The notes under the pieces are model-generated. The model saw nothing but the letters and a program-made list of their open reading frames with translations, had not been told where the DNA came from and did not search any database. The position numbers and the translations under genes are program-made. Below are positions 1 to 64,000 of a DNA stretch of 64,000 bases, one piece after another. Positions within the stretch are counted from its first letter, which is position 1, and every line of letters begins with the position of its first letter. This stretch comes from a virus, in the IMG/VR virus record IMGVR_UViG_3300048597_000133, positions 33,523 through 97,522 of that record; one strand, given 5' to 3'.

Positions 1-1692
1 TACTGCTTCGGCAGGGCTAAGGTCGCCGCCATTATTATCTGGGTCTCCATCTAAGTCATCTAAGTCAAAATCCATTAATAACTTAGAGCCCCGGATTTTC
101 TCTACGGCTAAAGCAACTTGGTGCGTGTCTATCAACCCATTAGTGTAAATGTAATGGGTATTGACTTCTTTATTTGGGTTACCAGGTCTAACAGCCCGTT
201 TAAGGCTCTGCAAAATAGATAGGCTAGACCAACCACAGCAGTAATAAATAACGTCTGAGGCTGCTGTCAAGTCAATTGATTGGGAAGCCAGGTTTAAGGA
301 AAAGACTCCAGCTTTAATATTGGGGTCGTATTGAAACTTGGTGCGCCTGTCTACTTGTTGTTCTTGACTAAGACTAGTGGGAGTAGCTAATGGGTCTGTA
401 GCATATAACCTAGTTATTGAGTCAGTCCCTAAGTACTCAGTAAGGTAGTCAGTGACTAGTCTGGCAGAGGCTACATAATGACAGAAAATCACTACTTTAC
501 CTACGGCCTGCTCAACTAACTTACGGACCTTAATGATTTTATTAGAGTCTTTGGCTCCGTTAGCTACTTGAATTAGAGGCACGATCAGGCGTAAAGTCTG
601 GGCGTTAGGTCCATTCTTATGGGTAGCTAACGTGAGTTGATGCCGGTGGGCGGTCAAATATGCCTTATGCAGTTCTAATTGGTCTGGGGTAGCTTCTACT
701 GGGTGCATATGGACAATAGAGTCCGGCACTGTAATACAAGACTTAACCTGTGGGTCGTCTACTCTCACACGATAAACATAGCGACGCATCAAATCGTAGT
801 ATTCCGGCGCCTTAGTAGTATCTAAGGCTTTTAACCACCGTTCAGGACCATTGAGTGTATTAGCCTGTCCTGTGTAATTGGTTCTGAGTTTTTGCTTAGT
901 GCTGAAGTGTTGGATGAAAACATTACGGTCCTTATACGGGAACTCACCTCTATATATGAGGTCCGCACATACCGTATAGATATGATTTATTTCTGTAAGG
1001 GTGCCAGTTAATCCTATGCGTCGTTTAGCACTACGCCCTACTAGAGATAATTGCTTGGTCCTGCTAGAGCCAGCTTGACAGTTATGAATCTCGTCTATAA
1101 CCAAACAGTTGGGTTTACAGTGGCGACGAATCCATCTGCTTACAGTGGCTCGCTTACCTGTATAAGCCCTACATCTATTTTTAGGGAAGTCGTGATTGTA
1201 TATTAATACTGGGGCTGTGGATTGTCGTAGCTGTTTATCGGTACGAATCACTTCGTACTCAATTGGGTGTGGGAGTAACTTATTAAGGCGGTCTAGGTCT
1301 TCTGTCCAACGACCGGCACTTAATAGATTAGGCACGGTAATCTGAATAGCCCCTCGGCGTCGGCCGACCATAGGATAATACACGGAGTATAAAGCCAACA
1401 GAGTTATAGTCGTTTTGCCTAAACCTAGTCCGTGGGTCAACACATGATTAGGTCTGGTACAGAGGATGGCAGCATCATTTACTTGATATGGTCGGAATTC
1501 TAGGTTTGTGTTCTGCTTGACTAACTCAGAATACAACTCATTTATACGTTGTCTGTGTTGACTATAAGAGTCTAGCTCTGTCAGAAGGTCTTCTTCTAAC
1601 AATTCGAAGTTTTCTAGCTGCACGTAATCAGTCAATACCACCTTATCTTCTGTGCTAGGAGGTGAATTACTTTGAGTATAGGTAAAGGACAC
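1..1692 (-). CDS. SNF2-family (SF2) helicase, runs off the window edge
   Basis: Not in the ORF track; hand translation from GTG at 1692 gives EFRPYQ...HGLGLGKT (Q-motif, Walker A), LVIDEIH (Walker B), GLTGT (motif III) and a helicase-C region LNLASQSIDLTAA...QSLKRAVRPG. Confidence 0.85.
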   Translation of the reverse strand, partial: MSFTYTQSNSPPSTEDKVVLTDYVQLENFELLEEDLLTELDSYSQHRQRINELYSELVKQNTNLEFRPYQVNDAAILCTRPNHVLTHGLGLGKTTITLLALYSVYYPMVGRRRGAIQITVPNLLSAGRWTEDLDRLNKLLPHPIEYEVIRTDKQLRQSTAPVLIYNHDFPKNRCRAYTGKRATVSRWIRRHCKPNCLVIDEIHNCQAGSSRTKQLSLVGRSAKRRIGLTGTLTEINHIYTVCADLIYRGEFPYKDRNVFIQHFSTKQKLRTNYTGQANTLNGPERWLKALDTTKAPEYYDLMRRYVYRVRVDDPQVKSCITVPDSIVHMHPVEATPDQLELHKAYLTAHRHQLTLATHKNGPNAQTLRLIVPLIQVANGAKDSNKIIKVRKLVEQAVGKVVIFCHYVASARLVTDYLTEYLGTDSITRLYATDPLATPTSLSQEQQVDRRTKFQYDPNIKAGVFSLNLASQSIDLTAASDVIYYCCGWSSLSILQSLKRAVRPGNPNKEVNTHYIYTNGLIDTHQVALAVEKIRGSKLLMDFDLDDLDGDPDNNGGDLSPAEAV

Positions 1693-1701
1693 GATAAGTA
1701 G

Positions 1702-2541
1702 TTATAGATATGGTTTTAGCATTAATAGGTCTTGGTGAAATGACCAAGAAGGACTACCAGGTAGGTAAGGGGTCAGCCATTGGTTACTGGTGACCACGTT
1801 GTTGCCTTTTTTGTATTTGGTGGTGGATTCTATGCGTGGCTCACATCTTGCGGGACGGGCTGGATTTAAGGTAAAAACCGTCGGATGTCTGCCTAATTTC
1901 AGGTCAGACCGCCGACGGCAATCATTCAAGCCCATTCCATCCAACACCTTGGGGTATAACAACCGTAAACCTCTAAAGGCTAACGATCCGCACACCAACA
2001 TTGGAACAGTAGATGGTAGTGTCTCTAACTCTAGCTTTAGCCACGACAAAACACAAGGCTTCACATGTGTATGCAATAAGGGCTTACGCGCCCCTGGGTC
2101 GCACTTTAAAACATTAGTAACCCAACAATCATCGTAAGTATTCAAACCATATATCTGATTTAGTTTGTACCTGATATAGCCGCCGGCATTGTACGGTCTC
2201 AACAACCCGCTTTTAAGTCGGTCACCGTTTTCCCCTCTACGGGTGTCCCAAAAAGGCTCACCATTAGCTGCTTCCCAATGTCCGCTAAAATCACTGATTA
2301 CTATCAGCTTCACGTCGTTGACATCATCAGGACCAGCTCCTGGCGCTACTAAACTCAATGGCTCTGTACGGCGTGAACCATCATTAGCCATATTGGCTTC
2401 AGTAGCCTTCTTGTTTCTGGCTTCACGTACCTTACCTAAAGGACAAATTGTACATTTAGTATCACAACGAATAATAGGGTGGTCTCCGGCTAAGTATCTA
2501 GTTGGAGGCTGATTTGGTAATTGAGGCTCTAGTGCTTGCAT
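1702..2541 (-). CDS. Uracil-DNA glycosylase superfamily protein (family 4-like, degenerate)
   Basis: N-terminal CxxC (CTICPL), E..GEPF, WVTNVLKCDP and downstream PC...L..E match the family-4 UDG layout; the GEAPG motif is altered. Confidence 0.7.
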   Translation of the reverse strand: MQALEPQLPNQPPTRYLAGDHPIIRCDTKCTICPLGKVREARNKKATEANMANDGSRRTEPLSLVAPGAGPDDVNDVKLIVISDFSGHWEAANGEPFWDTRRGENGDRLKSGLLRPYNAGGYIRYKLNQIYGLNTYDDCWVTNVLKCDPGARKPLLHTHVKPCVLSWLKLELETLPSTVPMLVCGSLAFRGLRLLYPKVLDGMGLNDCRRRSDLKLGRHPTVFTLNPARPARCEPRIESTTKYKKGNNVVTSNQWLTPYLPGSPSWSFHQDLLMLKPYL

Positions 2542-3454
2542 AATTCCTATTAAAGAAACTGGGGTCGTCAGTTTTGATAATCACCGCGTGGTGATGTCCT
2601 TTAGGTCTCCAAAGTTCCACCAACTCATTAATATTAGGAGCTTCTCCATTAGGGCTATTCCTCAAGGACCAGACGTTATTGCTACTCTTAAGCGCCACAA
2701 AGGGAGCCTTTGGGTACATATGATATAACTCTTTAGCAATGTCGCTGATAAGTGGACGCTCATTATTTCTGAGCATCACATATGGAATGTTATTTATACC
2801 AGCTACCTGACCAAGTTTATGCCTTTTGACTACTCTGCCTATAGACTGCTGGAAAGGTCCATTAATCTTCGCTCCTAGGGGGCACATATAATCTAAGAGC
2901 TCTTCTTTAGACATAGCTGCCAACTTTTCATATAGCTCAAAGGACCGTCCCGTTAAACCATAAGCAGCGTGGACTAGGATAGTCTGCTCTAATCTATTGA
3001 GCATAAGGTCCCGGTCACTAATATATTTAAGAAACTCGGGTACAGGCTCGTCAGGAAAATAATGTTGCCAGCAAGTAATAGCGGCAGACTGCTCAAAGTT
3101 GACTACTAGAGTAAGATTGGGATTATCTAATTCAGCGTCTAGTAAGTCTTTAGCCGCCAAATGGTGGTCAATCATAGTAACCTTGTGCCCTTGCTTAAGC
3201 CAACGCTTTAGGGTTTTAGCCGGGTAATGGTAGTCAACTATGTATATGTTTTTGGGGTTGTCGCCAAAGTATAGTTTATTGTTTTCATACTGGTGGCTAC
3301 GCCCAACCATTTTTATACTGGTTATGTTTTGTTGTCTTAGCCAACGGTCAACCACCCAAGCGGCGGCATAACCGTCTGGGCAGATTTGGCTGGTATTTAC
3401 CATGTGGTAAATGATGTAATTATTCGGCATCGTCGTTAATGACCTCCAGCACAA
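2498..3454 (-). CDS. DHH-family phosphoesterase (NrnB/oligoribonuclease-like)
   Basis: CPDG..AAW, IVD, IDHH, SAA, ISDRDL, WSLR and GH motifs; true start probably the internal Met of MPNNY. Confidence 0.85.
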   Translation of the reverse strand: MCWRSLTTMPNNYIIYHMVNTSQICPDGYAAAWVVDRWLRQQNITSIKMVGRSHQYENNKLYFGDNPKNIYIVDYHYPAKTLKRWLKQGHKVTMIDHHLAAKDLLDAELDNPNLTLVVNFEQSAAITCWQHYFPDEPVPEFLKYISDRDLMLNRLEQTILVHAAYGLTGRSFELYEKLAAMSKEELLDYMCPLGAKINGPFQQSIGRVVKRHKLGQVAGINNIPYVMLRNNERPLISDIAKELYHMYPKAPFVALKSSNNVWSLRNSPNGEAPNINELVELWRPKGHHHAVIIKTDDPSFFNRNYASTRASITKSASN

Positions 3455-3653
3455 TGCGCGGAGGCTCTCCTTGAATTGGTGATCTAGTTACATGGTCAAC
3501 TTTATAAATTGTAGGGGGTGTATCTGGGTCATCTAAGTGTTCATCTATTAATACTTGTCCCCGTCGAAGTACCCACTGGCGCCGGCGCCAACTCATAAAA
3601 TGCGGGTACTTCAACTTACTTTTGGGGTCTACCGCTTTGTTACGTCTTGACAT
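3420..3653 (-). CDS. hypothetical protein
   Basis: 77-aa ORF with AGGAG upstream, collinear in the operon. Confidence 0.6.
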   Translation of the reverse strand: MSRRNKAVDPKSKLKYPHFMSWRRRQWVLRRGQVLIDEHLDDPDTPPTIYKVDHVTRSPIQGEPPRIVLEVINDDAE

Positions 3654-3673
3654 ACGTCTCCTTGAAGTTAAGC

Positions 3674-5089
3674 TTAGTCTGCTATTTGGTCTAAAGATAC
3701 TTCAGTAGAACAACTAAGACATATGGAGAAGTCTTCAGAGTAGGGCACTGAATCTACAAACATAGTCCATAGCTCTTGCTCTTCTGAGTAAGACTGAGTC
3801 AGACACATTAAATGGTCGTTGTCTGTATTGTCTACTCCTCCGTTTAAATCATTATCAGTCCAAAGCATCAAGTCATCTGGGTCTTCTGGTAGCTCACTGC
3901 CCGCATCTTCATATAACTCATCCTCTGTTAACAGCTGACAAAATTTGTAGGTGGCTATAAGTGCACACATAAGATAGCTATGGTTGATGATTAAAGACCT
4001 CCAAGGGGTCTCTTCGCCTGTTAATTCGGCAAACAGAGCAAAGGACTTATCTTTCTCCATCAAGTCTGAAGACTTCGTTAATTCTAGATGGCTTTCAAGG
4101 CAGCGTAGTCTGACTCCTTCTGACTCGTTAGCCGAGCGCTTTTTCTGAATATTGGTTTTATGGATGAGTTGCTTGGCGGCGAATATCCGGCTACTCATAT
4201 TAGTCAGCGGCATGTTGTTATTAAGGATAACAGGAGCATATTCACTGACAGCTCGACTTAAATATGCTTCGGTGGTGGGCAACAATAGCCAATCTTTACC
4301 AGACCATACTTGGACGTGCTTTTGGTCAGAAGTGATTCTAAAATTAAGGTCCCCATTAACCTGTAAATTAAGTATTCTTACTAGATGTCTGGCCGGGACA
4401 CCAAAGCTTATCTTGTCTAATCCTTCGATGGTGCACTGGGCGTCTATACCTACTTTGATTAGGCTAATGCCGGTATCCGCGCCGCTATACTCAGAACCAA
4501 ATACCTGTAATTTGCCTAAATCTTTGTTGTAGTAAAACCAGACGGACCGGTGACTTGTGTCATTAGCGTATTTGCTAAAGGTATTTAATATGGCAACCCG
4601 CCTCCGAAATGGAATTAAGTCTGGGATGTTAATGCATCCAGAGAGCCAGTCTGTAAAAGCAGGAGGCCGGAACTCATCAAAACTTCCCGTATATATGGGA
4701 CTGGTAATGTGGTCTACCATTTCCGGGTCAGCACTGAGACTACAATCCGTAAGGCATTGAACCTCTATTTCATTACGTTTGGTGGCTCGTATCCTCATTG
4801 GATTACTAACCCATGGCTCTTCTTTTAATTGTTTAATATCAGAGCCGTCAATCAGGAACTGAGATTCGCCCACTATACCGGAGCTGGGGATTACCTTAGA
4901 CCCCCAAGTAGACCGCTTTAATAAGGCAGTCAGTCGACAATGAGACTCATCTATCTGGGCTAGTCTCATATAACGCAAGGCAGAGCCAGCGGGGCTGGCC
5001 TCTTCGTCTAAGTCCAGCAAAAATTTAACTGCCTGGACTAATTGAGCACCAGTGGCAAAGTCCAGGTAGTTCAGGTTATTATTTTTCAT
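3674..5089 (-). CDS. hypothetical protein in replication cluster (possible beta-clamp-like)
   Basis: 471-aa ORF with acidic C-terminal loop; the function is a guess from size and context. Confidence 0.5.
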   Translation of the reverse strand: MKNNNLNYLDFATGAQLVQAVKFLLDLDEEASPAGSALRYMRLAQIDESHCRLTALLKRSTWGSKVIPSSGIVGESQFLIDGSDIKQLKEEPWVSNPMRIRATKRNEIEVQCLTDCSLSADPEMVDHITSPIYTGSFDEFRPPAFTDWLSGCINIPDLIPFRRRVAILNTFSKYANDTSHRSVWFYYNKDLGKLQVFGSEYSGADTGISLIKVGIDAQCTIEGLDKISFGVPARHLVRILNLQVNGDLNFRITSDQKHVQVWSGKDWLLLPTTEAYLSRAVSEYAPVILNNNMPLTNMSSRIFAAKQLIHKTNIQKKRSANESEGVRLRCLESHLELTKSSDLMEKDKSFALFAELTGEETPWRSLIINHSYLMCALIATYKFCQLLTEDELYEDAGSELPEDPDDLMLWTDNDLNGGVDNTDNDHLMCLTQSYSEEQELWTMFVDSVPYSEDFSICLSCSTEVSLDQIAD

Positions 5090-5147
5090 TTGTTATAGGA
5101 ACGATTAGGGCGGGGCGGGCAGAGCCCCATTGATAATATCTGTTAGT

Positions 5148-5492
5148 CTACTTTTTAGTGAGCAGACCTTCAGCTTTATCTAACCAAACACCTAAAGAGA
5201 ATTCAGAGAGCACCGCTTGTTTTAGGTCTTCCCTCAGTTTGCTGTCTTCTAACTCTTCTGGCAGAATGGCGTCGTCTACAAAATTAAAAGCTTCTGCTAA
5301 CTGACCATCTAGTTTATCTAGAGTCTGTTGTAGATACTTATCTTTGACATATGAGTAGGATTTACGCCCTAGGCTAGCAGCTAGAGGTTCTACTACGGAC
5401 TTAGATGCAATGGTAAGAAAGAAGCCCAGGCCGACGCCTAAGACTAAATCAATAGCATGCGCGATGAAGTTAATCACAGCCAGTCTCTCCAA
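5148..5492 (-). CDS. putative holin / membrane protein
   Basis: N-terminal hydrophobic helix; overlaps the 3' end of the endolysin gene. Confidence 0.5.
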   Translation of the reverse strand: MERLAVINFIAHAIDLVLGVGLGFFLTIASKSVVEPLAASLGRKSYSYVKDKYLQQTLDKLDGQLAEAFNFVDDAILPEELEDSKLREDLKQAVLSEFSLGVWLDKAEGLLTKK

Positions 5493-6364
5493 AGTAAAGT
5501 AAAGTCAAATCGGGCAGCTCGGTTGGTTTTATACTGAGTCGAGCTTTTAACTAGTTTCATGAAGTTAAGAAACTGGTTAGGGTCGCGGATGACAACACAA
5601 CCAGCGCTCCAAGTACTTATGTACGAGTTAAAAGCGCCACGCCAACCAGTCGTTTTAGTAGTATGCAAGTTAATTCCATTCCAGTACTCAGTAGTGACGC
5701 GGTCATCCCTATAAAAGTTACGATTAGCGTCACGGACTAAGATGGCAGGACCTACTTGTTGTAAAGCTTCATAACCACGATGGCGACCAACAGTCCAGAT
5801 TTGTCGATGTTGTCCTAATTGAAGGCGGGCAGCCCCACCTCTATTTAAAGGATTAATGGTATAGTATCTGCCCGGCTCTGTAGTCCCAACGTAAAGACAA
5901 GACCATTTAGGTTGATTTAAAGCATCAAATTGCATGATACCGATTAGGTCATTCCAGCGGTCAGGCGCGTCATTGTTAGCTGTACCGTCTAGATTAAGAC
6001 CTTCTATGCCGATGATATTAATGGCGCCGGGGCGCTGGTCTAATATAAAACCCCGCTCGACACAACAACGGAATGCGCGGTCCACTATGGAGTTACTACT
6101 GGGTAGTTTAGGAGTCTTTAAAAGTTCAGCCAAAGACCCTGCACCAACCAACTCCGGAGACTTTTGGTGGATAGTATTCTTAAATGTATTCCAACCACCT
6201 TGAGTAAGAGGACCATAAAGTCCGTCAATGCGGTCTTTAGGGTACAACCCTCGATGAGATAGTAAGGTTTGCAGTTCTTTAAGTTCTGCAGAAGTGAGAG
6301 CTTTTACTGCTTTGGGGTCTCCTTTCGACATTAAGGCAGTAAGAGCCGGGTATAGATTGCTCAT
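5474..6364 (-). CDS. endolysin: peptidoglycan-binding domain plus catalytic domain
   Basis: PG_binding_1-like LQTLL..RGLY...IDGLYGPLT; C-terminal GINLH...WSAGC His/Cys catalytic signature. Confidence 0.8.
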   Translation of the reverse strand: MSNLYPALTALMSKGDPKAVKALTSAELKELQTLLSHRGLYPKDRIDGLYGPLTQGGWNTFKNTIHQKSPELVGAGSLAELLKTPKLPSSNSIVDRAFRCCVERGFILDQRPGAINIIGIEGLNLDGTANNDAPDRWNDLIGIMQFDALNQPKWSCLYVGTTEPGRYYTINPLNRGGAARLQLGQHRQIWTVGRHRGYEALQQVGPAILVRDANRNFYRDDRVTTEYWNGINLHTTKTTGWRGAFNSYISTWSAGCVVIRDPNQFLNFMKLVKSSTQYKTNRAARFDFTLLWRDWL

Positions 6365-6387
6365 AATGATGGCTAGGGCTTAGTAGC

Positions 6388-6732
6388 TTATACTTTCAAC
6401 CTAGTCAGAACACCTTCTAAAGCGGTAATCAGTTCCATATGGCGGTGGGCAGTGATTACCTTTAAAGACCCTTTCTCTTCTACTTCTGCGATATATGGGT
6501 ATCTAGAACTGGGGCGGCTAACGACGACAGTATAGTCTTTAGCCTTACTAGTTCTATCCTTTAAGGAGACCCATACTTCCTCGTCATCTACGTCTTTAAC
6601 TGTTACAGAAAAAGTCGTACCCAGAACTTTTCTAATGGTTCTACGGATACTACGTATTTGGTCCTGTGTCATAGTTTTGCTACTCAATAATCGACTTAGT
6701 GAGCCCAAACCGGGGCGATAGAATAAGAACAT
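6388..6732 (-). CDS. hypothetical protein
   Basis: ORF; start probably the internal MTQDQ. Confidence 0.5.
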   Translation of the reverse strand: MFLFYRPGLGSLSRLLSSKTMTQDQIRSIRRTIRKVLGTTFSVTVKDVDDEEVWVSLKDRTSKAKDYTVVVSRPSSRYPYIAEVEEKGSLKVITAHRHMELITALEGVLTRLKV

Positions 6733-9609
6733 GCTCCTTTAATCTCAGACCCTAAAGCCTCAAATTGTTCGGTTTGTACCTGTTCCATTATCTGTTTAAT
6801 AGACTCAGCTATCTCTAATGCTAGGACATCATGCTCGAAGACTAACTCTGTGTATAGCCCGTCGGCGCTCTTCTTGCTCTTGTCCCAGTCAATGGTAGAC
6901 TTACCTGGAGCGTAGATTAAGATTTCCAATCGGTGTTACGCCCTACCCGATTCCGATAGGGCTCCTTAGCTTTCACTAAGGGTCAGACTATATCATCAGC
7001 ATTATCATGCTGCAACCTGTTTCGAGGTCTCTTGACCCCTACTCCCTTGCGGGATAGTCGTTGGACGGTCAAAGAGTCCTACCTTGTAATACATACCATA
7101 CAGCTTATTCTTACAGATAAATGATTCTACAAAAGAGCCGAACGCGCTAGCGCCTTTAGTCCCTATATATAGATAGTTATAACTTTTACCACTTTTCTTG
7201 ACGTCTTTCCGCATTGCAGGTCTGAAACTTAGCAGTGATTCAAACTTATCTATCAGATGCAAAGTCTCTTCATCATTTAGCATGTTGCAGTAAAGGTGCA
7301 TAAAGTGTTTCTTTTTATGCCAACTACCGTCATCTAAGTACCAAATTATTAACTCGTTTATAGAGAGCCTATCTATAGCTTCTTTATAGGTTAAGTCAGC
7401 TAAGACATCAGCGTAGTAGAAAGGCGATGTCCTAAACGAATAAATAGGTTTATCTCCGTAAGAATCTGGATGTTGTTCACTCACTCGTAACCTATCTTCG
7501 TATCCAACATATTTAGCCTTCCATTTTATATAGTCGGCGTCCGTACCACTAAACGTTATTTGATGATGTCTACAGCTCTTTTGTTTAGATATACACCCAT
7601 CGCCTAATTTAGCTGTCAGATACAAGTTTATAGGAGTCATTTATAGTAGAGTAAGGTAAGGACTCTAAGCTTCGCTGCTGATTGCCCAATCTTATGTAAT
7701 TATAAGCTCTAAGGGGTTCCCAGCAATTAAGGTTGTTTACCCACGACAAAATCTATCGTGCACCTGTCCGATAAGCTGAACTCTGTTATCATTGAATATA
7801 GGGTGGTTATCAATCCACTTCTGTATCCTCAACATTGACTCCTTCGTTTGTGAGCAGCTGAGGCTTTGAATGGCACAATTAACAGCAGCGCGCACCGCAG
7901 AGTCGCCGTCCTTGCCGCCTGACCGCTCTTCGGACACCCACCTCCATCGTCCAGTCAAGGGCACAATACAAAACCCCCGTGCGGAGGCTAATGCCCCATA
8001 ACTTTCAGCCCATTCATAATACCCGGCATAGGTCTTACGATGATTAGCCACCCAGGACTCTGCTACATCCAACTTCACATGGTTTCGTTCACTGATTGAC
8101 TGACTAGTACTTAAGTACAACATCGCAAAATTGAGCGTCTTTGAGATGTCTCGTGGTTTACGCTTTTCTCCAGGCTGTACAACGCGAACAATAGCGTCCC
8201 ACTCTGACTCAGGCTTCCCTTCTATAAGATGAGGATGGGTGCAAGTGCACCCAGTTAATGTATGAAGGTCAGAGTAGGGGTCTGGGTATTCTGTCCCATC
8301 TGGTAACTTCTTTTTCTTGGGCAATAATTGAGCCTTAGTCATAGCAGGGTCTTTGCTTAATACCGTAGCTACGGCTATTTCTTGCAGTATTGTTATCATT
8401 GAGTTCTTTATCTCAACTTCTTATGGTTTACTATCCCATAAGCTCAGACTATATCATCTTCCTGTACATACAGGAAGGAGGGCGCTCGTGGCTGCATTAC
8501 TGTCTGTTCTAGACTCGGCAGCTAGTCGTTACACTTTCCTACTATCCCTAGTAGACTTAGCTCGGGATTATCCTTAAATACTCAGAGGACGTTCCCCGAA
8601 TTCACCCCCTTTGCTCCTAAACATTACTATTTAGGGGAGCCGGACTTACTACCTAGCAGAATATCTCTCTTTCTATGGAGAGCTGGCGCTGATAAATCAC
8701 TATACAAATAGCTTATAAACTTCCTTCTGTTATCAGATACGCCTGATACGTATGCTGCATGTACATTTTCTTTTATAAGTCTATACCAACAATTAACGCC
8801 TTGTGATTGCATATAATCAAGCGCTTGGTCTATAAAAGATTTACTGCCTGAAAATATGTAAGTTGATGTTTTATGAACTGTACCGTTCCCATCAAAGTAC
8901 CCTCGGATAAAATCCCAGGTGAAGTTAAAATTTAACTTAAGGGTAAGGCTTTTTCTCGGTGTAATACCTAAAGAGATAAGGAAGTCTACAACCATCACAT
9001 TAGAGAATCCTACGGCATATTCATATACGCCATATTTTTTATTCCAAGACCTGTTCACATTTACAGGTGCTTTTAAGAATTCAATATACTTCTCTAAGTG
9101 TTCTGGGTCTTTATTTGTACAAATACGTACGCAGCTGGCTTTGCCTTTAATGTCACTAACACAACCGTCGGATGCTATATAACCCAACCAGTACTGAGTT
9201 TCAGGATTGGTTAAATCAGCAAATGGATTATGGTGAACTTTTCGTAGTCTATCTCCTGTAGAGATTAGAGGTATGTTATTACGCAAAAGAATTCTCCTAA
9301 CGGAAGTATTGTTAGCTAAACCTGTTTCTTTAGCTATCTCTACTGTGTTTAATCCTTGTTTGTATAACGATACAACTAATTCTTCAGTTTCTTTAGAGCA
9401 ACGCTTAGGCATAATTTCTACTGTAGTTAGTGTTTTTGACTCGAGTAATCTAAAGATACTATACAGCTCCCAGAGCCATCACCGCAGGTAAAGCCATTAC
9501 GTGGGTTGCTGACAAAAGATACAACTTCTTCCTCAGTCTGTGGTTTGTCTAAGGCTACAGCAGTTTGGTTGGTGCCGGGCCTAGTAGTTATTCTTCGTTT
9601 TCGTTTCAT
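6696..9609 (-). CDS. polA: Family A DNA polymerase, C-terminal (palm/fingers) subunit; exons 9439-9609, 7755-8384, 6696-6926 (343 aa spliced)
   Basis: Joining the exons restores motif A (SLDYSS|QEIAV) and motif C (QVHD|EIL); motif B (RDISKTLNFAMLY) and AVNCAIQS lie in exon 2. Confidence 0.9.
6927..7754 (-). mobile_element. Group I intron in polA motif C
   Basis: Exon CACGAU pairs with intron GUCGUG (P1 with U.G); intron AGAUUU pairs with 3' exon (G)AAAUCU (P10); core elements AAUUGCUGGGAA, AAUCAGCAG, CAACGACUA, GAUAUAGUCUG; terminal G at 6927. Confidence 0.92.
7005..7640 (-). CDS. LAGLIDADG homing endonuclease (intron-encoded)
   Basis: LGDGCI and WYLDDG motifs; lies inside the intron. Confidence 0.85.
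   Translation of the reverse strand: MTPINLYLTAKLGDGCISKQKSCRHHQITFSGTDADYIKWKAKYVGYEDRLRVSEQHPDSYGDKPIYSFRTSPFYYADVLADLTYKEAIDRLSINELIIWYLDDGSWHKKKHFMHLYCNMLNDEETLHLIDKFESLLSFRPAMRKDVKKSGKSYNYLYIGTKGASAFGSFVESFICKNKLYGMYYKVGLFDRPTTIPQGSRGQETSKQVAA
8385..9438 (-). mobile_element. Group I intron in polA motif A, with the endonuclease ORF 5' of the ribozyme core
   Basis: Core at ~8385-8640: GAAUUCGGGGAA, AAUCCCGAG, UAACGACUA, GAUAUAGUCUG; 5' exon ends in U (AGU), intron ends in G; removal restores DYSSQE in frame. Confidence 0.88.
8627..9412 (-). CDS. LAGLIDADG homing endonuclease with N-terminal HTH (intron-encoded)
   Basis: YWLGYIASDG and FIRGYFDGNG motifs; N-terminal LYKQGL...EIAKE. Confidence 0.88.
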   Translation of the reverse strand: MPKRCSKETEELVVSLYKQGLNTVEIAKETGLANNTSVRRILLRNNIPLISTGDRLRKVHHNPFADLTNPETQYWLGYIASDGCVSDIKGKASCVRICTNKDPEHLEKYIEFLKAPVNVNRSWNKKYGVYEYAVGFSNVMVVDFLISLGITPRKSLTLKLNFNFTWDFIRGYFDGNGTVHKTSTYIFSGSKSFIDQALDYMQSQGVNCWYRLIKENVHAAYVSGVSDNRRKFISYLYSDLSAPALHRKRDILLGSKSGSPK

Positions 9610-9842
9610 GGGCGGTCACTTAGTTCCTTGAGCTTTTGTTTGCCTTTTTTGGTTAAGGTGAGCGGAGCTGACTGTTTAAGCAAATCTTTACCCTTGAGAG
9701 ATTTAAGGGCGTCGGCAATTTGCTGTTTAGTTAGCCCCCCGCAGTCTATAGGATAAGCAATAGGGTTGTGGTCTATAAAAGACTGCAACACCAATTGCTC
9801 ATCTTCTGTTAACTGCGGACCAAAGTTATTGGACTGGGTCAT
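9606..9842 (-). CDS. small hypothetical protein, possibly winged-helix
   Basis: ALKSLKGKDLL...LTLTKKG resembles a wHTH wing. Confidence 0.45.
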   Translation of the reverse strand: MTQSNNFGPQLTEDEQLVLQSFIDHNPIAYPIDCGGLTKQQIADALKSLKGKDLLKQSAPLTLTKKGKQKLKELSDRP

Positions 9843-12306
9843 GGGCGGCGGTGGCGCGTAAGGTCTCTAACTCATTAATAATGTCTAACAACTGCCACGA
9901 CTTATCCATGTCATAGCTATATGGATAACCAGTTACTAGCTCTCGGTACTGCCAAATCACGTCACCCATAAGCAAGTAAGAGTCTTCAACTTTTCTATGT
10001 AAGCCTACCTTTATGCGACGGTATTCTTCACACAAAGCTCTAAATTCAGGACTCCAATCAGCAATGCGCTTAGTGGTTACTGGGATAAACCTGCCCAGTC
10101 TCATACGAATGCGGGGGTAGATATTACCACACATGTTTGAGTCTCCGGCAAAATCTAGAATGTCTGCTGAGTGTTTACTTTCTAACCATTCGAAAAGGCT
10201 CTGTCGAACTTCTTGTATGCTGACCCAATTACATAAACCAGCTTGCCTTAAGGTCGTGATCTTATCTGCCGCGTTGCTTGATACAGTAAACCGAAAAGGA
10301 TGGTAGTGCTTAATGAAACAGCGCGGCGCCATAGCTACACACTTATAGTTCTTATCAGTGGATATAAACCCATGGTCATTATCAGACTCTAGATAAATAA
10401 TCCGTTCAGATAATAACGCTTCGTTAATGTCATCTAAGTTCTCTACAGTGTGTACATGCGCCCAGCTACCTACTGGAATGTAATCTTTGGACGTGTTACG
10501 TAGCTGACGCATCAAAACAGCCAGGTTTACCCCAGTCTTAGCCTCCACCTCATCCTTCTTACTTTTGTTTGTTGGTTTAGACTTAGGGCTGCTATATACC
10601 CCCAGATAATTAATAAGGGCGCCATAGGACTTAAATAGACGGTCGATTTCGTTAACAGATGCCTCGCCGTTAGCTAACTTTAAGACTAATATTGGTCCAT
10701 CGACACGTTCTTTATAGACCCGCTCAAGTTGCTTCAATGTCACATCTTGCCCGCGCGTCGCCACTACAGTAAGACCTAAGCCCAACACCTTTAACCTATT
10801 TATCTTTGTGCCACCTTTCGGCACCGCTTTAATCCTATGATGTACGTAGTTATCCCGTAGCTCCTTACATAGGTCATCTTCATACCTATAAAGGTGATCT
10901 TCGTGAGCCAGGATATAAAACTTAGAGACAGCCCAAGACGCATTTATGTCGTTGTTATTATCTTGATAAGACTTTAACCCGGTTGCATGTGGGTGCAAAA
11001 GGTTAATGGTCTTAGTATCCCCTTCGTATAAGAACTCAGGGTACGTAGATTCAGCATGTTCCCCGCCTTTATAGCAGAGAGTATACTCACCAAACTTGAC
11101 GGTGTAAGTAAGGTTATTCAGCCTATAACAAGACAACACAGCCAAGACCTTACAGCAAAACTTAAAGAACGTGTTAGCTAAGGTCGTCGCGTTGTCTAAC
11201 TCATCTACGTTCTTTATATAGACATCAAAAGCCTTTTGGATATGTCGCCCTATTTCCTGGTTGAATACTTCTGTAAGAGCTTCGTAGGCAAGCTGCTTTA
11301 CGGATTCTAAGGTCAACCGTTTGAGGTCATTATCTAGTAGCTCTTCGCGACTAGTGTTAAGAGGTAAATAGCCGGGCGGTACCCGAATAACCACAATATA
11401 ATGTGACTCAGTACTTAACTGCCTAAATCGTTCAACGAAGGACAAAGCGGTTTCAATAGTATCTTGCCGTCTAAGTCTGAGACCGCTACCTGACGAGTAA
11501 TATGACCTGCGGTTAAGTGGGTATAATGCACCGCCCAAATCTAAAACTAGATACTCACCACTAAACCGGTTAGCCAGATAAAAGTCTACAGTGATGTCTA
11601 CACCTTTATTGTCTTTGATAGGTAAAGACCAGCACTTAAACTCTTCTAGATTATGGTTAAACCACCAGTCATCGTCTTCACTATCTTCGTGAAAAGACTC
11701 TCCTTTGAGAATATTGACTTTATACCTAGACACCTCCGTTAAATCTAAGACATTGGAGATTATGGTGTCCACAGAGGTTTTAGCCGTAGGTATAGTCACC
11801 TCTAATCCAGTATTGTCGGCGGGCACCGGCTCCGGCCCAGACCAAACAGTCAGCTCAGGGATGTGATACTCATTGAGATTACAGAGGTATAGAGTTTCAT
11901 AGCCGCCGTGAAAACTACGGATATAGAACTGTTTGGAGAATGCTAATGGCGCTAAGCGACCTACACCGTAAGCGCCAATGGCGTTGGCATTATCCTCCTT
12001 AGTGCTTTCTCCAATGTGGGTATATAACCCGTGCATTTGCTCATCACTTAGCCCTGGCCCGTGGTCTCGAATAACAACCCGGTCTTTTTCTATAGTGATG
12101 TCTACGGCTAATCCAGGCGCTACTTCGTTATTAGCGTCGTAGGCATTGCTAATAATCTCCCGTAGGGCGGCGGTCAGTGGGTTGGCATATTGCTGGGTAA
12201 TTAAGAGCTGACTTAGTTTAGCCAGTTGCTGTCGCTCTAACTTAATAGTGAACTCTTTACCAGACTCGTTTTTAATGGCAGTGCGGGATTCTAAGATGGG
12301 TTTCAT
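9826..12306 (-). CDS. rIIA: rIIA-like protein (GHKL ATPase N-terminus)
   Basis: ALREIISNAYDA, IRDHGPGLS, GESTK, IGAYGVG and NTGLEV motifs, plus L..SREEL; 826 aa, typical of RIIA. Confidence 0.75.
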   Translation of the reverse strand: MKPILESRTAIKNESGKEFTIKLERQQLAKLSQLLITQQYANPLTAALREIISNAYDANNEVAPGLAVDITIEKDRVVIRDHGPGLSDEQMHGLYTHIGESTKEDNANAIGAYGVGRLAPLAFSKQFYIRSFHGGYETLYLCNLNEYHIPELTVWSGPEPVPADNTGLEVTIPTAKTSVDTIISNVLDLTEVSRYKVNILKGESFHEDSEDDDWWFNHNLEEFKCWSLPIKDNKGVDITVDFYLANRFSGEYLVLDLGGALYPLNRRSYYSSGSGLRLRRQDTIETALSFVERFRQLSTESHYIVVIRVPPGYLPLNTSREELLDNDLKRLTLESVKQLAYEALTEVFNQEIGRHIQKAFDVYIKNVDELDNATTLANTFFKFCCKVLAVLSCYRLNNLTYTVKFGEYTLCYKGGEHAESTYPEFLYEGDTKTINLLHPHATGLKSYQDNNNDINASWAVSKFYILAHEDHLYRYEDDLCKELRDNYVHHRIKAVPKGGTKINRLKVLGLGLTVVATRGQDVTLKQLERVYKERVDGPILVLKLANGEASVNEIDRLFKSYGALINYLGVYSSPKSKPTNKSKKDEVEAKTGVNLAVLMRQLRNTSKDYIPVGSWAHVHTVENLDDINEALLSERIIYLESDNDHGFISTDKNYKCVAMAPRCFIKHYHPFRFTVSSNAADKITTLRQAGLCNWVSIQEVRQSLFEWLESKHSADILDFAGDSNMCGNIYPRIRMRLGRFIPVTTKRIADWSPEFRALCEEYRRIKVGLHRKVEDSYLLMGDVIWQYRELVTGYPYSYDMDKSWQLLDIINELETLRATAAHDPVQ

Positions 12307-12662
12307 TAGTTCTTGATGGGGAATTTGGACTCGAAGGATTCTTTGAGGGCATTAGCTAACTGAGTGCCTTTATCTAAGGCCATATCACTTAGCTCTTTAG
12401 GGTCTAATCCTGGATAATCTTCAATTAGCTGCGGGAGATAAATTATGGCGCAGGTCAATGCTTCAGTTGCCCAATACTCGTCGGAATTAATATAAGGGTC
12501 TTGCTCTTCAGCTAAAAGCGTATAGAGGTCGCATAACTGGTCTTCGATGGAAGACAGGTATTGATCCCGGTCAGCGATTTGTTTGAGGTAATGGGCGCCG
12601 TAGACCACGGCCTTCTGAATAGTCTTGAGGTAGTTAAGAACGTGAGTCAGTGGATTGTTCAT
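12306..12662 (-). CDS. hypothetical protein
   Basis: 118-aa ORF coupled to rIIA (TAATG overlap). Confidence 0.6.
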   Translation of the reverse strand: MNNPLTHVLNYLKTIQKAVVYGAHYLKQIADRDQYLSSIEDQLCDLYTLLAEEQDPYINSDEYWATEALTCAIIYLPQLIEDYPGLDPKELSDMALDKGTQLANALKESFESKFPIKN

Positions 12663-12686
12663 TGGTTTGGTTTAGGTAGGTAAAAC

Positions 12687-12719
12687 AAAGCCCGCCGATT
12701 ACTGTATCGACAGGCTTTT
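12687..12719. terminator. intrinsic terminator-like hairpin
   Basis: AAAGCCCG.CGAT...ATCG.CAGGCTTTT imperfect inverted repeat flanked by A and T runs. Confidence 0.5.
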
Positions 12720-13002
12720 CGCAAAAGGTGTTGATTAAGTGCTAGCGCCATTCAGGCTCAGCTTTCTGTAGCAGAGTCGTGAGGTTGGCACGCCTATTCT
12801 TTACCTTAAGCCTTTTGTTGGTGTTTAGGCTTCTAAGATATGCAGTGGTTTTTGTCTGGTAATTAGTAGTTGAGTTCATGGATTTGGTATCAAAATATAC
12901 CATTTGATTATAGCGCGGCGGTTGATAACCTTTTTGTTTAGCGGCGGCTAGAAGTGGACTAAGTTGAGTGTAGTCGAGCTCCTATTTTGTCTATGAGTAG
13001 TT

Positions 13003-14151
13003 ATGGCTAGTTTAAAAGAGCTGTACAGATTACAGAGCACGCTGACGGGCGAGCAGGTTAAGAGTTTATACGAAGGGGAGTTTGACACTAACGCCTACAC
13101 TGATGCTGAGAAAAATCGCTTAGCTAGTCTTTATTACACCCCTACAGCCACTAAGACTTCTAACTATACAGCTGTTAATGGTGAAGAAGTTAGGTGTGAT
13201 ACTACAACCGCCGGGTTTACAGTAACCCTACCTCTTAGTGGCTCTGTAAGGATAGTAGACATAGTGGGCACAAATATAAACAGTGGCTTTGGGACTAACT
13301 CGTTGATGTTGGTAACACAAGCTGGCCACACTATATTGGGTGAGTCAGACTTAGAGTTAGATGTTGGCGGGCTCCGTCTTGTGCTGGCTTTGTATGGTAG
13401 TGACTGGAAGGTTATAGATGCTTTAGGACCACAATTTGCTGCCCTTGAATGGGATATGGTCCTTAATAAGCCGGCATTTGGCACAGCAGCGTTAACAGAT
13501 AGTACTGAGTATGCTACGGCAGAACAGGGTGCTAATTCTGTTCAGGTGACAGGTAACCAAACTATTGCTGGAATAAAAACTTTTACTTCTCCCCTTATCC
13601 TTCCTGACAATTCCCGCATCAATGGGGTAGAGCATTTTTATAGAACTACTAAGCCCACGGCAAGAGGGGATGGGAGTGCGTTGGTTGCTGGTGATAAGTG
13701 GTACAAAAAAGATACTGGAGAAGAATGGTGGTGGAATGGGACTTATTGGGTTGGGGATATCATTGTAGCCTCAAATTCTTCAAGTCACAGTATAACTACC
13801 ACAACGGAAGGGTATGGGGTTCCTTCGCCCACCTACCCTCAAATACTGATTGAATTTATTTCTAGCTACTTTTATCTTAATGATATCGATGCCACTATTG
13901 ATCCAGAAAATTATCATGTATTAAGACTTTATAGAAATGGTAGCACTTATGTTGCTGATCTTTTAATCCGTCCCGCTTCGGGAACACAGTCTGGCGCAAT
14001 TAATTACATTAGCCCTCAACTTTCAATTTATTCGTCAACAACCGGGGGGTTTCAGTTTTCGTATCGTTACGACGCAGGTAATGGTACTCCTGGCCCTGTG
14101 AATACGCAATCGGTTGTCAAGACTTTGTATTACAGAAATGTATTTATCTAA
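13003..14151 (+). CDS. tail fibre-like protein
   Basis: Thr/Gly-rich; FGTAA, GNQTIAGIKTFTS and GDKWY...WWWNGTYW fibre motifs. Confidence 0.7.
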   Translation: MASLKELYRLQSTLTGEQVKSLYEGEFDTNAYTDAEKNRLASLYYTPTATKTSNYTAVNGEEVRCDTTTAGFTVTLPLSGSVRIVDIVGTNINSGFGTNSLMLVTQAGHTILGESDLELDVGGLRLVLALYGSDWKVIDALGPQFAALEWDMVLNKPAFGTAALTDSTEYATAEQGANSVQVTGNQTIAGIKTFTSPLILPDNSRINGVEHFYRTTKPTARGDGSALVAGDKWYKKDTGEEWWWNGTYWVGDIIVASNSSSHSITTTTEGYGVPSPTYPQILIEFISSYFYLNDIDATIDPENYHVLRLYRNGSTYVADLLIRPASGTQSGAINYISPQLSIYSSTTGGFQFSYRYDAGNGTPGPVNTQSVVKTLYYRNVFI

Positions 14152-14621
14152 TGAAACGCAACTCAACTACTTTATTCCTCGTGTCCCCCGGTGCTACTAC
14201 TCCCATTCCATGGGTAAATGGTGCGCCTGATTTCTCTGCTTTCACAGAACCAACGCTATCCGTTTTGCAAAATAGCTGGCAGGCATTTCTTGATAGTGGG
14301 CAGGAGTTAGAGGTAGTACCTGATCCTGAACCAATAGTAGAACCTCCTACACCTAACTGGGATGGTTTTAACGCCTATATGCTCACCGACTCCACTTTCA
14401 AAACATATCGTGATTCTGTAAGACAAGCTGACGGCGACCTTAACGCTGCTTTATTCAACGCGTATGCGTTAGTAGTGAGTAATGGAGTAGCACCATTCGC
14501 TTTAATATGGGGCGTCTGGTGTCAGTTAGCCCAAATTACTGCAGAGGATAAGGAGCAAATAGCCACCGCAGCTGAAAGCTTTAACCTTACTAACGACTTT
14601 ATTAACACTATAAGGGGGTAA
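14151..14621 (+). CDS. putative tail fibre assembly/accessory protein
   Basis: Coupled to the fibre gene; PNWDGFNA domain shared with 15906-16412. Confidence 0.55.
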   Translation: MKRNSTTLFLVSPGATTPIPWVNGAPDFSAFTEPTLSVLQNSWQAFLDSGQELEVVPDPEPIVEPPTPNWDGFNAYMLTDSTFKTYRDSVRQADGDLNAALFNAYALVVSNGVAPFALIWGVWCQLAQITAEDKEQIATAAESFNLTNDFINTIRG

Positions 14622-14623
14622 CT

Positions 14624-15109
14624 GTGCCTAAGATATCAGAAAAATTAAAGCTAAAAGGGCACTTAGACGGCACGGAAATCAAATCCTTATACGAAGGCGT
14701 CCCAGATACCAATGCTTTTACTGATAGTGAAAAGTATAAGCTTAATAACTTAGTAGGCAATATAGAAACTTTTATTCTGCTACTTACTCCACCGGAAGTA
14801 AATATCACCCTCGACGCCAATATACCGGCTATCAATTACTTTCCTTATGCAATGACCGTCACTTCTATACTGGCTAGTTTAGATATAGCACCCACTGGTT
14901 CGGCGGCAGTGATTAATGTGTTCAAAAACGGTACAACAATGCTCAACGCCAGCAAGTTAACCATAGCGGCTGGGACTAAAACTGTGGTCGGCACTTTGGT
15001 CACTACCACCATTGCGGCTGGGGATGTGATTAGCGCATCCATCGACCAGATTGGGGCGACGGTTCGAGGTCAGTATTTAAGCATAACAATTAATGGGGAG
15101 AGGGCTTAG
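14624..15109 (+). CDS. tail fibre-related protein (N-terminus paralogous to 13003)
   Basis: GTEIKSLYEGVPDTNAFTDSEK versus GEQVKSLYEGEFDTNAYTDAEK. Confidence 0.6.
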   Translation: MPKISEKLKLKGHLDGTEIKSLYEGVPDTNAFTDSEKYKLNNLVGNIETFILLLTPPEVNITLDANIPAINYFPYAMTVTSILASLDIAPTGSAAVINVFKNGTTMLNASKLTIAAGTKTVVGTLVTTTIAAGDVISASIDQIGATVRGQYLSITINGERA

Positions 15110-15111
15110 AT

Positions 15112-15900
15112 ATGGGGACTACTGTTGTTTATTGCTACGATATTAGCCTTGATCCAGATGCTTACAATTACATTAAGGCTGTAGAAACAGCGGATGGTCA
15201 GGCATTAGAACCAACCACCAGAAAAGCATACGATAAGTTTATTCGGTCTTGTAAACAAGATGGAATGCTGGATTTAATAAAAGCCTGTTGTATTTTGGCG
15301 GGAGCAAGAACATTAAATGGAGCTTTGGTGCCATTGAAAGGAACTGCGCCGACTAATTTTAATTTTGTGGGTAGTGATTATAACCGCAAAACGGGGTTAA
15401 AGGGAGATGGAAGCAACAAGTATTTAAGGACAGCAACAACACTAAACGATATAAATATTGATGATTTTACCTTGTTTTGTAACATAACAGAAGCGCAGAC
15501 TGTTAGCACTGCCGGTTGGGTTTCGGCAGCGCAATCTAACGAGACAACTTTGTATTTGGGGAGTTATAACGCTGGATCAGCAGATGGTGTTTCGGTTGGG
15601 CTTGCTACAGGAAGGGCAGGGCTGACTAGAACCACAGCTGTTGGATTTCACGGGGGGAGGGGAAACAGTACAAACTACAGGGAATATTATTGGGATGGAC
15701 TAATTAGAAGTACAAACACAACCTCTCAGGCACTTATTACATCTAGTGCTAATTTTTGTATATTCAGAGCAGGAGAGAATGTACTTGGTCAATTTTCAAA
15801 TCCTAGAATGTCCATTTGTGGATTAGGCAAATTTCTAGATTTAAGTTTACTTAACAACTGTGTAACCCAACTAATGACCGACATCAACAACGCATTTTAA
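15112..15900 (+). CDS. virion/tail-associated protein (lectin-like)
   Basis: DPDAYNYIKAVETADGQALE...CILAGARTLNGALVPL...DYNRKTGLKG is a motif I recognise from aquatic phage tail regions. Confidence 0.55.
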   Translation: MGTTVVYCYDISLDPDAYNYIKAVETADGQALEPTTRKAYDKFIRSCKQDGMLDLIKACCILAGARTLNGALVPLKGTAPTNFNFVGSDYNRKTGLKGDGSNKYLRTATTLNDINIDDFTLFCNITEAQTVSTAGWVSAAQSNETTLYLGSYNAGSADGVSVGLATGRAGLTRTTAVGFHGGRGNSTNYREYYWDGLIRSTNTTSQALITSSANFCIFRAGENVLGQFSNPRMSICGLGKFLDLSLLNNCVTQLMTDINNAF

Positions 15901-15905
15901 TTATC

Positions 15906-16412
15906 ATGTCTAAAATTCTTTATCACCAACCAACCAATCAAATCGTTGCTTATAACCGATTGGACAGCGATTTGCCTGTAGGTTTAGATGATGTTTATTT
16001 GGTACTTGACCAGATAACAACTAACCTACCAGAGTATGACGAGAAAACTCAGATTGCTACACCATCTTGGGTGATTGACGTTGAGAATTTGCAATACCGC
16101 CAAGAGTGGATAGTGAGTGACAAACCAGAACCGGAACCTGTACCTAACTGGGATGGCTTTAACGCCGCTATATTAAGCTCTGTTGAATTTAACACTTATT
16201 ATGGCACTGGACTTCAAGCTGCCCCGGCTATCACCACCTCTATCCCAACTGCATTAGCCCAAGTATCTACCAACGGTATCAATGCTTTTGCTTTAACATT
16301 TAATGGATTTTGTCAAGCTGTGAGCGTTACTCCTCAACACCGTGGGGAATGGGCAGATATGGCAGTGACATTCAACTTACCGGAGAACTTTGTTAGCATC
16401 GTCCGTGGCTAA
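15906..16412 (+). CDS. putative tail fibre assembly/accessory protein
   Basis: C-terminal half paralogous to 14151-14621 (PNWDGFNA...FNL..F...RG). Confidence 0.55.
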   Translation: MSKILYHQPTNQIVAYNRLDSDLPVGLDDVYLVLDQITTNLPEYDEKTQIATPSWVIDVENLQYRQEWIVSDKPEPEPVPNWDGFNAAILSSVEFNTYYGTGLQAAPAITTSIPTALAQVSTNGINAFALTFNGFCQAVSVTPQHRGEWADMAVTFNLPENFVSIVRG

Positions 16413-16579
16413 CCATTAACTACAAAATACTCACATTTCTGTTCATCGGCGGCTAATACCGGGGCAAACCATATTTGATTTGAGTTAGCCGCCGCCCGAC
16501 CAGAGTCAGCGTGTCTCCAACATAGTTTACTGCTAGGGCAAGTGGTGTTAGCACACATGGCGCTGTCTTGTTTAATCAT
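16409..16579 (-). CDS. small Cys-rich protein
   Basis: Hand translation MIKQDSAMCANTTCPSSKLCWRH...KCEYF, 56 aa. Confidence 0.55.
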   Translation of the reverse strand: MIKQDSAMCANTTCPSSKLCWRHADSGRAAANSNQIWFAPVLAADEQKCEYFVVNG

Positions 16580-16580
16580 T

Positions 16581-19500
16581 TTAAATCCTCGGCGGTAGCA
16601 TATCTCTTAGTCTAGTTTTTAGAGCGGCATCCCAGTCAGCCCGCCGCTTTTCTGCTATCTTCTCCTTGTTAACCTCACTCAGGTTAGCCACAATAGGCTC
16701 AAGGTATTCCTCTAAATCAGAGATTAACTCTTTTAAGAGGTTATTTAAGTTATGGCTGGTGTCATATAAATAACGGCAGCGATACGTTTTTCTATACTCT
16801 GGATAGTTATCTGCCCGCCGTATAAGAATAGTGACAGTGTCCATTACGGGGTCGTAGTCTACTCCCATCACAGGAACTAAATCCTTAACTGTACAGCATA
16901 AGTCTTCTGCCTTATCTTCTAATATCTGACAAAAAGCCTTATCTATTACAGAAAGGTTTGGGTTATACGACTTTACTGCTGCTGTAAATTGGTCTATGTT
17001 CATCTTTGAGTTAACCATTCTTCTAAAGTAAGTATTCCACTACGGTCCACGTTGTCCATATGCAACCGGCCGTACATGGCATGGATTCTATACGCGCAAT
17101 TATCAAACACTCTATCTCCCGCAGCTATAGCAGAGCCTACGCAAATCCTCTGTTGAGAAGCCGGCAACCGTGTAGTCTTATGGCAAAGGAAAGGTTTGTC
17201 TTCTTCTATGATGCTATGAGCTATCTCACGTTTGCGAGCCGGCTCTAAGGATTTAATAAATGGTGAGCCTTCACGGAAAGGGCAGTCTCTACATGGTTTT
17301 TGCATTATGTGTCCTACAGGTTTTCTAACTGTTCTAAATCGACTAAAGGATCATCAAAGCATGGGTCTGTTTTATAAACTTCAAGGTGTAATAGAGATAT
17401 AGGTCCGTAGCAGTATGGTTCGCAATGGACCACGGCCTCTTCAAATGACCAGGTGCCGGGTCTTTTAAACCTTTGGTCTGTGTAGAACACAGACATATCT
17501 TCATACTTTGACCGGACTGCATCTCCTCTTCCGTATGCCGCCCACATAGCAGCTCCTTCACGACAAGTAGGCCCTCCGCTAATCTTTAGTAGGTCTACTA
17601 AAAGCCGCTCTCTTTTATTTAATGGCTCCTCTGGGTCATCACAACACAACTGAGCCACGGCGGCGGCAAAAGACCGGTGGTATTGTGAGTGCGCCCCCGG
17701 GCGATGACTTAACCCCCACTTGAGCGCCTTATAGTAAGTTTTGATGATGTCCATTAAAGTACCTTCTTAAGGCTTGAGCTATACCGCTTATCTTATAATT
17801 CTGCTGGTATATTACCTTATCCACATTAATGAGCACGCCAAGATGCAGAAGTCTATTGCGGAGGATTACCTCTATCGGCATCAATAGCATGTCGTATTTT
17901 CTAAGGTTGGTTTTGCTGAGCATAAAATAAAAGCTCCTATGTAGATAGGAGCTTATACTGATTCTTCTAGAAAATGCACAATCTTCTTATTTTCCACAAT
18001 GGGAAATAGGTCATAAGTTTGGACTACTACTGTTTGGACACTAGCCATAAAGTTCTCCTTTGTGTTTTGGGTTTGATGGTCTTTTTTGCTTTACGGGCTA
18101 CAACAGGCTTTTATACTGTGTAGTTAGAGACCAAATAACCTCTATGCGGCTCACTTCTTTGATACTCTTCAGCATGTACGCGGTCTACGAAGAAATACCC
18201 GTCTGTGGCAAATAGGACTTTATCAGGGGACTGTTCTAGTTTTCTAAGTAGAGAATTATCCGCATGGTAGACACGATTAGTGGACAAGTCCCATGGCTCA
18301 CCGTCTATATAACAGAGCTCTTCTTCCTTATTCAGATAATAATCCCCATATTTAGGATGCTTAAAAGTTACAACTTCAGAATCGTCTTTACCTACTGCTT
18401 GAGTGAGTAACACGTATTCAGTGAGGGTTGGTGTTAGTTGGCAGGATAATACTTTTTGGGTTGGCATAGAAGTGATTAAGTGGAGGTCAAAAGTGTAATT
18501 ATAAGTCACTCTTCATTCTCGGTAGCCGTTGTAAACTTCTAGCCACAGCATCTCCCTCCACCCTTCTGGCAGCTTGTCTACGACGTGGTCTTCCTCTCTT
18601 TCTGTTTGAGAGTAATACTCTGGGGGATTGCCCTCGTCGTCGTAGTCTTGTAGTTGGAAAGGTATGTCGTAGTCTTCAATTGTGGCGCGAACTACTAAAG
18701 CAGTGTACATTGTCACCCCTATTCGCAGTAAGTCTTGAAGACTATGTAGTTCAACCATAGTGCCAGTCTTTGGTGGGTTGGTTACAGCCGGTTTGTTGCA
18801 ATGCAGGGGGTGGTTGGAGTATTTGATTAGGAATTGCATTGGTCAGGGTTGAGGAATATAAGAGTAGGTATTTGGTCGTCTTCACCTCGCTTATACCCAA
18901 TAAAGTCTCCTTGATTGCCGTCTATATAGGGCATAATCCACTCAAAGAAGTCTTTGATAAAGCCGGAGTATTTGGTATCCCCTTTGCCTAATAAAGAGTA
19001 GCAATACTCATCTTTAGTGAGCAGACGGCAAGCGGTGTTAGGCGTGTAATAGCTGGCGGAGTAAAACAGGTATCTCCACGACTGCTGTTCCTCTGTTAGC
19101 GCTTCTAAGTCAGCGTCTTCATGGTCACACATAACCTTAAGGACGTTAATAACGTCTTCAGGCACGGTGTCTTTGAGGTCTACATTAATATAGATTTCTG
19201 TGTAGTAGCCCATTTAGTAGTTCAGTTAAGTATGTTTGGTGTCTTTCTCAGTACACGCGAGATAGACAAGCCTAATCGGTTAGGAATATCTTTTAGCCCG
19301 GCGATGTAGGAATAGGGATAATTCAGTCTGAGGAGAACGTTTTCTATCTCTTTATCCGCTGCCGCAGAGATAATGTGGTCTGACCTCACGCCTATCAGTT
19401 TTCTTTTTAGGATCATGGTTAGTCTGACGCGTTTAATATATTTGCCATATGCCAAGGTAAAAGCCTTCCTAATCTATTAGGACTGTTAAGTCTTAATGCA

Positions 19501-20387
19501 ATAGTAGGGTGATAAAGAGGTGCGAACCTCGCACATATGTCATCTATCCTTTTTTCAATCCTTGATGCAACAAGCATATCTGACTTGACTTCTATCAGTG
19601 TTCTTTTTATGACCATGGGTGCAAGTCTGCTCATTGGTTAATAACTTGTTGTACTCGTAACCACTCAGCCAGGTCGCAGTCGTCTCCTAAGTGCCGGAAT
19701 GCAGAACCAGCATCCCTATCCTCACTATCTCGCTTTATTGCTTTGTTGAGTTCCTTGCTGATTAGGTCTTGAGTGCGTTTAGGTAGAGTAGACCATTGCT
19801 GGATAAGTAAGTCGCAGAAATCTGAGACAGCGTAAGAGCGGCGCCCGAGCCAAAGCGTTAGTAGCTGGGGGTCATTCATTCTCGTCCTCCTCATCTTGAT
19901 TGTCGTCTAAGATATTCTTCAGGCATTCCTTGCCTAGGATCTCTAGAGAGGACCAAAACAGTTGGTTGAGATAGTCGTCACACATGCGCGCTGCTATGAT
20001 GTCTAGGTGCTCTTGGGTGATTAAACTAGTTTGCTCATCTGTAAGGTCCAGAGCACATTGAACGTCATTTGGTGTGATGTAAGTAATAGCTGATTTCATT
20101 TGAGTTCCTCTTTAATACCAACTAAGTTCTACGGAAGGGTCTACACAGACATGGATGTCTACGTGTTCCTTAATCACAGCTAAGACGTCCTTCTTAACAT
20201 GGCGGCTCTTGTGACGCTTAACTGCAGTTAATAGTTTTTCCAGCTCCTCTACGTAATCTACTTCGAGTATGTCGGAGTTCTTCACAGCCTCTTCCCAGAC
20301 TTCAGGTGTGGTTTGCTGCTTTAAGTCCTCCAGTTGTTGTTTTAGGTTCTTTAGCTCTTGTTGGAATTGAATTTGGTCAGTAGTCAT
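16581..20387 (-). CDS. cluster of small hypothetical phage proteins (16581, 17000, 17314, 18111, 18513, 18827, 19631, 19872, 20112)
   Basis: Tightly packed co-oriented ORFs; 17000-17305 has PCxxCPF...CHK...C, a Zn-binding pattern. Confidence 0.6.
17729..17923 (-). CDS. MLTK-family microprotein (isolated copy, MLSK)
   Basis: 64 aa, starts MLSK, directly after a hairpin plus U-tract. Confidence 0.55.
   Translation of the reverse strand: MLSKTNLRKYDMLLMPIEVILRNRLLHLGVLINVDKVIYQQNYKISGIAQALRRYFNGHHQNLL
17924..17954 (-). terminator. intrinsic terminator abutting the MLSK start
   Basis: AAGCTCCTAT-CTAC-ATAGGAGCTT followed by TTATTTT then ATG on the minus strand. Confidence 0.7.
19222..19616 (-). 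CDS. tandem pair of paralogous microproteins (19419-19616 MVIK, 19222-19416 MILK)
   Basis: Shared KR.LI.V.SD and PNRLG motifs; same M-hydrophobic-x-K start. Confidence 0.6.
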
Positions 20388-20461
20388 AATTGTGTTGGTC
20401 CTTTAAAGAAAATACCGCCCTCGGTTGGGGCGGCGGTTCAGTATAACTTTATAAAGATAAG

Positions 20462-21043
20462 TTATACAGGCTGTCGCAGCTTAGACTTAAGGTTGGCATT
20501 TTCTGTTAGTAGTTGTTCAATGAGTACCTGGGCTTTCTCTAGTTCTAACTGTAATTGTCGTTTGGTAAGCCCAGCGTGCGTTTGCTGTTGGTCTTGTTCT
20601 AACCAGTATTGGTCAATAGTTAGTTCTTCTTCTGGACGACTGGCAGCCGTTTGTTCTAAATACCAATCAATAATCCTTAGGGTTCTACTCAACCTCATAG
20701 ATTTAGATAGACTCTTAGAATCACTACAGTCTTGCATTCCTAGCTTAAGAACTATATCCCAATTCTCTGCCAGCTTTATGCACTTATAGCAGTAGGTACG
20801 CTTCATATCCTTAAACCCTTCGTCTAAAAAGTGGTTGAAAGACCTGAAAACCCCCAAATCTGTCTCTATAGGATTAGTTTTAGTGGCGTCCTTTAAAGCT
20901 GACCGTATTTTAATGAGAGCATCACCAGCACACTTAAGGGCTAATATAGCTTCCATTCGAAGTCTTTGTGAGTCATCAAACTTACTGTCATGTAGGCTAA
21001 TCATAGCTTTGGCTTGCTGAAGGTCCTGCGATATACTTAACAT
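20462..21043 (-). CDS. hypothetical protein with C-terminal coiled coil
   Basis: 193-aa ORF with a leucine-zipper-like end. Confidence 0.6.
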   Translation of the reverse strand: MLSISQDLQQAKAMISLHDSKFDDSQRLRMEAILALKCAGDALIKIRSALKDATKTNPIETDLGVFRSFNHFLDEGFKDMKRTYCYKCIKLAENWDIVLKLGMQDCSDSKSLSKSMRLSRTLRIIDWYLEQTAASRPEEELTIDQYWLEQDQQQTHAGLTKRQLQLELEKAQVLIEQLLTENANLKSKLRQPV

Positions 21044-21062
21044 AGTTATGCTTTAAAAAGGT

Positions 21063-21103
21063 AAATAGTTGTACACGTTTTTCTGTTTTGTGTACAACTA
21101 TTT
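21063..21103. repeat. 14-bp perfect inverted repeat
   Basis: AAATAGTTGTACAC ... GTGTACAACTATTT at the downstream end of array A. Confidence 0.7.
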
Positions 21104-22127
21104 CAGTTTAGCATATACTATATTAAGTGTATGGGAGCTTTCTAACAGTTCTAATTATGCTCGAATAATAATGCGGCTCTCCTAAGTGATAAAGACCGAC
21201 TTTAAGCATAACCACATTATTCACGGTACGTCCAATAGTCATAGACACACTACTCCTCACGCTTTGTTTACTGGTCTGGTATTTGGTGAGCAGACAAGCG
21301 CAAAAGTGCTAAGTAGACTTATCTGTGTAACTAACAGACTATGGGTCTTAGTCAGCATATATCTTAAATAATTGTTCTAAATAAGCCAGCCGTATTTTCT
21401 GGTGACCCATAGGAATAAAGTCTACTGGGACGGCAGATAAAGATATGCCAGCGCTGGCGCTAAGGATTACATACGCCCTAAGGAGCTTCTTCTTTTCAGA
21501 GGGCTGACCAGTATGAGTTTTATCTAACATGTCTTCTAATAGAGTGGTGTAGCACTGAGTGATAAGGCGATATGTTGGGGATAGCGCCCCGCTTTACACC
21601 AAGTACGATGTAGAGGTATACGTTAAGGTTATTGATATAGCGCTGCTCTATGACCTTATAGGTGCGGCTTTTAACCACCGCAGTTTTCTTACGGTGTGTA
21701 GTCTTAGTTATCACGGCAATGATAGTGAGTCAACGAAGTTTTTTATCATTCGGGTCATTACCTCCAGGTAGATAGGTGGGTTTTCTACTGCTATCTCGCA
21801 TCGTCCGTTATCGTGGACACGAACTAAGAATCCGCATAACAGGTCTAAGTTTAAATAAGCATCGTACAGAGCATCGTGCCCATTGCGGGTAACGGGCAGG
21901 TGGGTTTTGGTTAGCATGGTTGGGTAACTAATCTAATCCTATAGTCTTATAAAGCCCGCCGATGATAAACCTAAAGCGGGCTGGTGGTCGGATCGACGCA
22001 TAGAACCTAACTTGCTGTTTGTATGGTTGAGTTAAGTATTTAACTGACACGCCTACTTCAGAGATTGCTGTGTCAATATGCTTGAAGACATTATTGCGCC
22101 GAGGTCGGCATTGGCAGTGCTTCTTTG

Positions 22128-22213
22128 TTACCATCTGCTTAAGACCCTATAAGTACTGCCACTAATAGATCTAAAATAAGCGGGCGGTCGTATGCAATGC
22201 TTTTTGTTATCAT
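22128..22213 (-). pseudogene. deleted, frameshifted MLTK-family copy
   Basis: MITK, then in a shifted frame KHCIRPPAYFRSISG; matches both ends of neighbour 21928-22134 (MVTKKHC...IRPPARFRFIIG). Confidence 0.65.
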
Positions 22214-22386
22214 TCCTCTAATATCCTGCGAACTGCCATAGAATTACGTTAATTGAGCGGAATTGATTGGGCGCCTCAATCTGAGGATAGAAATACAGTC
22301 TGTATCCCGTTGGGTGATATAAGTAACCAACCTGCATGCCTATGTCGTATACGGTTTTCGTGACTGTTCTTGCGGCGGGGTTGTCA

Positions 22387-23109
22387 CTATTTCGGCGGTA
22401 CTTCTTTGCTATCATTTGTCTTTTTATCTATATGTGCCCGAAGCTTGAATAAGATGTCATTAATTTTGAAGTAATAATGTAAGCCTCTGCTTCGACCTCT
22501 CTTAGGAATTAAATATGACCAACCTATTTCTACCCAGTTGTCATCTACAACATCTTCCACGTTAAAGTTATGGGCTGGGTGGATGTAGTAGATTTTTCCC
22601 TGTAAGTTCACAGCGACTTTTACGTCTATTAAGTCGCCAAGGTTATTCTTAATGCCTAACAGCATTGACCGATGACGGAAATACTCCCCCAAACTTTTAG
22701 CGGCTGCAAATCTATCTTCTGGCGACTCTAGCTCGACGGCACTTAATGCCTTAAGCATATCTAAGGTGACAGGGAGTAGCCGGTCATAGACTGTGATTAG
22801 CTCCGTAGTTGGTGACTGTAAGTCAAACTTGTACATACTGTGGTTACCTACAGGTTTCTCTGTTGTATAACCAGGGTTTTCTATTAAATCCACTAGATAG
22901 ATACTGAGTCTGGCTTGGTCTTCGGTGGGATTGTATTTAGGTAGTTGTTCGCGTTTGAACTTGTCTACGGCGGCGACTATCTCTTTCTTAGTGCCTCCCT
23001 TAATATAGTCTTCGTATCGTTCTATAGTTGAGTATTTAGCTTCTGAGTCGTCTAGATTGTAGAAGCTTATGGTTATTTTGTAGAGCCGTTTGGTTTTTTG
23101 TTTGGTCAT
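22387..23109 (-). CDS. hypothetical protein embedded in array A
   Basis: 240-aa ORF. Confidence 0.65.
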   Translation of the reverse strand: MTKQKTKRLYKITISFYNLDDSEAKYSTIERYEDYIKGGTKKEIVAAVDKFKREQLPKYNPTEDQARLSIYLVDLIENPGYTTEKPVGNHSMYKFDLQSPTTELITVYDRLLPVTLDMLKALSAVELESPEDRFAAAKSLGEYFRHRSMLLGIKNNLGDLIDVKVAVNLQGKIYYIHPAHNFNVEDVVDDNWVEIGWSYLIPKRGRSRGLHYYFKINDILFKLRAHIDKKTNDSKEVPPK

Positions 23110-24867
23110 TTCTTTAGTTAGCAGATAGTTGAGTTATTAGTAGTCTGCATATATACCGCAAGACGACTAAGCCTACCGTTTGGTTCATACACTCTCTGTA
23201 GTAGGTCACTTTTATAAGTTCACCTTCAATATAGGAGCTCAATCTCTCCACTACGACGTTGCAATAGAAACCCCTTCTAAGATTGTATGTGGGTTTAGGA
23301 ATCATTTCTTTAATGGTCCATAACGCACTATATGAAGTTTAAGCGCCCAACCAGCCGGGCAGATTAGATTGGAGTATGAGCTTAAACCATATTGCCAATA
23401 GAATAGTGGCTGGTCACGTAAAGAGGTATATAGTCTATCTCTAGTGACACCGTAATATACCCATTTAAAGTCGTGAGTGTGCTTAGATACCATGTAAAAC
23501 CCGCCGCCTTACTATAGTGTTTACAGTGTCGTACTTTTTGGTGCCGTCTATAGCTACGAAACTATAATAAGGGTCAGCTCTAAGCGTATAGGGCCCCCTA
23601 AGCGGACAGATTTTATCTGCGAAGACTGCCGGTAATAACAGGACCTTAGTGGTCCGGCGTTTTACACTTGGTGGTTTGGCTATCATATCTTATGCTGTTT
23701 TAACAGGGAAGGTACATATTCGCTAACTACGTCGCTCATAATGCGGAAGTAGCGCGGCGATTTAGCTGATACTGAGACCTCGTACCAAGTCGCTTCACGG
23801 TTTCTAGTTATAGTCTTCACATATCCTGTGTACATAGCCAAGTTCACGAATGTGAGTAGCAGCTCTTTGCGTATTACACGTGCTTGGCGTGGTTTAGCCA
23901 GCATATGTGATGCCCTTAATATAGAGGCAAAGAGGAGTACGGATACTTATGTGAAACCAAGTTAGCCCGGTGTCATAGGTTATTTCTTCAATGAACCCTG
24001 TAGATTTAGATAAGAGTACATAAGCTGAACGGATATCTTTCTGCTTCCTATTGACTTTAGTGTTGTATTTAGTCAGCATAAAACCTCCATCTTAAATACA
24101 TACACTTGTAGGCTGTATCACTCATGACATAAAAGCAGTAAGGTATGATTAATACCAACTGGTGCCATAGCATTTCATCACCATTAACCATTTCTGTCAC
24201 TATATATTTATAGTATTCAGCTAAGACCATAGAAGTCTTACTTAGTTCTTCGGGTTTTATGTTATATCGGCCATGTGATTTTGTTAACATATTCATTTTT
24301 AACAAGTTGGTCTACAATACTTCCTATAACAAAGATATGGGACGGTGTGTTTATAGGAACATCGTCCCAATGTAATCCTTTAGTCACGTACTGTATAAGA
24401 CCACTCCTATTTGCCAGTAACAAATAAGGATTCTTAGGTTTTGCTGATTTACTTAGTCTCATATCTACAAAGGAGGCTTTGGTCAACATGATAGCTTCTC
24501 GATATATCGTTCGAATACACCCCATAAGGCAATGATATAAGAAGGTGTACTTATAGGCACTTGATGCCATATCTCCTGCCTTCTGACATAGCATACACGT
24601 CTGCTAGCTTCTGCCAGTAGTACCCAGGGCTTAGGTCTTTTTCCATACGCCATAGTCATAGGATTAAGACTAGTCTTAGTTAGCATAGGCCGTATTTATA
24701 TAATTCGAATATATCGTCCAAGACAATAATGTGAAGAGGTGTTCTTAAGTTAACCCCTAGCCATTCCTCTTGTTTTCTGACATGGGTTAGAGGACTAGTG
24801 CTTGAGGCTATTAACGTATACACTTTAGACCTTTTATCTAGGTCTGAATCGATAAGGCTAGTTTTAG

Positions 24868-25056
24868 TCAGCATGAGAAACTTCTAGCGTATTGTTCGAA
24901 TGCACTGTCCAACGCAATAATATAAGAGGGCGTATCTATAGTCACCTAGTGCCACCCTTCTTGCTTTCTAACCTGCATTAAACGAGTAGCATTCCGCACT
25001 ATCATAGAAGATTTTTTATGTTGCCGTGTATTTACAAATTTAGTCTTGGTCAATAT
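24868..25056 (-). pseudogene. MLTK-family pseudogene
   Basis: ATA-LTKTK start and internal TAG at 24946-24948; VRKQEGWH*VTIDTPSYIIAL aligns with VRRQEIWHQVPISTPSYIIAL of 24483-24686. Confidence 0.75.
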
Positions 25057-25058
25057 AT

Positions 25059-25469
25059 TTAAACTTGGATATTTAGAACGTCATGCAGAGTTAAAACAAA
25101 CTTAGCCACCGACAATTCTTTTGACATCTGCAGTTGTATTTTCTCTTTGGCAGGTCCCCAATAAGTATAAACTGACTCTTCAGGTATAGTGGCACGCTGA
25201 AGATACTGCTCTGGTAAAAATACCATCACTGACTCGCCAAAGTTCCACCAGCGCTTGCTTTGTTTCGTAATGCGTATATAAACGCCGCGCGTAGGGTGAA
25301 TCATATAGCCTACACTCAAAGTGGCGTCCCACGTAACCGTTAACGGTTCGTTTATATCCTTTATAAGTTTAGAAATAGCTTCTACATGTTGAGAGATAAG
25401 ACCTTTTAATCTTTGTCTTTCTTGATAGTCCTGGTCGTCTATTAACTTTTTGGCGTCGCTGTAATTCAT
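25059..25469 (-). CDS. hypothetical protein
   Basis: 136-aa ORF. Confidence 0.6.
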   Translation of the reverse strand: MNYSDAKKLIDDQDYQERQRLKGLISQHVEAISKLIKDINEPLTVTWDATLSVGYMIHPTRGVYIRITKQSKRWWNFGESVMVFLPEQYLQRATIPEESVYTYWGPAKEKIQLQMSKELSVAKFVLTLHDVLNIQV

Positions 25470-25638
25470 AATTTGTGTGTTGTTGCTTAGTGGACAAGGT
25501 CGTACAAGCTACGACTTGCAACTACTGATTATTAATGTAATCATTGAGGTCATAGAAAACTTCTAGTAAGTAGACTATGTGGTGGAGCGTAGTTCTGACT
25601 GTTGGATGAGAAGCCCAAGCAGAACTAACTGTGTCCTG

Positions 25639-25680
25639 TGATAGACCTCCTTAAATTCACTATTTAAGGGAGGTCTATCA
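25639..25680. terminator. long hairpin downstream of the ligase gene
   Basis: TGATAGACCTCCTTAAAT...ATTTAAGGGAGGTCTATCA. Confidence 0.6.
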
Positions 25681-25708
25681 AAATAGAATAATGTCTGCGG
25701 TGTCTTCC

Positions 25709-26899
25709 TCACTCGTAATCTCTGAACGTTACGCCGATGGGAAAACGTGGTAGCCCGTCGTTTGTATAGCCAAAGTGCTTGATGGTTAAGGGCGTCATTT
25801 GCGGCGGCTTGTTATTGTACAAAGCCTCTTTCTGGGCAACAGTGCCTTGCATCTTTGCTTTGAAGGCTCCGTCTTTACTGCCAGCGATACAGACTGCAAT
25901 CAGATCCTCTACGCCCCGCTGCCCCAACTCAAAGTCAAGAAAGGGGAACTCATTAGAGTCGTACTCTTTAACTTTCAACAGGTTGGAGCTGCGCTGACCT
26001 TGGTCATAGCTGCCGTCTAGCAGGCGCACCATCACACCTTCATAGCCTTCTTGAACGTAATGGTCGTGGAGTTTTAATACTTCTTCTTTGTTAATGCAAA
26101 GATGCCCGGGGACTACGTGAGAATATAACCAAGAATTAGTAGCGAACAGCGAACTAATAGTCTCCCACCTTACTACTTGTGTGGAGTCAGAAACAACGTC
26201 ATAGACCATATACCGTAAGGTTAGAGATTCATCTCGGTATTTCTTAACGCAGGCTACTATCTCTTGGAAGGTGAGTCCGTGTGCGTAAATCTCACCGTCT
26301 AAGATAATGGGTTTTGTAAGACTATCTTCTAGTTCCTTCGTTATGTGGGGTAAAGTGCTATACGTCTTGCCAGTGCGGGATAACATAGTGACTTTTTCCC
26401 CATCAAAGATACAAAGGCAACGGACTCCGTCGTATTTGGGCATTACAAGGCAACCATAGTTGACTTTCTTCCAGTTTACTGACTTGGCCAGCATTGGTTT
26501 TACATTGCCCTGGGCGTCAGTCATATAGGTAGGTAAAGCCTCTTCTAAAGCGTTCTTAAGCGTTGAATAGAGTGTGTTGTTGTATGAGAAAGCGGAGGCT
26601 GTTGTTCCTTGTACCCACTCAATACCTAAATCTTCTATAGTCTTGTAGCCTTGGTCTTTCTTTTTCTTCCAGTCGGACTCAGCCTGGCTCTTGGCTTGCT
26701 CTAAGGGAGTCGTTTGATTCGCGCGTCCCAAGTTTTTGCCTTCTTGAACATGTTCGATGTTCTCTAAGGGTTTGTCGGTGCCGTACTGTCCAGAGGTTTT
26801 GGTAATGATAGCTGTGCCGTCGGCTTGGGCAGTAACATCAATCTCCCAGAATTGTATCGCGGTCGTGCGGGTGCGTTTGTAGAGCAGGGGCAGCTTCAT
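25709..26899 (-). CDS. lig: ATP-dependent DNA ligase
   Basis: PMLA, KYDGVR (motif I), LDGEIY, YMVYD, EGVMVR, LLKVK, PRFP. Confidence 0.95.
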   Translation of the reverse strand: MKLPLLYKRTRTTAIQFWEIDVTAQADGTAIITKTSGQYGTDKPLENIEHVQEGKNLGRANQTTPLEQAKSQAESDWKKKKDQGYKTIEDLGIEWVQGTTASAFSYNNTLYSTLKNALEEALPTYMTDAQGNVKPMLAKSVNWKKVNYGCLVMPKYDGVRCLCIFDGEKVTMLSRTGKTYSTLPHITKELEDSLTKPIILDGEIYAHGLTFQEIVACVKKYRDESLTLRYMVYDVVSDSTQVVRWETISSLFATNSWLYSHVVPGHLCINKEEVLKLHDHYVQEGYEGVMVRLLDGSYDQGQRSSNLLKVKEYDSNEFPFLDFELGQRGVEDLIAVCIAGSKDGAFKAKMQGTVAQKEALYNNKPPQMTPLTIKHFGYTNDGLPRFPIGVTFRDYE

Positions 26900-26903
26900 G
26901 AGA

Positions 26904-27561
26904 TTAATCAGAATAGAATGTTGTGCGTAGGTTAAGAGGGTCCGCGGCGGTGGGACTATCCATCGTACGCATAGGGATTTTGGTTAGGTAATAGGTGGAC
27001 ATTAACGCTTTACTATTGCCGGATGCGTTGAGATCGACCCACCTCTCGTGGACTACTTGTGCGTAGTAGACTTCTTCTTTTTTATCCATATTCAGTTGAG
27101 AATATTGGTAGTTTTAGGCAGCTTAAAACCTTTTGTTGATAATCCGCATCCAGTCGCTGCTTAATTACCTCTGGGTTTTCCTCAGTTACTTGCTCATTAA
27201 GACTCCACGGCGTGTTGTAGATGGCTTTCCGAGCTGTCCACCTAATCCAAATAGTACCAAAGGGCGTGCCTGCAATGTATTCATTGCAGGCTCCATAGTC
27301 TTCACTTTCAGGCCAGTGGGTCATTTCCCAATCTAGGGGTTTAACAAGGTTGTTCATGGGTTAAAGAGTAGTGGTTATGTTCTTAATGGTTAGGGCTAGG
27401 TGCTCTACTTCGGCTTGATCTGGTCGACAGTTGTACAACCTCAATACTCCTTTGTAGAGCCTGATATCCGGCGGCAACATTAGCTTGGTACCTTTTTTAC
27501 CAATGCTGTGGAGCCACCTTAAAGTCTCCCCGAGGTCTACTAGGGCGGTGAGGTTCGGCAT
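26904..27561 (-). CDS. three small hypothetical proteins (26904, 27082, 27361)
   Basis: Co-oriented ORFs; 27082-27357 is paralogous to the C-terminal part of 49315-49785. Confidence 0.55.
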
Positions 27562-27599
27562 ATAGTAGACGTCGATTAGGTCGTTGTCGGGGAAGGTTA

Positions 27600-29003
27600 A
27601 GGGGGTTTGAAACTGTTGGCATAAATCTGTAGAAAATAGTAGAATCTAGTAGTAATGGTTGCACAGCGTAATTCCATGAGACAAGTTGAACGAACATACA
27701 TTAAGCTATCGAGTGCCTATTTCTCCACAGTGGATGATTTATCGTGGAGGGCAAAGAATTTATACAACTTAGCCAACTACCACATCAGACAAGAGTTCTT
27801 CAAGTCTGGTGGATATATTGGATTCTTTGACCTTTATCACCTCCTAAAGGGGACAGAGGCATACTTGGACTTGCCTACAAAGGTGTCCAAACAGATAGTT
27901 AAACGTGTTGCTCAGACCTGGAAAGGTTATTTAGCCGCACACAAAGACTGGAAGCGTAATCCACATAAGTACCTAGGAGAGCCAAAGATTCCTGGTTACT
28001 TGGATAAGGAAAAAGGACGTTATTTAATCCCGTATCCTATAGACGCAATCAGTCGTCCTGCGCTTAGAGAAGGATTCATTAAACCGTCCATGACGAAGAT
28101 GCGTATCCCAACTCAAGTCAAAGACGTTAAGGTCTGCGAGGTGCGCTTTGTGCCTAAAACAGATTGCTACGTTATGGAAGTTGTGTACGAGGTAGAAGGC
28201 AAGGAACTTACCGAGGATAATGGTGTAGTTGCTGGATTAGACCTAGGGCTTAACAACCTTTGTACAGTCGCTACCAATCGACTCGATGTTGCCCCTCTTA
28301 TTGTTAACGGAAGGGGACTAAAGTCTATAAACCAGTTCTACAACAAGACTAAAGCTGACATCCAGTCTAAGTTAAGCGGGAAGCGTAAATCCTCTGCAAG
28401 GTTGCGCCTATTAACTCAGAAGCGGAATCAGCGTGTAGATTCTGCTCTGCATCAAGCTAGTAGAAAGGTAATTGACTACTGTGTCGAAAACCTAGTAACG
28501 ACGCTTGTAGTGGGCTACAACAGCTTGTGGAAACAAGAGATTAACATCGGTAAGCGTAACAACCAGCAGTTTACTCAAATCCCCCACCGTAAACTGATAG
28601 ACCAAATCACATATAAGGCGGCGCTTGTAGGTATCAAGGTAATAGAGACAGAGGAAAGCTACACCAGCAAATGCTCTGCTTATGACCTAGAACCTGTCAA
28701 GAAGCATAAGTCCTATGTAGGTCGTAGGGTTAAGCGTGGACTGTTTAAGACTGCCACTGGATTGTTGGTTAATGCCGACGTTAATGGAGCATTAAATTGC
28801 ATCTTAAAAGTATTCAGCAACGAGGTTATCTTCGAGTTGATAGGGGCTCAGCCGTTGCGCCCTAGAGTGGTTAATCCAATCTAAAAACATTACCTCGTAT
28901 TTCTACAGGTTTTGTGAACGGTTAGGGGACATAAGACTAGCTCAGCTAGCTGTTCCTGTTTGAGCCCCGAATCCCATCGGCTTTAGCCGTGGGAGTGGGT
29001 CAA
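27600..29003 (+). mobile_element. TnpB-only IS200/IS605-type element; omega-RNA/right end at ~28850-29003
   Basis: Subterminal hairpin TCCCATCGGCTTTAGCCGTGGGA followed by TCAA at 29000-29003; left end not resolved; no tnpA. Confidence 0.7.
27655..28884 (+). CDS. tnpB: TnpB RNA-guided endonuclease
   Basis: KNLYNLANY, GLDLG (RuvC-I), LHQAS, VVG, EESYTSK, NADVNGA (RuvC-III); start probably MRQVER. Confidence 0.92.
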   Translation: MVAQRNSMRQVERTYIKLSSAYFSTVDDLSWRAKNLYNLANYHIRQEFFKSGGYIGFFDLYHLLKGTEAYLDLPTKVSKQIVKRVAQTWKGYLAAHKDWKRNPHKYLGEPKIPGYLDKEKGRYLIPYPIDAISRPALREGFIKPSMTKMRIPTQVKDVKVCEVRFVPKTDCYVMEVVYEVEGKELTEDNGVVAGLDLGLNNLCTVATNRLDVAPLIVNGRGLKSINQFYNKTKADIQSKLSGKRKSSARLRLLTQKRNQRVDSALHQASRKVIDYCVENLVTTLVVGYNSLWKQEINIGKRNNQQFTQIPHRKLIDQITYKAALVGIKVIETEESYTSKCSAYDLEPVKKHKSYVGRRVKRGLFKTATGLLVNADVNGALNCILKVFSNEVIFELIGAQPLRPRVVNPI

Positions 29004-29040
29004 TCTCCAAGGAATTAGAGTAGGAGTAGTTAGGTGTTGT

Positions 29041-29310
29041 TTAGCTAGCATAATTTTTAAGTGCGGCGCGGGCAACTGTTTCAGCAAAACCTTTAGAGTT
29101 ACCAACATGGCTAGTGTAGAGCCAATAGCCTTTAAGTAAGAGTCCCTCCTCATGTGAAAACTTCTTAACTTCGCTACACATACGCTGAGACAAAGTGTGA
29201 TGCTTATTATCGTTACACCAGTTAGATAGCAGTGAGTAGAATTCCCTCAGCTTTAATTCTTTCAGTTGAGCGCCGGCTAACTTACGGCACTTGGCTTTGT
29301 CAAAAATCAT
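29041..29310 (-). CDS. hypothetical protein
   Basis: 89-aa ORF coupled to the end of array B. Confidence 0.55.
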   Translation of the reverse strand: MIFDKAKCRKLAGAQLKELKLREFYSLLSNWCNDNKHHTLSQRMCSEVKKFSHEEGLLLKGYWLYTSHVGNSKGFAETVARAALKNYAS

Positions 29311-32300
29311 CTTTTGTTTCTAATCCTGTTGGCTACAATATGTACAGCAAAGCAATAGTTAAAGTGCCTTGTGTCCGGGTCATACTTAGGATACACGTCA
29401 TACTCTGACCTAATATCATTGCGTAGTTTAAAAGCCAAGTCGAAGGTAGTCATTCTACTAAAGGGCGACCTTTTCCTGCTGATGGTTTTCTTTTTAGTTA
29501 GCATCGGCCCAGATACTGTATTAAGGTGTAGTGCATCTTATTGAGAGCTGGTAGATTAGACCTATATAGCGACTCTCGGAACACATTACGCCTGGAGATG
29601 TGGGACTTTAAGTTAAACTTCAGACCGGCTGGAGCCAAACCACTATTAGGCTTCTTTAGCATAAACTGTCATATCGTTATGATTTATATAGTTCAGGTAT
29701 TCGCCTACTTCTACGTTTATATAGGTGATGTTAAACCTGCTGTCCCTTTTCATGACAGCAGCAAGTATCACGGTATATAACTCAAGGTGCAGTTTCTGTG
29801 ATACATAGCCGGGTCTACAGAGCTCATCGGATAAATTAAGTTTAGATATCATACGTGTAGTATAAGCAGACCCCGACTCGGGCAACCATCAACGTATAAA
29901 CTGCTCTCATCTTTAATATGTACGGGTCAGGGAGGCATTCTTGTAGGTCTGACAGTGTATTACATACGTCGGAGCAGCAGGTAGTAGCGCCGGCCTTCAC
30001 TGTGTTAGTCTTTATTAACATACTTTGGTAGTGTAAAGCGTTGTAGGTCCACCGCTAGTGATATTCGCCAGTTTACTTTAAATGAGTGCCGATACATAAC
30101 TCTATATTTAAGGGTGTTTAATGTCTGCTCAAGCACACCATAGCTACAAACTGCTCTTTTATCTTTTAGGTGCGCTTTGTTAATCATTAAATCCCCTTAA
30201 ATACTCATGTAATGTAAGACCTAATAATCTATGAGCTACTATTGGAGTTTTAAATAGGAACCTTTCGCACCACAATGGACTAGCTATTCCTTCTAATACT
30301 CGGTGTAGTTTGCCATAACAAAGAAAGTTCTTTTTGCTTCTTGACTGTCTCTTTCCTAGCATACTAATAGGTAGTTACAATGACGCCAGCGCAGGCCCAA
30401 GACAATACTGTCAGCAGAGCAACTTGCAATTTGATAGGTAGACGGTAATGATTGACCCAGTATAAGGCAATAACGCCGCCGGCTAGGTAGATACTTAAGA
30501 CGATAGTGGTTTGCATGATGGTAATAATGTCAAATGAATAGAAAAGCCCCATCAGTGTTACCTGATGGAGCCGCAGCTAGAGTAGGAGAACTTGGTTCAG
30601 TTAGTTATCTTTTTGCTTAGCGGGCATTTGTGGTAACACCTTGGCTATATCCTTGCCTACAGCTTCCCAATCTTTAGCTAAAGCACGCCGGTCAAATTCC
30701 CAAGCTTCCTTGTTGGTCATTGGGCGGCGCCATCGTCCACTACCCCTAATATCTAAAACCCTACCCATACCATATAAAAAAGACTTAAGATTGTTCTTCA
30801 TACTTACTACCTAGAGTTTCATGGTGTTTCACTATGAGAGCAATGACCGCTAATGGCTTTTTCATTTCAAGGTCTAGAGCATAGTCTATCTTACTGAGGT
30901 TAGCGCTAATAACGTTTAATACAAGGTTCGTCATTCCTTTCACTGAAATGCTGTCTCTTTGGTCGCACTCAAATTCAGGCATGAGTATCTCGCAAACTTG
31001 TTTATTAATCATAACCAATTTAATGCAATTTTCTGTCCCATGACTTGTTTATAGACCAACCTATAAAAATAAGACAGGCAGCATAACGGTAAGTATTTGG
31101 TAGACCTTGCTTAGACAAACACTTCAATAGTGAGTCCTTAACTTTTACCATTGCTGCCTGCTCATAGACCATAAACTCACGAGATAAGACTCTTACAATT
31201 CTCGTCTTACAACTTTGTTTAGTTATCATAACTACATTCTCCATTTTGTAAGACCCCAAGATTTGTCTAGCATTAAACCCATAGAAACAAAACAAAAATC
31301 ATGACCGAGTTCTGGTAGTCCAACGGTGTATGAATCAAGTATGCTCCAGACTTTTAACTCGACCCAACGATTAGACTGTACAGTGTGCGCCTTTTTCAGA
31401 TGTACACTATATAAATCGGGCTTTAGCGTCTTTTTAGTTAGCATAATGTCTTGGATATACCAGTAGCTATAGCATCAAATATGTGCCCACTATCTAAGAC
31501 GTATAGGTCTATATACAGGCTCCTTAACGCATGAAAAATCTTAACATCGTCTGTGACGGCCAGCCACTCTCCCCTCGATCTGGGTAAGGGCTCAAGGTTA
31601 TATTTACTTAACATAATCTCCGCTATCTAAATGAAGTACCACTGACAGCCAAGCTACGTAACTATTAGAGCTTCTTTGATATCTTACAGCGGGCTTGTCT
31701 GTATTCTTACGCGAATGGGTTTTGGAAAGCATACGCTGAAAGACATGAGATTAATATCACGTGCCAAGTTTAAGCATGAAAAAGATTTAATAAGCACTAT
31801 ATTACAATACTGCTTAGTCAGCATATGCTCTAATGAAGTGCCTATACGGCGTGGTTTACGTTTTTTATTCAGCATACCTATGTAGTCTAGGAACAGTAAC
31901 AATGCTTACATCAAACATTGGTAGACTGGGTACCTTTTTGTACATATACCACTTATCTATATAAAGTCTTATTCTTATGCAAACTCTATACAGGCTGTAT
32001 TTCCGTGCGTATACTCTGACCTTTGATTTATTTAACATTCTGATTTAGCCCATAGTAATGAAGAAAGAGGAGTAACTATTTCAACAATCCCATATAATTC
32101 AGGGTTAATGCGATAAGTGCTCCGTAGATATGCACGGTCTATTTTTGACCTGGCCCTATGATAGGCGACCAAGCGCGCGTGTACCTTGGCTTTTGATTTA
32201 TTCAACACTAATATCGTGCCCCTATTACTTTATATATGTTATCTACATACCCTAGGAACAGAATGCCATTCTCGAAGTAGAGGTGGTCAAACATCCAGTC

Positions 32301-33064
32301 TCTCATCATACCTATTGGCCTACCTGCGTCATACATGGATAGGTAATGAGTGTCAGAAAATCTGTGGGTGTTTCTTTTGGTTAGCATCAATTTTGCTCTG
32401 ATATAGTCCTGCACATTTTTCTGATTTTAAAATACTCTCTTTGTACAGCACGATTTTTTACCTGTAAACGACGGGACAGATAACTAAGCACTTCTTGTCT
32501 TATTATTTCTAGTAGTGGTCGTTGTTTACGATTAATATATGTTAGGAAATTAGCGCCCGCAAACCGACACGTATTTCTTTTATTTAACATAAGGGCGCAA
32601 TGACTTATAACGTTCCTTAATGATGTATCTAGTAAGCATCAAAGGTCTGTCTGGCATAATAATCTCATATAAAATCATGGTTATATGATGGCTCGTGAAA
32701 GTATATTCTCTGCGCCGCGTTTTAGTATTTCGTTTAGTCAGCATAATAACTAATATTTTTATAGCGATTTCTGATAAACCATTTAGCGGTCATTAAAGGT
32801 TGTCCTTTTGTATTAAAGCTATCTATTGTCCAGCTGACACTATAGTGTGCAGCGTTATAATACCGACGATATACTTTAGTATTTCGTTTAGTCAACATGA
32901 GCTTAAAGTACTACTGATTTGTGCATTAACATAATATCTACTCTGGTAGGTAGTATTTTGGGTGATATTAAAGACCTTGACTTTTTACAGCAAGTATTTA
33001 TTACCTGGTGAATAGGACCTACGCAAACTTTGCGCTGCACTTTAATGTTATGTTTGGCAAGCAT
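29307..33064 (-). other. MLTK microprotein array B (about 19 units, interrupted by 30364-30801)
   Basis: Starts at 33064, 32898, 32744, 32590, 32387, 32208 (GTG), 32038, 31875, 31824, 31614, 31444, 31229, 31012, 30362, 30187, 30021, 29852, 29662 and 29504; several are <60 aa, absent from the ORF track and verified open by hand. Confidence 0.8.
30364..30801 (-). CDS. two small non-family ORFs inside array B (membrane peptide 30364-30552; 30601-30801)
   Basis: Hydrophobic two-TM peptide; 66-aa ORF SFLYGMG...D..AL..DWEAVG.D. Confidence 0.55.
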
Positions 33065-33098
33065 AATAGAAAAGCGCCTCCACAAAGTGAAGACGCTG
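33065..33098 (-). terminator. hairpin plus U-tract abutting the first ATG of array B
   Basis: AGCGTCTTCAC-TTT-GTGGAGGCGCT-TTTCTATT-ATG on the minus strand. Confidence 0.65.
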
Positions 33099-33190
33099 GG
33101 TAACCGTAAAAAACAGAGAGTTACTAGGCACTCCTTCCTAGACGGCCCGGACAATCCTCCGAGTGCAAAAGGGGGCCGGCGTTAATTTAA

Positions 33191-33500
33191 TTAGTCAACG
33201 CAAACGTAATCATCACGGACGAATCCACGTTGCCCGGCGCGGGTTACTACTTCATCCCAATACCAGCCTTGGTTAGGAATAAAGGCACGGATTACTCGTA
33301 TGGACTCCCCGTGACGTAGTTGTCGAACAGTTCGAAACGATGTGCCCGGACCCGACCGTAGGTTTAAGGTGGTGCGCGGGTCATTTAAACAAACGTAACC
33401 GGAGAATACGGGCTCAACAGCAGAGTTAACACTGGCAGGGCGTCCAATAAACCCAGGGCCAGTGCTCTGAGCGAGCAATAACGTAGCAGACAGAATAGCA
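33191..33500 (-). CDS. SH3b-domain secreted protein, 5' end abutting the TnpB element
   Basis: LNLRSGPGT...L..GE.I.V...W..V...G.RGFV; the frame extends upstream as AILSATLLLAQ (signal-peptide-like) to the IS end. Confidence 0.8.
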
Positions 33501-34870
33501 TGAACTACCCCACCCTGCTATGTGAGGATGGGGTTTCTGAAGTCCCATCAGCAGAGGTGTGTTGCTTACGCTTCCTCGAACCAAGTTGCCGCATCGATCC
33601 ACAGTAAGTGGCAGATAGGGTAGAGCTTAATTCTCCACGTTTAACGATGCTCGTTCCAAACACCGCAGAACCATAAAGAACCCAATTGAGCATAACTTGA
33701 GCAGCAGAAACATCCCTGTCAGCAGAGTATCCACATTGTTGGCAATGGTGGGAACGCTCACCGAGTTCTTTTTTCTTTTGATGGCCGCAATGAGGGCAAG
33801 TTTGAGAGGGTTTTACTTTTTGGGTGGGAATCTCAATATATTGACCACCAGCCTCACCGACCTTGTATTTAATGAAGTCCTTGAGCTTGCCGATACCAAC
33901 ATCAAGAAGGGAGCGATTAAGCCCAGTCTTTTGACGTTTTCTCTTACTGCCTTTTTTAGGTTTGCGGGTCATCCCTTTGATATTTAGCTTTTCAGTGCAA
34001 ACTAGGCTATTACCGCTAACTATATTTGCGCTGATTTTGTGGGCCCAATCATCCCTTTTTCTGCCCACCTTGCGAGTGAGTTGGGATACTTGACGTTGTG
34101 CCCGACGGTATCGCCCAGAAGCCTTAACTTTCTTTTTGCGATTAGGGGCACGTTTTCTCCGTTTAGCTTTATTGGCTAGGCGGATTTTTTGTGCTGATTG
34201 AGCCAAGAACTGGGGAGCATCAACGATAGTCCCATCGCTCATAGCTATTGCATGGTAAACCCCAAAATCAAGCCCAATAAAACCATCATCAGTGTCCCGC
34301 ACCACTTCACAATTGACAGTAATGGAGGCATACCAATTCCCATGCCGATGGACAATGGTGCAAGTGGTAGGAGTTCCCCACCACCTTGCCTGTCCCCTCA
34401 TTTGGATTTTACCCAAATTGGAAATAGACAAGTAGCCATTTTTGCCATCAGTTAAAGCTTTCCATCCTGCTTTGTCTGGGTATGTCCACCCAGAATAATG
34501 CCGAATTGACTTAAACCTGGGGTATCCACCCTTGCCAGCAAAAAACCTTTGATAGGCAAAATCCACCCTTTTTAAGGTAGCTTGTAGGGCATGGGAACCG
34601 AGGGGTTTAAATTCTGGCCAAACTTGCTTAAAAGCTGGAAGACAATTTTGTTGGGCGAAATAATCTACCGAGCGACCTTCCTGCTGATATGAATCCCTAC
34701 GGTCTGCCAATGCAGAATTGTAGACATAACAGTGCAACCTGCGCCACTCATAGAGTTGCTTTTCCTGGGCGGCGGAAGGATATAAGCGGAAGGTGACTCG
34801 ACGGGTTAACATGGGGTAATCTTAACATAATGTTTGTGACCAAGTATCGCAAAAAAGTGATAAAGTAGTC
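33501..34870 (-). mobile_element. TnpB-only IS200/IS605-type element
   Basis: Right-end hairpin ACCCCATCC...GGGTGGGGT then TTCA at 33504-33501; left end approximate; no tnpA. Confidence 0.7.
33505..34812 (-). CDS. tnpB: TnpB RNA-guided endonuclease (IS605 OrfB type)
   Basis: FRLYP HTH, GYPRFK, GLDFG, TEKLNIKGM, SQTCPHCG...CQQCG, DRDVSAA. Confidence 0.95.
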   Translation of the reverse strand: MLTRRVTFRLYPSAAQEKQLYEWRRLHCYVYNSALADRRDSYQQEGRSVDYFAQQNCLPAFKQVWPEFKPLGSHALQATLKRVDFAYQRFFAGKGGYPRFKSIRHYSGWTYPDKAGWKALTDGKNGYLSISNLGKIQMRGQARWWGTPTTCTIVHRHGNWYASITVNCEVVRDTDDGFIGLDFGVYHAIAMSDGTIVDAPQFLAQSAQKIRLANKAKRRKRAPNRKKKVKASGRYRRAQRQVSQLTRKVGRKRDDWAHKISANIVSGNSLVCTEKLNIKGMTRKPKKGSKRKRQKTGLNRSLLDVGIGKLKDFIKYKVGEAGGQYIEIPTQKVKPSQTCPHCGHQKKKELGERSHHCQQCGYSADRDVSAAQVMLNWVLYGSAVFGTSIVKRGELSSTLSATYCGSMRQLGSRKRKQHTSADGTSETPSSHSRVG

Positions 34871-34877
34871 AGGAATT

Positions 34878-36027
34878 TTATAGACATGTGCGGGCAATGA
34901 TTATGTAAGGTGTATGATACTGTCTTAAGTGGTCATATAAACTGTCAGGTCTATATTTTCTACTAAAGTCAAAACTAGCATCGTGTAAACTATTGACCAG
35001 TCTAGAGCTTACAAAGTAAGATTCGTACTCAGATAGAGAATTTTTGCTTAACACCACAATTAACTAAGTCAAAATAACGTCTAATTGAGAATATACTGAT
35101 ATGCGTACAGTAAACTTCATAATGACTCCTACTACTAAGCACGTCTTTAAAGAGTTGCTTAGTTTTAGGATACGGTATATAAAGCATTTGTTGTTCACGT
35201 GTTAATACTGAAGCGGTTTTAACGTCAACTCTGAAACTGGCACTAGTATTGACTTTACCTAGCATAGTGCTCTACTGAAATAAGGCGGTGATTAATGTGA
35301 ATTTCTAACATGCGATATATTGCTTAGAAATATGGCTCGGTACTTGAGGTTTATACGGCTGCTGACTTTGTCGTTATCAGATATCTCATACACAAGGTAC
35401 AGCAAATCCCTAATGATGCAGCTTAAGAACACGTTGGATAGCCCGTGGATGTTATCAGGCTTAAACTTATATTTGGTAACCATACTGCTTAAGGACTACG
35501 TTGAGAGCGGTAAAGACAATATTAGAATATATAGGATGAGAGTATAGCCTCAAATGATATAGGTTATTGTCACAAGCGTCCAAACATATTGTAAGACGTG
35601 AAGATCTACCATATAACACTACTTGCTGAAACGTGAGCCTGGCGTTTTGTTTAGTGACCATTGTTAAGGTATCCCCTCCATATCCACATATGCTATCCAC
35701 ATGTGCATAGCAGGAGATTGTCGTAGATCAGATTTGTACTTTTCATGTAGATGGTAACCTAAGTACTCTGCCATATAATCTTTCAGGTTTATAGAAGGTG
35801 AGTTTATCCGCCTAGCAAACCGCTCTTTATTGCTATGTAGCCGGGCATTTTGTTTAGTCAACATAAAGAGCGTCAGACAATGCGTAGATGATATCCAAGT
35901 ATATGCGGTGTAAAGTCGTCAGGTGGGCACCTTTATAATATGCTGCCACAAGTTCTTTAATCGTAGCTGAGATAGGGAGAATACTGTATATACGTGCATG
36001 TACCCGGGCGTTTAGTTTGGTCAACAT
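34878..36027 (-). other. MLTK microprotein array C (6 units)
   Basis: Starts at 36027 (MLTKLNAR), 35864 (MLTKQNAR), 35661 (MVTKQNAR), 35483 (MVTK), 35265 (MLGK), 35054 (GTG-LSK). Confidence 0.8.
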
Positions 36028-36063
36028 AGAAAATATAAAGCCCAGAGAATAATCTCAGGGCTA
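36028..36063 (-). terminator. hairpin plus U-tract abutting the first ATG of array C
   Basis: AGCCCTGAGA-TTAT-TCTCTGGGCT-TTATATTTTCT-ATG on the minus strand. Confidence 0.65.
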
Positions 36064-36079
36064 AAATCGCTATCGGGTT

Positions 36080-37150
36080 TTAAGTGCGGAGCACGGGGTA
36101 AATCGAAGAAGGTCGGAAAGAGCATCCTTCTAACGCCTCGCCCGGGCTAGCCAAATACTCCTGCGCTTCTTCACAAGTATTACACCGAGGGTCAACCTCT
36201 AAAGCATAAGGACGACCAGTGCTGGGGTCATAAGTGAACAACACTTTCATATTCTCTAAGCCCATCAGAGACTCCATCCACATGGAATTGGTATTAGGAA
36301 GTTGAACAGTCTTAACATCCAAGACTGTGGCGTTCATCTCTTGACAATACTTATCCCAACCATAGCCAGTAATCCGCAGCCGTTTGACCTCTTGGTCTTC
36401 TTCGCTGTTGATTTGCTCTAATGTCTGAGTCTCAGGACGCATGACGATTTGCTCATCGACAATAACACCACCAATAGCCCAAACAGAAAAGTCGTCTTTA
36501 TAACGAATAGCAGGACCTTTAGGGTTATTCAAGCATTCATTCTCTGCGTCCCAATGTACTTCAACAGGGTTCTCAGAGACAATAGCCACGCCGTCATAGA
36601 CGATGGCACAGCTAATCATTTGCCCGAAGTCCCGCAGCAATTCTACAGACTCCATGTCTACGTCGATGTCATGAGCGATGCAGGCCTCGGCGTATGCTAA
36701 AGAACCTTGTAGCCAGTAGGAGTAGAGAAAATCAGAGCTGAGATAGTAGCGGAGATTATCAATCTCGGATTTATATTCGACTAACAAAGCCTCTACTAAG
36801 ATGTCTACTTGAGCTAAGTCGCCGTCTAAGGGGGCTTCACCGGTTACTTTGTAATGGACGTATTCATCGGTGCGTTGACTAGATACCCCGGCTTTCTTTT
36901 CAATGTCTTGCCATTGCTCTGGGGTGATGAAACCCAAAGAGTTCAGAGTAAGGGCTTTACTTGTCATGTCGGCAGGGCTATCAGCGAATACTACTTCAGG
37001 CGCTTCTAGGTTAGCCATGGAGTAGATTTTTGTGAGAGCCTTTGCAAAACGGGGGCGGTCAATGGGGCCTTTAAGGATTGTAGCGTTGGCCCGCATGTGA
37101 GCTTCGAGTTTCTTAAGGGTAGCGTCGTCTAATTGAGAGGGGTTAGCCAT
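36080..37150 (-). CDS. conserved hypothetical phage protein (DUF6745-like)
   Basis: GPIDR...IY..A.L..P....DSP; P.E.HWD...GPAIRY.D...WA..GV; DPSTGR.Y.L.V.P...T.EEA. Confidence 0.65.
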   Translation of the reverse strand: MANPSQLDDATLKKLEAHMRANATILKGPIDRPRFAKALTKIYSMANLEAPEVVFADSPADMTSKALTLNSLGFITPEQWQDIEKKAGVSSQRTDEYVHYKVTGEAPLDGDLAQVDILVEALLVEYKSEIDNLRYYLSSDFLYSYWLQGSLAYAEACIAHDIDVDMESVELLRDFGQMISCAIVYDGVAIVSENPVEVHWDAENECLNNPKGPAIRYKDDFSVWAIGGVIVDEQIVMRPETQTLEQINSEEDQEVKRLRITGYGWDKYCQEMNATVLDVKTVQLPNTNSMWMESLMGLENMKVLFTYDPSTGRPYALEVDPRCNTCEEAQEYLASPGEALEGCSFRPSSIYPVLRT

Positions 37151-37396
37151 AGATAATTGAAAATTAGGTTAAAGTTTTGGTTGAATTGTTTTGTTCGCCG
37201 TTGGTCTACTTTTTACTTGGCGGGCGCATATCTTATTTTCATAGTTCATCTTCCGCGTAGTCTAATAGTAATTTAATCAGAGAGTCTAACGGTTCGCGGC
37301 TGCCCAACGGAATTTCTACCCGAGCTTCAGACTCTCCTTCTAGAAAGGCTTCTAGACAGTTGGTGTCTTCATTGACTTCTAAGCGGTTGAATTGAA

Positions 37397-39608
37397 TCAT
37401 CCGAAAGTTACCCACCATTTCTTTTCAACTAGCCCAGATTCTAACGCCTTAGCGCCGGCTAAGGTAGGACTAACTACACCGGCTGCAAAGTAATAAATTC
37501 CATCTACCTCGTCGTATGTATCGCCATCAGAATAGTCATGATAGCCAACGTTAAGTTCAAGCCCAGTCGCTTCTTTAAACTCTTCTTGTACAGGCTTCCA
37601 TAGGTCGTCTAGTTCTTTATAAGTTACGTGACCATGAACCCAGTCGTAAGAGTCAAGCTCTTGGAGCTCACCGTCCGTTACTTTTTGCAGTAATTCCTGA
37701 AATTGTTCGAAGCTTGGTAAGTTAAGTTCCTTAAGTTTGTCTTCGTCAATGACGTAAGCACTGTTGGCTTTAAATCCTACACCCATAATATCTTATCCAA
37801 TAGTTATAGCAGTGGTTAGAACAAATCTCGCTTGGCCTTAACGTGGTTAATCGCATCGCTAAGGACTTGATCAAAGGTGCCGTCGTTAATGAAGTAAGCT
37901 TGGAGCCGCGCCCTTACCTCCTCGATCTCCAATGGAGTAGGGTAGGCACAGCCCCGCTCTTCAAAGTCCTTTTTCTCTAAGAACAGAACAGGCAGTGGCT
38001 GACTAAGGTTAGGCTGCACAGATTGATTTGGATGGTGTTTAGACTTCACTAAAGGATTCCTCTAAAAACTTCTGCCATTGTTCAGCTTCTTCGTAGAAAC
38101 CATTAGGTCGCCACGGTCTGGCATCGCGCCCACCGTTCTTCTTAGTATTAGGCGCGCTCCTACTAAGACTAAGCATGGTCATATAAAAGTCTCTAGTGGT
38201 CTTATCGTCTGCTTCCCGAACTGTTTCATCCCAGTCTTTGTGGTGAGTTAAACCTAACTTCTCTTCTAGCTCAGCCACGTACAAATACAGCACATGGATA
38301 GCTTTGCTATATTCGTGGACGTAACTTACCAGTCGTTTGATAGCCTCACCGCAGACTTTATTGTCTGGTGGTAGAACTTGGTCTGGTGGTAATTCTATGG
38401 GTTGTTTAGCTAAGGCGGAAGAGCGCTTTTTTGTGCGCCGCTTAATTGGTGGAGAGGGCATAAGTTAATGGTAATCAGGTAAGAAAGCAACGTCGAAGGG
38501 TCCTTTACTTATAGCTTCCCATTGTCTGGTAATCTCTCCATTGGGCTCACAATAGGTGAACCGTTGGAATTTAATGGGTTGTTTAGTTTGAGGACCAAAG
38601 TCTACTGTGATTATGGATGAGCCCGGGCCATGGGGTCCTTCAATAATGTGACCATGAACAGTACGCTCTTCAACTACGTCTTCTAGTCCATCATACGTTT
38701 CTACGCAGTCCATAGTTACAAAAACAGCTTTAACCCTGGAGCCTTTCAAGAACCCGAGGTTAGCTGGGGCGGTGATAGTGTTTGGTTTATTCATCTGTTG
38801 GTATCCTTTTTATCTGGCGGTCACTCTTTATCGCCTAGAACTTCATCTGCTAACTTATTTAGTCCTCCTGTCACTAAAGCTATTAAACGTAACGTAGCTG
38901 CGCGGTTTCCATCCCTGATCTCCTTCATATATTTGTCTACGTCTATTGAGGAGTCTTCGTGGAGTACTAAATGCTTAACGTTTTGATTAGCTGTAATGTT
39001 AGTTGGGTCATTGGCGGCGGCATAAACAACTAAACATGATGCTGTGTGCAGATCAATGACTTCTTCGTTAGTTCCGTCTGGTAATTCTATGACCTGTCCA
39101 TCGGGATTTATTAGATTAGTGGCGAATTGAGCCGGGTTTAAATTTAGAGTCATATTCTAAACCATTGGTATTTTCTGAATTAATCCGCTAAGAAAGGACG
39201 AGTATTTGTCGTAGTTCGGGTCATGCTTTATGCGGTAACCAGTGGACATCGATAATGGGTAGAGCACTTTATGTACATCAAACTCTACTGACTTGTGCTT
39301 AGTGTATTTTGTTATAGGCATTTTAGTGGTCTATATGTAAAAACCCCTTGTCCTGGACAAGAGGTCGAATAAAGTACACCTCAGTGACCCATATTTTAGC
39401 TTGGCTTACCACCGGCCTCCACAACAAATCCTTTATCACCATATACCGTTGCTATACCATGTCCATCTATGTGGTAACGACCATCTTCCAGTTGGGTAAT
39501 TTCTGGGCATGTGTCATTAGCGTGTCCTGGTTTGATTAGAAATCGATATTCGCCGGTCTCCTTGTCAATCCACATCTTCATTTCTGCGGGCTCAGTTAGT
39601 TTAGTCAT
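37397..39608 (-). CDS. cluster of hypothetical proteins (37397, 37816, 38039, 38465, 38821, 39157-39321, 39396)
   Basis: Co-oriented ORFs; 39157-39321 (MPITKYTK, 54 aa) may be an MLTK-family outlier. Confidence 0.6.
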
Positions 39609-39648
39609 AATAGTCGCTAGTTGAGTGTGCGGTCATATTTCTAACTTA

Positions 39649-40938
39649 CTATCTCCAAAGAAAATCTCTAATCCATTGCAGACGTTGCTGTTCTGTTAAT
39701 CCGGTGAAGTATTTAATATCAGCCCGCACGGCATCAATAAGAGGGTAATACTCCTCATCCACAGTTTGCTTAAAACCATCTGTAGCAATCTTAGAGGTAT
39801 CTGGATTCCGGGCGAGCCATTTACTGACCAAGTAATAAGGACTTTTCAACTTAGAACTAATCCCGTCATCGGTGTAAAACACAAACCCTTCGTGTTTTAC
39901 CGACCTGACCTTCTTTAACAACTCGCCCACTGTAGTCCTGTGGTGTTCAACTGGACTAATGCCGAGCATCTGGCTAAGCTTATCTAATTGTTTAGGTTTA
40001 GCCTTTGGTTTAGAGTTCCAGTCCTTTGTCCTAACTGCTAGTAAATAAAGCCCGGGCTCTTCTGGAACAATGTGCGGATCTTCAGGGCTAACACACTCGA
40101 AGATAAAACTCTTGTTATGGTAAGAGTGACATAACTCTGTTAGAGCCTGGCGAATACCTTGTACATCTATAACATCTTGGGCATACTTAACAAAATCAGA
40201 AGTCAATGACCCGGTAGTAGAGACCAGCACCTCATCTTTATGCCAAGTAACGCAAACCATAAACCCATTTACCTTTCTAAAGGCAGTGACTTCAGTGTTT
40301 GGGTCTAAGACCGGCGCTTCTTTCTCTATACCATAGTTATAGATTTTGATTAATGGTAATGAGATTGGATTATAGTCTTTGTCTACAACACTGCCGCGAC
40401 ATGCCTCTAAATAAGGATTCCATAGCCCGTTATAGAAGACCTTCTTGGTATATTTTAGGACGTAAAGCCCGTTGCCTTGGTCTCTACACTTAACTAAGCT
40501 CGGATTATTTTCTACGTACTGTTTTAATCCCTGTTGGTCAAAAGGAATGTCATCGGCAATGTCATGTTCAAAGCGCGCCCGCATGTTCTTGATTGTGCTG
40601 GCTGGCACGTTATGTACACTGCCATAGTTATTTTGACATTCGATTACCTGTGGCGTGATATTTAACTCGATGGCTAAGTCAAAGTAAGGGCGTAGCTCCC
40701 ACTTAGTAGTAAAGGTATTGGAAACAATAGCGTCATTGCCAGCTTCTAGCCACGCTCTGGTGCGTGCTAAACAGTCGGCGTGGGCTTCTTTTAGTTTATC
40801 TCGGTCGAACTTATAACCATCTTCGGTGTTAAAGTATTGGTCTGCTTCAAACACCTGACACTCTGGGTTAGTTGCTAAAGTATGGGCCAGGGTGGATTTA
40901 CCTGACCCTGGTAGCCCTCGGATGATAGTTAGTTTCAT
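39649..40938 (-). CDS. P-loop polynucleotide kinase fused to Rnl1-type RNA ligase
   Basis: RGLPGSGKST, EADQYF, VSNTF, HNVP; then LKY, CRG, KVNG (motif I), FIFE, EGFV, KLKS. Confidence 0.85.
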   Translation of the reverse strand: MKLTIIRGLPGSGKSTLAHTLATNPECQVFEADQYFNTEDGYKFDRDKLKEAHADCLARTRAWLEAGNDAIVSNTFTTKWELRPYFDLAIELNITPQVIECQNNYGSVHNVPASTIKNMRARFEHDIADDIPFDQQGLKQYVENNPSLVKCRDQGNGLYVLKYTKKVFYNGLWNPYLEACRGSVVDKDYNPISLPLIKIYNYGIEKEAPVLDPNTEVTAFRKVNGFMVCVTWHKDEVLVSTTGSLTSDFVKYAQDVIDVQGIRQALTELCHSYHNKSFIFECVSPEDPHIVPEEPGLYLLAVRTKDWNSKPKAKPKQLDKLSQMLGISPVEHHRTTVGELLKKVRSVKHEGFVFYTDDGISSKLKSPYYLVSKWLARNPDTSKIATDGFKQTVDEEYYPLIDAVRADIKYFTGLTEQQRLQWIRDFLWR

Positions 40939-41144
40939 TATTTAGTCTCGTGTTGTTCTCGTCGTACCCAGTCTTTAATGTAAAGCTCAGTTAAGTCTTC
41001 TACTTCCTTTTCTGTGAAGAGGTTTGTTGTCTCGTAGTAGGCTTTGACGACCTCGTACATAGAAGGCTCAAATTGTAGGTCATTCTCTGGGTCAAAGTCT
41101 GCCTTAAGAATAAAAGGCCGAATATCTGTAAATCTTTTATCCAT
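40938..41144 (-). CDS. hypothetical protein
   Basis: 68-aa acidic ORF between the phosphoesterase and ligase genes. Confidence 0.6.
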   Translation of the reverse strand: MDKRFTDIRPFILKADFDPENDLQFEPSMYEVVKAYYETTNLFTEKEVEDLTELYIKDWVRREQHETK

Positions 41145-41150
41145 GATGGT

Positions 41151-41699
41151 TTAATAGTTGCGTTTAAGAACAGGACGTTGTTTAAGTTCTTCGACTAGAG
41201 CGTAGTAGTCGCTTAATAGCTTGCCAGTAGCATCGTAACCTACATCCATAGAGCGGTACTCCTCTAGCCCAGACTGACCCCCGTGAAGGTGGCCATGGAA
41301 GCCAATAGAGCCATGATGGCATTCATTCCAATAACTAATAGGGTAATGAAACATAGTCACTAACACCCTATGGCTCCTTTCATAAACTTCTAAATAGTCC
41401 TGCACACTCTGGAAGCAGTTAAGGAACTCTGGACACTTACAGTTCTTGTAGTCGTGGTTGCCTTTGACCAGAACCTTCTGACCTCTTAAAGACTTAACAA
41501 TCTCTACTGAGTAGTTGGGCTTCCTAAAGGACACATCTCCAAGAATGTAAATTAAGTCGTCGTCGGCAACAGTGTCGTTCCATTGCTCGATCATCTGTCT
41601 GTCCATGTCGTCTACATCGGTGTAGTGACCTCGAACTTCAGGGGAGAATTTAAGGATGTTTTTGTGACCGAAGTGTAGGTCAGAGGTAATCCATTTCAT
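41151..41699 (-). CDS. calcineurin-like metallophosphoesterase
   Basis: SDLHFGH, LGD, GNHD, HYP, HGHLH. Confidence 0.92.
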   Translation of the reverse strand: MKWITSDLHFGHKNILKFSPEVRGHYTDVDDMDRQMIEQWNDTVADDDLIYILGDVSFRKPNYSVEIVKSLRGQKVLVKGNHDYKNCKCPEFLNCFQSVQDYLEVYERSHRVLVTMFHYPISYWNECHHGSIGFHGHLHGGQSGLEEYRSMDVGYDATGKLLSDYYALVEELKQRPVLKRNY

Positions 41700-42592
41700 G
41701 ACTTGGTATGATTTTGTTTATATTTACACATAAGACAAAAGGCACTGGGCATACTGCTATAGACCAATAACCAATTGGCTTTGTATATGGGTGTTTCGCT
41801 AGGAAGTAAACGATTCTCGTAAGTTTACAGGCGGCTATAGGTATTGGAGCACAATCCTGTGGGTCGTTGTAAAGTCTCTTAGTCAACATATTACCTACTC
41901 CGTATTGCTAATCCAGTGAGAGAGTCAGCTACGGCGGTGTTATGGTTGCTGTCTATGTATGCTGGTAGTTGATTATCAAGGCGTATCTGGTACACAACCA
42001 TATTGAGCTTTAGTTTGACCCGTTGCACACTTATGTGTTTTCTGAGCATCATTGTAAGTGAAACATGGTATGTATAAAACTTCTTAGTGCTTTTTGTATT
42101 GTAAAAGCCCATACAGTTACCGGATGCGCCACGGTTGGACTATTATGTGGTAGATTATGTAGTGTACAACGTCCCAAACATAATACTTTGTTCTTTTTAA
42201 GCATTTAATAGTCAGTTCCTTTAATAAAGCTAATACTATAGTTATTTTGTATACTCGGTAATTATAGGTCGCCGTCTCGGCTTAATCTCTTTAACTCTTG
42301 ACCAAGTGAAACAAAATATGAGTCTCTGGGGATTGTGCGTATATAATTTGATATGTAACCAAAACTAGTGCTACAACATACACTGAATAAAAGGTCGTCC
42401 AGTTTGGACATGACGTAGTTAATAGTCGTGCTTTTAGTGATCATATTTTGTCTACTCTCCTTACATGGTCACCAATTGTCATGAGACATAGAGTAACAGG
42501 TAAACCTCTTTGTTTGATGATTTGTTTGTAGGTATTTTACTCGACGTATTGGATATAAAACTGTCATATGGCTTGAAGTATTTACTGACCAT
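41680..42592 (-). other. MLTK microprotein array D (about 5 units)
   Basis: Starts at 42592 (MVSK), 42444 (MITK), 42204 (MLKK), 42049 (MLRK), 41889 (MLTK). Confidence 0.65.
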
Positions 42593-42772
42593 CACGGTAG
42601 ACTTTTGTTTATTTGTTGTTTTATTGATGACTCTCCCAGCTGTTTAGCCATAGTCTGAATAGTGTTATGCTCTTCCCGTATTCTTTTGTGGTGTATTAGG
42701 AAGTTGTAAACATGTTGTGTATGACCATACAGTGGCTTAGATATCCTGCTAAGAATATTTAATCGTTTGCGC

Positions 42773-43413
42773 CTATAAGGCTTGAAGTACTTTTTTAATG
42801 TCATGGGTCCACTCACTATCCTTTTTAGCTATCTCTTTTAAGAGTTCCAACATCTTAGGGGCGGCGGCGCATAACTTAGCATTAGCCATAGCCTCTTCCT
42901 TAGACAAGATGTAGGAGCCTGTAGCGCCAGCACTTACCCCAGGAGCACAACTAGCAATAGTAATGCAGTAATCTTTACGGATAGCGGCGCGGACTTCTGG
43001 AATATAATGCCCCTGAACGGCACGCCATTCTCCCTGTGTAATTGTGGTAGCGTCAGCAATAACGGTTGTTTGTTTCTTTTGTTTCAAGGTAGGTAGCCTG
43101 GTAAATAAAAGAAGCCCACCGTAGACAGTAGGCTTTATAGTATATCTAGTTCACGAGCTTAATGTTCAATCTCGAAGAAGTCTACTACTCCTAATGAGCC
43201 CATCAGGAAGTCATAGCATTTATCTTTAATTGCTTTGATGTCCCAGAGGTGGTCTACATCAAGGAAAATCTTAGGTTCGTCATGGCGCGCCCAATATCCT
43301 CTGATATAACTCGGCGGCAGCTTAGACTCTCTAAGGTAATGTAACGCCTCTTCCCATCTTAAACGGTCCGTCTTTCGTCCTACACTCAAATGTTGTATCT
43401 CAGCGGTAAGCAT
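42773..43413 (-). CDS. two hypothetical proteins (42773, 43159)
   Basis: 42773 has ANAKLCAAAPKMLELL, a common phage motif. Confidence 0.6.
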
Positions 43414-43467
43414 TGCAAATAACCCGTCCTGAAAAGAAAATAAGGTTCCACTGAATATTAGCTTAAG

Positions 43468-43677
43468 CTAAGTGATAATTTCGTCTTCAGTTATACGACT
43501 ATAGCGTCCGTCAAAGAACTCTTTGTACGGGCATAACCAAACCTTGCCGTCCACCATCGACTTATAAACAACATAAGGCTCTTGATTGTCTTCTAATAGA
43601 GCCCATTCGACTAACACTATACACTCTTCGTTAGTCCTTATATGTCGATATAAGTTGTGTGTGATTGGAGTGTTCAT
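43468..43677 (-). CDS. DUF1653-like protein
   Basis: YRH...E..VVY...DGKVW..P..EF..GR. Confidence 0.7.
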   Translation of the reverse strand: MNTPITHNLYRHIRTNEECIVLVEWALLEDNQEPYVVYKSMVDGKVWLCPYKEFFDGRYSRITEDEIIT

Positions 43678-43969
43678 TGACTAGATAAGGCTGCAGCCAC
43701 GTTTCTAATACTTCTAAGTGAGCGTCGGTCAAGTCAAACCATTCACCGTTAAATCTTAGCCGACGCTGCCAAAACATCTTATGGATTTGTTGCTCTAGCT
43801 TGCGGGCGATTTTATCTGGTACTGAGTAGGACTTGACTAAGACCAGTTTACCGGCGGCACCGGTTTGTAATTGTCTTAGACGCCGCCGAGGGTCCTTGCT
43901 AACCCCTACCTTATATTTAGATTTGTTTTGGATAACGTAGAGGTACATGGGGAGGGGCGGGTTTAGCAA
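43631..43969 (-). CDS. GIY-YIG (T5orf172/MUG113-like) nuclease
   Basis: YLYVI...YKVGVS.DP.RRL.QLQTG...LE..IH...GEWF. Confidence 0.85.
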   Translation of the reverse strand: MLNPPLPMYLYVIQNKSKYKVGVSKDPRRRLRQLQTGAAGKLVLVKSYSVPDKIARKLEQQIHKMFWQRRLRFNGEWFDLTDAHLEVLETWLQPYLVNEHSNHTQLISTYKD

Positions 43970-44805
43970 GAGCCTACTTGCTCTACTACGACTGGCACTA
44001 CGTTATTCATAGCTTCTGCTTTATCAGCAAATAACATACTGACGTAATGAGACATAGTAGCCGGGCTATAGGGTAAACGGATAGCGTTGCCGGAGGCGCT
44101 GGCGCAATTAGTGTTAAAGGAAACCACTGCCGTTTCAGCCCGGTCCCTTACGAAAACTTCTTCACTGAGCTTAGAAAGTTGAGTCAGTTGAGATACTGAC
44201 CAACTACTATTAGTTTGAGTGACGATGTGTTCAGGTTGGACTAGGACTTCAAAGACAGAGCCGGCGTCAGGACAAGTATTCATAACCCAGTTGAATTCTC
44301 CGACGGTTTGGTTACGTTCACCGCTGATTACATTGCCTGAAGTAAACGTAGAGCTATTAGACCAGTTAGTCGTAATATCCTGGCTAATCCAACTAGCTCG
44401 CTGGTATAGAACTACATCTCCATCTAAAGTAAGCGGTGCATCTACAGTACCTACCCGGGCGATGAATTGAATATTACGTTCTTCACTAAAGAAGGAATCA
44501 GACAGACGACTGACAAACTTTTCAAATGGGGCGGTAGGCATACCGCTGTTAGTCAGGGAATCTAATCGTTCTTTAATACCAAAAATGTCTTTACCTGCTT
44601 TGACTGAATTTAGGTAGTAATTTTTAGGATTAAAGTGTTGTTCTAGTACTTCGATGTTGCCGCTGGTTACTAAGGAATCTCGGAGGATGTCATAGGTTAG
44701 CCGTTGAGTTTGTCGGTTTACAAAGCGAACGGACCGGTCTGATGGACGGTAGAAAGAGATGGCGTCGTCGGTGACTAAATACTTGATTGGTGTTTGAGTT
44801 GCCAT
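43963..44805 (-). CDS. rIIB-like protein
   Basis: PFEKFVSRL and PLTLDGDVVLY resemble the RIIB core; EVLVQPEHIV. Confidence 0.5.
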   Translation of the reverse strand: MATQTPIKYLVTDDAISFYRPSDRSVRFVNRQTQRLTYDILRDSLVTSGNIEVLEQHFNPKNYYLNSVKAGKDIFGIKERLDSLTNSGMPTAPFEKFVSRLSDSFFSEERNIQFIARVGTVDAPLTLDGDVVLYQRASWISQDITTNWSNSSTFTSGNVISGERNQTVGEFNWVMNTCPDAGSVFEVLVQPEHIVTQTNSSWSVSQLTQLSKLSEEVFVRDRAETAVVSFNTNCASASGNAIRLPYSPATMSHYVSMLFADKAEAMNNVVPVVVEQVGSC

Positions 44806-44855
44806 AGTTAATGGTAAATGTGGGTAGAATGGGCTGCAGCTAATTACCTTTTTAG

Positions 44856-45530
44856 CTAGCTGGGTGCGTGCTTCTTCCTGAGCTTATAGATAAAACTATC
44901 AGAAACGCCCCATAATGCCATTAGTTCCTTAGTAGAGTGGGTAAATAAGAGCTCTGGGTCGTAGCTTATTTTGTAGCCTGGGATTTGCAGTTTAGTCCTA
45001 CGCTTATAGACCACGTGCAGCCTGACGTTTAATTGTTTAGCCAGTTGAGGGTCGGGCATAGTACCTAGTAAAGAGTCCAACTCAGGAGTCCAGTTAAGAG
45101 TCGGATTCCACCTTGTGCATTTAACAAAAGGCGGGATGCCAAGTTCTCGACGCCGACGCGTAACCATACTTTTAATCAACCCAAGTTTGTCGGCTACTTG
45201 TTGGTCAGACATAGTACCTAAGAGAGCCACCTGGTCTTTAGTGAGCGTGACTTTCCGCTTGTACGACCTTTTTGCTTCTCCTATACCGAGCTCCTTACGA
45301 GCTTTTTTAAGGTAGTACTCGGAGATGTTATAGGTTTTAGACAAAGTGGAGTCTGGTATTTTACCCAAAGAGTCGAGACATTCTTTAGGTATATCCTTGA
45401 CCTTACAGTAAGGTGGGATGCCATATTGAGCTCGAAGTCGAAATACTGTGGCTTGTGAAATGTTGTAGTCTTTAGCTAACTGGCGGTCTGACTTAGTACC
45501 CAGTAATTCTTTAGGCGGGAGTCTCATCAT
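44856..45530 (-). CDS. tandem HTH-repeat protein
   Basis: Four repeats of LG[TK].[SP]D..[LV].......V...R...GI plus a degenerate fifth. Confidence 0.75.
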   Translation of the reverse strand: MMRLPPKELLGTKSDRQLAKDYNISQATVFRLRAQYGIPPYCKVKDIPKECLDSLGKIPDSTLSKTYNISEYYLKKARKELGIGEAKRSYKRKVTLTKDQVALLGTMSDQQVADKLGLIKSMVTRRRRELGIPPFVKCTRWNPTLNWTPELDSLLGTMPDPQLAKQLNVRLHVVYKRRTKLQIPGYKISYDPELLFTHSTKELMALWGVSDSFIYKLRKKHAPS

Positions 45531-45532
45531 AA

Positions 45533-46129
45533 TTAGCCTGCAGATTCTAAGATGGCACGTTCTGTTTTTAAGTCACGGTTAATGGCTCGACTAGCCTCAA
45601 ACTTATCTGGGAAGCGTGCGTTTAGCTTAAGTAGATTCTTGCGGAGAATAGGATTAAGTGTCTTCACGTAGCATTTATTAAAAGCTATGTGCATATACCA
45701 AAGTAGGTCCCCTAATTCTTCTCTCACGTTAACTTCATCTAGAGGAGCGCTGTCGTATAAAGCGGTGTATAGTGCTTCTACAAGCTCTACTGATTCAGTG
45801 GCTATACCAAGGATACAGTGAATGATTTCAGGTGACACGTGGTCCGGCCATTGACCATGAACTGGCGGCTCACTTTTATCTTTAGATTCCCAGTAAGCTG
45901 CATGGAGAATTCGGTTAACTTCGGCGGTGTCTTTACCGTAGAAGAGAGCCTTTTTGACTTTATCTAGGATATTCCCTGCAGAGATAAAATCTGATAGGGC
46001 TTTAATGACTAGGTGATAGTCAAGGTCATCGGCGTAGAATTCATGGGAGAGGGTTACTTGTGCGCCGGCGCAATACTCAGCCCAAGTAAGGTCTTCACCG
46101 GCTTTGCATTTCTCGATAATTGGATTCAT
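45533..46129 (-). CDS. MazG-like NTP pyrophosphohydrolase
   Basis: LGIATESVEL, EELGDLLWY, N..KL..RFP.KF. Confidence 0.85.
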   Translation of the reverse strand: MNPIIEKCKAGEDLTWAEYCAGAQVTLSHEFYADDLDYHLVIKALSDFISAGNILDKVKKALFYGKDTAEVNRILHAAYWESKDKSEPPVHGQWPDHVSPEIIHCILGIATESVELVEALYTALYDSAPLDEVNVREELGDLLWYMHIAFNKCYVKTLNPILRKNLLKLNARFPDKFEASRAINRDLKTERAILESAG

Positions 46130-46596
46130 GAGTGTCCTGCTGGTGGGTAAATAAAGAAGAGTTCGGTGTGTAATCCTACTAGCTTTGGTTTCAAGTTTAG
46201 GTCTTCTAAGACACTAAGCGCCGTCCGAGCTTCGTTAAACTCAAACGTTTTAGCTTTGTTGGAGTCACATAGGACTATTTGTCCGTTTAGCTCTTTAACA
46301 TAGCAGTTACCGACTTTAATCTCAAACCTAGATATTGCTTTAACTATAGATGTGGTACCAGTTATGTTAGCCACGTGTTTAGCAACGTATTGGGCCTCAG
46401 TAAAGTTTGAGAAGGGGCAGTTATAGATATTGTTCTCCAACAGGCACATATTATTTTTGCTGTACGCTTCATAGTCTTCAGGGCTGCTGCCTTTAGGCAA
46501 TAAGGAGACAAAGAAGGTGTTGAGTTTATTTTGGGCCTCTTCTGGGACTGATAGAGGTTCAGTGTTGAGGGAGCGTAGTAGTTGTTCGTCGTTCAT
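46126..46596 (-). CDS. hypothetical protein
   Basis: 156-aa ORF. Confidence 0.6.
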   Translation of the reverse strand: MNDEQLLRSLNTEPLSVPEEAQNKLNTFFVSLLPKGSSPEDYEAYSKNNMCLLENNIYNCPFSNFTEAQYVAKHVANITGTTSIVKAISRFEIKVGNCYVKELNGQIVLCDSNKAKTFEFNEARTALSVLEDLNLKPKLVGLHTELFFIYPPAGHS

Positions 46597-46618
46597 AGAG
46601 GTGTAGCCAGTAGTCTTT

Positions 46619-47290
46619 TTAAGTTATGTACTGAGAGGCAACATCAAATTTCCAATAATGGAAAATTTCTTTACCTAGCTTAGACGGTAACGTCAGCAGA
46701 AAGTTAATGACGGGCGGGATGTTTTTAATATTGAAGCCTTTAGCTTGGAGGGTGCGAACTACAGTTAACCTAATCAGCTTAGCTGTGTCTGATGCACCAC
46801 CACCAAAGCGAGCCCAGGATTTAACGTCAGCCCGTTTAACCTTGCCCGGATACATTTGGTTAAGAGCGTTAGCACAGAGGCTATTTTGCTGGGGCGTGAC
46901 GTAGACCAGGTTTTTCCTGTCATTGTTTTGGCGGTTACTATCTAAATGATGTACCTCCATCTTGCCGCAGACAGCACGGTATTTAGACTTTGGCGAGTCT
47001 TTAAAGCGTAGGATATACATTCCAGCGTGTAGATACAAAACTATCTGATGTACGCCAGCTAGATAACCATGGTTAGTGGGGTGAAAGACGAAGAAGCCCA
47101 CGTCCTCTAAGATTTGCTTTAGTTCAACATTGTCTTCAAAATCAACTACTATGTAGCCATTTTTGTTAGTGAATGTTTCAGCTTGTTCTAAAAGAGAAAG
47201 AGCCCCGACAGCTAACTGACGGAGCTCTTTTCTACGTAACTTGTAGAAGTCTGGTCTCATAGATATTATTGTCGTGTAGTGTGTACACAT
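46619..47290 (-). CDS. HNH endonuclease
   Basis: NGY...VHQIV...EVHHLDSNRQNNDRKNL.....QN. Confidence 0.85.
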   Translation of the reverse strand: MCTHYTTIISMRPDFYKLRRKELRQLAVGALSLLEQAETFTNKNGYIVVDFEDNVELKQILEDVGFFVFHPTNHGYLAGVHQIVLYLHAGMYILRFKDSPKSKYRAVCGKMEVHHLDSNRQNNDRKNLVYVTPQQNSLCANALNQMYPGKVKRADVKSWARFGGGASDTAKLIRLTVVRTLQAKGFNIKNIPPVINFLLTLPSKLGKEIFHYWKFDVASQYIT

Positions 47291-47630
47291 AAAGTTAATC
47301 TAGACAGCGTGTCTCTAGTGTTCACCTGCTCTCTGTCTGTAAAATTAACTTTATGTCTAGTGTCAGTGCGTGTGAGCTAAAGAGGCTCACCTACCGACTA
47401 TCCTCTCTAGAGGCCCTGGAGTTCCTGATATTGGCTCCTTATTGGAGTCGTTAAGCTAAGGATTTATCGCTTTACCTCAGCGCAGGCCAGGGTCAGGAGC
47501 ACTTATATATCCCCCGTTAAATCCTTCCACTCGATGGCGACAAGTTTCTGGTGGGATGACACCTCTGTTCAGTCAGAGAACCTACTACGAGGCTGGTGCC
47601 TTGTTTTGCATGGAATATATAAATTTTAGC
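47287..47630. ncRNA. candidate structured non-coding element upstream of the HNH gene
   Basis: ORF-free region with several complementary segments (see findings). Confidence 0.4.
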
Positions 47631-47693
47631 TTAAAGAAAATCAGGATGTCTACCTTAAAACTAAGCTATAAGTGTAGTGTTTGAGTTTGAACT

Positions 47694-47888
47694 ATGAAGC
47701 GTTTAGCATTCTTTTACGTGTTGGCTGACGTCCTTATTATCTTGCTGGCTTTGTACATCTATAAGGACGATGTAGAGCATTGGGCTGACTATTTGTTTTG
47801 TTATACCATTGGCATGATGTTGAGTGGCACCTTCTACAACCTAAAGATGCGGCATGTTAAAGGCGAGTTAGAAGCTGCCGACTCTTAG
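47694..47888 (+). CDS. small two-TM membrane protein
   Basis: Two hydrophobic segments; isolated plus-strand ORF. Confidence 0.55.
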   Translation: MKRLAFFYVLADVLIILLALYIYKDDVEHWADYLFCYTIGMMLSGTFYNLKMRHVKGELEAADS

Positions 47889-48007
47889 TTTTAACGGGGG
47901 AGTGATGGGAGTGGGATGTAGAATGCAGTGTCTTCTACTGTGTAGTTGAGCTCACTTCTATCAGACATAGAGTAAAGTTTATTGTCTTGTTCAGCGTTGG
48001 GCTGATT

Positions 48008-50533
48008 TTAAGCATCCAACCACTCAAATAAATAGTCCAAGACTTGAGGTGTGACCTTTACTTCTTTATTATCAAAACAAAGAGAGTAGGCGTTGTCTCC
48101 CCACTCCATCCACGCTGTGTAGATATTTGTGCCCCAATCAAAAGACCAGCCACTTTTCTGTAGAAGGTTAAAGCAGAGCATATAGTGCTCATAGTCTAAC
48201 TTCTCATGGTCAAAGCACTTAGTGTATATCTGCCTTACGGTTTCGACGATGTTTTTATACCAAGTTTCACTGTAGTCGTCGCAATACGTGGTTAGATCAC
48301 ACAGTAGCTCGCCAACAGTCCAGACTTTTAATTTATAAGGAATGTCTTCTTTTTGGTCTTCTTCAGCCTGACAGCACCTAAAGGTCACTATAACCTCTTC
48401 GTATTCTTTGTTTAATGCCTGGAACAGTTCTTGTTTGGTCATTTCATCTTAATGTAGTGTTCAGCTACGAATAAAGCAGTTTTGGTTAAGTTCTGTACGA
48501 CGTAGCCTAAATCTTTATAACTACTAACTGCGTCGCTGTAGTCCACAAAAGGACTCAAGTCGAAACAATGACCACAGTCAAAGCCCACCCATTCTTCGAT
48601 CTCAGGTTCTCCTACCTGTGGTCGGTATACTCCTAAAGTGCTCTCGCGGTAGGTCACGCCTCCGTGAAAGGGGAGCTCTCCTGCAACGGCTCTTGGCAGC
48701 CCTAGATAACCACACCAGAACCCAAGGCTAGAGTGCCGCCACATCACACAGACAATGTTTTCCTGGGGCATAAACCATTGTAGATAGTCTGGTTCATTGG
48801 ACCATATACCCTGTTGATGCTGCTCTTTTACTTTTTGCAAGTGGGAGTCCCACAGAACGTTAGCGACTTTAAACTTTGCTTCGGTTAAGGCGCTGAATTC
48901 TTTTAACTCTTTCATATTTCTAACACCCCTTAGTATTGTAGATAAAACCTTGACTGTGTGCTCTACGGTGTTTTTCAGTTTCTTTAATAGAGTATCGCCT
49001 CGCTGCACTGTAAGAGTTAAATGACTTTGAGTAATATTCATGCCCATTTGGGAGTGTGATTACTGCATGATACTTCCCATCCTCGTAAAAGGCTCTTCTA
49101 AGTTTTTTCATTTGATGTTGAGGTGATTAGATAGATTAATCTCTTCTACAGTCTCATTACCGCAGCAGTGGTCCAAGGCTCTATCTCTACTCTTATAAAG
49201 CTGGGCATCTCTTAAGTCGTTGGTATAAGATTCTTTAAAACCCGCTTTAGTGACCCACCCTCCAGGAGGATGAACACGACGAATAGCATAATAAATCATT
49301 CCTTGTTATGTTTCCTAATTAACGTTTTCTAGGCAAGCCTGCACCCTTCTTTGGTATTCTTCTTCGACTAGCTGCTTAACCTCTTCTAGGTTGTAGCCAT
49401 CTACCCAGTGGTCGTTCACCAAGTACTCGCAATGCCATGCAGCTATATCGAGGTTGTACTTTGGATTGTCTTCATTACCTTTCCACGAGATACGGAACGC
49501 CCCAAAAGGGCTTTCAGCGATCACGTAGCTATAGGACCCTTTGCTGCCTCTCTTTCTGGGCTCAGACCATTCTAAGGGTCTAACATTAGGCTTAGGGGGA
49601 ATTACAGTGTTCTGATAGCCATCAAGAGTGTCAGAGTACCACGTCTGGTTGATGCCGGCGCCTGTAGTGTTAACTATTAAAGATGTTGTGTCTGATAAGT
49701 CCAGTGTGGAGTCTTCTGTTAATAAGACTATTCCTTGCAGCTTATCTGAAGTAAGAGATGTTGGGTCCATTGATGTGTTTTCCATAGTTTAATTCTTAAA
49801 GGCGACGATATCGTGGTCAGTAGGTAGGCGTTTATTGTGATAGACGTGCCCAGAGTCGATACGAGATACAAAACGGGGCCGTACTTTGCCGTGCTCTAAG
49901 TTGATGATTAAGTAGTCCATACCGGCACGTTTAGCTTTGTTGACCAACTCACAAAAGTGGGAGCCAAAACCAGCCTCTCTCATAATGAGATAGACATCAT
50001 AGTCTAATGCCCGGTCATCGTCTAGTTCGGCAAAGACCCGCCCCAAAGTAATTCGAACTGATTCATTCTCGGTGAACCAGTCGAAGTCTATGTAGGCTTC
50101 ACTACTGAGACTGCAGTGTTCTACTGTTAATTCTTTGCAGAGTAGGTCCCAATCCTCTTCAGGAATGTGTAGCCAGGATACTATACCTACCGGCAGGCTT
50201 TCTATTTTTGTCAATTTACAATCCATTTGGGTAATCTCCCATAAACCAACAAAGACATTTCTCTTTCCTTGAGTCAGCTCGATATTCAGCAATAGCTGGC
50301 GCTACTAACTCTGCATAGAAGTGTGGACTTGGAGTAAACCATATAGTTTTATCTTCTTTCTTCATGTTTGTAACTATATCCCCAGTCTTTATCAGCTTTG
50401 ATACTTCTCCCCAATGTGCTAATCCCCATAACTTTATAGACTTCCAATCTTGTCCGTCGTGGAACTCAACATATCGACGCGCTAATTCTCTTGCTGTAAC
50501 ACACTTAAGTCTAGAATGTTTAACCATAATCAA
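48008..50533 (-). CDS. cluster of hypothetical proteins (48008, 48439, 48920, 49108, 49315, 49789, 50216)
   Basis: Co-oriented ORFs; 48439 has WCGY...HGGVTY...WVGFDCGH, a conserved phage motif. Confidence 0.6.
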
Positions 50534-50713
50534 ATGCGGCGGTCAAGTTCGTCTTCTAGCATCTGTTCGAACATAGTATCCTGCACTCCTTTAGCTTGCA
50601 ATCTCCTATAACTGCGATATAAGTCTCTAAGTTCTCGCATCGGTAGAGCTTTTATATCTTTGCGTACCTCATTAAAAGTACGTCCACGAAATTTAATCAT
50701 GAAAATGCCTCTT

Positions 50714-51598
50714 TTAATCAGCTAAAACGTCACTAAAATCAAAAGTCTCAAACTCATCAACCATCTCTACTAGTTCAGCGTTATATTTATCCCAAATCTG
50801 CGATGCAGTAATCTGTACGTCATATCCGTCTTTCATCAAAGACCTAACCAGCCACTTCAGTCCATTAAATGTAAATCTAGTTGATTGAGTTGTACGCGTA
50901 TTACCGTAGTTATCGTTCCAAGTAGTGGTAACTACGATAGCCCATTCTGCTTCAATAGCTCTACGGTAAGGGACCGGTGCGCCCTGAACTAAAAAGTTCT
51001 TTTCCCGTAGGTACTTGATAAGATTGTTACGCCCCAATTTCTTAATGTTGAGGGCATCCGCTACCTGCTTTAAGGTAAGACAAGAGTCATCGCTAGTTAT
51101 AGCGCGGTATGTAGTAAGAGTTTCTTCCGCTTCAACTAGCTTGTTGGAGTAGAAGTCTGTTTGGGCTTCTAGGATTCTATTTTTGGCCGCCAGTTGTAGT
51201 TTTTCTTCTTCGGCGGCTACTAAGGACTTAAGAGCCGATAGATAGTCTTGTGGTAATGAGAGAGATACAGAACCAGTAGTTAATAGTTCCTCTACCCAAG
51301 TATCTACTTGAACAGCGAATTGTGGGGAGCACCATTGAGCGAAACGCAAACACACCCGACGATGAGCCCAAGTACCCTGTTCTTCAGGTACGCCACCTTG
51401 TTTAACTTGAATAATTTCCGTTGCGGGGATGCCCGTAACGCTCTCTAGCTCTGCGATATACTCTATAACAGACGTTTGACGTAGCCAATCATTGACTCTT
51501 TTGCCTGTAGCTTTAGCCATATCGGTGAGACTACCATATTGGTCATCTTGTCGAAAACGAATAGTTTTGTCATTCCAAGTTTTGATGATGTTATCCAT
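50714..51598 (-). CDS. KilA-N domain plus KilAC/ANT antirepressor-like protein
   Basis: LTDMAKA.GK...DW, QGTWAH...FAQWCSP.F, LPQDY..AL, GRN.L..YLRE. Confidence 0.9.
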   Translation of the reverse strand: MDNIIKTWNDKTIRFRQDDQYGSLTDMAKATGKRVNDWLRQTSVIEYIAELESVTGIPATEIIQVKQGGVPEEQGTWAHRRVCLRFAQWCSPQFAVQVDTWVEELLTTGSVSLSLPQDYLSALKSLVAAEEEKLQLAAKNRILEAQTDFYSNKLVEAEETLTTYRAITSDDSCLTLKQVADALNIKKLGRNNLIKYLREKNFLVQGAPVPYRRAIEAEWAIVVTTTWNDNYGNTRTTQSTRFTFNGLKWLVRSLMKDGYDVQITASQIWDKYNAELVEMVDEFETFDFSDVLAD

Positions 51599-51621
51599 AA
51601 TTATCCGTTTGTGTGTTCAAT

Positions 51622-51652
51622 AAAAACGCCCACTGTAGAAACAGTAGGCGTT
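51622..51652. terminator. terminator hairpin, near-copy of the hairpin at 43112-43137
   Basis: ACGCCCACTGTAG-AAACAGTAGGCGT versus AGCCCACCGTAG-ACAGTAGGCT. Confidence 0.6.
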
Positions 51653-51677
51653 CAATAATAGAGGTAGTGTGACGCGT

Positions 51678-52037
51678 TTATAGCTTGGTAACCCTTACCG
51701 ACACACGACCTTGTCGCAATGGTGCAATACGTTGGAATGCTGCTCGGCTAAGGTCGATACTACAATTCCCGCAACGGTCTGTAATGGTGACCACCACAGA
51801 CTTACCATTAGCTGGATTAGTTACCCTTACCCTGGTACCCAATCGATAATGATTAGAAGCAGCAGTCATAGCATTGGGGTTATAAGGACGTCCATTAGCT
51901 TTAGTGCGCCCCGCTAAACTGGGGTGGTAATAAGTCGCACTGGCACGACGCCCAGCCTCCGCTGGTAACATAGGGCATAGTATAGCCATAAGACTTACTA
52001 AGACGGTGGCTTGGGCAAATTGTTTAATCGTTGACAT
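51678..52037 (-). CDS. RlpA-like double-psi beta-barrel protein
   Basis: Signal peptide, ATYY, ANG..YNPN.MTAA, GT.VRVTN..NGKSVVV.ITDR, IDLS.AAF. Confidence 0.9.
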   Translation of the reverse strand: MSTIKQFAQATVLVSLMAILCPMLPAEAGRRASATYYHPSLAGRTKANGRPYNPNAMTAASNHYRLGTRVRVTNPANGKSVVVTITDRCGNCSIDLSRAAFQRIAPLRQGRVSVRVTKL

Positions 52038-52067
52038 TAATCACTATTGAATTCGACATTGGTGCCG

Positions 52068-53432
52068 CTACTTCATTCGTTGAGCAACGGCGCGGGCTAG
52101 CTCAGACCTCACTGAATCTAATAAGGTTAGATGGGCAAAGCCTGAGTAGCCGCGCATACGTTCGGTGGTGACAGCCAGACCATTACTGAATTCATCCATG
52201 AACTTGGCAGCTTCCTGATCTATCTGCTCCACGTCACCTAATAAAATTAGCTTAGAACCCTCCCCGATTCGAGTTGCTATTGTTTTTGCCTCCGCCGGCG
52301 GCACATTCTGCATCTCATCTAGTACAATTATACTGTTGCGCCAAGTTACTCCTCTAATATAGGTAAGGCTAACAGCTTCCACTGGTCCATCGGGGTTAGT
52401 ATCGGACTTAAGGTAGATATCATAAGGGTTTAAGCCTACCATGCGGTTCTTCTGATTCTTATCAGTCTTAGCTAACTGGTTAAGACATCCGTACAAACCA
52501 GCTAACCAAGGGTCAGTCTTTTCCTTGATATTACCTGGGAGCCAGGGCGGTTTATCGCCAACCCCTACCTCCTTACGACCAATGATAATGGTCTCGTATA
52601 ACCCTAAGTTCTGACATTGATGAAGAGCTGCGGCTAAAGCCAATAAAGTCTTACCAGACCCCGCTTGACCAACCAAGGACATCATAGTGACTTTAGGGTC
52701 TAATAAGAGTTCTAAGGCATATTTCTGCTCAGAATTTAACGGTTGAATGCCTGTGACTTTCAGACCGTTATGGGTACTGATAACAGATAAGCGGTTTTTA
52801 GACTCGTCATAACGAGTAAGAGCTTGACGCCCAGTAGACCCCATTAAGGTTACACATTCGTTATGTGTTAGCCCTTTTAGTTGTTTTAAGGTTAAGTCAC
52901 CTAATGAGTCTACGAGAATAGACTTGTTAGGGTCAGACCATAACTCCATAAGTTCGTCATCAGACTCACAGCATACAGCGCGGTGGCCTGTGTAAATGGC
53001 TTCTACCCGTTCATTACGGTAGTCCTCAGCGAGTATCCCTCTAGTGCGGGCCGCTACTCTTAGCCCCAGGTCTTTGCTAACTACAATAGCGCCGGGGCAT
53101 TGTTGACTATACTCTATTAACTTGACGTCACCGTAACCATCTAAGGCACTTAAACCAGCTCCGGCACCTAAGACAAGACAACCGCCGTCATCATGCAGCG
53201 GAATGTTAGGTAAAGAGTCAAAGTATTGAAGGCTTAGTTTGTCTAGATGTCTGGTGACCTGGCGGCTATTTTTGCCAATTATGCCCGGGCTATTTTTCTT
53301 TTTATCTAGCTCATATAGGACAATCTCTGGGATGTGTACCTCATTGTCCTTGAACTTAAACAAAGCCTCGGGGTCATGGAGCAACACCGAGGTATCTAAG
53401 ATGTATCGCTTTTTCTTAGTCGAGCTCATCAC
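52068..53432 (-). CDS. phoH: PhoH2-type protein (PIN plus PhoH ATPase)
   Basis: YILDTSVLLHDP...ELD (PIN); GQAGSGKT, LPG...EK, YIRG, LDEMQN, TRIGEGSK..LLGD..QID. Confidence 0.92.
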   Translation of the reverse strand: MMSSTKKKRYILDTSVLLHDPEALFKFKDNEVHIPEIVLYELDKKKNSPGIIGKNSRQVTRHLDKLSLQYFDSLPNIPLHDDGGCLVLGAGAGLSALDGYGDVKLIEYSQQCPGAIVVSKDLGLRVAARTRGILAEDYRNERVEAIYTGHRAVCCESDDELMELWSDPNKSILVDSLGDLTLKQLKGLTHNECVTLMGSTGRQALTRYDESKNRLSVISTHNGLKVTGIQPLNSEQKYALELLLDPKVTMMSLVGQAGSGKTLLALAAALHQCQNLGLYETIIIGRKEVGVGDKPPWLPGNIKEKTDPWLAGLYGCLNQLAKTDKNQKNRMVGLNPYDIYLKSDTNPDGPVEAVSLTYIRGVTWRNSIIVLDEMQNVPPAEAKTIATRIGEGSKLILLGDVEQIDQEAAKFMDEFSNGLAVTTERMRGYSGFAHLTLLDSVRSELARAVAQRMK

Positions 53433-53461
53433 AGGGGCATTGTAAAATAAGGAACCTATAG

Positions 53462-54163
53462 CTAACCTAGGTCAGCAGCAGCGTATACTACAGGGAATTG
53501 CTCTTTAAAGATACTTGCGGCGGCTAAGGCCACTTCACGATGTTCTAACTGGGTAGAAGGGTCACAACGTACCTTAAAATAATGTACCCAACTACGTACC
53601 GACCCCTTCATATATAACCTGGTTTTAGTTCCGGTAGGCAATAATGTCCGGGCACATTCCTTGGCTACACCAGAGTCTAACGCCGCCCTATACAAGGCAT
53701 ACGCCCTATCCCAATTGTGCGCTTGTGCCTCTAGAAAATCAGCCTTTACCTTATCCGGTAAGTCATCTATAGAATTCTGCCTGTTTTTATGGTCTTGCCG
53801 CCGTGCGCCGTACTCCTCATAATCAAAAGCTTCTGAATACCTCTGAGAATGCATCTGAAATACAAACGTTCTGTGTCTGATAAGTTGGGTAGCAATAGAG
53901 ATGCTAGTAATTATCTCTAGGGTCATATCAATCTGTTCTAGCACTGACCAATGGGACCCACGAATGCAATATCGTAGCAGCTTCTCATAATCAGGGTTTT
54001 CTTGATTAGGGCTACTGACACGAGCACAATACGCCATCAACCCTTCAGGGGTGGGCACTGTACCGTCTTCAAAAGCAAAACAAGGTTTAGTTACAGCAAT
54101 AAGTCTGACAGAAGGCATAAGACAGTTAACAGTAGAGGGCGTTATTGAAGGCAGGCTCTCCAA
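53462..54163 (-). CDS. thyX: flavin-dependent thymidylate synthase
   Basis: ARVS, HWSVLE, QLIRHR..F...SQRY, KECAR..LP, QLEHRE. Confidence 0.95.
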   Translation of the reverse strand: MESLPSITPSTVNCLMPSVRLIAVTKPCFAFEDGTVPTPEGLMAYCARVSSPNQENPDYEKLLRYCIRGSHWSVLEQIDMTLEIITSISIATQLIRHRTFVFQMHSQRYSEAFDYEEYGARRQDHKNRQNSIDDLPDKVKADFLEAQAHNWDRAYALYRAALDSGVAKECARTLLPTGTKTRLYMKGSVRSWVHYFKVRCDPSTQLEHREVALAAASIFKEQFPVVYAAADLG

Positions 54164-54755
54164 AGAGATTCTGCCCGATTAATTCTTCTAGCTTAGCGGC
54201 GGCAATAGCACAATAAGCCTCGGGGTCATTATAGTCGTTGTTAATGGTTAGAAACTTAACACCACGCGACTCAAAAGACTCACGGTCGATATATTGTCTA
54301 GAATCACCATCAAAAGAACAACCAGGGCGGTGAATCTGAACAATAGTTATCTGTCTAGGGTTGAAGTTATTCAACAAAGGCTCGACTTCTTCGCCAAAAC
54401 CTCCATCACTAACCACAAAGACATTATTGTCATGGTAAGGATGCCGTTTGATTTCCCCTATCAGCTGGAGACCAAAGAAGTCTTTACCGTGAAAGCGCTT
54501 GATATAACCTTCAGAGATGTTGATATAGGCTTGGCGCGGCGTCAAACCTAAGAACTCTGTCAACTTCTGGTCTTTGAGTGACTCATAAGCTGCAGGATGC
54601 TGGTCTGGAGTGTTATAAAACCGGTGGGTAATCTTCTTCAGCTCATTAGCGAACTTGATGTGGATTACATAAGGCTTATGTAATTCTACAAGGTGACTAG
54701 CTAAGAGGTCTTTACCAGAGCGCGGAGGACCGTTAAGGATAATGATTTGTTTCAT
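54126..54755 (-). CDS. deoxynucleoside monophosphate kinase
   Basis: GPPRSGKD, KFA..LK, TPRQ, VSDGGF.EE, DSR. Confidence 0.8.
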   Translation of the reverse strand: MKQIIILNGPPRSGKDLLASHLVELHKPYVIHIKFANELKKITHRFYNTPDQHPAAYESLKDQKLTEFLGLTPRQAYINISEGYIKRFHGKDFFGLQLIGEIKRHPYHDNNVFVVSDGGFGEEVEPLLNNFNPRQITIVQIHRPGCSFDGDSRQYIDRESFESRGVKFLTINNDYNDPEAYCAIAAAKLEELIGQNLFGEPAFNNALYC

Positions 54756-55108
54756 CAGTTGTTGGTGGCGGCTGCGCTTTTTACTTGGAGCTCTTTATTG
54801 ATCAGACTCATTTGCTCATCAATAATGGCACAAACTACAAATTCGTCTGAGCGCATTTTTCTTACTAGACCAACAATTTTATCCTTCTGGTCTTGAAGCA
54901 CTTCGTTTAAAGGACGACCCATTAAATCGCTAATGGCGTGGGCTGCGCTGAATACCTCACCAGTTTCACGGTCTTTAGCCGTCATATGATTGGTGAATAG
55001 GTCTTCTAAGGTGGCCAGCACTTGGAGTGCCACCTGGTCATCATCACTACGGGTAACGAAATCTAATTCTAGTTCTGCGGCGAGACTGGGCTTGGTTTTA
55101 TCAGACAT
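54755..55108 (-). CDS. hypothetical protein
   Basis: 117-aa ORF. Confidence 0.6.
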   Translation of the reverse strand: MSDKTKPSLAAELELDFVTRSDDDQVALQVLATLEDLFTNHMTAKDRETGEVFSAAHAISDLMGRPLNEVLQDQKDKIVGLVRKMRSDEFVVCAIIDEQMSLINKELQVKSAAATNN

Positions 55109-55152
55109 TACTTTTATCGGTTGGGTTGTGGTTTAGTTTAGCTTATTATCGT

Positions 55153-56901
55153 CTAAGTCAATAGTAAGTGCCGGGGCATAGTGACTGGTATTTGTAAACG
55201 ACCGGATTGCTGCTGCAAATTTGGAGTACGACAGTTCGACACGCATATGCCGGCGACTATGTAGTTATGACAATCAGCTACTTCTATGTCATACACCTCC
55301 ACAGCGTCGTTAAGGATAGTGGTCTTAGAAACAGAGTTGCCGGTTACTAGTTGTTGGCCTTGCTTTAAATCTTTAGCTTGTACCCAATCTCCGTTGTGGA
55401 GCATGATTTTATGGTCAGCGGTGCAAATCAAAGAATTGTTAGCGTAATGTAATTTGACTTCTATTACTTCCCTAATACCGTTATTAAAGAGATTAGTTAC
55501 AGGTCTGGTGGTGATTCTAGGCTCATTAGTGTAACAGTAAACCCTATCACCAACTTTTAGCTCTTCTATAGAGACAGGTCCATTTACTGTGGCCACCTTC
55601 TGTCCTTTGGCTATGCATGCCAACCGTCCAGTAGCAGCACCGAGTTGGTCATATGAAGCGTGTATCCGCTTAGTGGCAGGATTAATGAAGTTCCGTAAGT
55701 CCATGCCGTCCTGCTTAGTTAACTTCTTATATTCCAAAATGGACCTGACCACTGGAGTTAAATCACTGAGCACTGAATCTTCAAGGGACAGCAGCTCATC
55801 GTATAGCTCTGCTTCATCTTGGTCAATGAATATCTCCGCAGCGGCTTCCTGTTCATCTCCTTCAAACTGAGACAAAGCATCAATAACATCTAAGAGTCTT
55901 TCTAAGACCTGCGCTTGCCCGGTAGTTATCTTTTTAAGTCCTAGACCCCTATTAATGAGTTTAGGTAACCCCTGAGCTGAGCGAAGAATAGACATAGCCT
56001 TAGGGCTAGGCTCTAACTTGCGAGTAACAGGATTCTTCATCGGCGGGTCTAAGTCCAGCTCTATACTTAACTCAGCCCCAACTTCTAAAAGTCTGTCTTT
56101 GATAGCCTGTTGGAAATAACCCATGGTATTCTCACCCACAGGTATGCCGTTATACTCCATCTGGGCAATAACAGGCACTACCTCCATTTCCAGGTCCATA
56201 GTCTCCTGCATAGCAAGACCCCAAGACCCAGTATGTTCGACGTAGTTATTAGTTTCTAATAGTGGTGTATGTGGTAATGGGTCAGTCAGCACTTTACGCT
56301 GAATATCCATTATGGGGAATAGATGTCTAACATCGTTGGCAGCATAAGTAACTTTCTCTAACCACCACTCAGACTCTAACGTCCTACCTTCTATTCCAAT
56401 ACCCCAACTAGAAACCCTTAAGTCTTTCTTACCAGTAACATGGACATTTAACAGTTCCCTACAAATATCAGCATACCCGTGCCCTAGTTGTCTACTAACC
56501 TTAGATCCAGTCGCATTACCGATTAACTTCGACGCCATAACTACGTCAAATAGCTTTTTAAACCAGACGCCTAGCTCCTTACGCAAGAATTTAAGGTCAA
56601 ATTTAAGGTTAGCTCCGATCAGATACTCGGCATTATTAAGCGTATCTATGAGTAATTGGTTGACTTCTGAGATATGTGGAGATTCTTTAAGGATGAAGTA
56701 GTCAATGACTAGAGGTTTAGGTTGTTGTCTTTCTAAGAGAATAATTAAAGCAATGCCGCCGGTATGGCAGTCTAGAGCAGAGCCCTTAGCGCCCCATTCA
56801 GAGAGAGCATAGGTCTCAGTATCTAAAGCAAGCGGCCCGCCAGTTAATGTACCTAGGGCCGCTTTAAGGTCATCTACTTCAGTAATGTAACTAAAGTCCA
56901 T
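55153..56901 (-). CDS. polA: Family A DNA polymerase, N-terminal (3'-5' exonuclease plus thumb) subunit, intein-containing
   Basis: ExoI LALDTET, ExoII NLKFD, ExoIII YAAND, LEM...IAQMEYNGI, RIHASYDQLGAATGRLA-[intein]-CRTPNLQQ, then stop; motifs A-C absent. Confidence 0.9.
   Translation of the reverse strand: MDFSYITEVDDLKAALGTLTGGPLALDTETYALSEWGAKGSALDCHTGGIALIILLERQQPKPLVIDYFILKESPHISEVNQLLIDTLNNAEYLIGANLKFDLKFLRKELGVWFKKLFDVVMASKLIGNATGSKVSRQLGHGYADICRELLNVHVTGKKDLRVSSWGIGIEGRTLESEWWLEKVTYAANDVRHLFPIMDIQRKVLTDPLPHTPLLETNNYVEHTGSWGLAMQETMDLEMEVVPVIAQMEYNGIPVGENTMGYFQQAIKDRLLEVGAELSIELDLDPPMKNPVTRKLEPSPKAMSILRSAQGLPKLINRGLGLKKITTGQAQVLERLLDVIDALSQFEGDEQEAAAEIFIDQDEAELYDELLSLEDSVLSDLTPVVRSILEYKKLTKQDGMDLRNFINPATKRIHASYDQLGAATGRLACIAKGQKVATVNGPVSIEELKVGDRVYCYTNEPRITTRPVTNLFNNGIREVIEVKLHYANNSLICTADHKIMLHNGDWVQAKDLKQGQQLVTGNSVSKTTILNDAVEVYDIEVADCHNYIVAGICVSNCRTPNLQQQSGRLQIPVTMPRHLLLT
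55234..55617 (-). mobile_element. mini-intein (128 aa, no endonuclease)
   Basis: Block A CIAKGQKV, block B LICTADH, block F VYDIEV..HNY, block G VSN/C. Confidence 0.9.
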
Positions 56902-57146
56902 CAGCTTTCTTCTTCGTTAAGAAATTCGTTAAACATTAACACGACCAATAAAGGCCAAAAGGCTATAGAGCCTAAAATAAGAGTGCAAAACGCTAAGACG
57001 ACAATTACTTTGCTGTTAAACTCTAATCCGTCAAAGGCTACTCCGGAAGTATCCACCCCAATAAAGCCTAAACTAAAGGCTATATAAGCCGTGACTATAC
57101 CACTAAGGATATAAGTGCTAATGATATTGGTAAAAGACATGTACAT
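56901..57146 (-). CDS. small membrane protein
   Basis: Two hydrophobic helices. Confidence 0.6.
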   Translation of the reverse strand: MYMSFTNIISTYILSGIVTAYIAFSLGFIGVDTSGVAFDGLEFNSKVIVVLAFCTLILGSIAFWPLLVVLMFNEFLNEEES

Positions 57147-58129
57147 TATGTGTCACCGTTGTTATTCTTGTTGATTTGGTCGGTCAGTCGGGCGTAAAGC
57201 AACTCTGTATAACCAGGATTGTCTTTAAGGTATTTGGCTGCATTAGCCGAGCCTTGTAGTTTGATTTGCTCCATACCATCGGCTAATGGTTCTAGATAAT
57301 ACCAGGCGCCAGACTTCCTTACTACACCTAGTTGTTCACCAGCTAAAATCAAACACTCTTCTGTTTGAGCAACCCCGTTATAAATAGGCACCTCACAACT
57401 AAGATAAGGCGTGGCACACTTATTTTTCTCAATCTTGATTTGAGATTTAATCCTCCCTGGACTATTAAGGTCTTTGATAGAGTGCGTAACACGGATACGT
57501 TGACTATAAAGGTGCTTAATGGCGTGCCCACCAGGCGTATTCAACCCACCATGGGTTGAGTTGAGATTATCCCTGACCTGATTAACAAATACAACTACTG
57601 CCTGGTTATGTTCCACCTGGTCAGTGATTTTATTCTTGACTCGGTTTAAGAAGCCGGCGGTACTAGATACATCACGAGCTTCTGAGTCATTATCAATCTT
57701 GTCGTATACTGCCTTAGGCATAAGCATAGCTACAGTGTCTAATATGACTAGCTTGGCTCCCATCTTAATGGATTCGATGAGTTGGTCAATAGCGTCTTCA
57801 CTGTAATTAGGTCTAGTAACAATGAATTGCTCATTATCTAGACCATGGGCGGCAATAGCTTCCTTCGTGACAGTCTTCTCTAAATCAATATAAAGAGCAG
57901 TTTCTCCTCTATTGACCGCTGCTCGACAGATAGATAAACAGATGGTGGATTTACCGGCGGACTCCGGTCCAAACAGTTCTGCTACACGGCCAACAGCGAG
58001 CCCACCACCTAGAGCTAAGTCTAAGGTAGCGATACCAGTGCTGACCATTTGTAATGATGGCAGGTCGTTATGGTTAAAGACGTTCGTCTTATAAGTCTTT
58101 TTGAGGTGTGCTAAAAGGTCGGAAGACAT
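57146..58129 (-). CDS. recA: RecA/UvsX recombinase
   Basis: STG..TLDLALGGGL..GR..ELFGPESAGKST, YIDLE, ILDTVA, NQVR, TPGGHA.K, KNK, KSGAWY. Confidence 0.95.
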   Translation of the reverse strand: MSSDLLAHLKKTYKTNVFNHNDLPSLQMVSTGIATLDLALGGGLAVGRVAELFGPESAGKSTICLSICRAAVNRGETALYIDLEKTVTKEAIAAHGLDNEQFIVTRPNYSEDAIDQLIESIKMGAKLVILDTVAMLMPKAVYDKIDNDSEARDVSSTAGFLNRVKNKITDQVEHNQAVVVFVNQVRDNLNSTHGGLNTPGGHAIKHLYSQRIRVTHSIKDLNSPGRIKSQIKIEKNKCATPYLSCEVPIYNGVAQTEECLILAGEQLGVVRKSGAWYYLEPLADGMEQIKLQGSANAAKYLKDNPGYTELLYARLTDQINKNNNGDT

Positions 58130-58149
58130 AAATAAAAGGAATGGATTGG

Positions 58150-58374
58150 CTAATTATAGTAGTCGAGTGGCACAACATCACCTATGAGTTCATCATTTTG
58201 GTTAATGCAGGTCTCTTTCTTACTGGGGTCTTTTACATATTGACAAACACGTGCCCATAATCTGGCTCTAGTGCCAGCAGGGCCAGAAGAAAACAACACA
58301 CGGGCATCGTCTTCAATGATTACCCCACAGGTTGGGCAGGTCACTTGGTTAGGTTTGTTCGGTTCCATAGTCAT
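58150..58374 (-). CDS. small Cys-containing protein of a type I associate with cyanobacteria
   Basis: CPTCGV.I...V.FS.GP.GTRARLWARVCQY...CIN. Confidence 0.6.
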   Translation of the reverse strand: MTMEPNKPNQVTCPTCGVIIEDDARVLFSSGPAGTRARLWARVCQYVKDPSKKETCINQNDELIGDVVPLDYYN

Positions 58375-58888
58375 CGTTGGCTTTTGCTTCTAGTGCTTGA
58401 GAGCAACTTAGTAGATATGCAAAGAATTCTGGTGTGCAGCAGTAAATAGTTTGAGGAGGATTATTCATAAGGTCGCTGCGTTGTATCTCTATGGCCCAGA
58501 CATCTATGCCTTGGCCACGCCCATAATCGTATTCAGTGGAAGTCAGATTCCAAGACTGTCTAAGCCCACGGCGCTTTACTTCTAGACGGTGATTATAAGA
58601 ACCCAAGGCCAAATCTCCGTCATGGTTGGCGGCACCAGAACGTTGAGTATGTCTGACAATCTCATCAGCTACGCGTTGTTCTGTTTGTTTAGCCTGGGTC
58701 TGTTGCTTTCTACGCTTTTGTTTGTCTTTTTGCCAGTCGGAGGCTGGGTGGTCATCGAATCCTGATATTACAGGGACATAGTAAAGTTTGGTATGGCCGG
58801 TGCCGGCGACACATTGACCACATTTACTAGGTGCTGAGGCGCAATTAGCATAGAAAGTAGTCGGGCAATTCTTTAACTTCTTAGACAT
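58349..58888 (-). CDS. putative PD-(D/E)XK nuclease (Holliday junction resolvase-like)
   Basis: EQRVA...SGA...DGD...LEVK; N-terminal Cys cluster. Confidence 0.6.
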   Translation of the reverse strand: MSKKLKNCPTTFYANCASAPSKCGQCVAGTGHTKLYYVPVISGFDDHPASDWQKDKQKRRKQQTQAKQTEQRVADEIVRHTQRSGAANHDGDLALGSYNHRLEVKRRGLRQSWNLTSTEYDYGRGQGIDVWAIEIQRSDLMNNPPQTIYCCTPEFFAYLLSCSQALEAKANDDYGTEQT

Positions 58889-58897
58889 AGTAATCGT

Positions 58898-59389
58898 ATG
58901 GCTTCATCATTAAGTTCTTATAAAATAAGCACAGTGGCTCAAACAAAGGTAGAGGGCAATATGCAAGCCTCTCTAAACCTTAACCCTACTGTCCTAACTC
59001 AAGCTACGCTCGGTAATGCTGTTTATGATTGTTATCCCACGGTATTAGCCTCTAGGATTCCAGTAGAGTCCACTGAGACTTGGGAGTTGGCTAATTATTA
59101 TCAAAGCCCGGACCAGATTTTAAAATTGTTGATTGTTAAAGCAAGTCGACCTGTACAGGTCAAATTAGATGGTGTTATATCAGGTGATGCTGTTGAATAT
59201 GTCTTGCCTTACAACACATATATTCATCAAGTGTTCGATTCTAGGGAATTAACTTTTGGTTTTAGATTATTAGAGCTTCACGTAACGTGTGCTGCTGCAT
59301 CACTACAGAACCCTATGCCTTTGCCTCCTAACTATCCAGATGCTCAGGTTGAAGTTCTACTAGCCGTGCAGAAGACTATTGTTTCTTAG
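58898..59389 (+). CDS. hypothetical protein, probably structural
   Basis: 163-aa plus-strand ORF. Confidence 0.55.
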   Translation: MASSLSSYKISTVAQTKVEGNMQASLNLNPTVLTQATLGNAVYDCYPTVLASRIPVESTETWELANYYQSPDQILKLLIVKASRPVQVKLDGVISGDAVEYVLPYNTYIHQVFDSRELTFGFRLLELHVTCAAASLQNPMPLPPNYPDAQVEVLLAVQKTIVS

Positions 59390-60009
59390 ACGACGAAGAA
59401 ACGTATTTCACAGATAGAGTCAATATAATGACGGGCGCGGCGCATACCGTGCTCTAAGTCTTCATCTTTGATTTTATCCTTGTAATGTTGCCTCGTAATG
59501 CGTTCTGCCTGTTCAGCGTACTCCAGCCGCTTATGACAAGGCACCATTTTAGCTGCCTGCCCGAAATAAGTATCACTCAGACTAGCTGCCGCTGCCATTA
59601 CTGGATAATAGGCTTTAAAAACCCAACCTTGCTGATGTCGTAGGTCTTTAGCGGGCTCATATTTGTTACTAAGGTTATATTCCTGTTTCCAATCTAACCA
59701 GTTAGCAACAGTAAAGTACGGACCGTAGTCTAAAGAAGACACCATTTCATCCAATAGCTCTTTGCTTTGATATTCAGGGTCTGAAGTTGTGCGAATAGCA
59801 TAAGCGGCCACACGAAACCTAATACAGTAAAGGAAAGTGTAGTAAGGCGTAGACCAATATATCTTTGGGTTGGTCTTATCTGTACACTCATTACTCTCAT
59901 GTAACTCTGTTAATAGGGCCACAAATGAGCCAAGGAAGGATTGAATATCTAAGCCTTTGGCGAGCTCTTTGAAAGAGTCTACGCGCGAAGTGTCGTAAGG
60001 TTGTTTCAT
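59386..60009 (-). CDS. hypothetical protein
   Basis: 207-aa ORF. Confidence 0.6.
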   Translation of the reverse strand: MKQPYDTSRVDSFKELAKGLDIQSFLGSFVALLTELHESNECTDKTNPKIYWSTPYYTFLYCIRFRVAAYAIRTTSDPEYQSKELLDEMVSSLDYGPYFTVANWLDWKQEYNLSNKYEPAKDLRHQQGWVFKAYYPVMAAAASLSDTYFGQAAKMVPCHKRLEYAEQAERITRQHYKDKIKDEDLEHGMRRARHYIDSICEIRFFVV

Positions 60010-60165
60010 GAGATGGAATAGAAGTAGGCTTTACACCTAATAATAATCGTTGGTTTATAGGAAGGGACATGGTTTCTTTTACCTATTCTGTTAATTGCTG
60101 CTGATATACTTTTTACTTGGCGGGATGGCGTTAAGCTGTAATTAGCACTATCTAACCCTTTAGCT

Positions 60166-60797
60166 ATGCCTAATTTTAATCCAGGTACTGACCAGGGCAC
60201 ATTACAATCTCACCCTCTTTACCATTCACCGTTTAATGAGGTGGCCGGCGGTCCTTATAAAATCACTTATAACGGTTTCGTCCGTATCAACACCGGTAAC
60301 TATCCTAATGATGAGACTGGCGACTCAGCCTTAACAGCCTGGCATCACTATCTACAAAACTTAGACATTACCATCAGCAAACACGACTGCTCTACAGAAG
60401 CTACGGCTGGTTCTGTAGTAATGCGAGATGCGGACGGTAATATTACAGGAACGGGCTTTAGGGCCGATACTATTTACTTGGGTGGTGTCAATGGATTACA
60501 AGCAGTGGTCAGTGGAGGTCGCTTCTAATGAGTGAAGAAACTATTCTGATTAACGCCACTACAACTAGCCAAGGTTTATATCTGACTGAGTTGGGTTCTT
60601 TTGATGATGACCCGGCGGCAGATGATGTGTATGAATTTGCTTTGAAATCCAATAACAACTTTATGACGTTGGACCAAACAGTAGAGCGGACCAATGACAC
60701 GTATCTAAACATGCAGCAGCTCCGCTCTAAAGGATTATTGGGGCGAGTAATGTATGGAGGGCGTACAGGAGTTGATGATGACCCTACACCAGCCTAA
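60166..60797 (+). CDS. two coupled small virion-like proteins (60166-60528, 60528-60797)
   Basis: INTG..PND.TGD and D.P..DD.Y....KSN.NF resemble baseplate/fibre N-terminal motifs; SVVMRDADGN. Confidence 0.5.
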
Positions 60798-61160
60798 CTA
60801 TAAGGCTTGCTTGTAATCTGGGATGCCTAGACGGGCGCCAAAGATTTCTACCACTTTAGATTCAACGGTATGATAATCATCCACCAGCTGTTTAATTTCA
60901 TCTATTAGCTTCTGGCGGTCTATGGATATCCTGTCGGCTTGTCGGTTTACATCTTGTTGTTGTTCTTCGGTTAGGGTGTTAGAGAACCCCATAGAGCCAA
61001 CCTTCAAATGCTTGAGGACATTCTGTCGGTGATATAGGTTAGATAGCAGCTCTGCGTTTAACTTAATTAAGTCCGGCGTGGCGATCTTATCTAAAGAGCT
61101 GTGCCACACGCAGGTGCGCCAGGATTGTTGGAAGGATAGGTTTTCAAGGACTTTGTTCAT
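60798..61160 (-). CDS. hypothetical protein
   Basis: 120-aa ORF; LSFQQ...L..LY motif weakly reminiscent of NblA. Confidence 0.55.
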   Translation of the reverse strand: MNKVLENLSFQQSWRTCVWHSSLDKIATPDLIKLNAELLSNLYHRQNVLKHLKVGSMGFSNTLTEEQQQDVNRQADRISIDRQKLIDEIKQLVDDYHTVESKVVEIFGARLGIPDYKQAL

Positions 61161-61249
61161 GGAAATGGGCTCACATTAGGTATATTTACCACTAGACTAA
61201 GCTGTGCCAGCAGTAATTGTAGTAACAAGGTTGACCAAATCGTAAAATT

Positions 61250-62986
61250 ATGCCTGACCTTTTAATAACCAGCCAAGATATTCTCAGGTATATTCACCGG
61301 TGTAACGGCGACCCCAACAACATACCTAGAATCCAACTACCGACCCTAGATGAGCCAGGCTGGATAGACATATATAAAGGGGAGATTACTGTTAATACCT
61401 CTACTGACTCACCAGGTCTATGGATTCGTACAGGCATTGGACCAGATGAGTCTAGCCAAGACCAATTGGTACGCATAGGCAATGTCTTGATAGGAGAGCT
61501 AGAACCCTTTTCGAATGATTCTAATCAAGACGAACTGCCTGTTAATACTCAAGGGTTATTCTGGTATAACACCCGTAATAAACATCTATATGTTCGAGTT
61601 AAGACCGAGTGGGTAAAGATAACCAGTGACATAGCTACTGAATTAGTAAGAGGTATAGTAAGACAGGCTACCCAAGCAGAAGTAATTGCAGGCGCCCAAA
61701 ACTCTACTTACGTTACACCAGCTAACCTGCGGGCATGGCAAGAATACTATGAGTTGGTTAGCCGTCGACGAGGTGGTTCTAAAGTCTATGTAGACCCCGA
61801 TTCAGGCGATGACTCTTTAGAAAATGACGGCAGTGACCCGGGGTATCCCCTACTAAGCATTAATCGTGCCCTGTTAGAAGCTATACGCCGCCCTAATGTT
61901 AAATCTATACATCTAACGGCAGGAGATTATATTGTTGATAATCGCCGGGGCTCTACAGACTTTATGTCTATTAATCCTCCTTGGCAGTATGATGGCAAGC
62001 TTCACGGTCCAATTAACCCTATTAGTGTTAGCGGGGTAGTCGCAGCAGTTAGTAATATAAACCCCAAAGGACAACCATCTGTCATCAACGTAGACTCTTC
62101 ATTGACATCAGAACAATTACGTCCTGGACAGCAAGTCCATTTTGTTAAGGATGATTTAGTCATTGGTAGTGGCCTAATAGCCAAAGAAGGAGTCAAGATA
62201 ATAGCTGACGGCAACACCCAGGTCACATTTAAATTAGTGCGTGGGCGATTAGAGCAAGGATGTAGGTTAGTCGCAGCGGGATTAAAAGAGTTTAATGCAG
62301 TGAGTAGTGGTGTGATCGTGCCTCGTTCATTGACTATCACCGCTGACCCAGGCACGGTATTACGTCCTTATTTCATCACCAATATTAATAACCCTCAGTC
62401 GTCTTGGTTATTTAAGTTAACTCCACATAGCACTTTGTTAGGTGTTAAGTTCAGTGACCAATTAGGTATACAAGTTAGTCATTATTGGTATACGGCGTTA
62501 ACTATGACCACTGTGTCTGATTTAGTAGATGAAGCGCAGGGCTATTACCCTAAATGCCGTGTAGCCTTAGGTAACTCACAATTATGGACTGTGCCATCTG
62601 AGATAGAGGCGGCGCCAGCTATGCGCTACCTAACTTTAAAAGAGTGCTCTATGGAGACTAATTATGGGTCTAGCCTTATTAAATTAAAAGACCATTATAT
62701 AGAGGGGGATAAGAGGGTAGCGTTTTACGACCTAATGACCCAAGCACAGCAATTGGACTTACGGTCCTATGATATGGACACAGAAGATTTATTAGTGAGT
62801 CAAAGACATTGTATGTTAGAGGTTATGGGACCAGAGGATTCTGGGTATGTAATTAGTTTTGAAGGTGGCGGGTATTCTGCTAATTGGCCAGACCATATTA
62901 AGTTAGAAACCGAAGATGCCGCTAGTGTTAACTTAGGTAGTCATGAAGTAATTCCTTATACGCCCCTTGTTATAGCCGATGAGTAA
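61250..62986 (+). CDS. tail fibre / tailspike-like protein
   Basis: ATE..RGIVRQATQAEV.AG...YVTPA fibre repeat; VYVDP.SGDDS..N.G....P...INRAL...GDY. Confidence 0.7.
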   Translation: MPDLLITSQDILRYIHRCNGDPNNIPRIQLPTLDEPGWIDIYKGEITVNTSTDSPGLWIRTGIGPDESSQDQLVRIGNVLIGELEPFSNDSNQDELPVNTQGLFWYNTRNKHLYVRVKTEWVKITSDIATELVRGIVRQATQAEVIAGAQNSTYVTPANLRAWQEYYELVSRRRGGSKVYVDPDSGDDSLENDGSDPGYPLLSINRALLEAIRRPNVKSIHLTAGDYIVDNRRGSTDFMSINPPWQYDGKLHGPINPISVSGVVAAVSNINPKGQPSVINVDSSLTSEQLRPGQQVHFVKDDLVIGSGLIAKEGVKIIADGNTQVTFKLVRGRLEQGCRLVAAGLKEFNAVSSGVIVPRSLTITADPGTVLRPYFITNINNPQSSWLFKLTPHSTLLGVKFSDQLGIQVSHYWYTALTMTTVSDLVDEAQGYYPKCRVALGNSQLWTVPSEIEAAPAMRYLTLKECSMETNYGSSLIKLKDHYIEGDKRVAFYDLMTQAQQLDLRSYDMDTEDLLVSQRHCMLEVMGPEDSGYVISFEGGGYSANWPDHIKLETEDAASVNLGSHEVIPYTPLVIADE

Positions 62987-64000
62987 CTCACCCCCAGACG
63001 CATTTAGATTCCTACTGCGGTCTTCAAATACAATCAATAGAGTCCCATCTAACACCGGCTTAATACGGGAAGGCGATGAGATTGCTGATGGTAAGACAGG
63101 CTCAGAAGTAGGTATCGTACATTTAGTAGAAGCTAAGATTGACGGCGACCCAGAGCTAAAAGACTCTAGCGCCGGTCTTTACTTTAAAGTAGGCACAACC
63201 TTAGGTTCTGACTCTAGTGACAAAGTAGTCCGCATTGGACCAGTCTACGTGACTACTAATGGTGTTCGTCCAGATGAACGAGAGTTAAATAACACCGACG
63301 TTGATTATACTGGAGCACTTTGGTATCGCGGTGACTCTAAGAACCTGTACATTAACTACACCGGTGAGCATAATGATGCGGCTTGGGAACTACTAAGCGC
63401 TCATTATACTAATGACACTCCGACACCTTTTACTTTTGGTGGTATCCCACAGGGCACTACTTTTGACCGCGCTAGTTTTGAAGAGTTTGTCACTAGACTC
63501 TTATATCCTGATGCCATTATTAACCAAGCGGCACTGAAAATAGACCCAGACCCTATAGGAGTCAATAATCAAGATTTAACTGTAGAGGTGGGTACTGAGA
63601 TTGCTGTGCCTGGCGGCGCCAATCTACGAACTTTATCTATCCAGCCTGGTCCTTATCATCGGATAACTAACGTATCTTATGTAGGGGGCACTAACCCTGA
63701 AGAGCTATTAATAGCAGAGAACGCTTTCCCCGGCGGTTCTTATAGCGGATTAGGTATTAATCGTATATATACTTATAGTCAAGCTACTCCGATGGCGTAT
63801 AACACGCCAGCTACTTTTTATTGGGGTTCTAGACTAACTACTGCATCGGGAAATGTGATTGATGGACAACGGCGGTCCATTAAATGGCGTTATCGAACTT
63901 TTGTAGCCTATAGTGAAAACCCTAATTTGACAGTAGTAGATGACGAAGATTACGGCTCTTTATTAGATAGGGTAACTGAGTGGGAAAAACCTGATGTGGA
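62979..64000 (+). CDS. virion structural protein, runs off the window edge
   Basis: Not in the ORF track; ATG at 62979 overlaps the previous stop; MSNSPPDAFRFLLRSS...GLYFKVG...VRIGP...GALWY resembles the N-terminus of 61250. Confidence 0.65.
   Translation, partial: MSNSPPDAFRFLLRSSNTINRVPSNTGLIREGDEIADGKTGSEVGIVHLVEAKIDGDPELKDSSAGLYFKVGTTLGSDSSDKVVRIGPVYVTTNGVRPDERELNNTDVDYTGALWYRGDSKNLYINYTGEHNDAAWELLSAHYTNDTPTPFTFGGIPQGTTFDRASFEEFVTRLLYPDAIINQAALKIDPDPIGVNNQDLTVEVGTEIAVPGGANLRTLSIQPGPYHRITNVSYVGGTNPEELLIAENAFPGGSYSGLGINRIYTYSQATPMAYNTPATFYWGSRLTTASGNVIDGQRRSIKWRYRTFVAYSENPNLTVVDDEDYGSLLDRVTEWEKPDV

Follow-up and report, generated by a model that had tools for sequence, protein, structure and literature searches.

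The DNA analysed here, from a large cyanophage-like virus, probably encodes a functional family A DNA polymerase of two subunits, the genes of which have become unlinked by a block interchange in this lineage. The window, the whole stretch of 64,000 nucleotides that was analysed, is part of a 97.5-kb record, a linear contig from a metagenome assembly with a CheckV completeness of 56%. The gene for the N-terminal half of the polymerase (N-half) and that for the C-terminal half (C-half) are located on the same strand, with 45,543 bases between the N-half stop codon and the C-half ATG. The initial annotation had presented these as one polymerase split into two genes about 45 kb apart. The spacing is indeed special to this contig, whereas the split is a family trait that was already visible in GenBank, as gp180 and gp178 of Microcystis phage Ma-LMM01; new is the unlinking of the two genes. 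The features of the locus are as follows (window coordinates).

57146..58129, - strand: RecA-like gene (PF00154), used as synteny anchor; conserved next to the N-half, on its upstream side, in every relative
55153..56901, - strand: N-half gene, family A polymerase, 582-aa precursor (open reading frame (ORF), Pfam, homologue alignment)
55234..55617, - strand: mini-intein, 128 aa, residues 429-556 of the precursor (intein Pfam matches; alignment with intein-free homologues)
9843..55152, mixed strands: block of about 45 kb between the halves (Pfam; homologues downstream of the polymerase module in G001)
9606..9842, - strand: winged-helix ORF, 78 aa (weak wHTH Pfam matches; family HMM)
9439..9609, - strand: C-half exon 1, 57 aa; starts at its own ATG and encodes the basic head MKRKRRITTRPG..., then NPRNGF, then motif A as far as SLDYSS (alignment)
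8385..9438, - strand: group I intron 1 of 1054 nt, interrupting motif A at DYSS|QE (RF00028)
7755..8384, - strand: C-half exon 2, 210 aa; remainder of motif A, fingers with motif B, motif C up to VHD (PF00476 positions 203-336)
6927..7754, - strand: putative group I intron 2 of 828 nt, interrupting motif C at VHD|E (weak RF00028 match)
6696..6926, - strand: C-half exon 3, 76 aa and stop codon; from the E of motif C to the conserved C-terminus ...APVWAH

Structure of the two half-genes

The N-half described in the initial annotation, an exonuclease and thumb ending 18 residues past PNLQQ, was recovered at 56901..55153 on the - strand. It comprises a 3'-5' exonuclease, the thumb, motif 2 (TGRLA-C-RTPNLQQ) and a conserved 18-residue tail, QSGRLQIPVTMPRHLLLT, followed by the stop codon. 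The exonuclease profile PF01612 matched residues 10-203 (47.2 bits, cut-off 23.6), and the acidic Exo I motif (DxE) is present as D28 and E30 of ALDTET, both invariant in 23 homologues. Residues 371-429 correspond to PF00476 profile positions 58-123. The nearest homologue, P0005, is an intein-free protein of 454 aa with 88% identity; it is encoded together with a C-half fragment (P0211) on the 213,981-bp contig of the closest relative. About 50 close homologues have lengths of 445-470 aa, or more when carrying inteins, and none is fused to a C-half. In all 23 aligned sequences, the stop codons fall within a few residues of one another after the conserved tail. A search over all lengths yielded 65 clusters at E<1e-30, nearly all of them N-half sized.

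The N-half is interrupted by a mini-intein that lacks an endonuclease domain and separates A428 from the +1 Cys in the TGRLA|C motif. Its junctions read TGRLA|C(intein)...VSN|CRTPNLQQ, and it carries the N-terminal Cys (C429), the C-terminal Asn (N556), the +1 nucleophile (C557) and a HINT fold, the intein domains being matched at approximately residues 436-551 by PF14890 (40.9 bits, cut-off 35.8) and PF07591 (55.5 bits). The penultimate residue is Ser (SN end), not His; inteins usually end in HN. The intein-free homologues P0005 and P0015 run through ...GRLAC... ungapped, and the inteins of relatives (128-333 aa) are all aligned at the same TGRL|C site. The mini-intein is presumably competent for splicing, and its removal would leave a subunit 1 of 454 aa.

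The C-half starts with its own ATG at 9609 on the - strand and contains motifs A, B and C, as the initial annotation had stated, these being intact after intron removal. Joining of its three exons gives a product of 343 aa that aligns end to end with intron-less relatives. Motif A (SLDYSSQE) spans exons 1 and 2, motif B reads RDISKTLNFAMLY and motif C reads VHDE; the residues R, K, N-F, Y and H-D-E of motifs B and C are invariant (alignment A3). The nearest homologue shares 77% identity, and C-half homologues are stand-alone proteins of 335-356 aa.

Intron 1 was matched by RF00028 at 8672-8420 with 59.4 bits, above the gathering score of 50. Ahead of this ribozyme core (8672..8420), it bears an ORF with a LAGLIDADG_3 domain (PF14528) at 9412..8627. 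A U precedes the 5' splice site, the intron ends in G and the joined frame matches that of relatives. Placing the 3' end at 8420, where the Rfam match ends, gave a stop codon or a non-canonical end and was rejected; the 3' end was set at the G at 8385 by alignment to relatives. Intron 2 gave a lower RF00028 score at 7361-6964, which at 30 bits (E 5.6e-5) falls short of the gathering score, and contains a LAGLIDADG_2 ORF (PF03161) at 7640..7005. Here too, U is found at position -1, the terminal residue is G and the restored frame matches relatives. The same VHD|E site is interrupted in the relatives L005 and L007, the latter with a homologous nuclease ORF. Intron 1 and the putative intron 2 would splice out of the C-half mRNA, yielding a subunit 2 of 343 aa.

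Position and conservation of the break

Motif 2 in the N-half and motif A in the C-half align to residues 294-360 and 364-411, respectively, of the Klenow fragment chain. Homology of the N-half ends at chain residue 360 and that of the C-half begins at 364, which bears out the earlier claim that the two halves are complementary and non-overlapping. The break is situated in a clade-specific insert of about 40-50 residues between motif 2 (PNLQQ) and the motif A side (R-x-x-F).

The same break was found in about 60 protein clusters at 50% identity, which end or begin at the same place and include Ma-LMM01 gp180/gp178; the initial annotation had proposed to look for the split in relatives. As in the Ma-LMM01 type, the N-half ends just past PNxQQ and a conserved tail, and a separate start codon opens the C-half ahead of R-x-x-F. 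Fused forms exist as well, L028 and P0054 among them, and the tree requires at least four changes between the split and the fused state. The equivalents of the tail and of the head of the C-half are both present inside the fused relative L028 in the alignment. Relatives that are 94-96% complete encode the two pieces only, with no other PF00476 match. The two-gene PolA architecture is old and is widespread, with neighbouring genes, in Ma-LMM01-like and related large phages.

For the cognate pair of the relative G001, a complex model reached an ipSAE of 0.86, against 0.00 for the best of three controls, a result that may reflect mere likeness to solved single-chain Pol I structures. In the benchmark, 58 of 80 solved complexes attained this ipSAE mark, as did 2 of 110 mismatched pairs. 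The runs shared at least 80% of contacts and the partner pLDDT was at least 83. The model supports assembly of the halves into one Pol I-like enzyme. Confident contacts involve the C-terminal tail of the N-half (428-450), residues 23-40 of the C-half and the palm. The initial annotation had suggested that the basic N-tail of the C-half (MKRKRR) and an acidic insert of the N-half might aid docking; in the model, C-half residues 1-22 and the acidic insert fall outside the confident contacts, which lends no support to this suggestion, residues not named in the contact list being merely uncertain.

In the proposed enzyme, subunit 1 would supply the proofreading exonuclease, the thumb and palm motif 2, and subunit 2 would contribute the fingers, which contain motif B, together with motifs A and C. 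The tail of the N-half (SGRx...K...F), the head of the C-half and palm surfaces would hold the chains together with no covalent link. The proposal of a naturally two-subunit PolA, as opposed to a broken gene, is well supported by a break kept family-wide (25-88% identity), by catalytic motifs retained in both halves, by near-complete relatives without an intact polA and by the Pol I-like assembly predicted for the cognate pair.

A further gene marks the break. The initial annotation had missed that a small winged-helix gene is conserved at this position. Its matches to wHTH Pfam families are weak, exceeding the cut-off for the L027 homologue only. With a family HMM, one copy was detected in each of 11 split relatives, located between the halves in 11/11, and one in the window. 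The gene is present in all 11 split loci outside the Ma-LMM01 type; it was not found in the fused L028, nor, with the family HMM, in Ma-LMM01. In the window, it overlaps its neighbours on both sides: its stop codon shares bases with the C-half ATG (ATGA), and its start with the 3' end of the GHKL ATPase gene upstream.

A broader reading of the locus, which we consider rather unlikely, is that a small mobile cassette, the winged-helix gene, has landed repeatedly in the loop that connects motif 2 to motif A, and that its arrival or loss would switch between one- and two-chain forms. The gap, once cut, would be a free point for recombination, and the unlinked halves would here be controlled differently, with assembly timed by C-half expression, two intron splicings and one intein splicing. 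The winged-helix protein might then be a third subunit or an assembly factor.

Rearrangement of the locus and alternative readings

In all 13 relatives with enough flanking sequence, the halves are separated by 0.15-3 kb, with the winged-helix gene between them in 11. Neighbouring genes are a usual trait of the Ma-LMM01-type two-gene PolA and not part of its definition. The conserved flanks of both halves are intact in the window and syntenic with relatives. Relative to G001, the order has changed by a block interchange from A-C-B to A-B-C, and the genes of the block have kept roughly their order in G001. They encode a GHKL ATPase, ThyX, PIN-PhoH, KilA-N/ANT, HNH, a DNA ligase and a kinase-RNA ligase, alongside two TnpB genes and arrays of micro-ORFs. 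On comparison of these sequences, the 45-kb spacing is a derived rearrangement. In the proposed interchange, a breakpoint fell in the variable gap that separates the halves, and some 45 kb of accessory genes native to the phage would have been shifted into it.

The block contains ORFs on the + strand (13003-16412 and 27655-28884), which rules out a single transcript covering both halves. As a consequence of the interchange, the N-half would now be expressed behind recA and the C-half behind the GHKL ATPase and winged-helix genes. Around both halves, promoter-like sites were about as numerous as in shuffled sequences, and terminator scans there revealed no site bearing on the expression of the halves.

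We infer that the order of the contig is that of the genome. The spacing could instead be an assembly artefact, a strain chimera or mis-join, the real halves lying side by side. We consider this unlikely, even for a linear, 56% complete metagenome contig on which the N-half lies about 7 kb from the end and with adjacent halves in each of the 13 relatives examined. Two false junctions would be needed, one at each edge of the block and each exactly at a gene boundary, since a single false join still leaves one half without an adjoining partner. No repeat linking the two junctions was found, either shared or nearby. At the B|C junction, the ORFs of the GHKL ATPase, winged-helix and C-half genes overlap as in evolved operons, and the block is made up of native phage genes, arranged much as in G001.

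Decay of polA into remnants disrupted by mobile elements, replication being carried out by another polymerase encoded in the unsequenced part or by the host, is improbable. The load on polA, with an intein and two homing endonuclease genes housed in introns in addition to the break, would fit such decay, and 44% of the genome is unseen. Both halves, however, are full length and stop-free, with 88% and 77% identity to their nearest homologues and with all catalytic motifs present, and the two-piece layout is kept over the clusters described above. The earlier reading was to be given up if an intact polA lay elsewhere in the genome; a profile search of the 97.5-kb record (56% complete) gave no PF00476 match other than the polymerase halves, and the relatives of 94-96% completeness likewise lack another match to this family A profile. 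Least credible of all is that the halves are joined after expression through a split intein or a fragmented, trans-splicing group I intron, even in a locus so rich in introns and inteins. No group I intron signal was detected within 850 nt downstream of the N-half stop codon or upstream of the C-half ATG at E values up to 10. The next ORF starts 44 nt past the N-half stop codon, and the ATG that opens the C-half is its own and is coupled to the ORF ahead of it. Even together, the tail of 18 aa and the head of 35 aa are too short for the HINT fold that a split intein requires. The VSN at the end of the head is followed by Pro instead of Cys, Ser or Thr, so that a +1 nucleophile is lacking. Tail and head are moreover conserved as ordinary sequence, their equivalents being kept within the fused L028. 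The earlier observation that neither a split intein nor an intron fragment is visible at the break was thereby confirmed.

Implications and comparison with known systems

The 45 kb of other genes between the halves, a consequence of genome rearrangement, fits two independent subunits. Judging from this contig, the two PolA genes can do without linkage, a shared transcript and translational coupling, which argues that the halves meet as free proteins. A replicative family A polymerase that is cut in the palm and conserved in this form across many phages amounts to a natural protein-complementation experiment. The defined pair, with L028 and P0054 as natural fused controls, offers a test of a two-chain polymerase active site, and the break point could be used in split-polymerase engineering. 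The locus also illustrates how a split gene can open a genome to large rearrangements at the site of the split. As regards annotation, genes labelled '3'-5' exonuclease' in Ma-LMM01-like phages are to be read as encoding polymerase subunits, the partner gene of which may be distant.

Ma-LMM01 and MaMV phages were the nearest cultured relatives by tblastn. Their gp180 ('3'-5' exonuclease') and gp178 ('DNA polymerase') belong to the same enzyme family and have the same break: gp180 of Ma-LMM01 stops about 18 residues past TGRMSSS...NAQQIS, and gp178 starts just ahead of R-x-x-F and VDFSSQELR. In contrast to the window, the Ma-LMM01 halves are adjacent, with only the 51-aa gp179 between them, and neither gene shows an intein or intron; identity to the window is about 25%. 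In a previous survey, the PolA of Ma-LMM01 is listed and the split is unmentioned (Kazlauskas & Venclovas 2011; PMC3201878). Uncultured relatives known from IMG/VR and metagenome contigs (G001-G005, L021-L029) share the two-gene PolA with the same break, the RecA-like neighbour, the same downstream genes, the winged-helix ORF at the break, inteins at TGRL|C and, in some, introns at VHD|E. Their halves are 0.15-3 kb apart, compared with 45.5 kb here.

Other phage polymerases are likewise encoded in pieces. In clade B T7-like cyanophages of the S-TIP37 type, a family A polymerase is encoded as two ORFs (PMC12695635); there, the genes are adjacent and the polymerase domain is left whole, the cut falling between it and the exonuclease domain, whereas here the polymerase domain itself is cut, between motif 2 and motif A. 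Also reported is a phage DNA polymerase that is encoded by two genes and has a small ORF at the break (PMC10580990); it belongs to another phage lineage, has adjacent genes and is likened to the present case by the two-gene layout and the small ORF alone. Distant halves of a catalytic module, presumed to reassemble, have been described for a phage C family polymerase (PMC7824862, 2021). That enzyme occurs alongside a family B replicase, whereas the split family A enzyme described here is the only polymerase found with the family A profile.

The polymerase genes and their insertions

The source record (97.5 kb, IMG/VR; completeness 56% by CheckV), of which the window covers 33523-97522, carried both polymerase genes where the initial annotation had placed them. 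The following features were assigned.

Polymerase genes of the window and their insertions
56901..55153 (-), N-half gene, ORF of 582 aa
55617..55234 (-), intein of 128 aa (residues 429-556; HINT domain and alignment to intein-free homologues)
9438..8385 (-), C-half intron 1, Rfam RF00028 at 59.4 bits, core 8672..8420
9412..8627 (-), LAGLIDADG ORF of intron 1, preceding the ribozyme core
7754..6927 (-), C-half intron 2 (probable group I), RF00028 at 30 bits, E 5.6e-5, below the gathering score
7640..7005 (-), LAGLIDADG ORF of intron 2 (Pfam)

By Pfam, the N-half ORF encodes a DnaQ-type 3'-5' exonuclease (PF01612) and the first part of a family A polymerase domain (PF00476 positions 58-123), with a HINT/intein domain inside it. 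The intein has no nuclease domain and lies between A428 and the +1 Cys of TGRLA|C; in intein-free homologues GRLAC is uninterrupted. Across the polymerase family, inteins measure 128 to 333 aa and all occupy this site. The N-half stops 18 residues past RTPNLQQ and is followed, after 44 nt, by the start of the next ORF.

The C-half begins at an ATG at 9609 (-), overlapping the stop codon of a 78-aa ORF, and is split by a group I intron and a second, probable one. Splice sites were set by alignment to intron-less relatives; both introns have U before the 5' splice site and G at the 3' end, and are inserted at DYSS|QE in motif A (intron 1) and VHD|E in motif C (intron 2). The spliced product of 343 aa aligned end to end with relatives and retained motifs A, B and C. 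In intron 1 (8385-9438, -) the P1 partner strands would be about 800 nt apart, because the LAGLIDADG ORF sits between the 5' splice site and the core. An intron at the motif A site was found in none of the sampled relatives; homologues of the intron 1 nuclease occur elsewhere in two related loci (L005 and L008). At VHD|E, a third locus (L007:13134-13797) carries a homologue of the intron 2 nuclease that is probably decaying, since the gene is broken into two frames (ORFs of 80 aa and 100 aa), and L005 has an interruption without an ORF of that family. In L006:13236-19033, from the relative G003, the last C-half exon lies 3.7 kb past the preceding piece, with several ordinary ORFs between.

A probable polymerase in two parts

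On alignment to the Klenow fragment, the N-half profile matched up to chain residue 360 (PNLQNIP) and the C-half profile from 364 (RIRQAF), so the halves are complementary and non-overlapping, as initially claimed. Members of this family carry an extra 40-50 residues in the loop between PNLQQ and R-x-x-F, and the cut falls within this insert; the fused form L028 holds it in one chain (PNLQQI, about 34 residues, QRECF). With E values as high as 10 allowed, no group I intron signal turned up on either side of the break. A split intein was considered and rejected, the 18-aa tail and 35-aa head being unable to form one; both results bear out the annotation's view of the break. An intact polA elsewhere, which it had named as an objection, was sought in the record, rated as little more than half complete, and no second family A match was found.

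Assembly was modelled on the cognate intein-free and intron-free pair (P0015 and P0207) of the relative G001, using family alignments as input. In three runs the pair scored ipSAE 0.86-0.87, and the highest-scoring of three controls 0.00. The pair thus passed a mark reached by 58/80 solved complexes and 2/110 mismatched pairs. At least 80% of contacts were common to the runs, and partner pLDDT was at least 83. This supports assembly short of proof: because many single-chain Pol I structures have been solved, the pass may reflect only likeness to them. Confident contacts involved the N-half tail (428-450), C-half residues 23-40 and palm surfaces. Neither the first 22 basic C-half residues nor the acidic thumb insert was among them in the G001 model, leaving the suggested docking of one to the other unsupported.

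The nearest cultured relatives are Ma-LMM01 and the MaMV phages, at about 25% identity. Ma-LMM01 gp180, annotated '3'-5' exonuclease', stops about 18 residues past TGRMSSS...NAQQIS; gp178, annotated 'DNA polymerase', starts just ahead of VDFSSQELR, and the 51-aa gp179 sits between them. About 50 N-half homologues came from a word-indexed search: plain ones of 445-470 aa, intein-bearing ones of about 600-620 aa, and ones of about 800 aa that have an HNH domain as well as the intein. All 23 aligned N-halves end within a few residues of one another, past a conserved tail (PNxQQxSGRTx7Kx3F). A full HMMER scan with no length limits returned 65 clusters (50% identity) at E<1e-30, nearly all N-half sized; the C-halves, too, stand alone, at 335-356 aa. 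The split, which the annotation had suggested looking for in relatives, is thus a family trait, known in databases but little discussed, and the two-subunit PolA reading is well supported.

Gene order and the 45 kb separation

In relatives with flanking sequence the usual order is a 179-aa ORF, a RecA-like gene, the N-half, a winged-helix gene plus cargo, the C-half, a 471-aa ORF, a 77-aa ORF, a UDG-family ORF and a 570-aa ORF. The window contig retains both flanks.

Features between and beside the halves
9842..9606 (-), winged-helix homologue, overlapping the C-half start
9826-12306 (-), 826-aa protein, N-terminal GHKL ATPase domain (PF13589), upstream of and overlapping the winged-helix gene
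13003-16412 (+), plus-strand genes within the block
27655-28884 (+), IS605 OrfB/TnpB-type gene (PF01385 and PF07282)
33505-34812 (-), second such gene
3674-5089 (-), 471-aa ORF without Pfam match
1702-2541 (-), UDG-superfamily protein

Thirteen relatives extend far enough downstream to judge, and in all of them the C-half follows the N-half on the same strand at a distance of 0.15-3 kb (L024, whose contig ends 2.3 kb past the N-half, was not counted). Here 45,543 bases separate the N-half stop from the C-half ATG. The reported 45 kb distance therefore held; the two-gene split is common to the family, whereas the spacing is not. With A denoting the upstream flank to the N-half, C the stretch reaching from the C-half to about position 6000 of the record, and B the intervening block, the order is A-C-B' in G001 (216 kb, 96% complete) versus A-B-C here, so the block represents the phage's own genes moved by block interchange. 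One breakpoint falls after the N-half stop, ahead of the winged-helix gene. The block encodes ThyX, PIN-PhoH, a KilA-N/ANT protein, an HNH endonuclease, an ATP-dependent DNA ligase, a kinase-RNA ligase, the GHKL ATPase and two IS605-type TnpB proteins, besides micro-ORF arrays. The plus-strand genes in it rule out a common transcript for the halves. The two TnpB genes may have mediated rearrangement; the second shares 62% identity with a copy in L009 and about 30% with one in L004.

The spacing, known from a single assembly, might be an artefact. This seems unlikely: one wrong join cannot restore adjacency, as this would take two, both falling at gene boundaries; repeats neither connect the two junctions nor lie beside them; and at the junction of B and C the ATPase gene, winged-helix gene and C-half mutually overlap. 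The unlinking is probably real.

Each of 11 split relatives other than Ma-LMM01 has, by HMM, exactly one small winged-helix ORF (...AYPxDC...LTKKGK...), as has the window. Every copy is located between the halves, immediately following the N-half or immediately preceding the C-half (e.g. L004:11346-11573; L021:11269-11502; L027:11718-11966), and none was found by HMM in Ma-LMM01, fused L028 or L024. The ORF may code for a partner protein, or may be the cassette that cut the polymerase gene. What else lies in the gap of the relatives is variable cargo: L005 and L007 have none, at the other extreme L021 has 2.7 kb of extra ORFs, and HTH genes, a LAGLIDADG gene (L008) or a Dam-like methylase motif (L009) also occur. 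The GHKL ATPase gene may be lineage-specific cargo at the breakpoint, since G001 has no homologue at E 1e-6.

Several relatives (L004, L005, L007, L021, L026) keep the UDG protein and 471-aa ORF immediately after the C-half; in Ma-LMM01 a comparable position is occupied by gp176, a Pol III beta homologue (PMC3201878). L027 (ERZ1066139.2 NODE-2, 581,901 bp), which represents a very large phage or else a prophage within a bacterial chromosome, holds a distant split module with RecA-like gene, N-half, winged-helix gene and C-half.

Fused forms and known split polymerases

Fused forms were L028/P0085 (747 aa), P0072 (746 aa), P0118, P0126 and P0054, the last 46% identical and running from N-half through the same-site intein to motif A in one chain. 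A maximum-likelihood tree built quickly from 53 N-half domains (short search, no outgroup) required at least 4 changes of split/fused state, 2 forced by strongly supported branches, which implies repeated cutting or rejoining at the same spot; the tree does not give direction. The fused versions (L028:3628-5871 among them) are scattered over it, and P0054 (661 aa), its intein retained, is nested near the window's clade.

In the literature, as far as covered, no description was found of the present break point or of unlinked family A halves. Kazlauskas & Venclovas list the Ma-LMM01 PolA without mentioning the split (PMC3201878). Other split phage polymerases are on record: clade B T7-like cyanophages have separate exonuclease and polymerase genes (PMC12695635), in OM43 phages a small ORF separates the two genes of a split DNAP (PMC10580990), and jumbo phages encode a minimal Pol III alpha with its halves in distant genes (PMC7824862).

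Follow-up and report, generated by a model that had tools for sequence, protein, structure and literature searches.

A common N-terminal peptide on arrays of divergent microprotein genes in a distant relative of Microcystis phage Ma-LMM01

Introduction

Why would a phage carry dozens of very small genes whose products agree in their first few residues and in almost nothing else? The question is raised by the 64,000-nucleotide stretch of DNA analysed here (the window; bases 33523-97522 of a 97.5 kb scanned record), which belongs to the ~200-kb genome (G000) of an uncultured cyanophage distantly related to Microcystis phage Ma-LMM01 and probably temperate. A first-pass annotation had described minus-strand ORFs with a common M-[LIV]-x-K start in four arrays, with outliers at 17923, 19416 and 19616, and had read them as a constant tag joined to a variable payload. 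The set numbers ~48 tiny genes in the window, at least 116 when one relative is included, with a common eight-residue start of the type Met-Leu-Thr-Lys (MLTK).

Results

Scanning the whole record for ATG ORFs that open with M-[LIV]-x-K and reach at least 35 aa gave 49 on the minus strand and none on the plus strand, compared with a mean of 2.2 (maximum 5) in shuffled sequence (n = 50). The curated window set comprises 47-48 tagged genes of 37-78 aa (median 65 aa, both genomes pooled), located in the four arrays and at the three outlying positions named in the first-pass annotation. The first array had been said to begin at 21123; a tagged array is present, but the 45-aa GTG ORF at 21123-21260 does not carry the tag. 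The genes and neighbouring elements are:

21348..24874, minus strand: array 1, 14 tagged microprotein genes (24874-24680, 24686-24483, 24489-24262, 24290-24069, 24079-23894, 23904-23683, 23686-23483, 23493-23302, 23305-23114, 22415-22218, 22134-21928, 21917-21711, 21714-21520 with a GTG start, 21530-21348), interrupted by an untagged 240-aa ORF (22387-23109)
24875..25056, minus strand: probable decayed copy heading array 1
29307..33064, minus strand: array 2, 19 tagged genes (33064-32903, 32898-32734, 32744-32580, 32590-32387, 32387-32208, 32208-32032 with a GTG start, 32038-31865, 31875-31684, 31732-31604, 31614-31438, 31444-31232, 31229-31020, 31012-30785, 30362-30180, 30187-30005, 30021-29842, 29852-29646, 29662-29498, 29504-29307) and two small untagged ORFs (30601-30801; 30364-30552, apparently hydrophobic and membrane-like)
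33073..33097, minus strand: terminator-like hairpin with U-tract, 8 nt ahead of the first ATG of array 2
34878..36027, minus strand: array 3, six tagged genes immediately 3' of the DUF6745 gene (36027-35854, 35864-35664, 35661-35467, 35483-35292, 35265-35029, 35054-34878 with a GTG start)
36039..36062, minus strand: hairpin with U-tract, 11 nt ahead of the first ATG of array 3
36080..37150, minus strand: single-copy, repeat-less DUF6745 gene, 356 aa (Pfam PF20530, E = 2e-17)
41680..42592, minus strand: array 4, five tagged genes adjoining a metallophosphoesterase gene (42592-42479, 37 aa; 42444-42262, 42204-42049, 42049-41891, 41889-41680)
17729..17923, minus strand: lone tagged gene with an MLSK start, directly behind a terminator-like hairpin
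19222..19616, minus strand: tagged paralogue pair, 19616-19419 (MVIK start) and 19416-19222 (MILK start)

Several observations establish the tagged ORFs as real, maintained protein-coding genes. At 42 of the 46 tag sites inside the arrays the frame stays open for at least 35 codons (chance 0.124 each; binomial p = 9e-34), and 78-98% of each array consists of tagged ORFs, with 98% in array 3. Among longer ORFs (at least 100 aa, two genomes) the tag start occurs in only 1 of 258. pN is below pS in all 17 paralogue pairs (ratio 0.47-0.83); the pair 19616/19416, for example, aligns over 50 aa with 36% identity (E = 8e-8) and has a pN/pS of 0.52. The codon-position bias of the tagged ORFs is weak.

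The genes are tightly packed. About 70% of junctions between tagged ORFs overlap, with the upstream stop at tag positions 2-4, 5-7 or 9-11 (overlaps of 4, 7 or 11 nt between stop and start in array 1), so that the stop-in-tag arrangement yields C-termini such as Y-A-D and Y-V-D. Directly ahead of 24874 the DNA is similar to the C-terminal coding context that precedes 24686 and 24489, and this similarity marks the stretch heading array 1 as a probable decayed copy. No conserved DNA was found upstream of the tagged ORFs, and Shine-Dalgarno sites show no excess over other phage genes, the latter having equally few (22% vs 28%). The hairpin ahead of array 2 has an 11-bp stem in the terminator scan (fold -16.0 kcal/mol, z = -3.9), that ahead of array 3 folds with -15.9 kcal/mol (z = -3.3, matched by 0 of 200 shuffles), and that beside the lone tagged gene (17931-17954) has z = -3.3.

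The tag extends beyond its first four residues to M-[LIV]-[TSN]-K-x-[NTS]-[LTAV]-[KR]. Identity between unrelated pairs is 0.10 over residues 5-8 against 0.063 for random sequence, an excess that is lost by residues 9-12. The arm that bears the motif is basic and poor in acidic residues: residues 5-20 carry a net charge of +1.7, and Asp/Glu make up 0-10% at positions 5-14. The proteins have a median pI of 9.8, bearing out the basic stretch noted earlier. Among ORFs with K4, residue 2 is Leu in 76, Ile in 24 and Val in 9, and never Phe or Met; after M[LIV][TSN], residue 4 is Lys in 85, Arg in one and Asn in none. Codon choice for Leu at residue 2 matches genome usage (p = 0.24). K4 is retained in the 54 members whose tag has no overlapping TAA. 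The free Leu codons, the exclusion of Phe and Met from residue 2 and the near-exclusion of Asn and Arg from residue 4 show that the tag is maintained by selection at the peptide level, as had been proposed from the synonymous variation of its codons, itself confirmed here, although with a family known from two genomes its conservation could partly reflect shared ancestry. The codons for Phe and Met also carry T at the second position, yet neither residue occurs at position 2. A nucleotide-level layer is also present: ACT and ACC are enriched in the tag, AAA makes up 80% of K4 codons compared with 59% for start-proximal Lys of other genes, and upstream stops lie within the tag. Given the established specificity of methionine aminopeptidase, Leu or Ile at residue 2 implies that the initiator Met stays in place.

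Behind the tag the proteins diverge. Bodies stripped of the tag are rich in L/R/I/S/V/K/Y, as first described, and cluster only into small subfamilies of 2-6 members, with 91 of 116 remaining BLAST singletons. No homology was detected between body subfamilies (best hhalign probability 11.7%), in keeping with a constant tag and a variable payload. The earlier statement that only the tag is shared is thus nearly correct, the qualifications being that the shared part spans about eight residues and that at least 11 small body subfamilies exist. Subfamily A consists of six members of array 1 (24874 to 23683), subfamily B of 22415 and 22134 (array 1) with three genes of the relative G001, and subfamily C of 29662-29498 (array 2) with two G001 relatives. 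Subfamilies B and C are kept between genomes with saturated synonymous sites, and B has invariant G, V, Y, L, P, F and I positions across both. AF2 models of two subfamilies give a helix-hairpin-helix order at low confidence (pLDDT 68 and 64), with the N-terminus unstructured in both (pLDDT below 50 for residues 1-9 of subfamily B). The predicted topology is the same in the two, with a disordered tag. A lag-4 signal in the bodies peaks in the C-terminal helix region and is accompanied by lags 7 and 8, the pattern of an amphipathic helix; no tetrad repeats were found in the bodies.

One syntenic relative (G001, 205 kb) has ~68 further tagged members in the same inter-gene slots, at very different numbers (17 vs 1, 0 vs 9 and 5 vs 16 genes per slot, G000 vs G001; the 16 are in the array 4 slot). 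Members have thus been gained and lost by slot between the two genomes. The arrays are spread over at least nine slots and occupy the intervals that separate conserved early genes and DNA/RNA-repair genes. No relatives of the tagged proteins were found in Pfam, PHROG or PDB, and no homologues among 1.8-5.8 billion database proteins, in agreement with the earlier impression of no known family; as known so far, the family is lineage-specific and comprises two genomes.

Discussion

The best reading, to which we give a probability of roughly 0.45, is that one shared partner recognises the tag as an N-terminal handle, with variable payloads behind it. The genes would be expressed from long, translationally coupled minus-strand operons to give lineage-specific basic proteins of 35-90 residues. 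The motif would serve as a short linear handle on a flexible, acid-poor arm, and a single partner would bind, load or chemically use it on every member, with the invariant Lys4, not replaceable by Arg, as its possible point of action. The bodies would be exchangeable payloads with fast turnover, probably serving host takeover or counter-defence. There are two candidates for the partner: the repeat-less DUF6745 protein, encoded by an adjacent single-copy gene, and the core of the prohead, the latter in the style of T4 capsid targeting. If true, the phage would possess a rapidly changing set of tools that all bear the same handle.

The DUF6745 protein is a candidate partner at least as good as the capsid machinery. 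In a specific, and on balance unlikely, version the microproteins would be its exchangeable partners and the MLTK arm a docking peptide, supplying in trans the variable part that elsewhere is the protein's own hypervariable internal tetrapeptide tract. Consistent with this, the gene is present once each in G000, G001 and Ma-LMM01, is well conserved (87% identity to the G001 orthologue) and has array 3 beginning 53 nt downstream and, in G001, tagged genes in both flanking slots (1 and 9). Its homologues fall into two forms, one with long x-x-Q-L, S-S-L-x or N-V-x-x tracts and one, like the phage's own, with none, and the tag's opening two tetrads match in register (T/A-type at 3 and 7, K/R at 4 and 8). 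Same-strand arrays of small paralogous ORFs were seen at 3 of 8 DUF6745 loci without repeats and at 0 of 6 with them, a difference that is not significant; a clean second repeat-less case (L118) has ~12 paralogous microprotein genes directly downstream. However, the presence of arrays in at least nine slots makes adjacency to DUF6745 statistically uninformative, Ma-LMM01-type phages have a repeat-less DUF6745 protein but no tagged arrays were found in them, and the bodies follow the amphipathic-helix pattern instead of a tetrad repeat. Tweety gp54, the sole functionally studied tetrapeptide-repeat protein, gave no DUF6745 match when tested.

By analogy with T4, the tag could instead be a capsid-targeting sequence, with the microproteins packaged alongside the DNA and injected to act against host defence. 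We consider this distinctly unlikely. The T4 internal proteins provide a precedent, small members with a pI of 9.8 would suit DNA-associated internal proteins, and the strong differences in copy number and content between relatives would fit an arms race. The T4 capsid-targeting sequence, of about 10 residues, is cut off after a Glu by the prohead protease. The tag does not resemble it and residues 5-14 are depleted of the Glu that such cleavage needs, and the analogy drawn in the first-pass annotation is not supported by the sequence. No S77/S78 prohead protease was detected in a search that was weak, the S77 control being silent everywhere. Moreover, the genes share operons with early and nucleic-acid-metabolism genes, and 50-70 distinct cargo species would be unprecedented.

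Alternatively the tag may be an expression signal, its first codons or nascent peptide securing re-initiation and early elongation while housing the upstream stop. The overlapping junctions with stops inside the tag, the AAA and ACT/ACC enrichment and the coupling of ORFs that have few Shine-Dalgarno sites and no conserved upstream element all point this way. Neither stop placement nor RNA sequence explains the exclusions at residues 2 and 4 or the free Leu codons, however, and the other phage genes are just as poor in Shine-Dalgarno sites with almost none of them tagged, making this quite improbable.

It is very unlikely that most members are near-neutral passengers, old tandem duplicates or proto-genes with drifting bodies whose frames stay open only because operon translation from a functional tag matters. 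Body composition correlates with random sequence at r = 0.90 and with long genes at 0.74, suggesting that many members may be weakly constrained, and the weak codon-position bias, the many singletons and the absence of database homologues are as expected for passengers. Against this stand the uniform pN deficit, frames of 55-75 codons open at nearly all tag sites, the retention of subfamilies B and C despite synonymous saturation, and the predicted common topology of two subfamilies.

Least probable is a degron or timer for an AAA+ protease such as ClpXP, making the microproteins short-lived or swamping the host protease: the E. coli ClpX N-motif-1 (AtpD, Dps, GapA, lambda O, sigma S) is likewise a short N-terminal string of T, K and aliphatic residues (PMC9775585), and the tag should keep its initiator Met and lies on a predicted disordered tail, but the order is aliphatic-T-K here and T-x-K-aliphatic there, a resemblance only, and no ClpP, ClpS or peptide deformylase gene was found in the phage.

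Among the closest known systems, the T-even internal proteins (IPI, IPII, IPIII and the variable IP locus) are likewise a set of small, basic and highly diverse proteins that have in common a short constant N-terminal peptide (PMC3012670), there read by one common machine, and with gene content that differs between related phages. They differ in number, a handful compared with 50-70 genes per genome; the core of the MLTK tag is four residues (eight loosely), of unrelated sequence, with no Glu after it and no such protease found. The tract-bearing DUF6745 phage proteins also join a constant framework to a hypervariable segment, a fast-varying tract in which two of four residues per repeat are constant, whereas the phage's own DUF6745 protein has no tract and tetrad repeats are absent from the microprotein bodies. 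Mycobacteriophage Tweety gp54 (Che8 gp57, PMC gp51) is similarly a hypervariable accessory protein with constant ends, through whose variation counter-defence against a prophage system is tuned (PMC2884959; PMC9262239). It is, however, one protein of 374 aa whose repeats are of the A-A-x-x type (phrog_3416) and showed no similarity to the MLTK proteins. Arbiol et al. are said to have described, in 2010, hyperplastic regions of T4-type phages, made up of small early genes, with PeSL cassettes that have promoter and stem-loop DNA motifs at their borders. Like these cassettes, the MLTK arrays are small accessory genes between core genes, gained and lost as units among relatives; but the cassettes encode unrelated proteins with no common peptide, whereas in the arrays, which have no conserved flanking DNA motif, the shared element lies in the protein.

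Coding status of the tagged ORFs and peptide-level selection on the tag

An ORF scan of the whole 97.5-kb record (G000) located 49 ATG-initiated ORFs of at least 35 aa starting M-[LIV]-x-K (the tag) on the minus strand and none on the plus strand, against a mean of 2.2 and a maximum of 5 in shuffled sequence. The scan recovered the four arrays and three outliers described in the first-pass annotation, in which members are named here by their start coordinate:

21348 to 24874, minus strand: array 1
29307 to 33064, minus strand: array 2
34878 to 36027, minus strand: array 3
41680 to 42592, minus strand: array 4
17923, 19416 and 19616, minus strand: outliers

Within the arrays at least 35 open codons follow the tag in 42 of 46 occurrences (chance 0.124 each; p = 9e-34), and tagged ORFs cover 78-98% of the length of each array. 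Against other genes, the comparison asked for in the first-pass annotation, the tag is also enriched: a single one of the 258 ORFs with 100 aa or more in G000 and its syntenic relative IMGVR_UViG_3300048597_000634 (G001) starts in this way. A further 68 or so members are found in G001, at 138-194 kb and without exception on the corresponding strand. Approximately 9 kb of the window, equal to about a tenth of the record, is taken up by genes that would for the most part escape standard annotation and are unrecognised by databases. An RNA element or repeat array was rejected as the identity of the arrays, nothing having been returned by Rfam, tRNA and tandem-repeat scans of them. Array 1 also encloses a 240-aa ORF (22387-23109, minus strand) whose start, M-T-K-Q-K-T-K-R, is tag-like but for the missing aliphatic residue; Pfam and PHROG gave no match for it, and G001 has no counterpart at the DNA level.

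The evidence identifies the tagged ORFs as genes, with selection acting on the tag at the peptide level. At residue 2, Leu codons track genome-wide usage (p = 0.24). When every ATG ORF of 35-95 aa on the array strand that has Lys at position 4 is counted, the second residue is L in 76, I in 24, V in 9 and T in 6; Phe and Met are missing although their codons also carry T in the middle position. Residue 4 following M[LIV][TSN] is K in 85 cases, R in one and N in none. A stop-codon or RNA-motif origin predicts Asn as frequently as Lys, and Phe beside Leu; neither was found. On the codon and residue statistics, a stop/start module or RNA-binding site acting at the nucleotide level alone was rejected. 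The first-pass reading of the synonymous variation as a sign of selection on the peptide is upheld by Leu codons that track genome usage and by the residue exclusions at positions 2 and 4.

The consensus reads M-[LIV]-[TSN]-K-x-[NTS]-[LTAV]-[KR] and leads into a basic stretch with almost no acidic residues to about residue 14. Unrelated pairs of members are 0.10 identical at residues 5-8 (random 0.063) and at the random level from residue 9, so that the original description of proteins sharing a four-residue tag stands insofar as the bodies have no detectable homology in common, and needs amending insofar as the common element extends past the fourth residue. The consensus start x-x-T-K-Q-[NT]-[LTA]-[KR]-[KR] also matches, position for position, the tail of eukaryotic histone H3 (A-R-T-K-Q-T-A-R-K), a likeness that, given a cyanobacterial host, is most likely coincidental.

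A weaker second layer is present at the nucleotide level. ACT/ACC and AAA are over-used in the tag, and about 70% of upstream ORFs terminate within the following tag (overlaps of 4, 7 or 11 nt), giving rise to the recurrent C-termini Y-A-D, Y-V-D and Y-A-G. The tag might be an expression or re-initiation signal, a reading that we consider unlikely. Lys4 is retained in the 54 members without an overlapping TAA in the tag. The 18 nt upstream of the starts contain no conserved element, and Shine-Dalgarno-like sites are rare and in no special use (28% of tagged genes vs 22% of the phage's long genes).

Divergent bodies without recognised relatives

Members are basic (median pI 9.8), and neighbours show full-length paralogy at 30-44% identity. 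In line with the first-pass reading of these ORFs as coding, rates among neighbours gave pN below pS in 17 of 17 detectable pairs (ratio 0.47-0.83); synonymous sites are saturated, indicating that even the closest paralogue copies are old. The composition of the bodies correlates with the random-sequence expectation at r = 0.90 and with the phage's long proteins at r = 0.74, and codon-position bias is weak. That most members are near-neutral passengers is, with the 17 pairs of pN below pS set beside these two features, improbable.

After removal of the first four residues, BLAST grouped the members into 11 clusters of 2-3 and left 91 of 116 as singletons (32 matches for real bodies vs 1 for shuffled ones), and HMM iteration halted at subfamilies of 2-6 members without recruiting any decoy. 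Profile-profile comparison of 12 subfamilies lacking their first 13 residues linked none of them (best probability 11.7%). Two subfamilies are common to both genomes, B (22415, 22134 and three G001 genes), which has seven invariant body positions, and C (29662-29498 and G001 relatives); outside these two no cross-genome similarity of members was detectable. AlphaFold modelling of subfamilies A (24874 to 23683) and B gave low confidence (pLDDT 68 for A, 64 for B). At that low confidence a helix, beta-hairpin, helix arrangement is predicted for both modelled subfamilies, with the N-terminal tag unstructured.

The absence of a known family was confirmed for ten members scanned against Pfam and PHROGs, which gave no significant match. 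A PDB sequence search of members returned nothing better than E = 0.15, the ESM Atlas gave no usable match, and with the low-confidence model neither Foldseek (E of at least 2) nor VIA-align (best Z 3.3) rose above noise, an absent fold match not being equivalent to a new fold. A profile search of 1.84 billion representatives gave 0 matches, and among 5.8 billion proteins searched with word seeds only the window's own were found.

Turnover and organization of the arrays

Nine or more of the gaps that separate collinear core genes are occupied by tagged genes, in numbers that are very unlike between G000 and G001 (for example 17 vs 1, 19 vs 28, 6 vs 1, 0 vs 9 and 5 vs 16 members per slot). Reverse transcriptase (PF00078) is absent from both genomes, with controls detected, and the tagged genes are therefore not targets of a diversity-generating retroelement. 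The pattern of the arrays is one of birth, death and drift of whole units.

Internal members are linked in a chain through stop/start overlap. Three leaders, 36027 (array 3), 33064 (array 2) and the isolated gene 17923, start 8-11 nt past a strong hairpin and U-tract (z = -3.3 to -3.9):

36039-36062, minus strand: hairpin and U-tract before 36027
33073-33097, minus strand: hairpin and U-tract before 33064
17931-17954, minus strand: hairpin and U-tract before 17923

These elements may act in terminator read-through or as processing sites, doubling as standby sites without a Shine-Dalgarno sequence. The array leaders 24874 and 29504 have no such hairpin.

Genomic setting and distribution

G000 is estimated to be 56% complete. 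The window, which spans bases 33523-97522 of the record, encodes rIIA, PhoH, a RecA/UvsX-like recombinase, a DNA polymerase/exonuclease, an ATP-dependent DNA ligase-like ORF, a polynucleotide kinase-RNA ligase fusion and a metallophosphoesterase. The nearest isolates are Microcystis phage Ma-LMM01 and its kin, to whose polymerases that of the window is only about 25% identical, and the best relatives of the window's two TnpB proteins are cyanobacterial (65-77% identity); for these reasons the virus is treated as a large cyanophage. G001 (205.5 kb, 91% complete) is the one related genome in IMG/VR, its core genes being collinear with those of the window at 66-79% nucleotide identity. IMG/VR classes G001 as a provirus, and the phage may thus be temperate.

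The two IS200/IS605-type TnpB genes lie between arrays (27655-28884, plus strand; 33505-34812, minus strand). The DNA of the former is 92-95% identical to a non-syntenic G001 copy at 190-192 kb, closer than the core genes (66-79%) and elsewhere placed, which suggests recent mobility. A group I intron is found at 8420-8672 on the minus strand (Rfam 59 bits, E = 1.5e-12). Also between arrays, at 39649-41699 on the minus strand, the kinase-RNA ligase fusion sits beside the metallophosphoesterase. T4-type RNA repair, which is known to counteract anticodon nucleases, uses these same domains, and the gene pair fits a counter-defence neighbourhood.

A double-tag DNA pattern run against IMG/VR, metagenomes and 185,579 genomes retrieved only G001 together with chance matches and simple repeats, an anchor protein query of metagenomes and genomes retrieved nothing, and the arrays are absent from Ma-LMM01. 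By these searches the MLTK family is carried by two genomes, G000 and G001. A search of the literature for arrays of this type in cyanophages brought up nothing relevant. Contig FQKF010101333.1 (GC 30%) has five consecutive overlapping ORFs of 60-76 aa (1241-2236, minus strand) with MLTK, MLTK, MLTP, MLTP and MLSK at or near the start; they are acidic, not basic, include two clear paralogues and may be an unrelated family picked up through the search pattern alone.

Candidate partners of the tag

A first candidate for the common partner of the tagged members is the single-copy DUF6745 protein (36080-37150; PF20530, E = 2e-17), whose gene lies 53 nt upstream of array 3. The protein is 87% conserved, and in G001 tagged genes occupy slots on both its sides. 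Relatives sharing the DUF6745 C-terminal domain are of two kinds, those with a long tract of hypervariable tetrapeptides (x-x-Q-L, S-S-L-x, N-V-x-x and others) and those without one. In P0148, P0142, P0205 and P0153, 30-50 tandem tetrapeptides with two constant and two variable positions (x-x-Q-L, S-S-L-x, N-V-x-x, N-L-x-x) separate the N-terminal part from the conserved C-terminal domain; P0132, P0133 and the window's own protein are tract-free. The best period-4 score of the latter is 0.17, as compared to 0.7-0.9 in tract-bearing homologues.

Scores were obtained for 14 IMG/VR loci, six others being left out as intermediate or unscorable. On the DUF6745 strand, paralogous small-ORF arrays accompany 3 of the 8 repeat-less genes and none of the 6 with a tract, a difference that is not significant, and the association is suggestive. 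An independent example of a microprotein array beside a repeat-less DUF6745 gene is found in IMGVR_UViG_3300049846_001015 (11067-13474), where about 12 genes of 51-68 aa lie directly downstream. The encoded proteins begin with M-[LIVK]-[LI]-x and have the common internal motif F-A-G-[YF]-x-x-[FC]-D-x-[VI]-[IL], the array being unrelated to the MLTK family.

Two points stand against a DUF6745 partner: Ma-LMM01-type phages carry DUF6745 without arrays, and the bodies are not themselves tetrad repeats. A tetrad-repeat origin of the bodies is not supported: their lag-4 class signal (z = 4.5) is unaccompanied by one at lag 12. It peaks between residue 45 and the C-terminus, alongside lags 7 and 8, as expected of an amphipathic helix, and a tetrad register is seen only at residues 1-8. 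Tweety gp54 was also considered as a DUF6745 member and was not confirmed in tests.

The prohead is a further candidate, by analogy with T4 internal proteins, and the basic character of the members speaks for it. The tag, however, has no resemblance to the T4 capsid-targeting sequence (M-K-T-Y-Q-E-F-I-A-E). The capsid-targeting analogy of the first-pass annotation also finds no support downstream of the tag, where a prohead-protease site (aliphatic-x-Glu) would be expected: Asp and Glu together make up 0-10% at positions 5-14 and no Glu is conserved. No recognisable prohead protease was matched by S77 or S78 in G000 (56% complete) or G001, the S77 control being detected in no genome.

Very improbable is an N-terminal degron resembling ClpX N-motif-1, a free N-terminal T-x-K-aliphatic string (table, PMC9775585) that is like the tag in residue types and differs in their order; phage-encoded ClpP, ClpS and peptide deformylase, considered as partners, are all absent.

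Discussion

A tag that is strictly kept, in members with nothing else in common and in a proteome that does not otherwise use it, is most readily explained if it is a short linear motif, a flexible N-terminal peptide that would be recognised by one common partner. That Lys4 is not replaceable by Arg is a hint that this residue takes part in chemistry or is recognised very specifically. In its boldest form our reading is that cyanophages of this lineage may use an N-terminal code not described before, 4-8 residues long (Met-aliphatic-Thr-Lys with a chemically essential Lys4), by which upwards of 50 unrelated micro-payloads in each genome would be passed to a single receptor protein, possibly DUF6745, for host takeover or counter-defence; we put its probability at roughly one in four. 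If so, one core protein would gain dozens of interchangeable surfaces, the trans-encoded equivalent of the hypervariable tracts within other phages' DUF6745 proteins.

Should the tag prove to be a true address or docking peptide, it would represent a simple and testable rule by which a phage handles a large, fast-changing arsenal of tiny proteins, a portable tag with which cargo could be attached to a component of the phage, and a route into the function of DUF6745, which is unstudied and widespread in large phages.

Hypervariable modules have a precedent in Tweety gp54 (PMC2884959, PMC9262239). For small phage proteins that vary but carry a short, constant address, the precedent is the T-even internal proteins, those of T4 being diverse defence inhibitors with only the capsid-targeting sequence in common (PMC3012670). 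The MLTK family, which is without known relatives, differs from them in its tag, which is different and much shorter, in its far larger size of 50-70 genes per genome, and in its arrangement in early-type operons.
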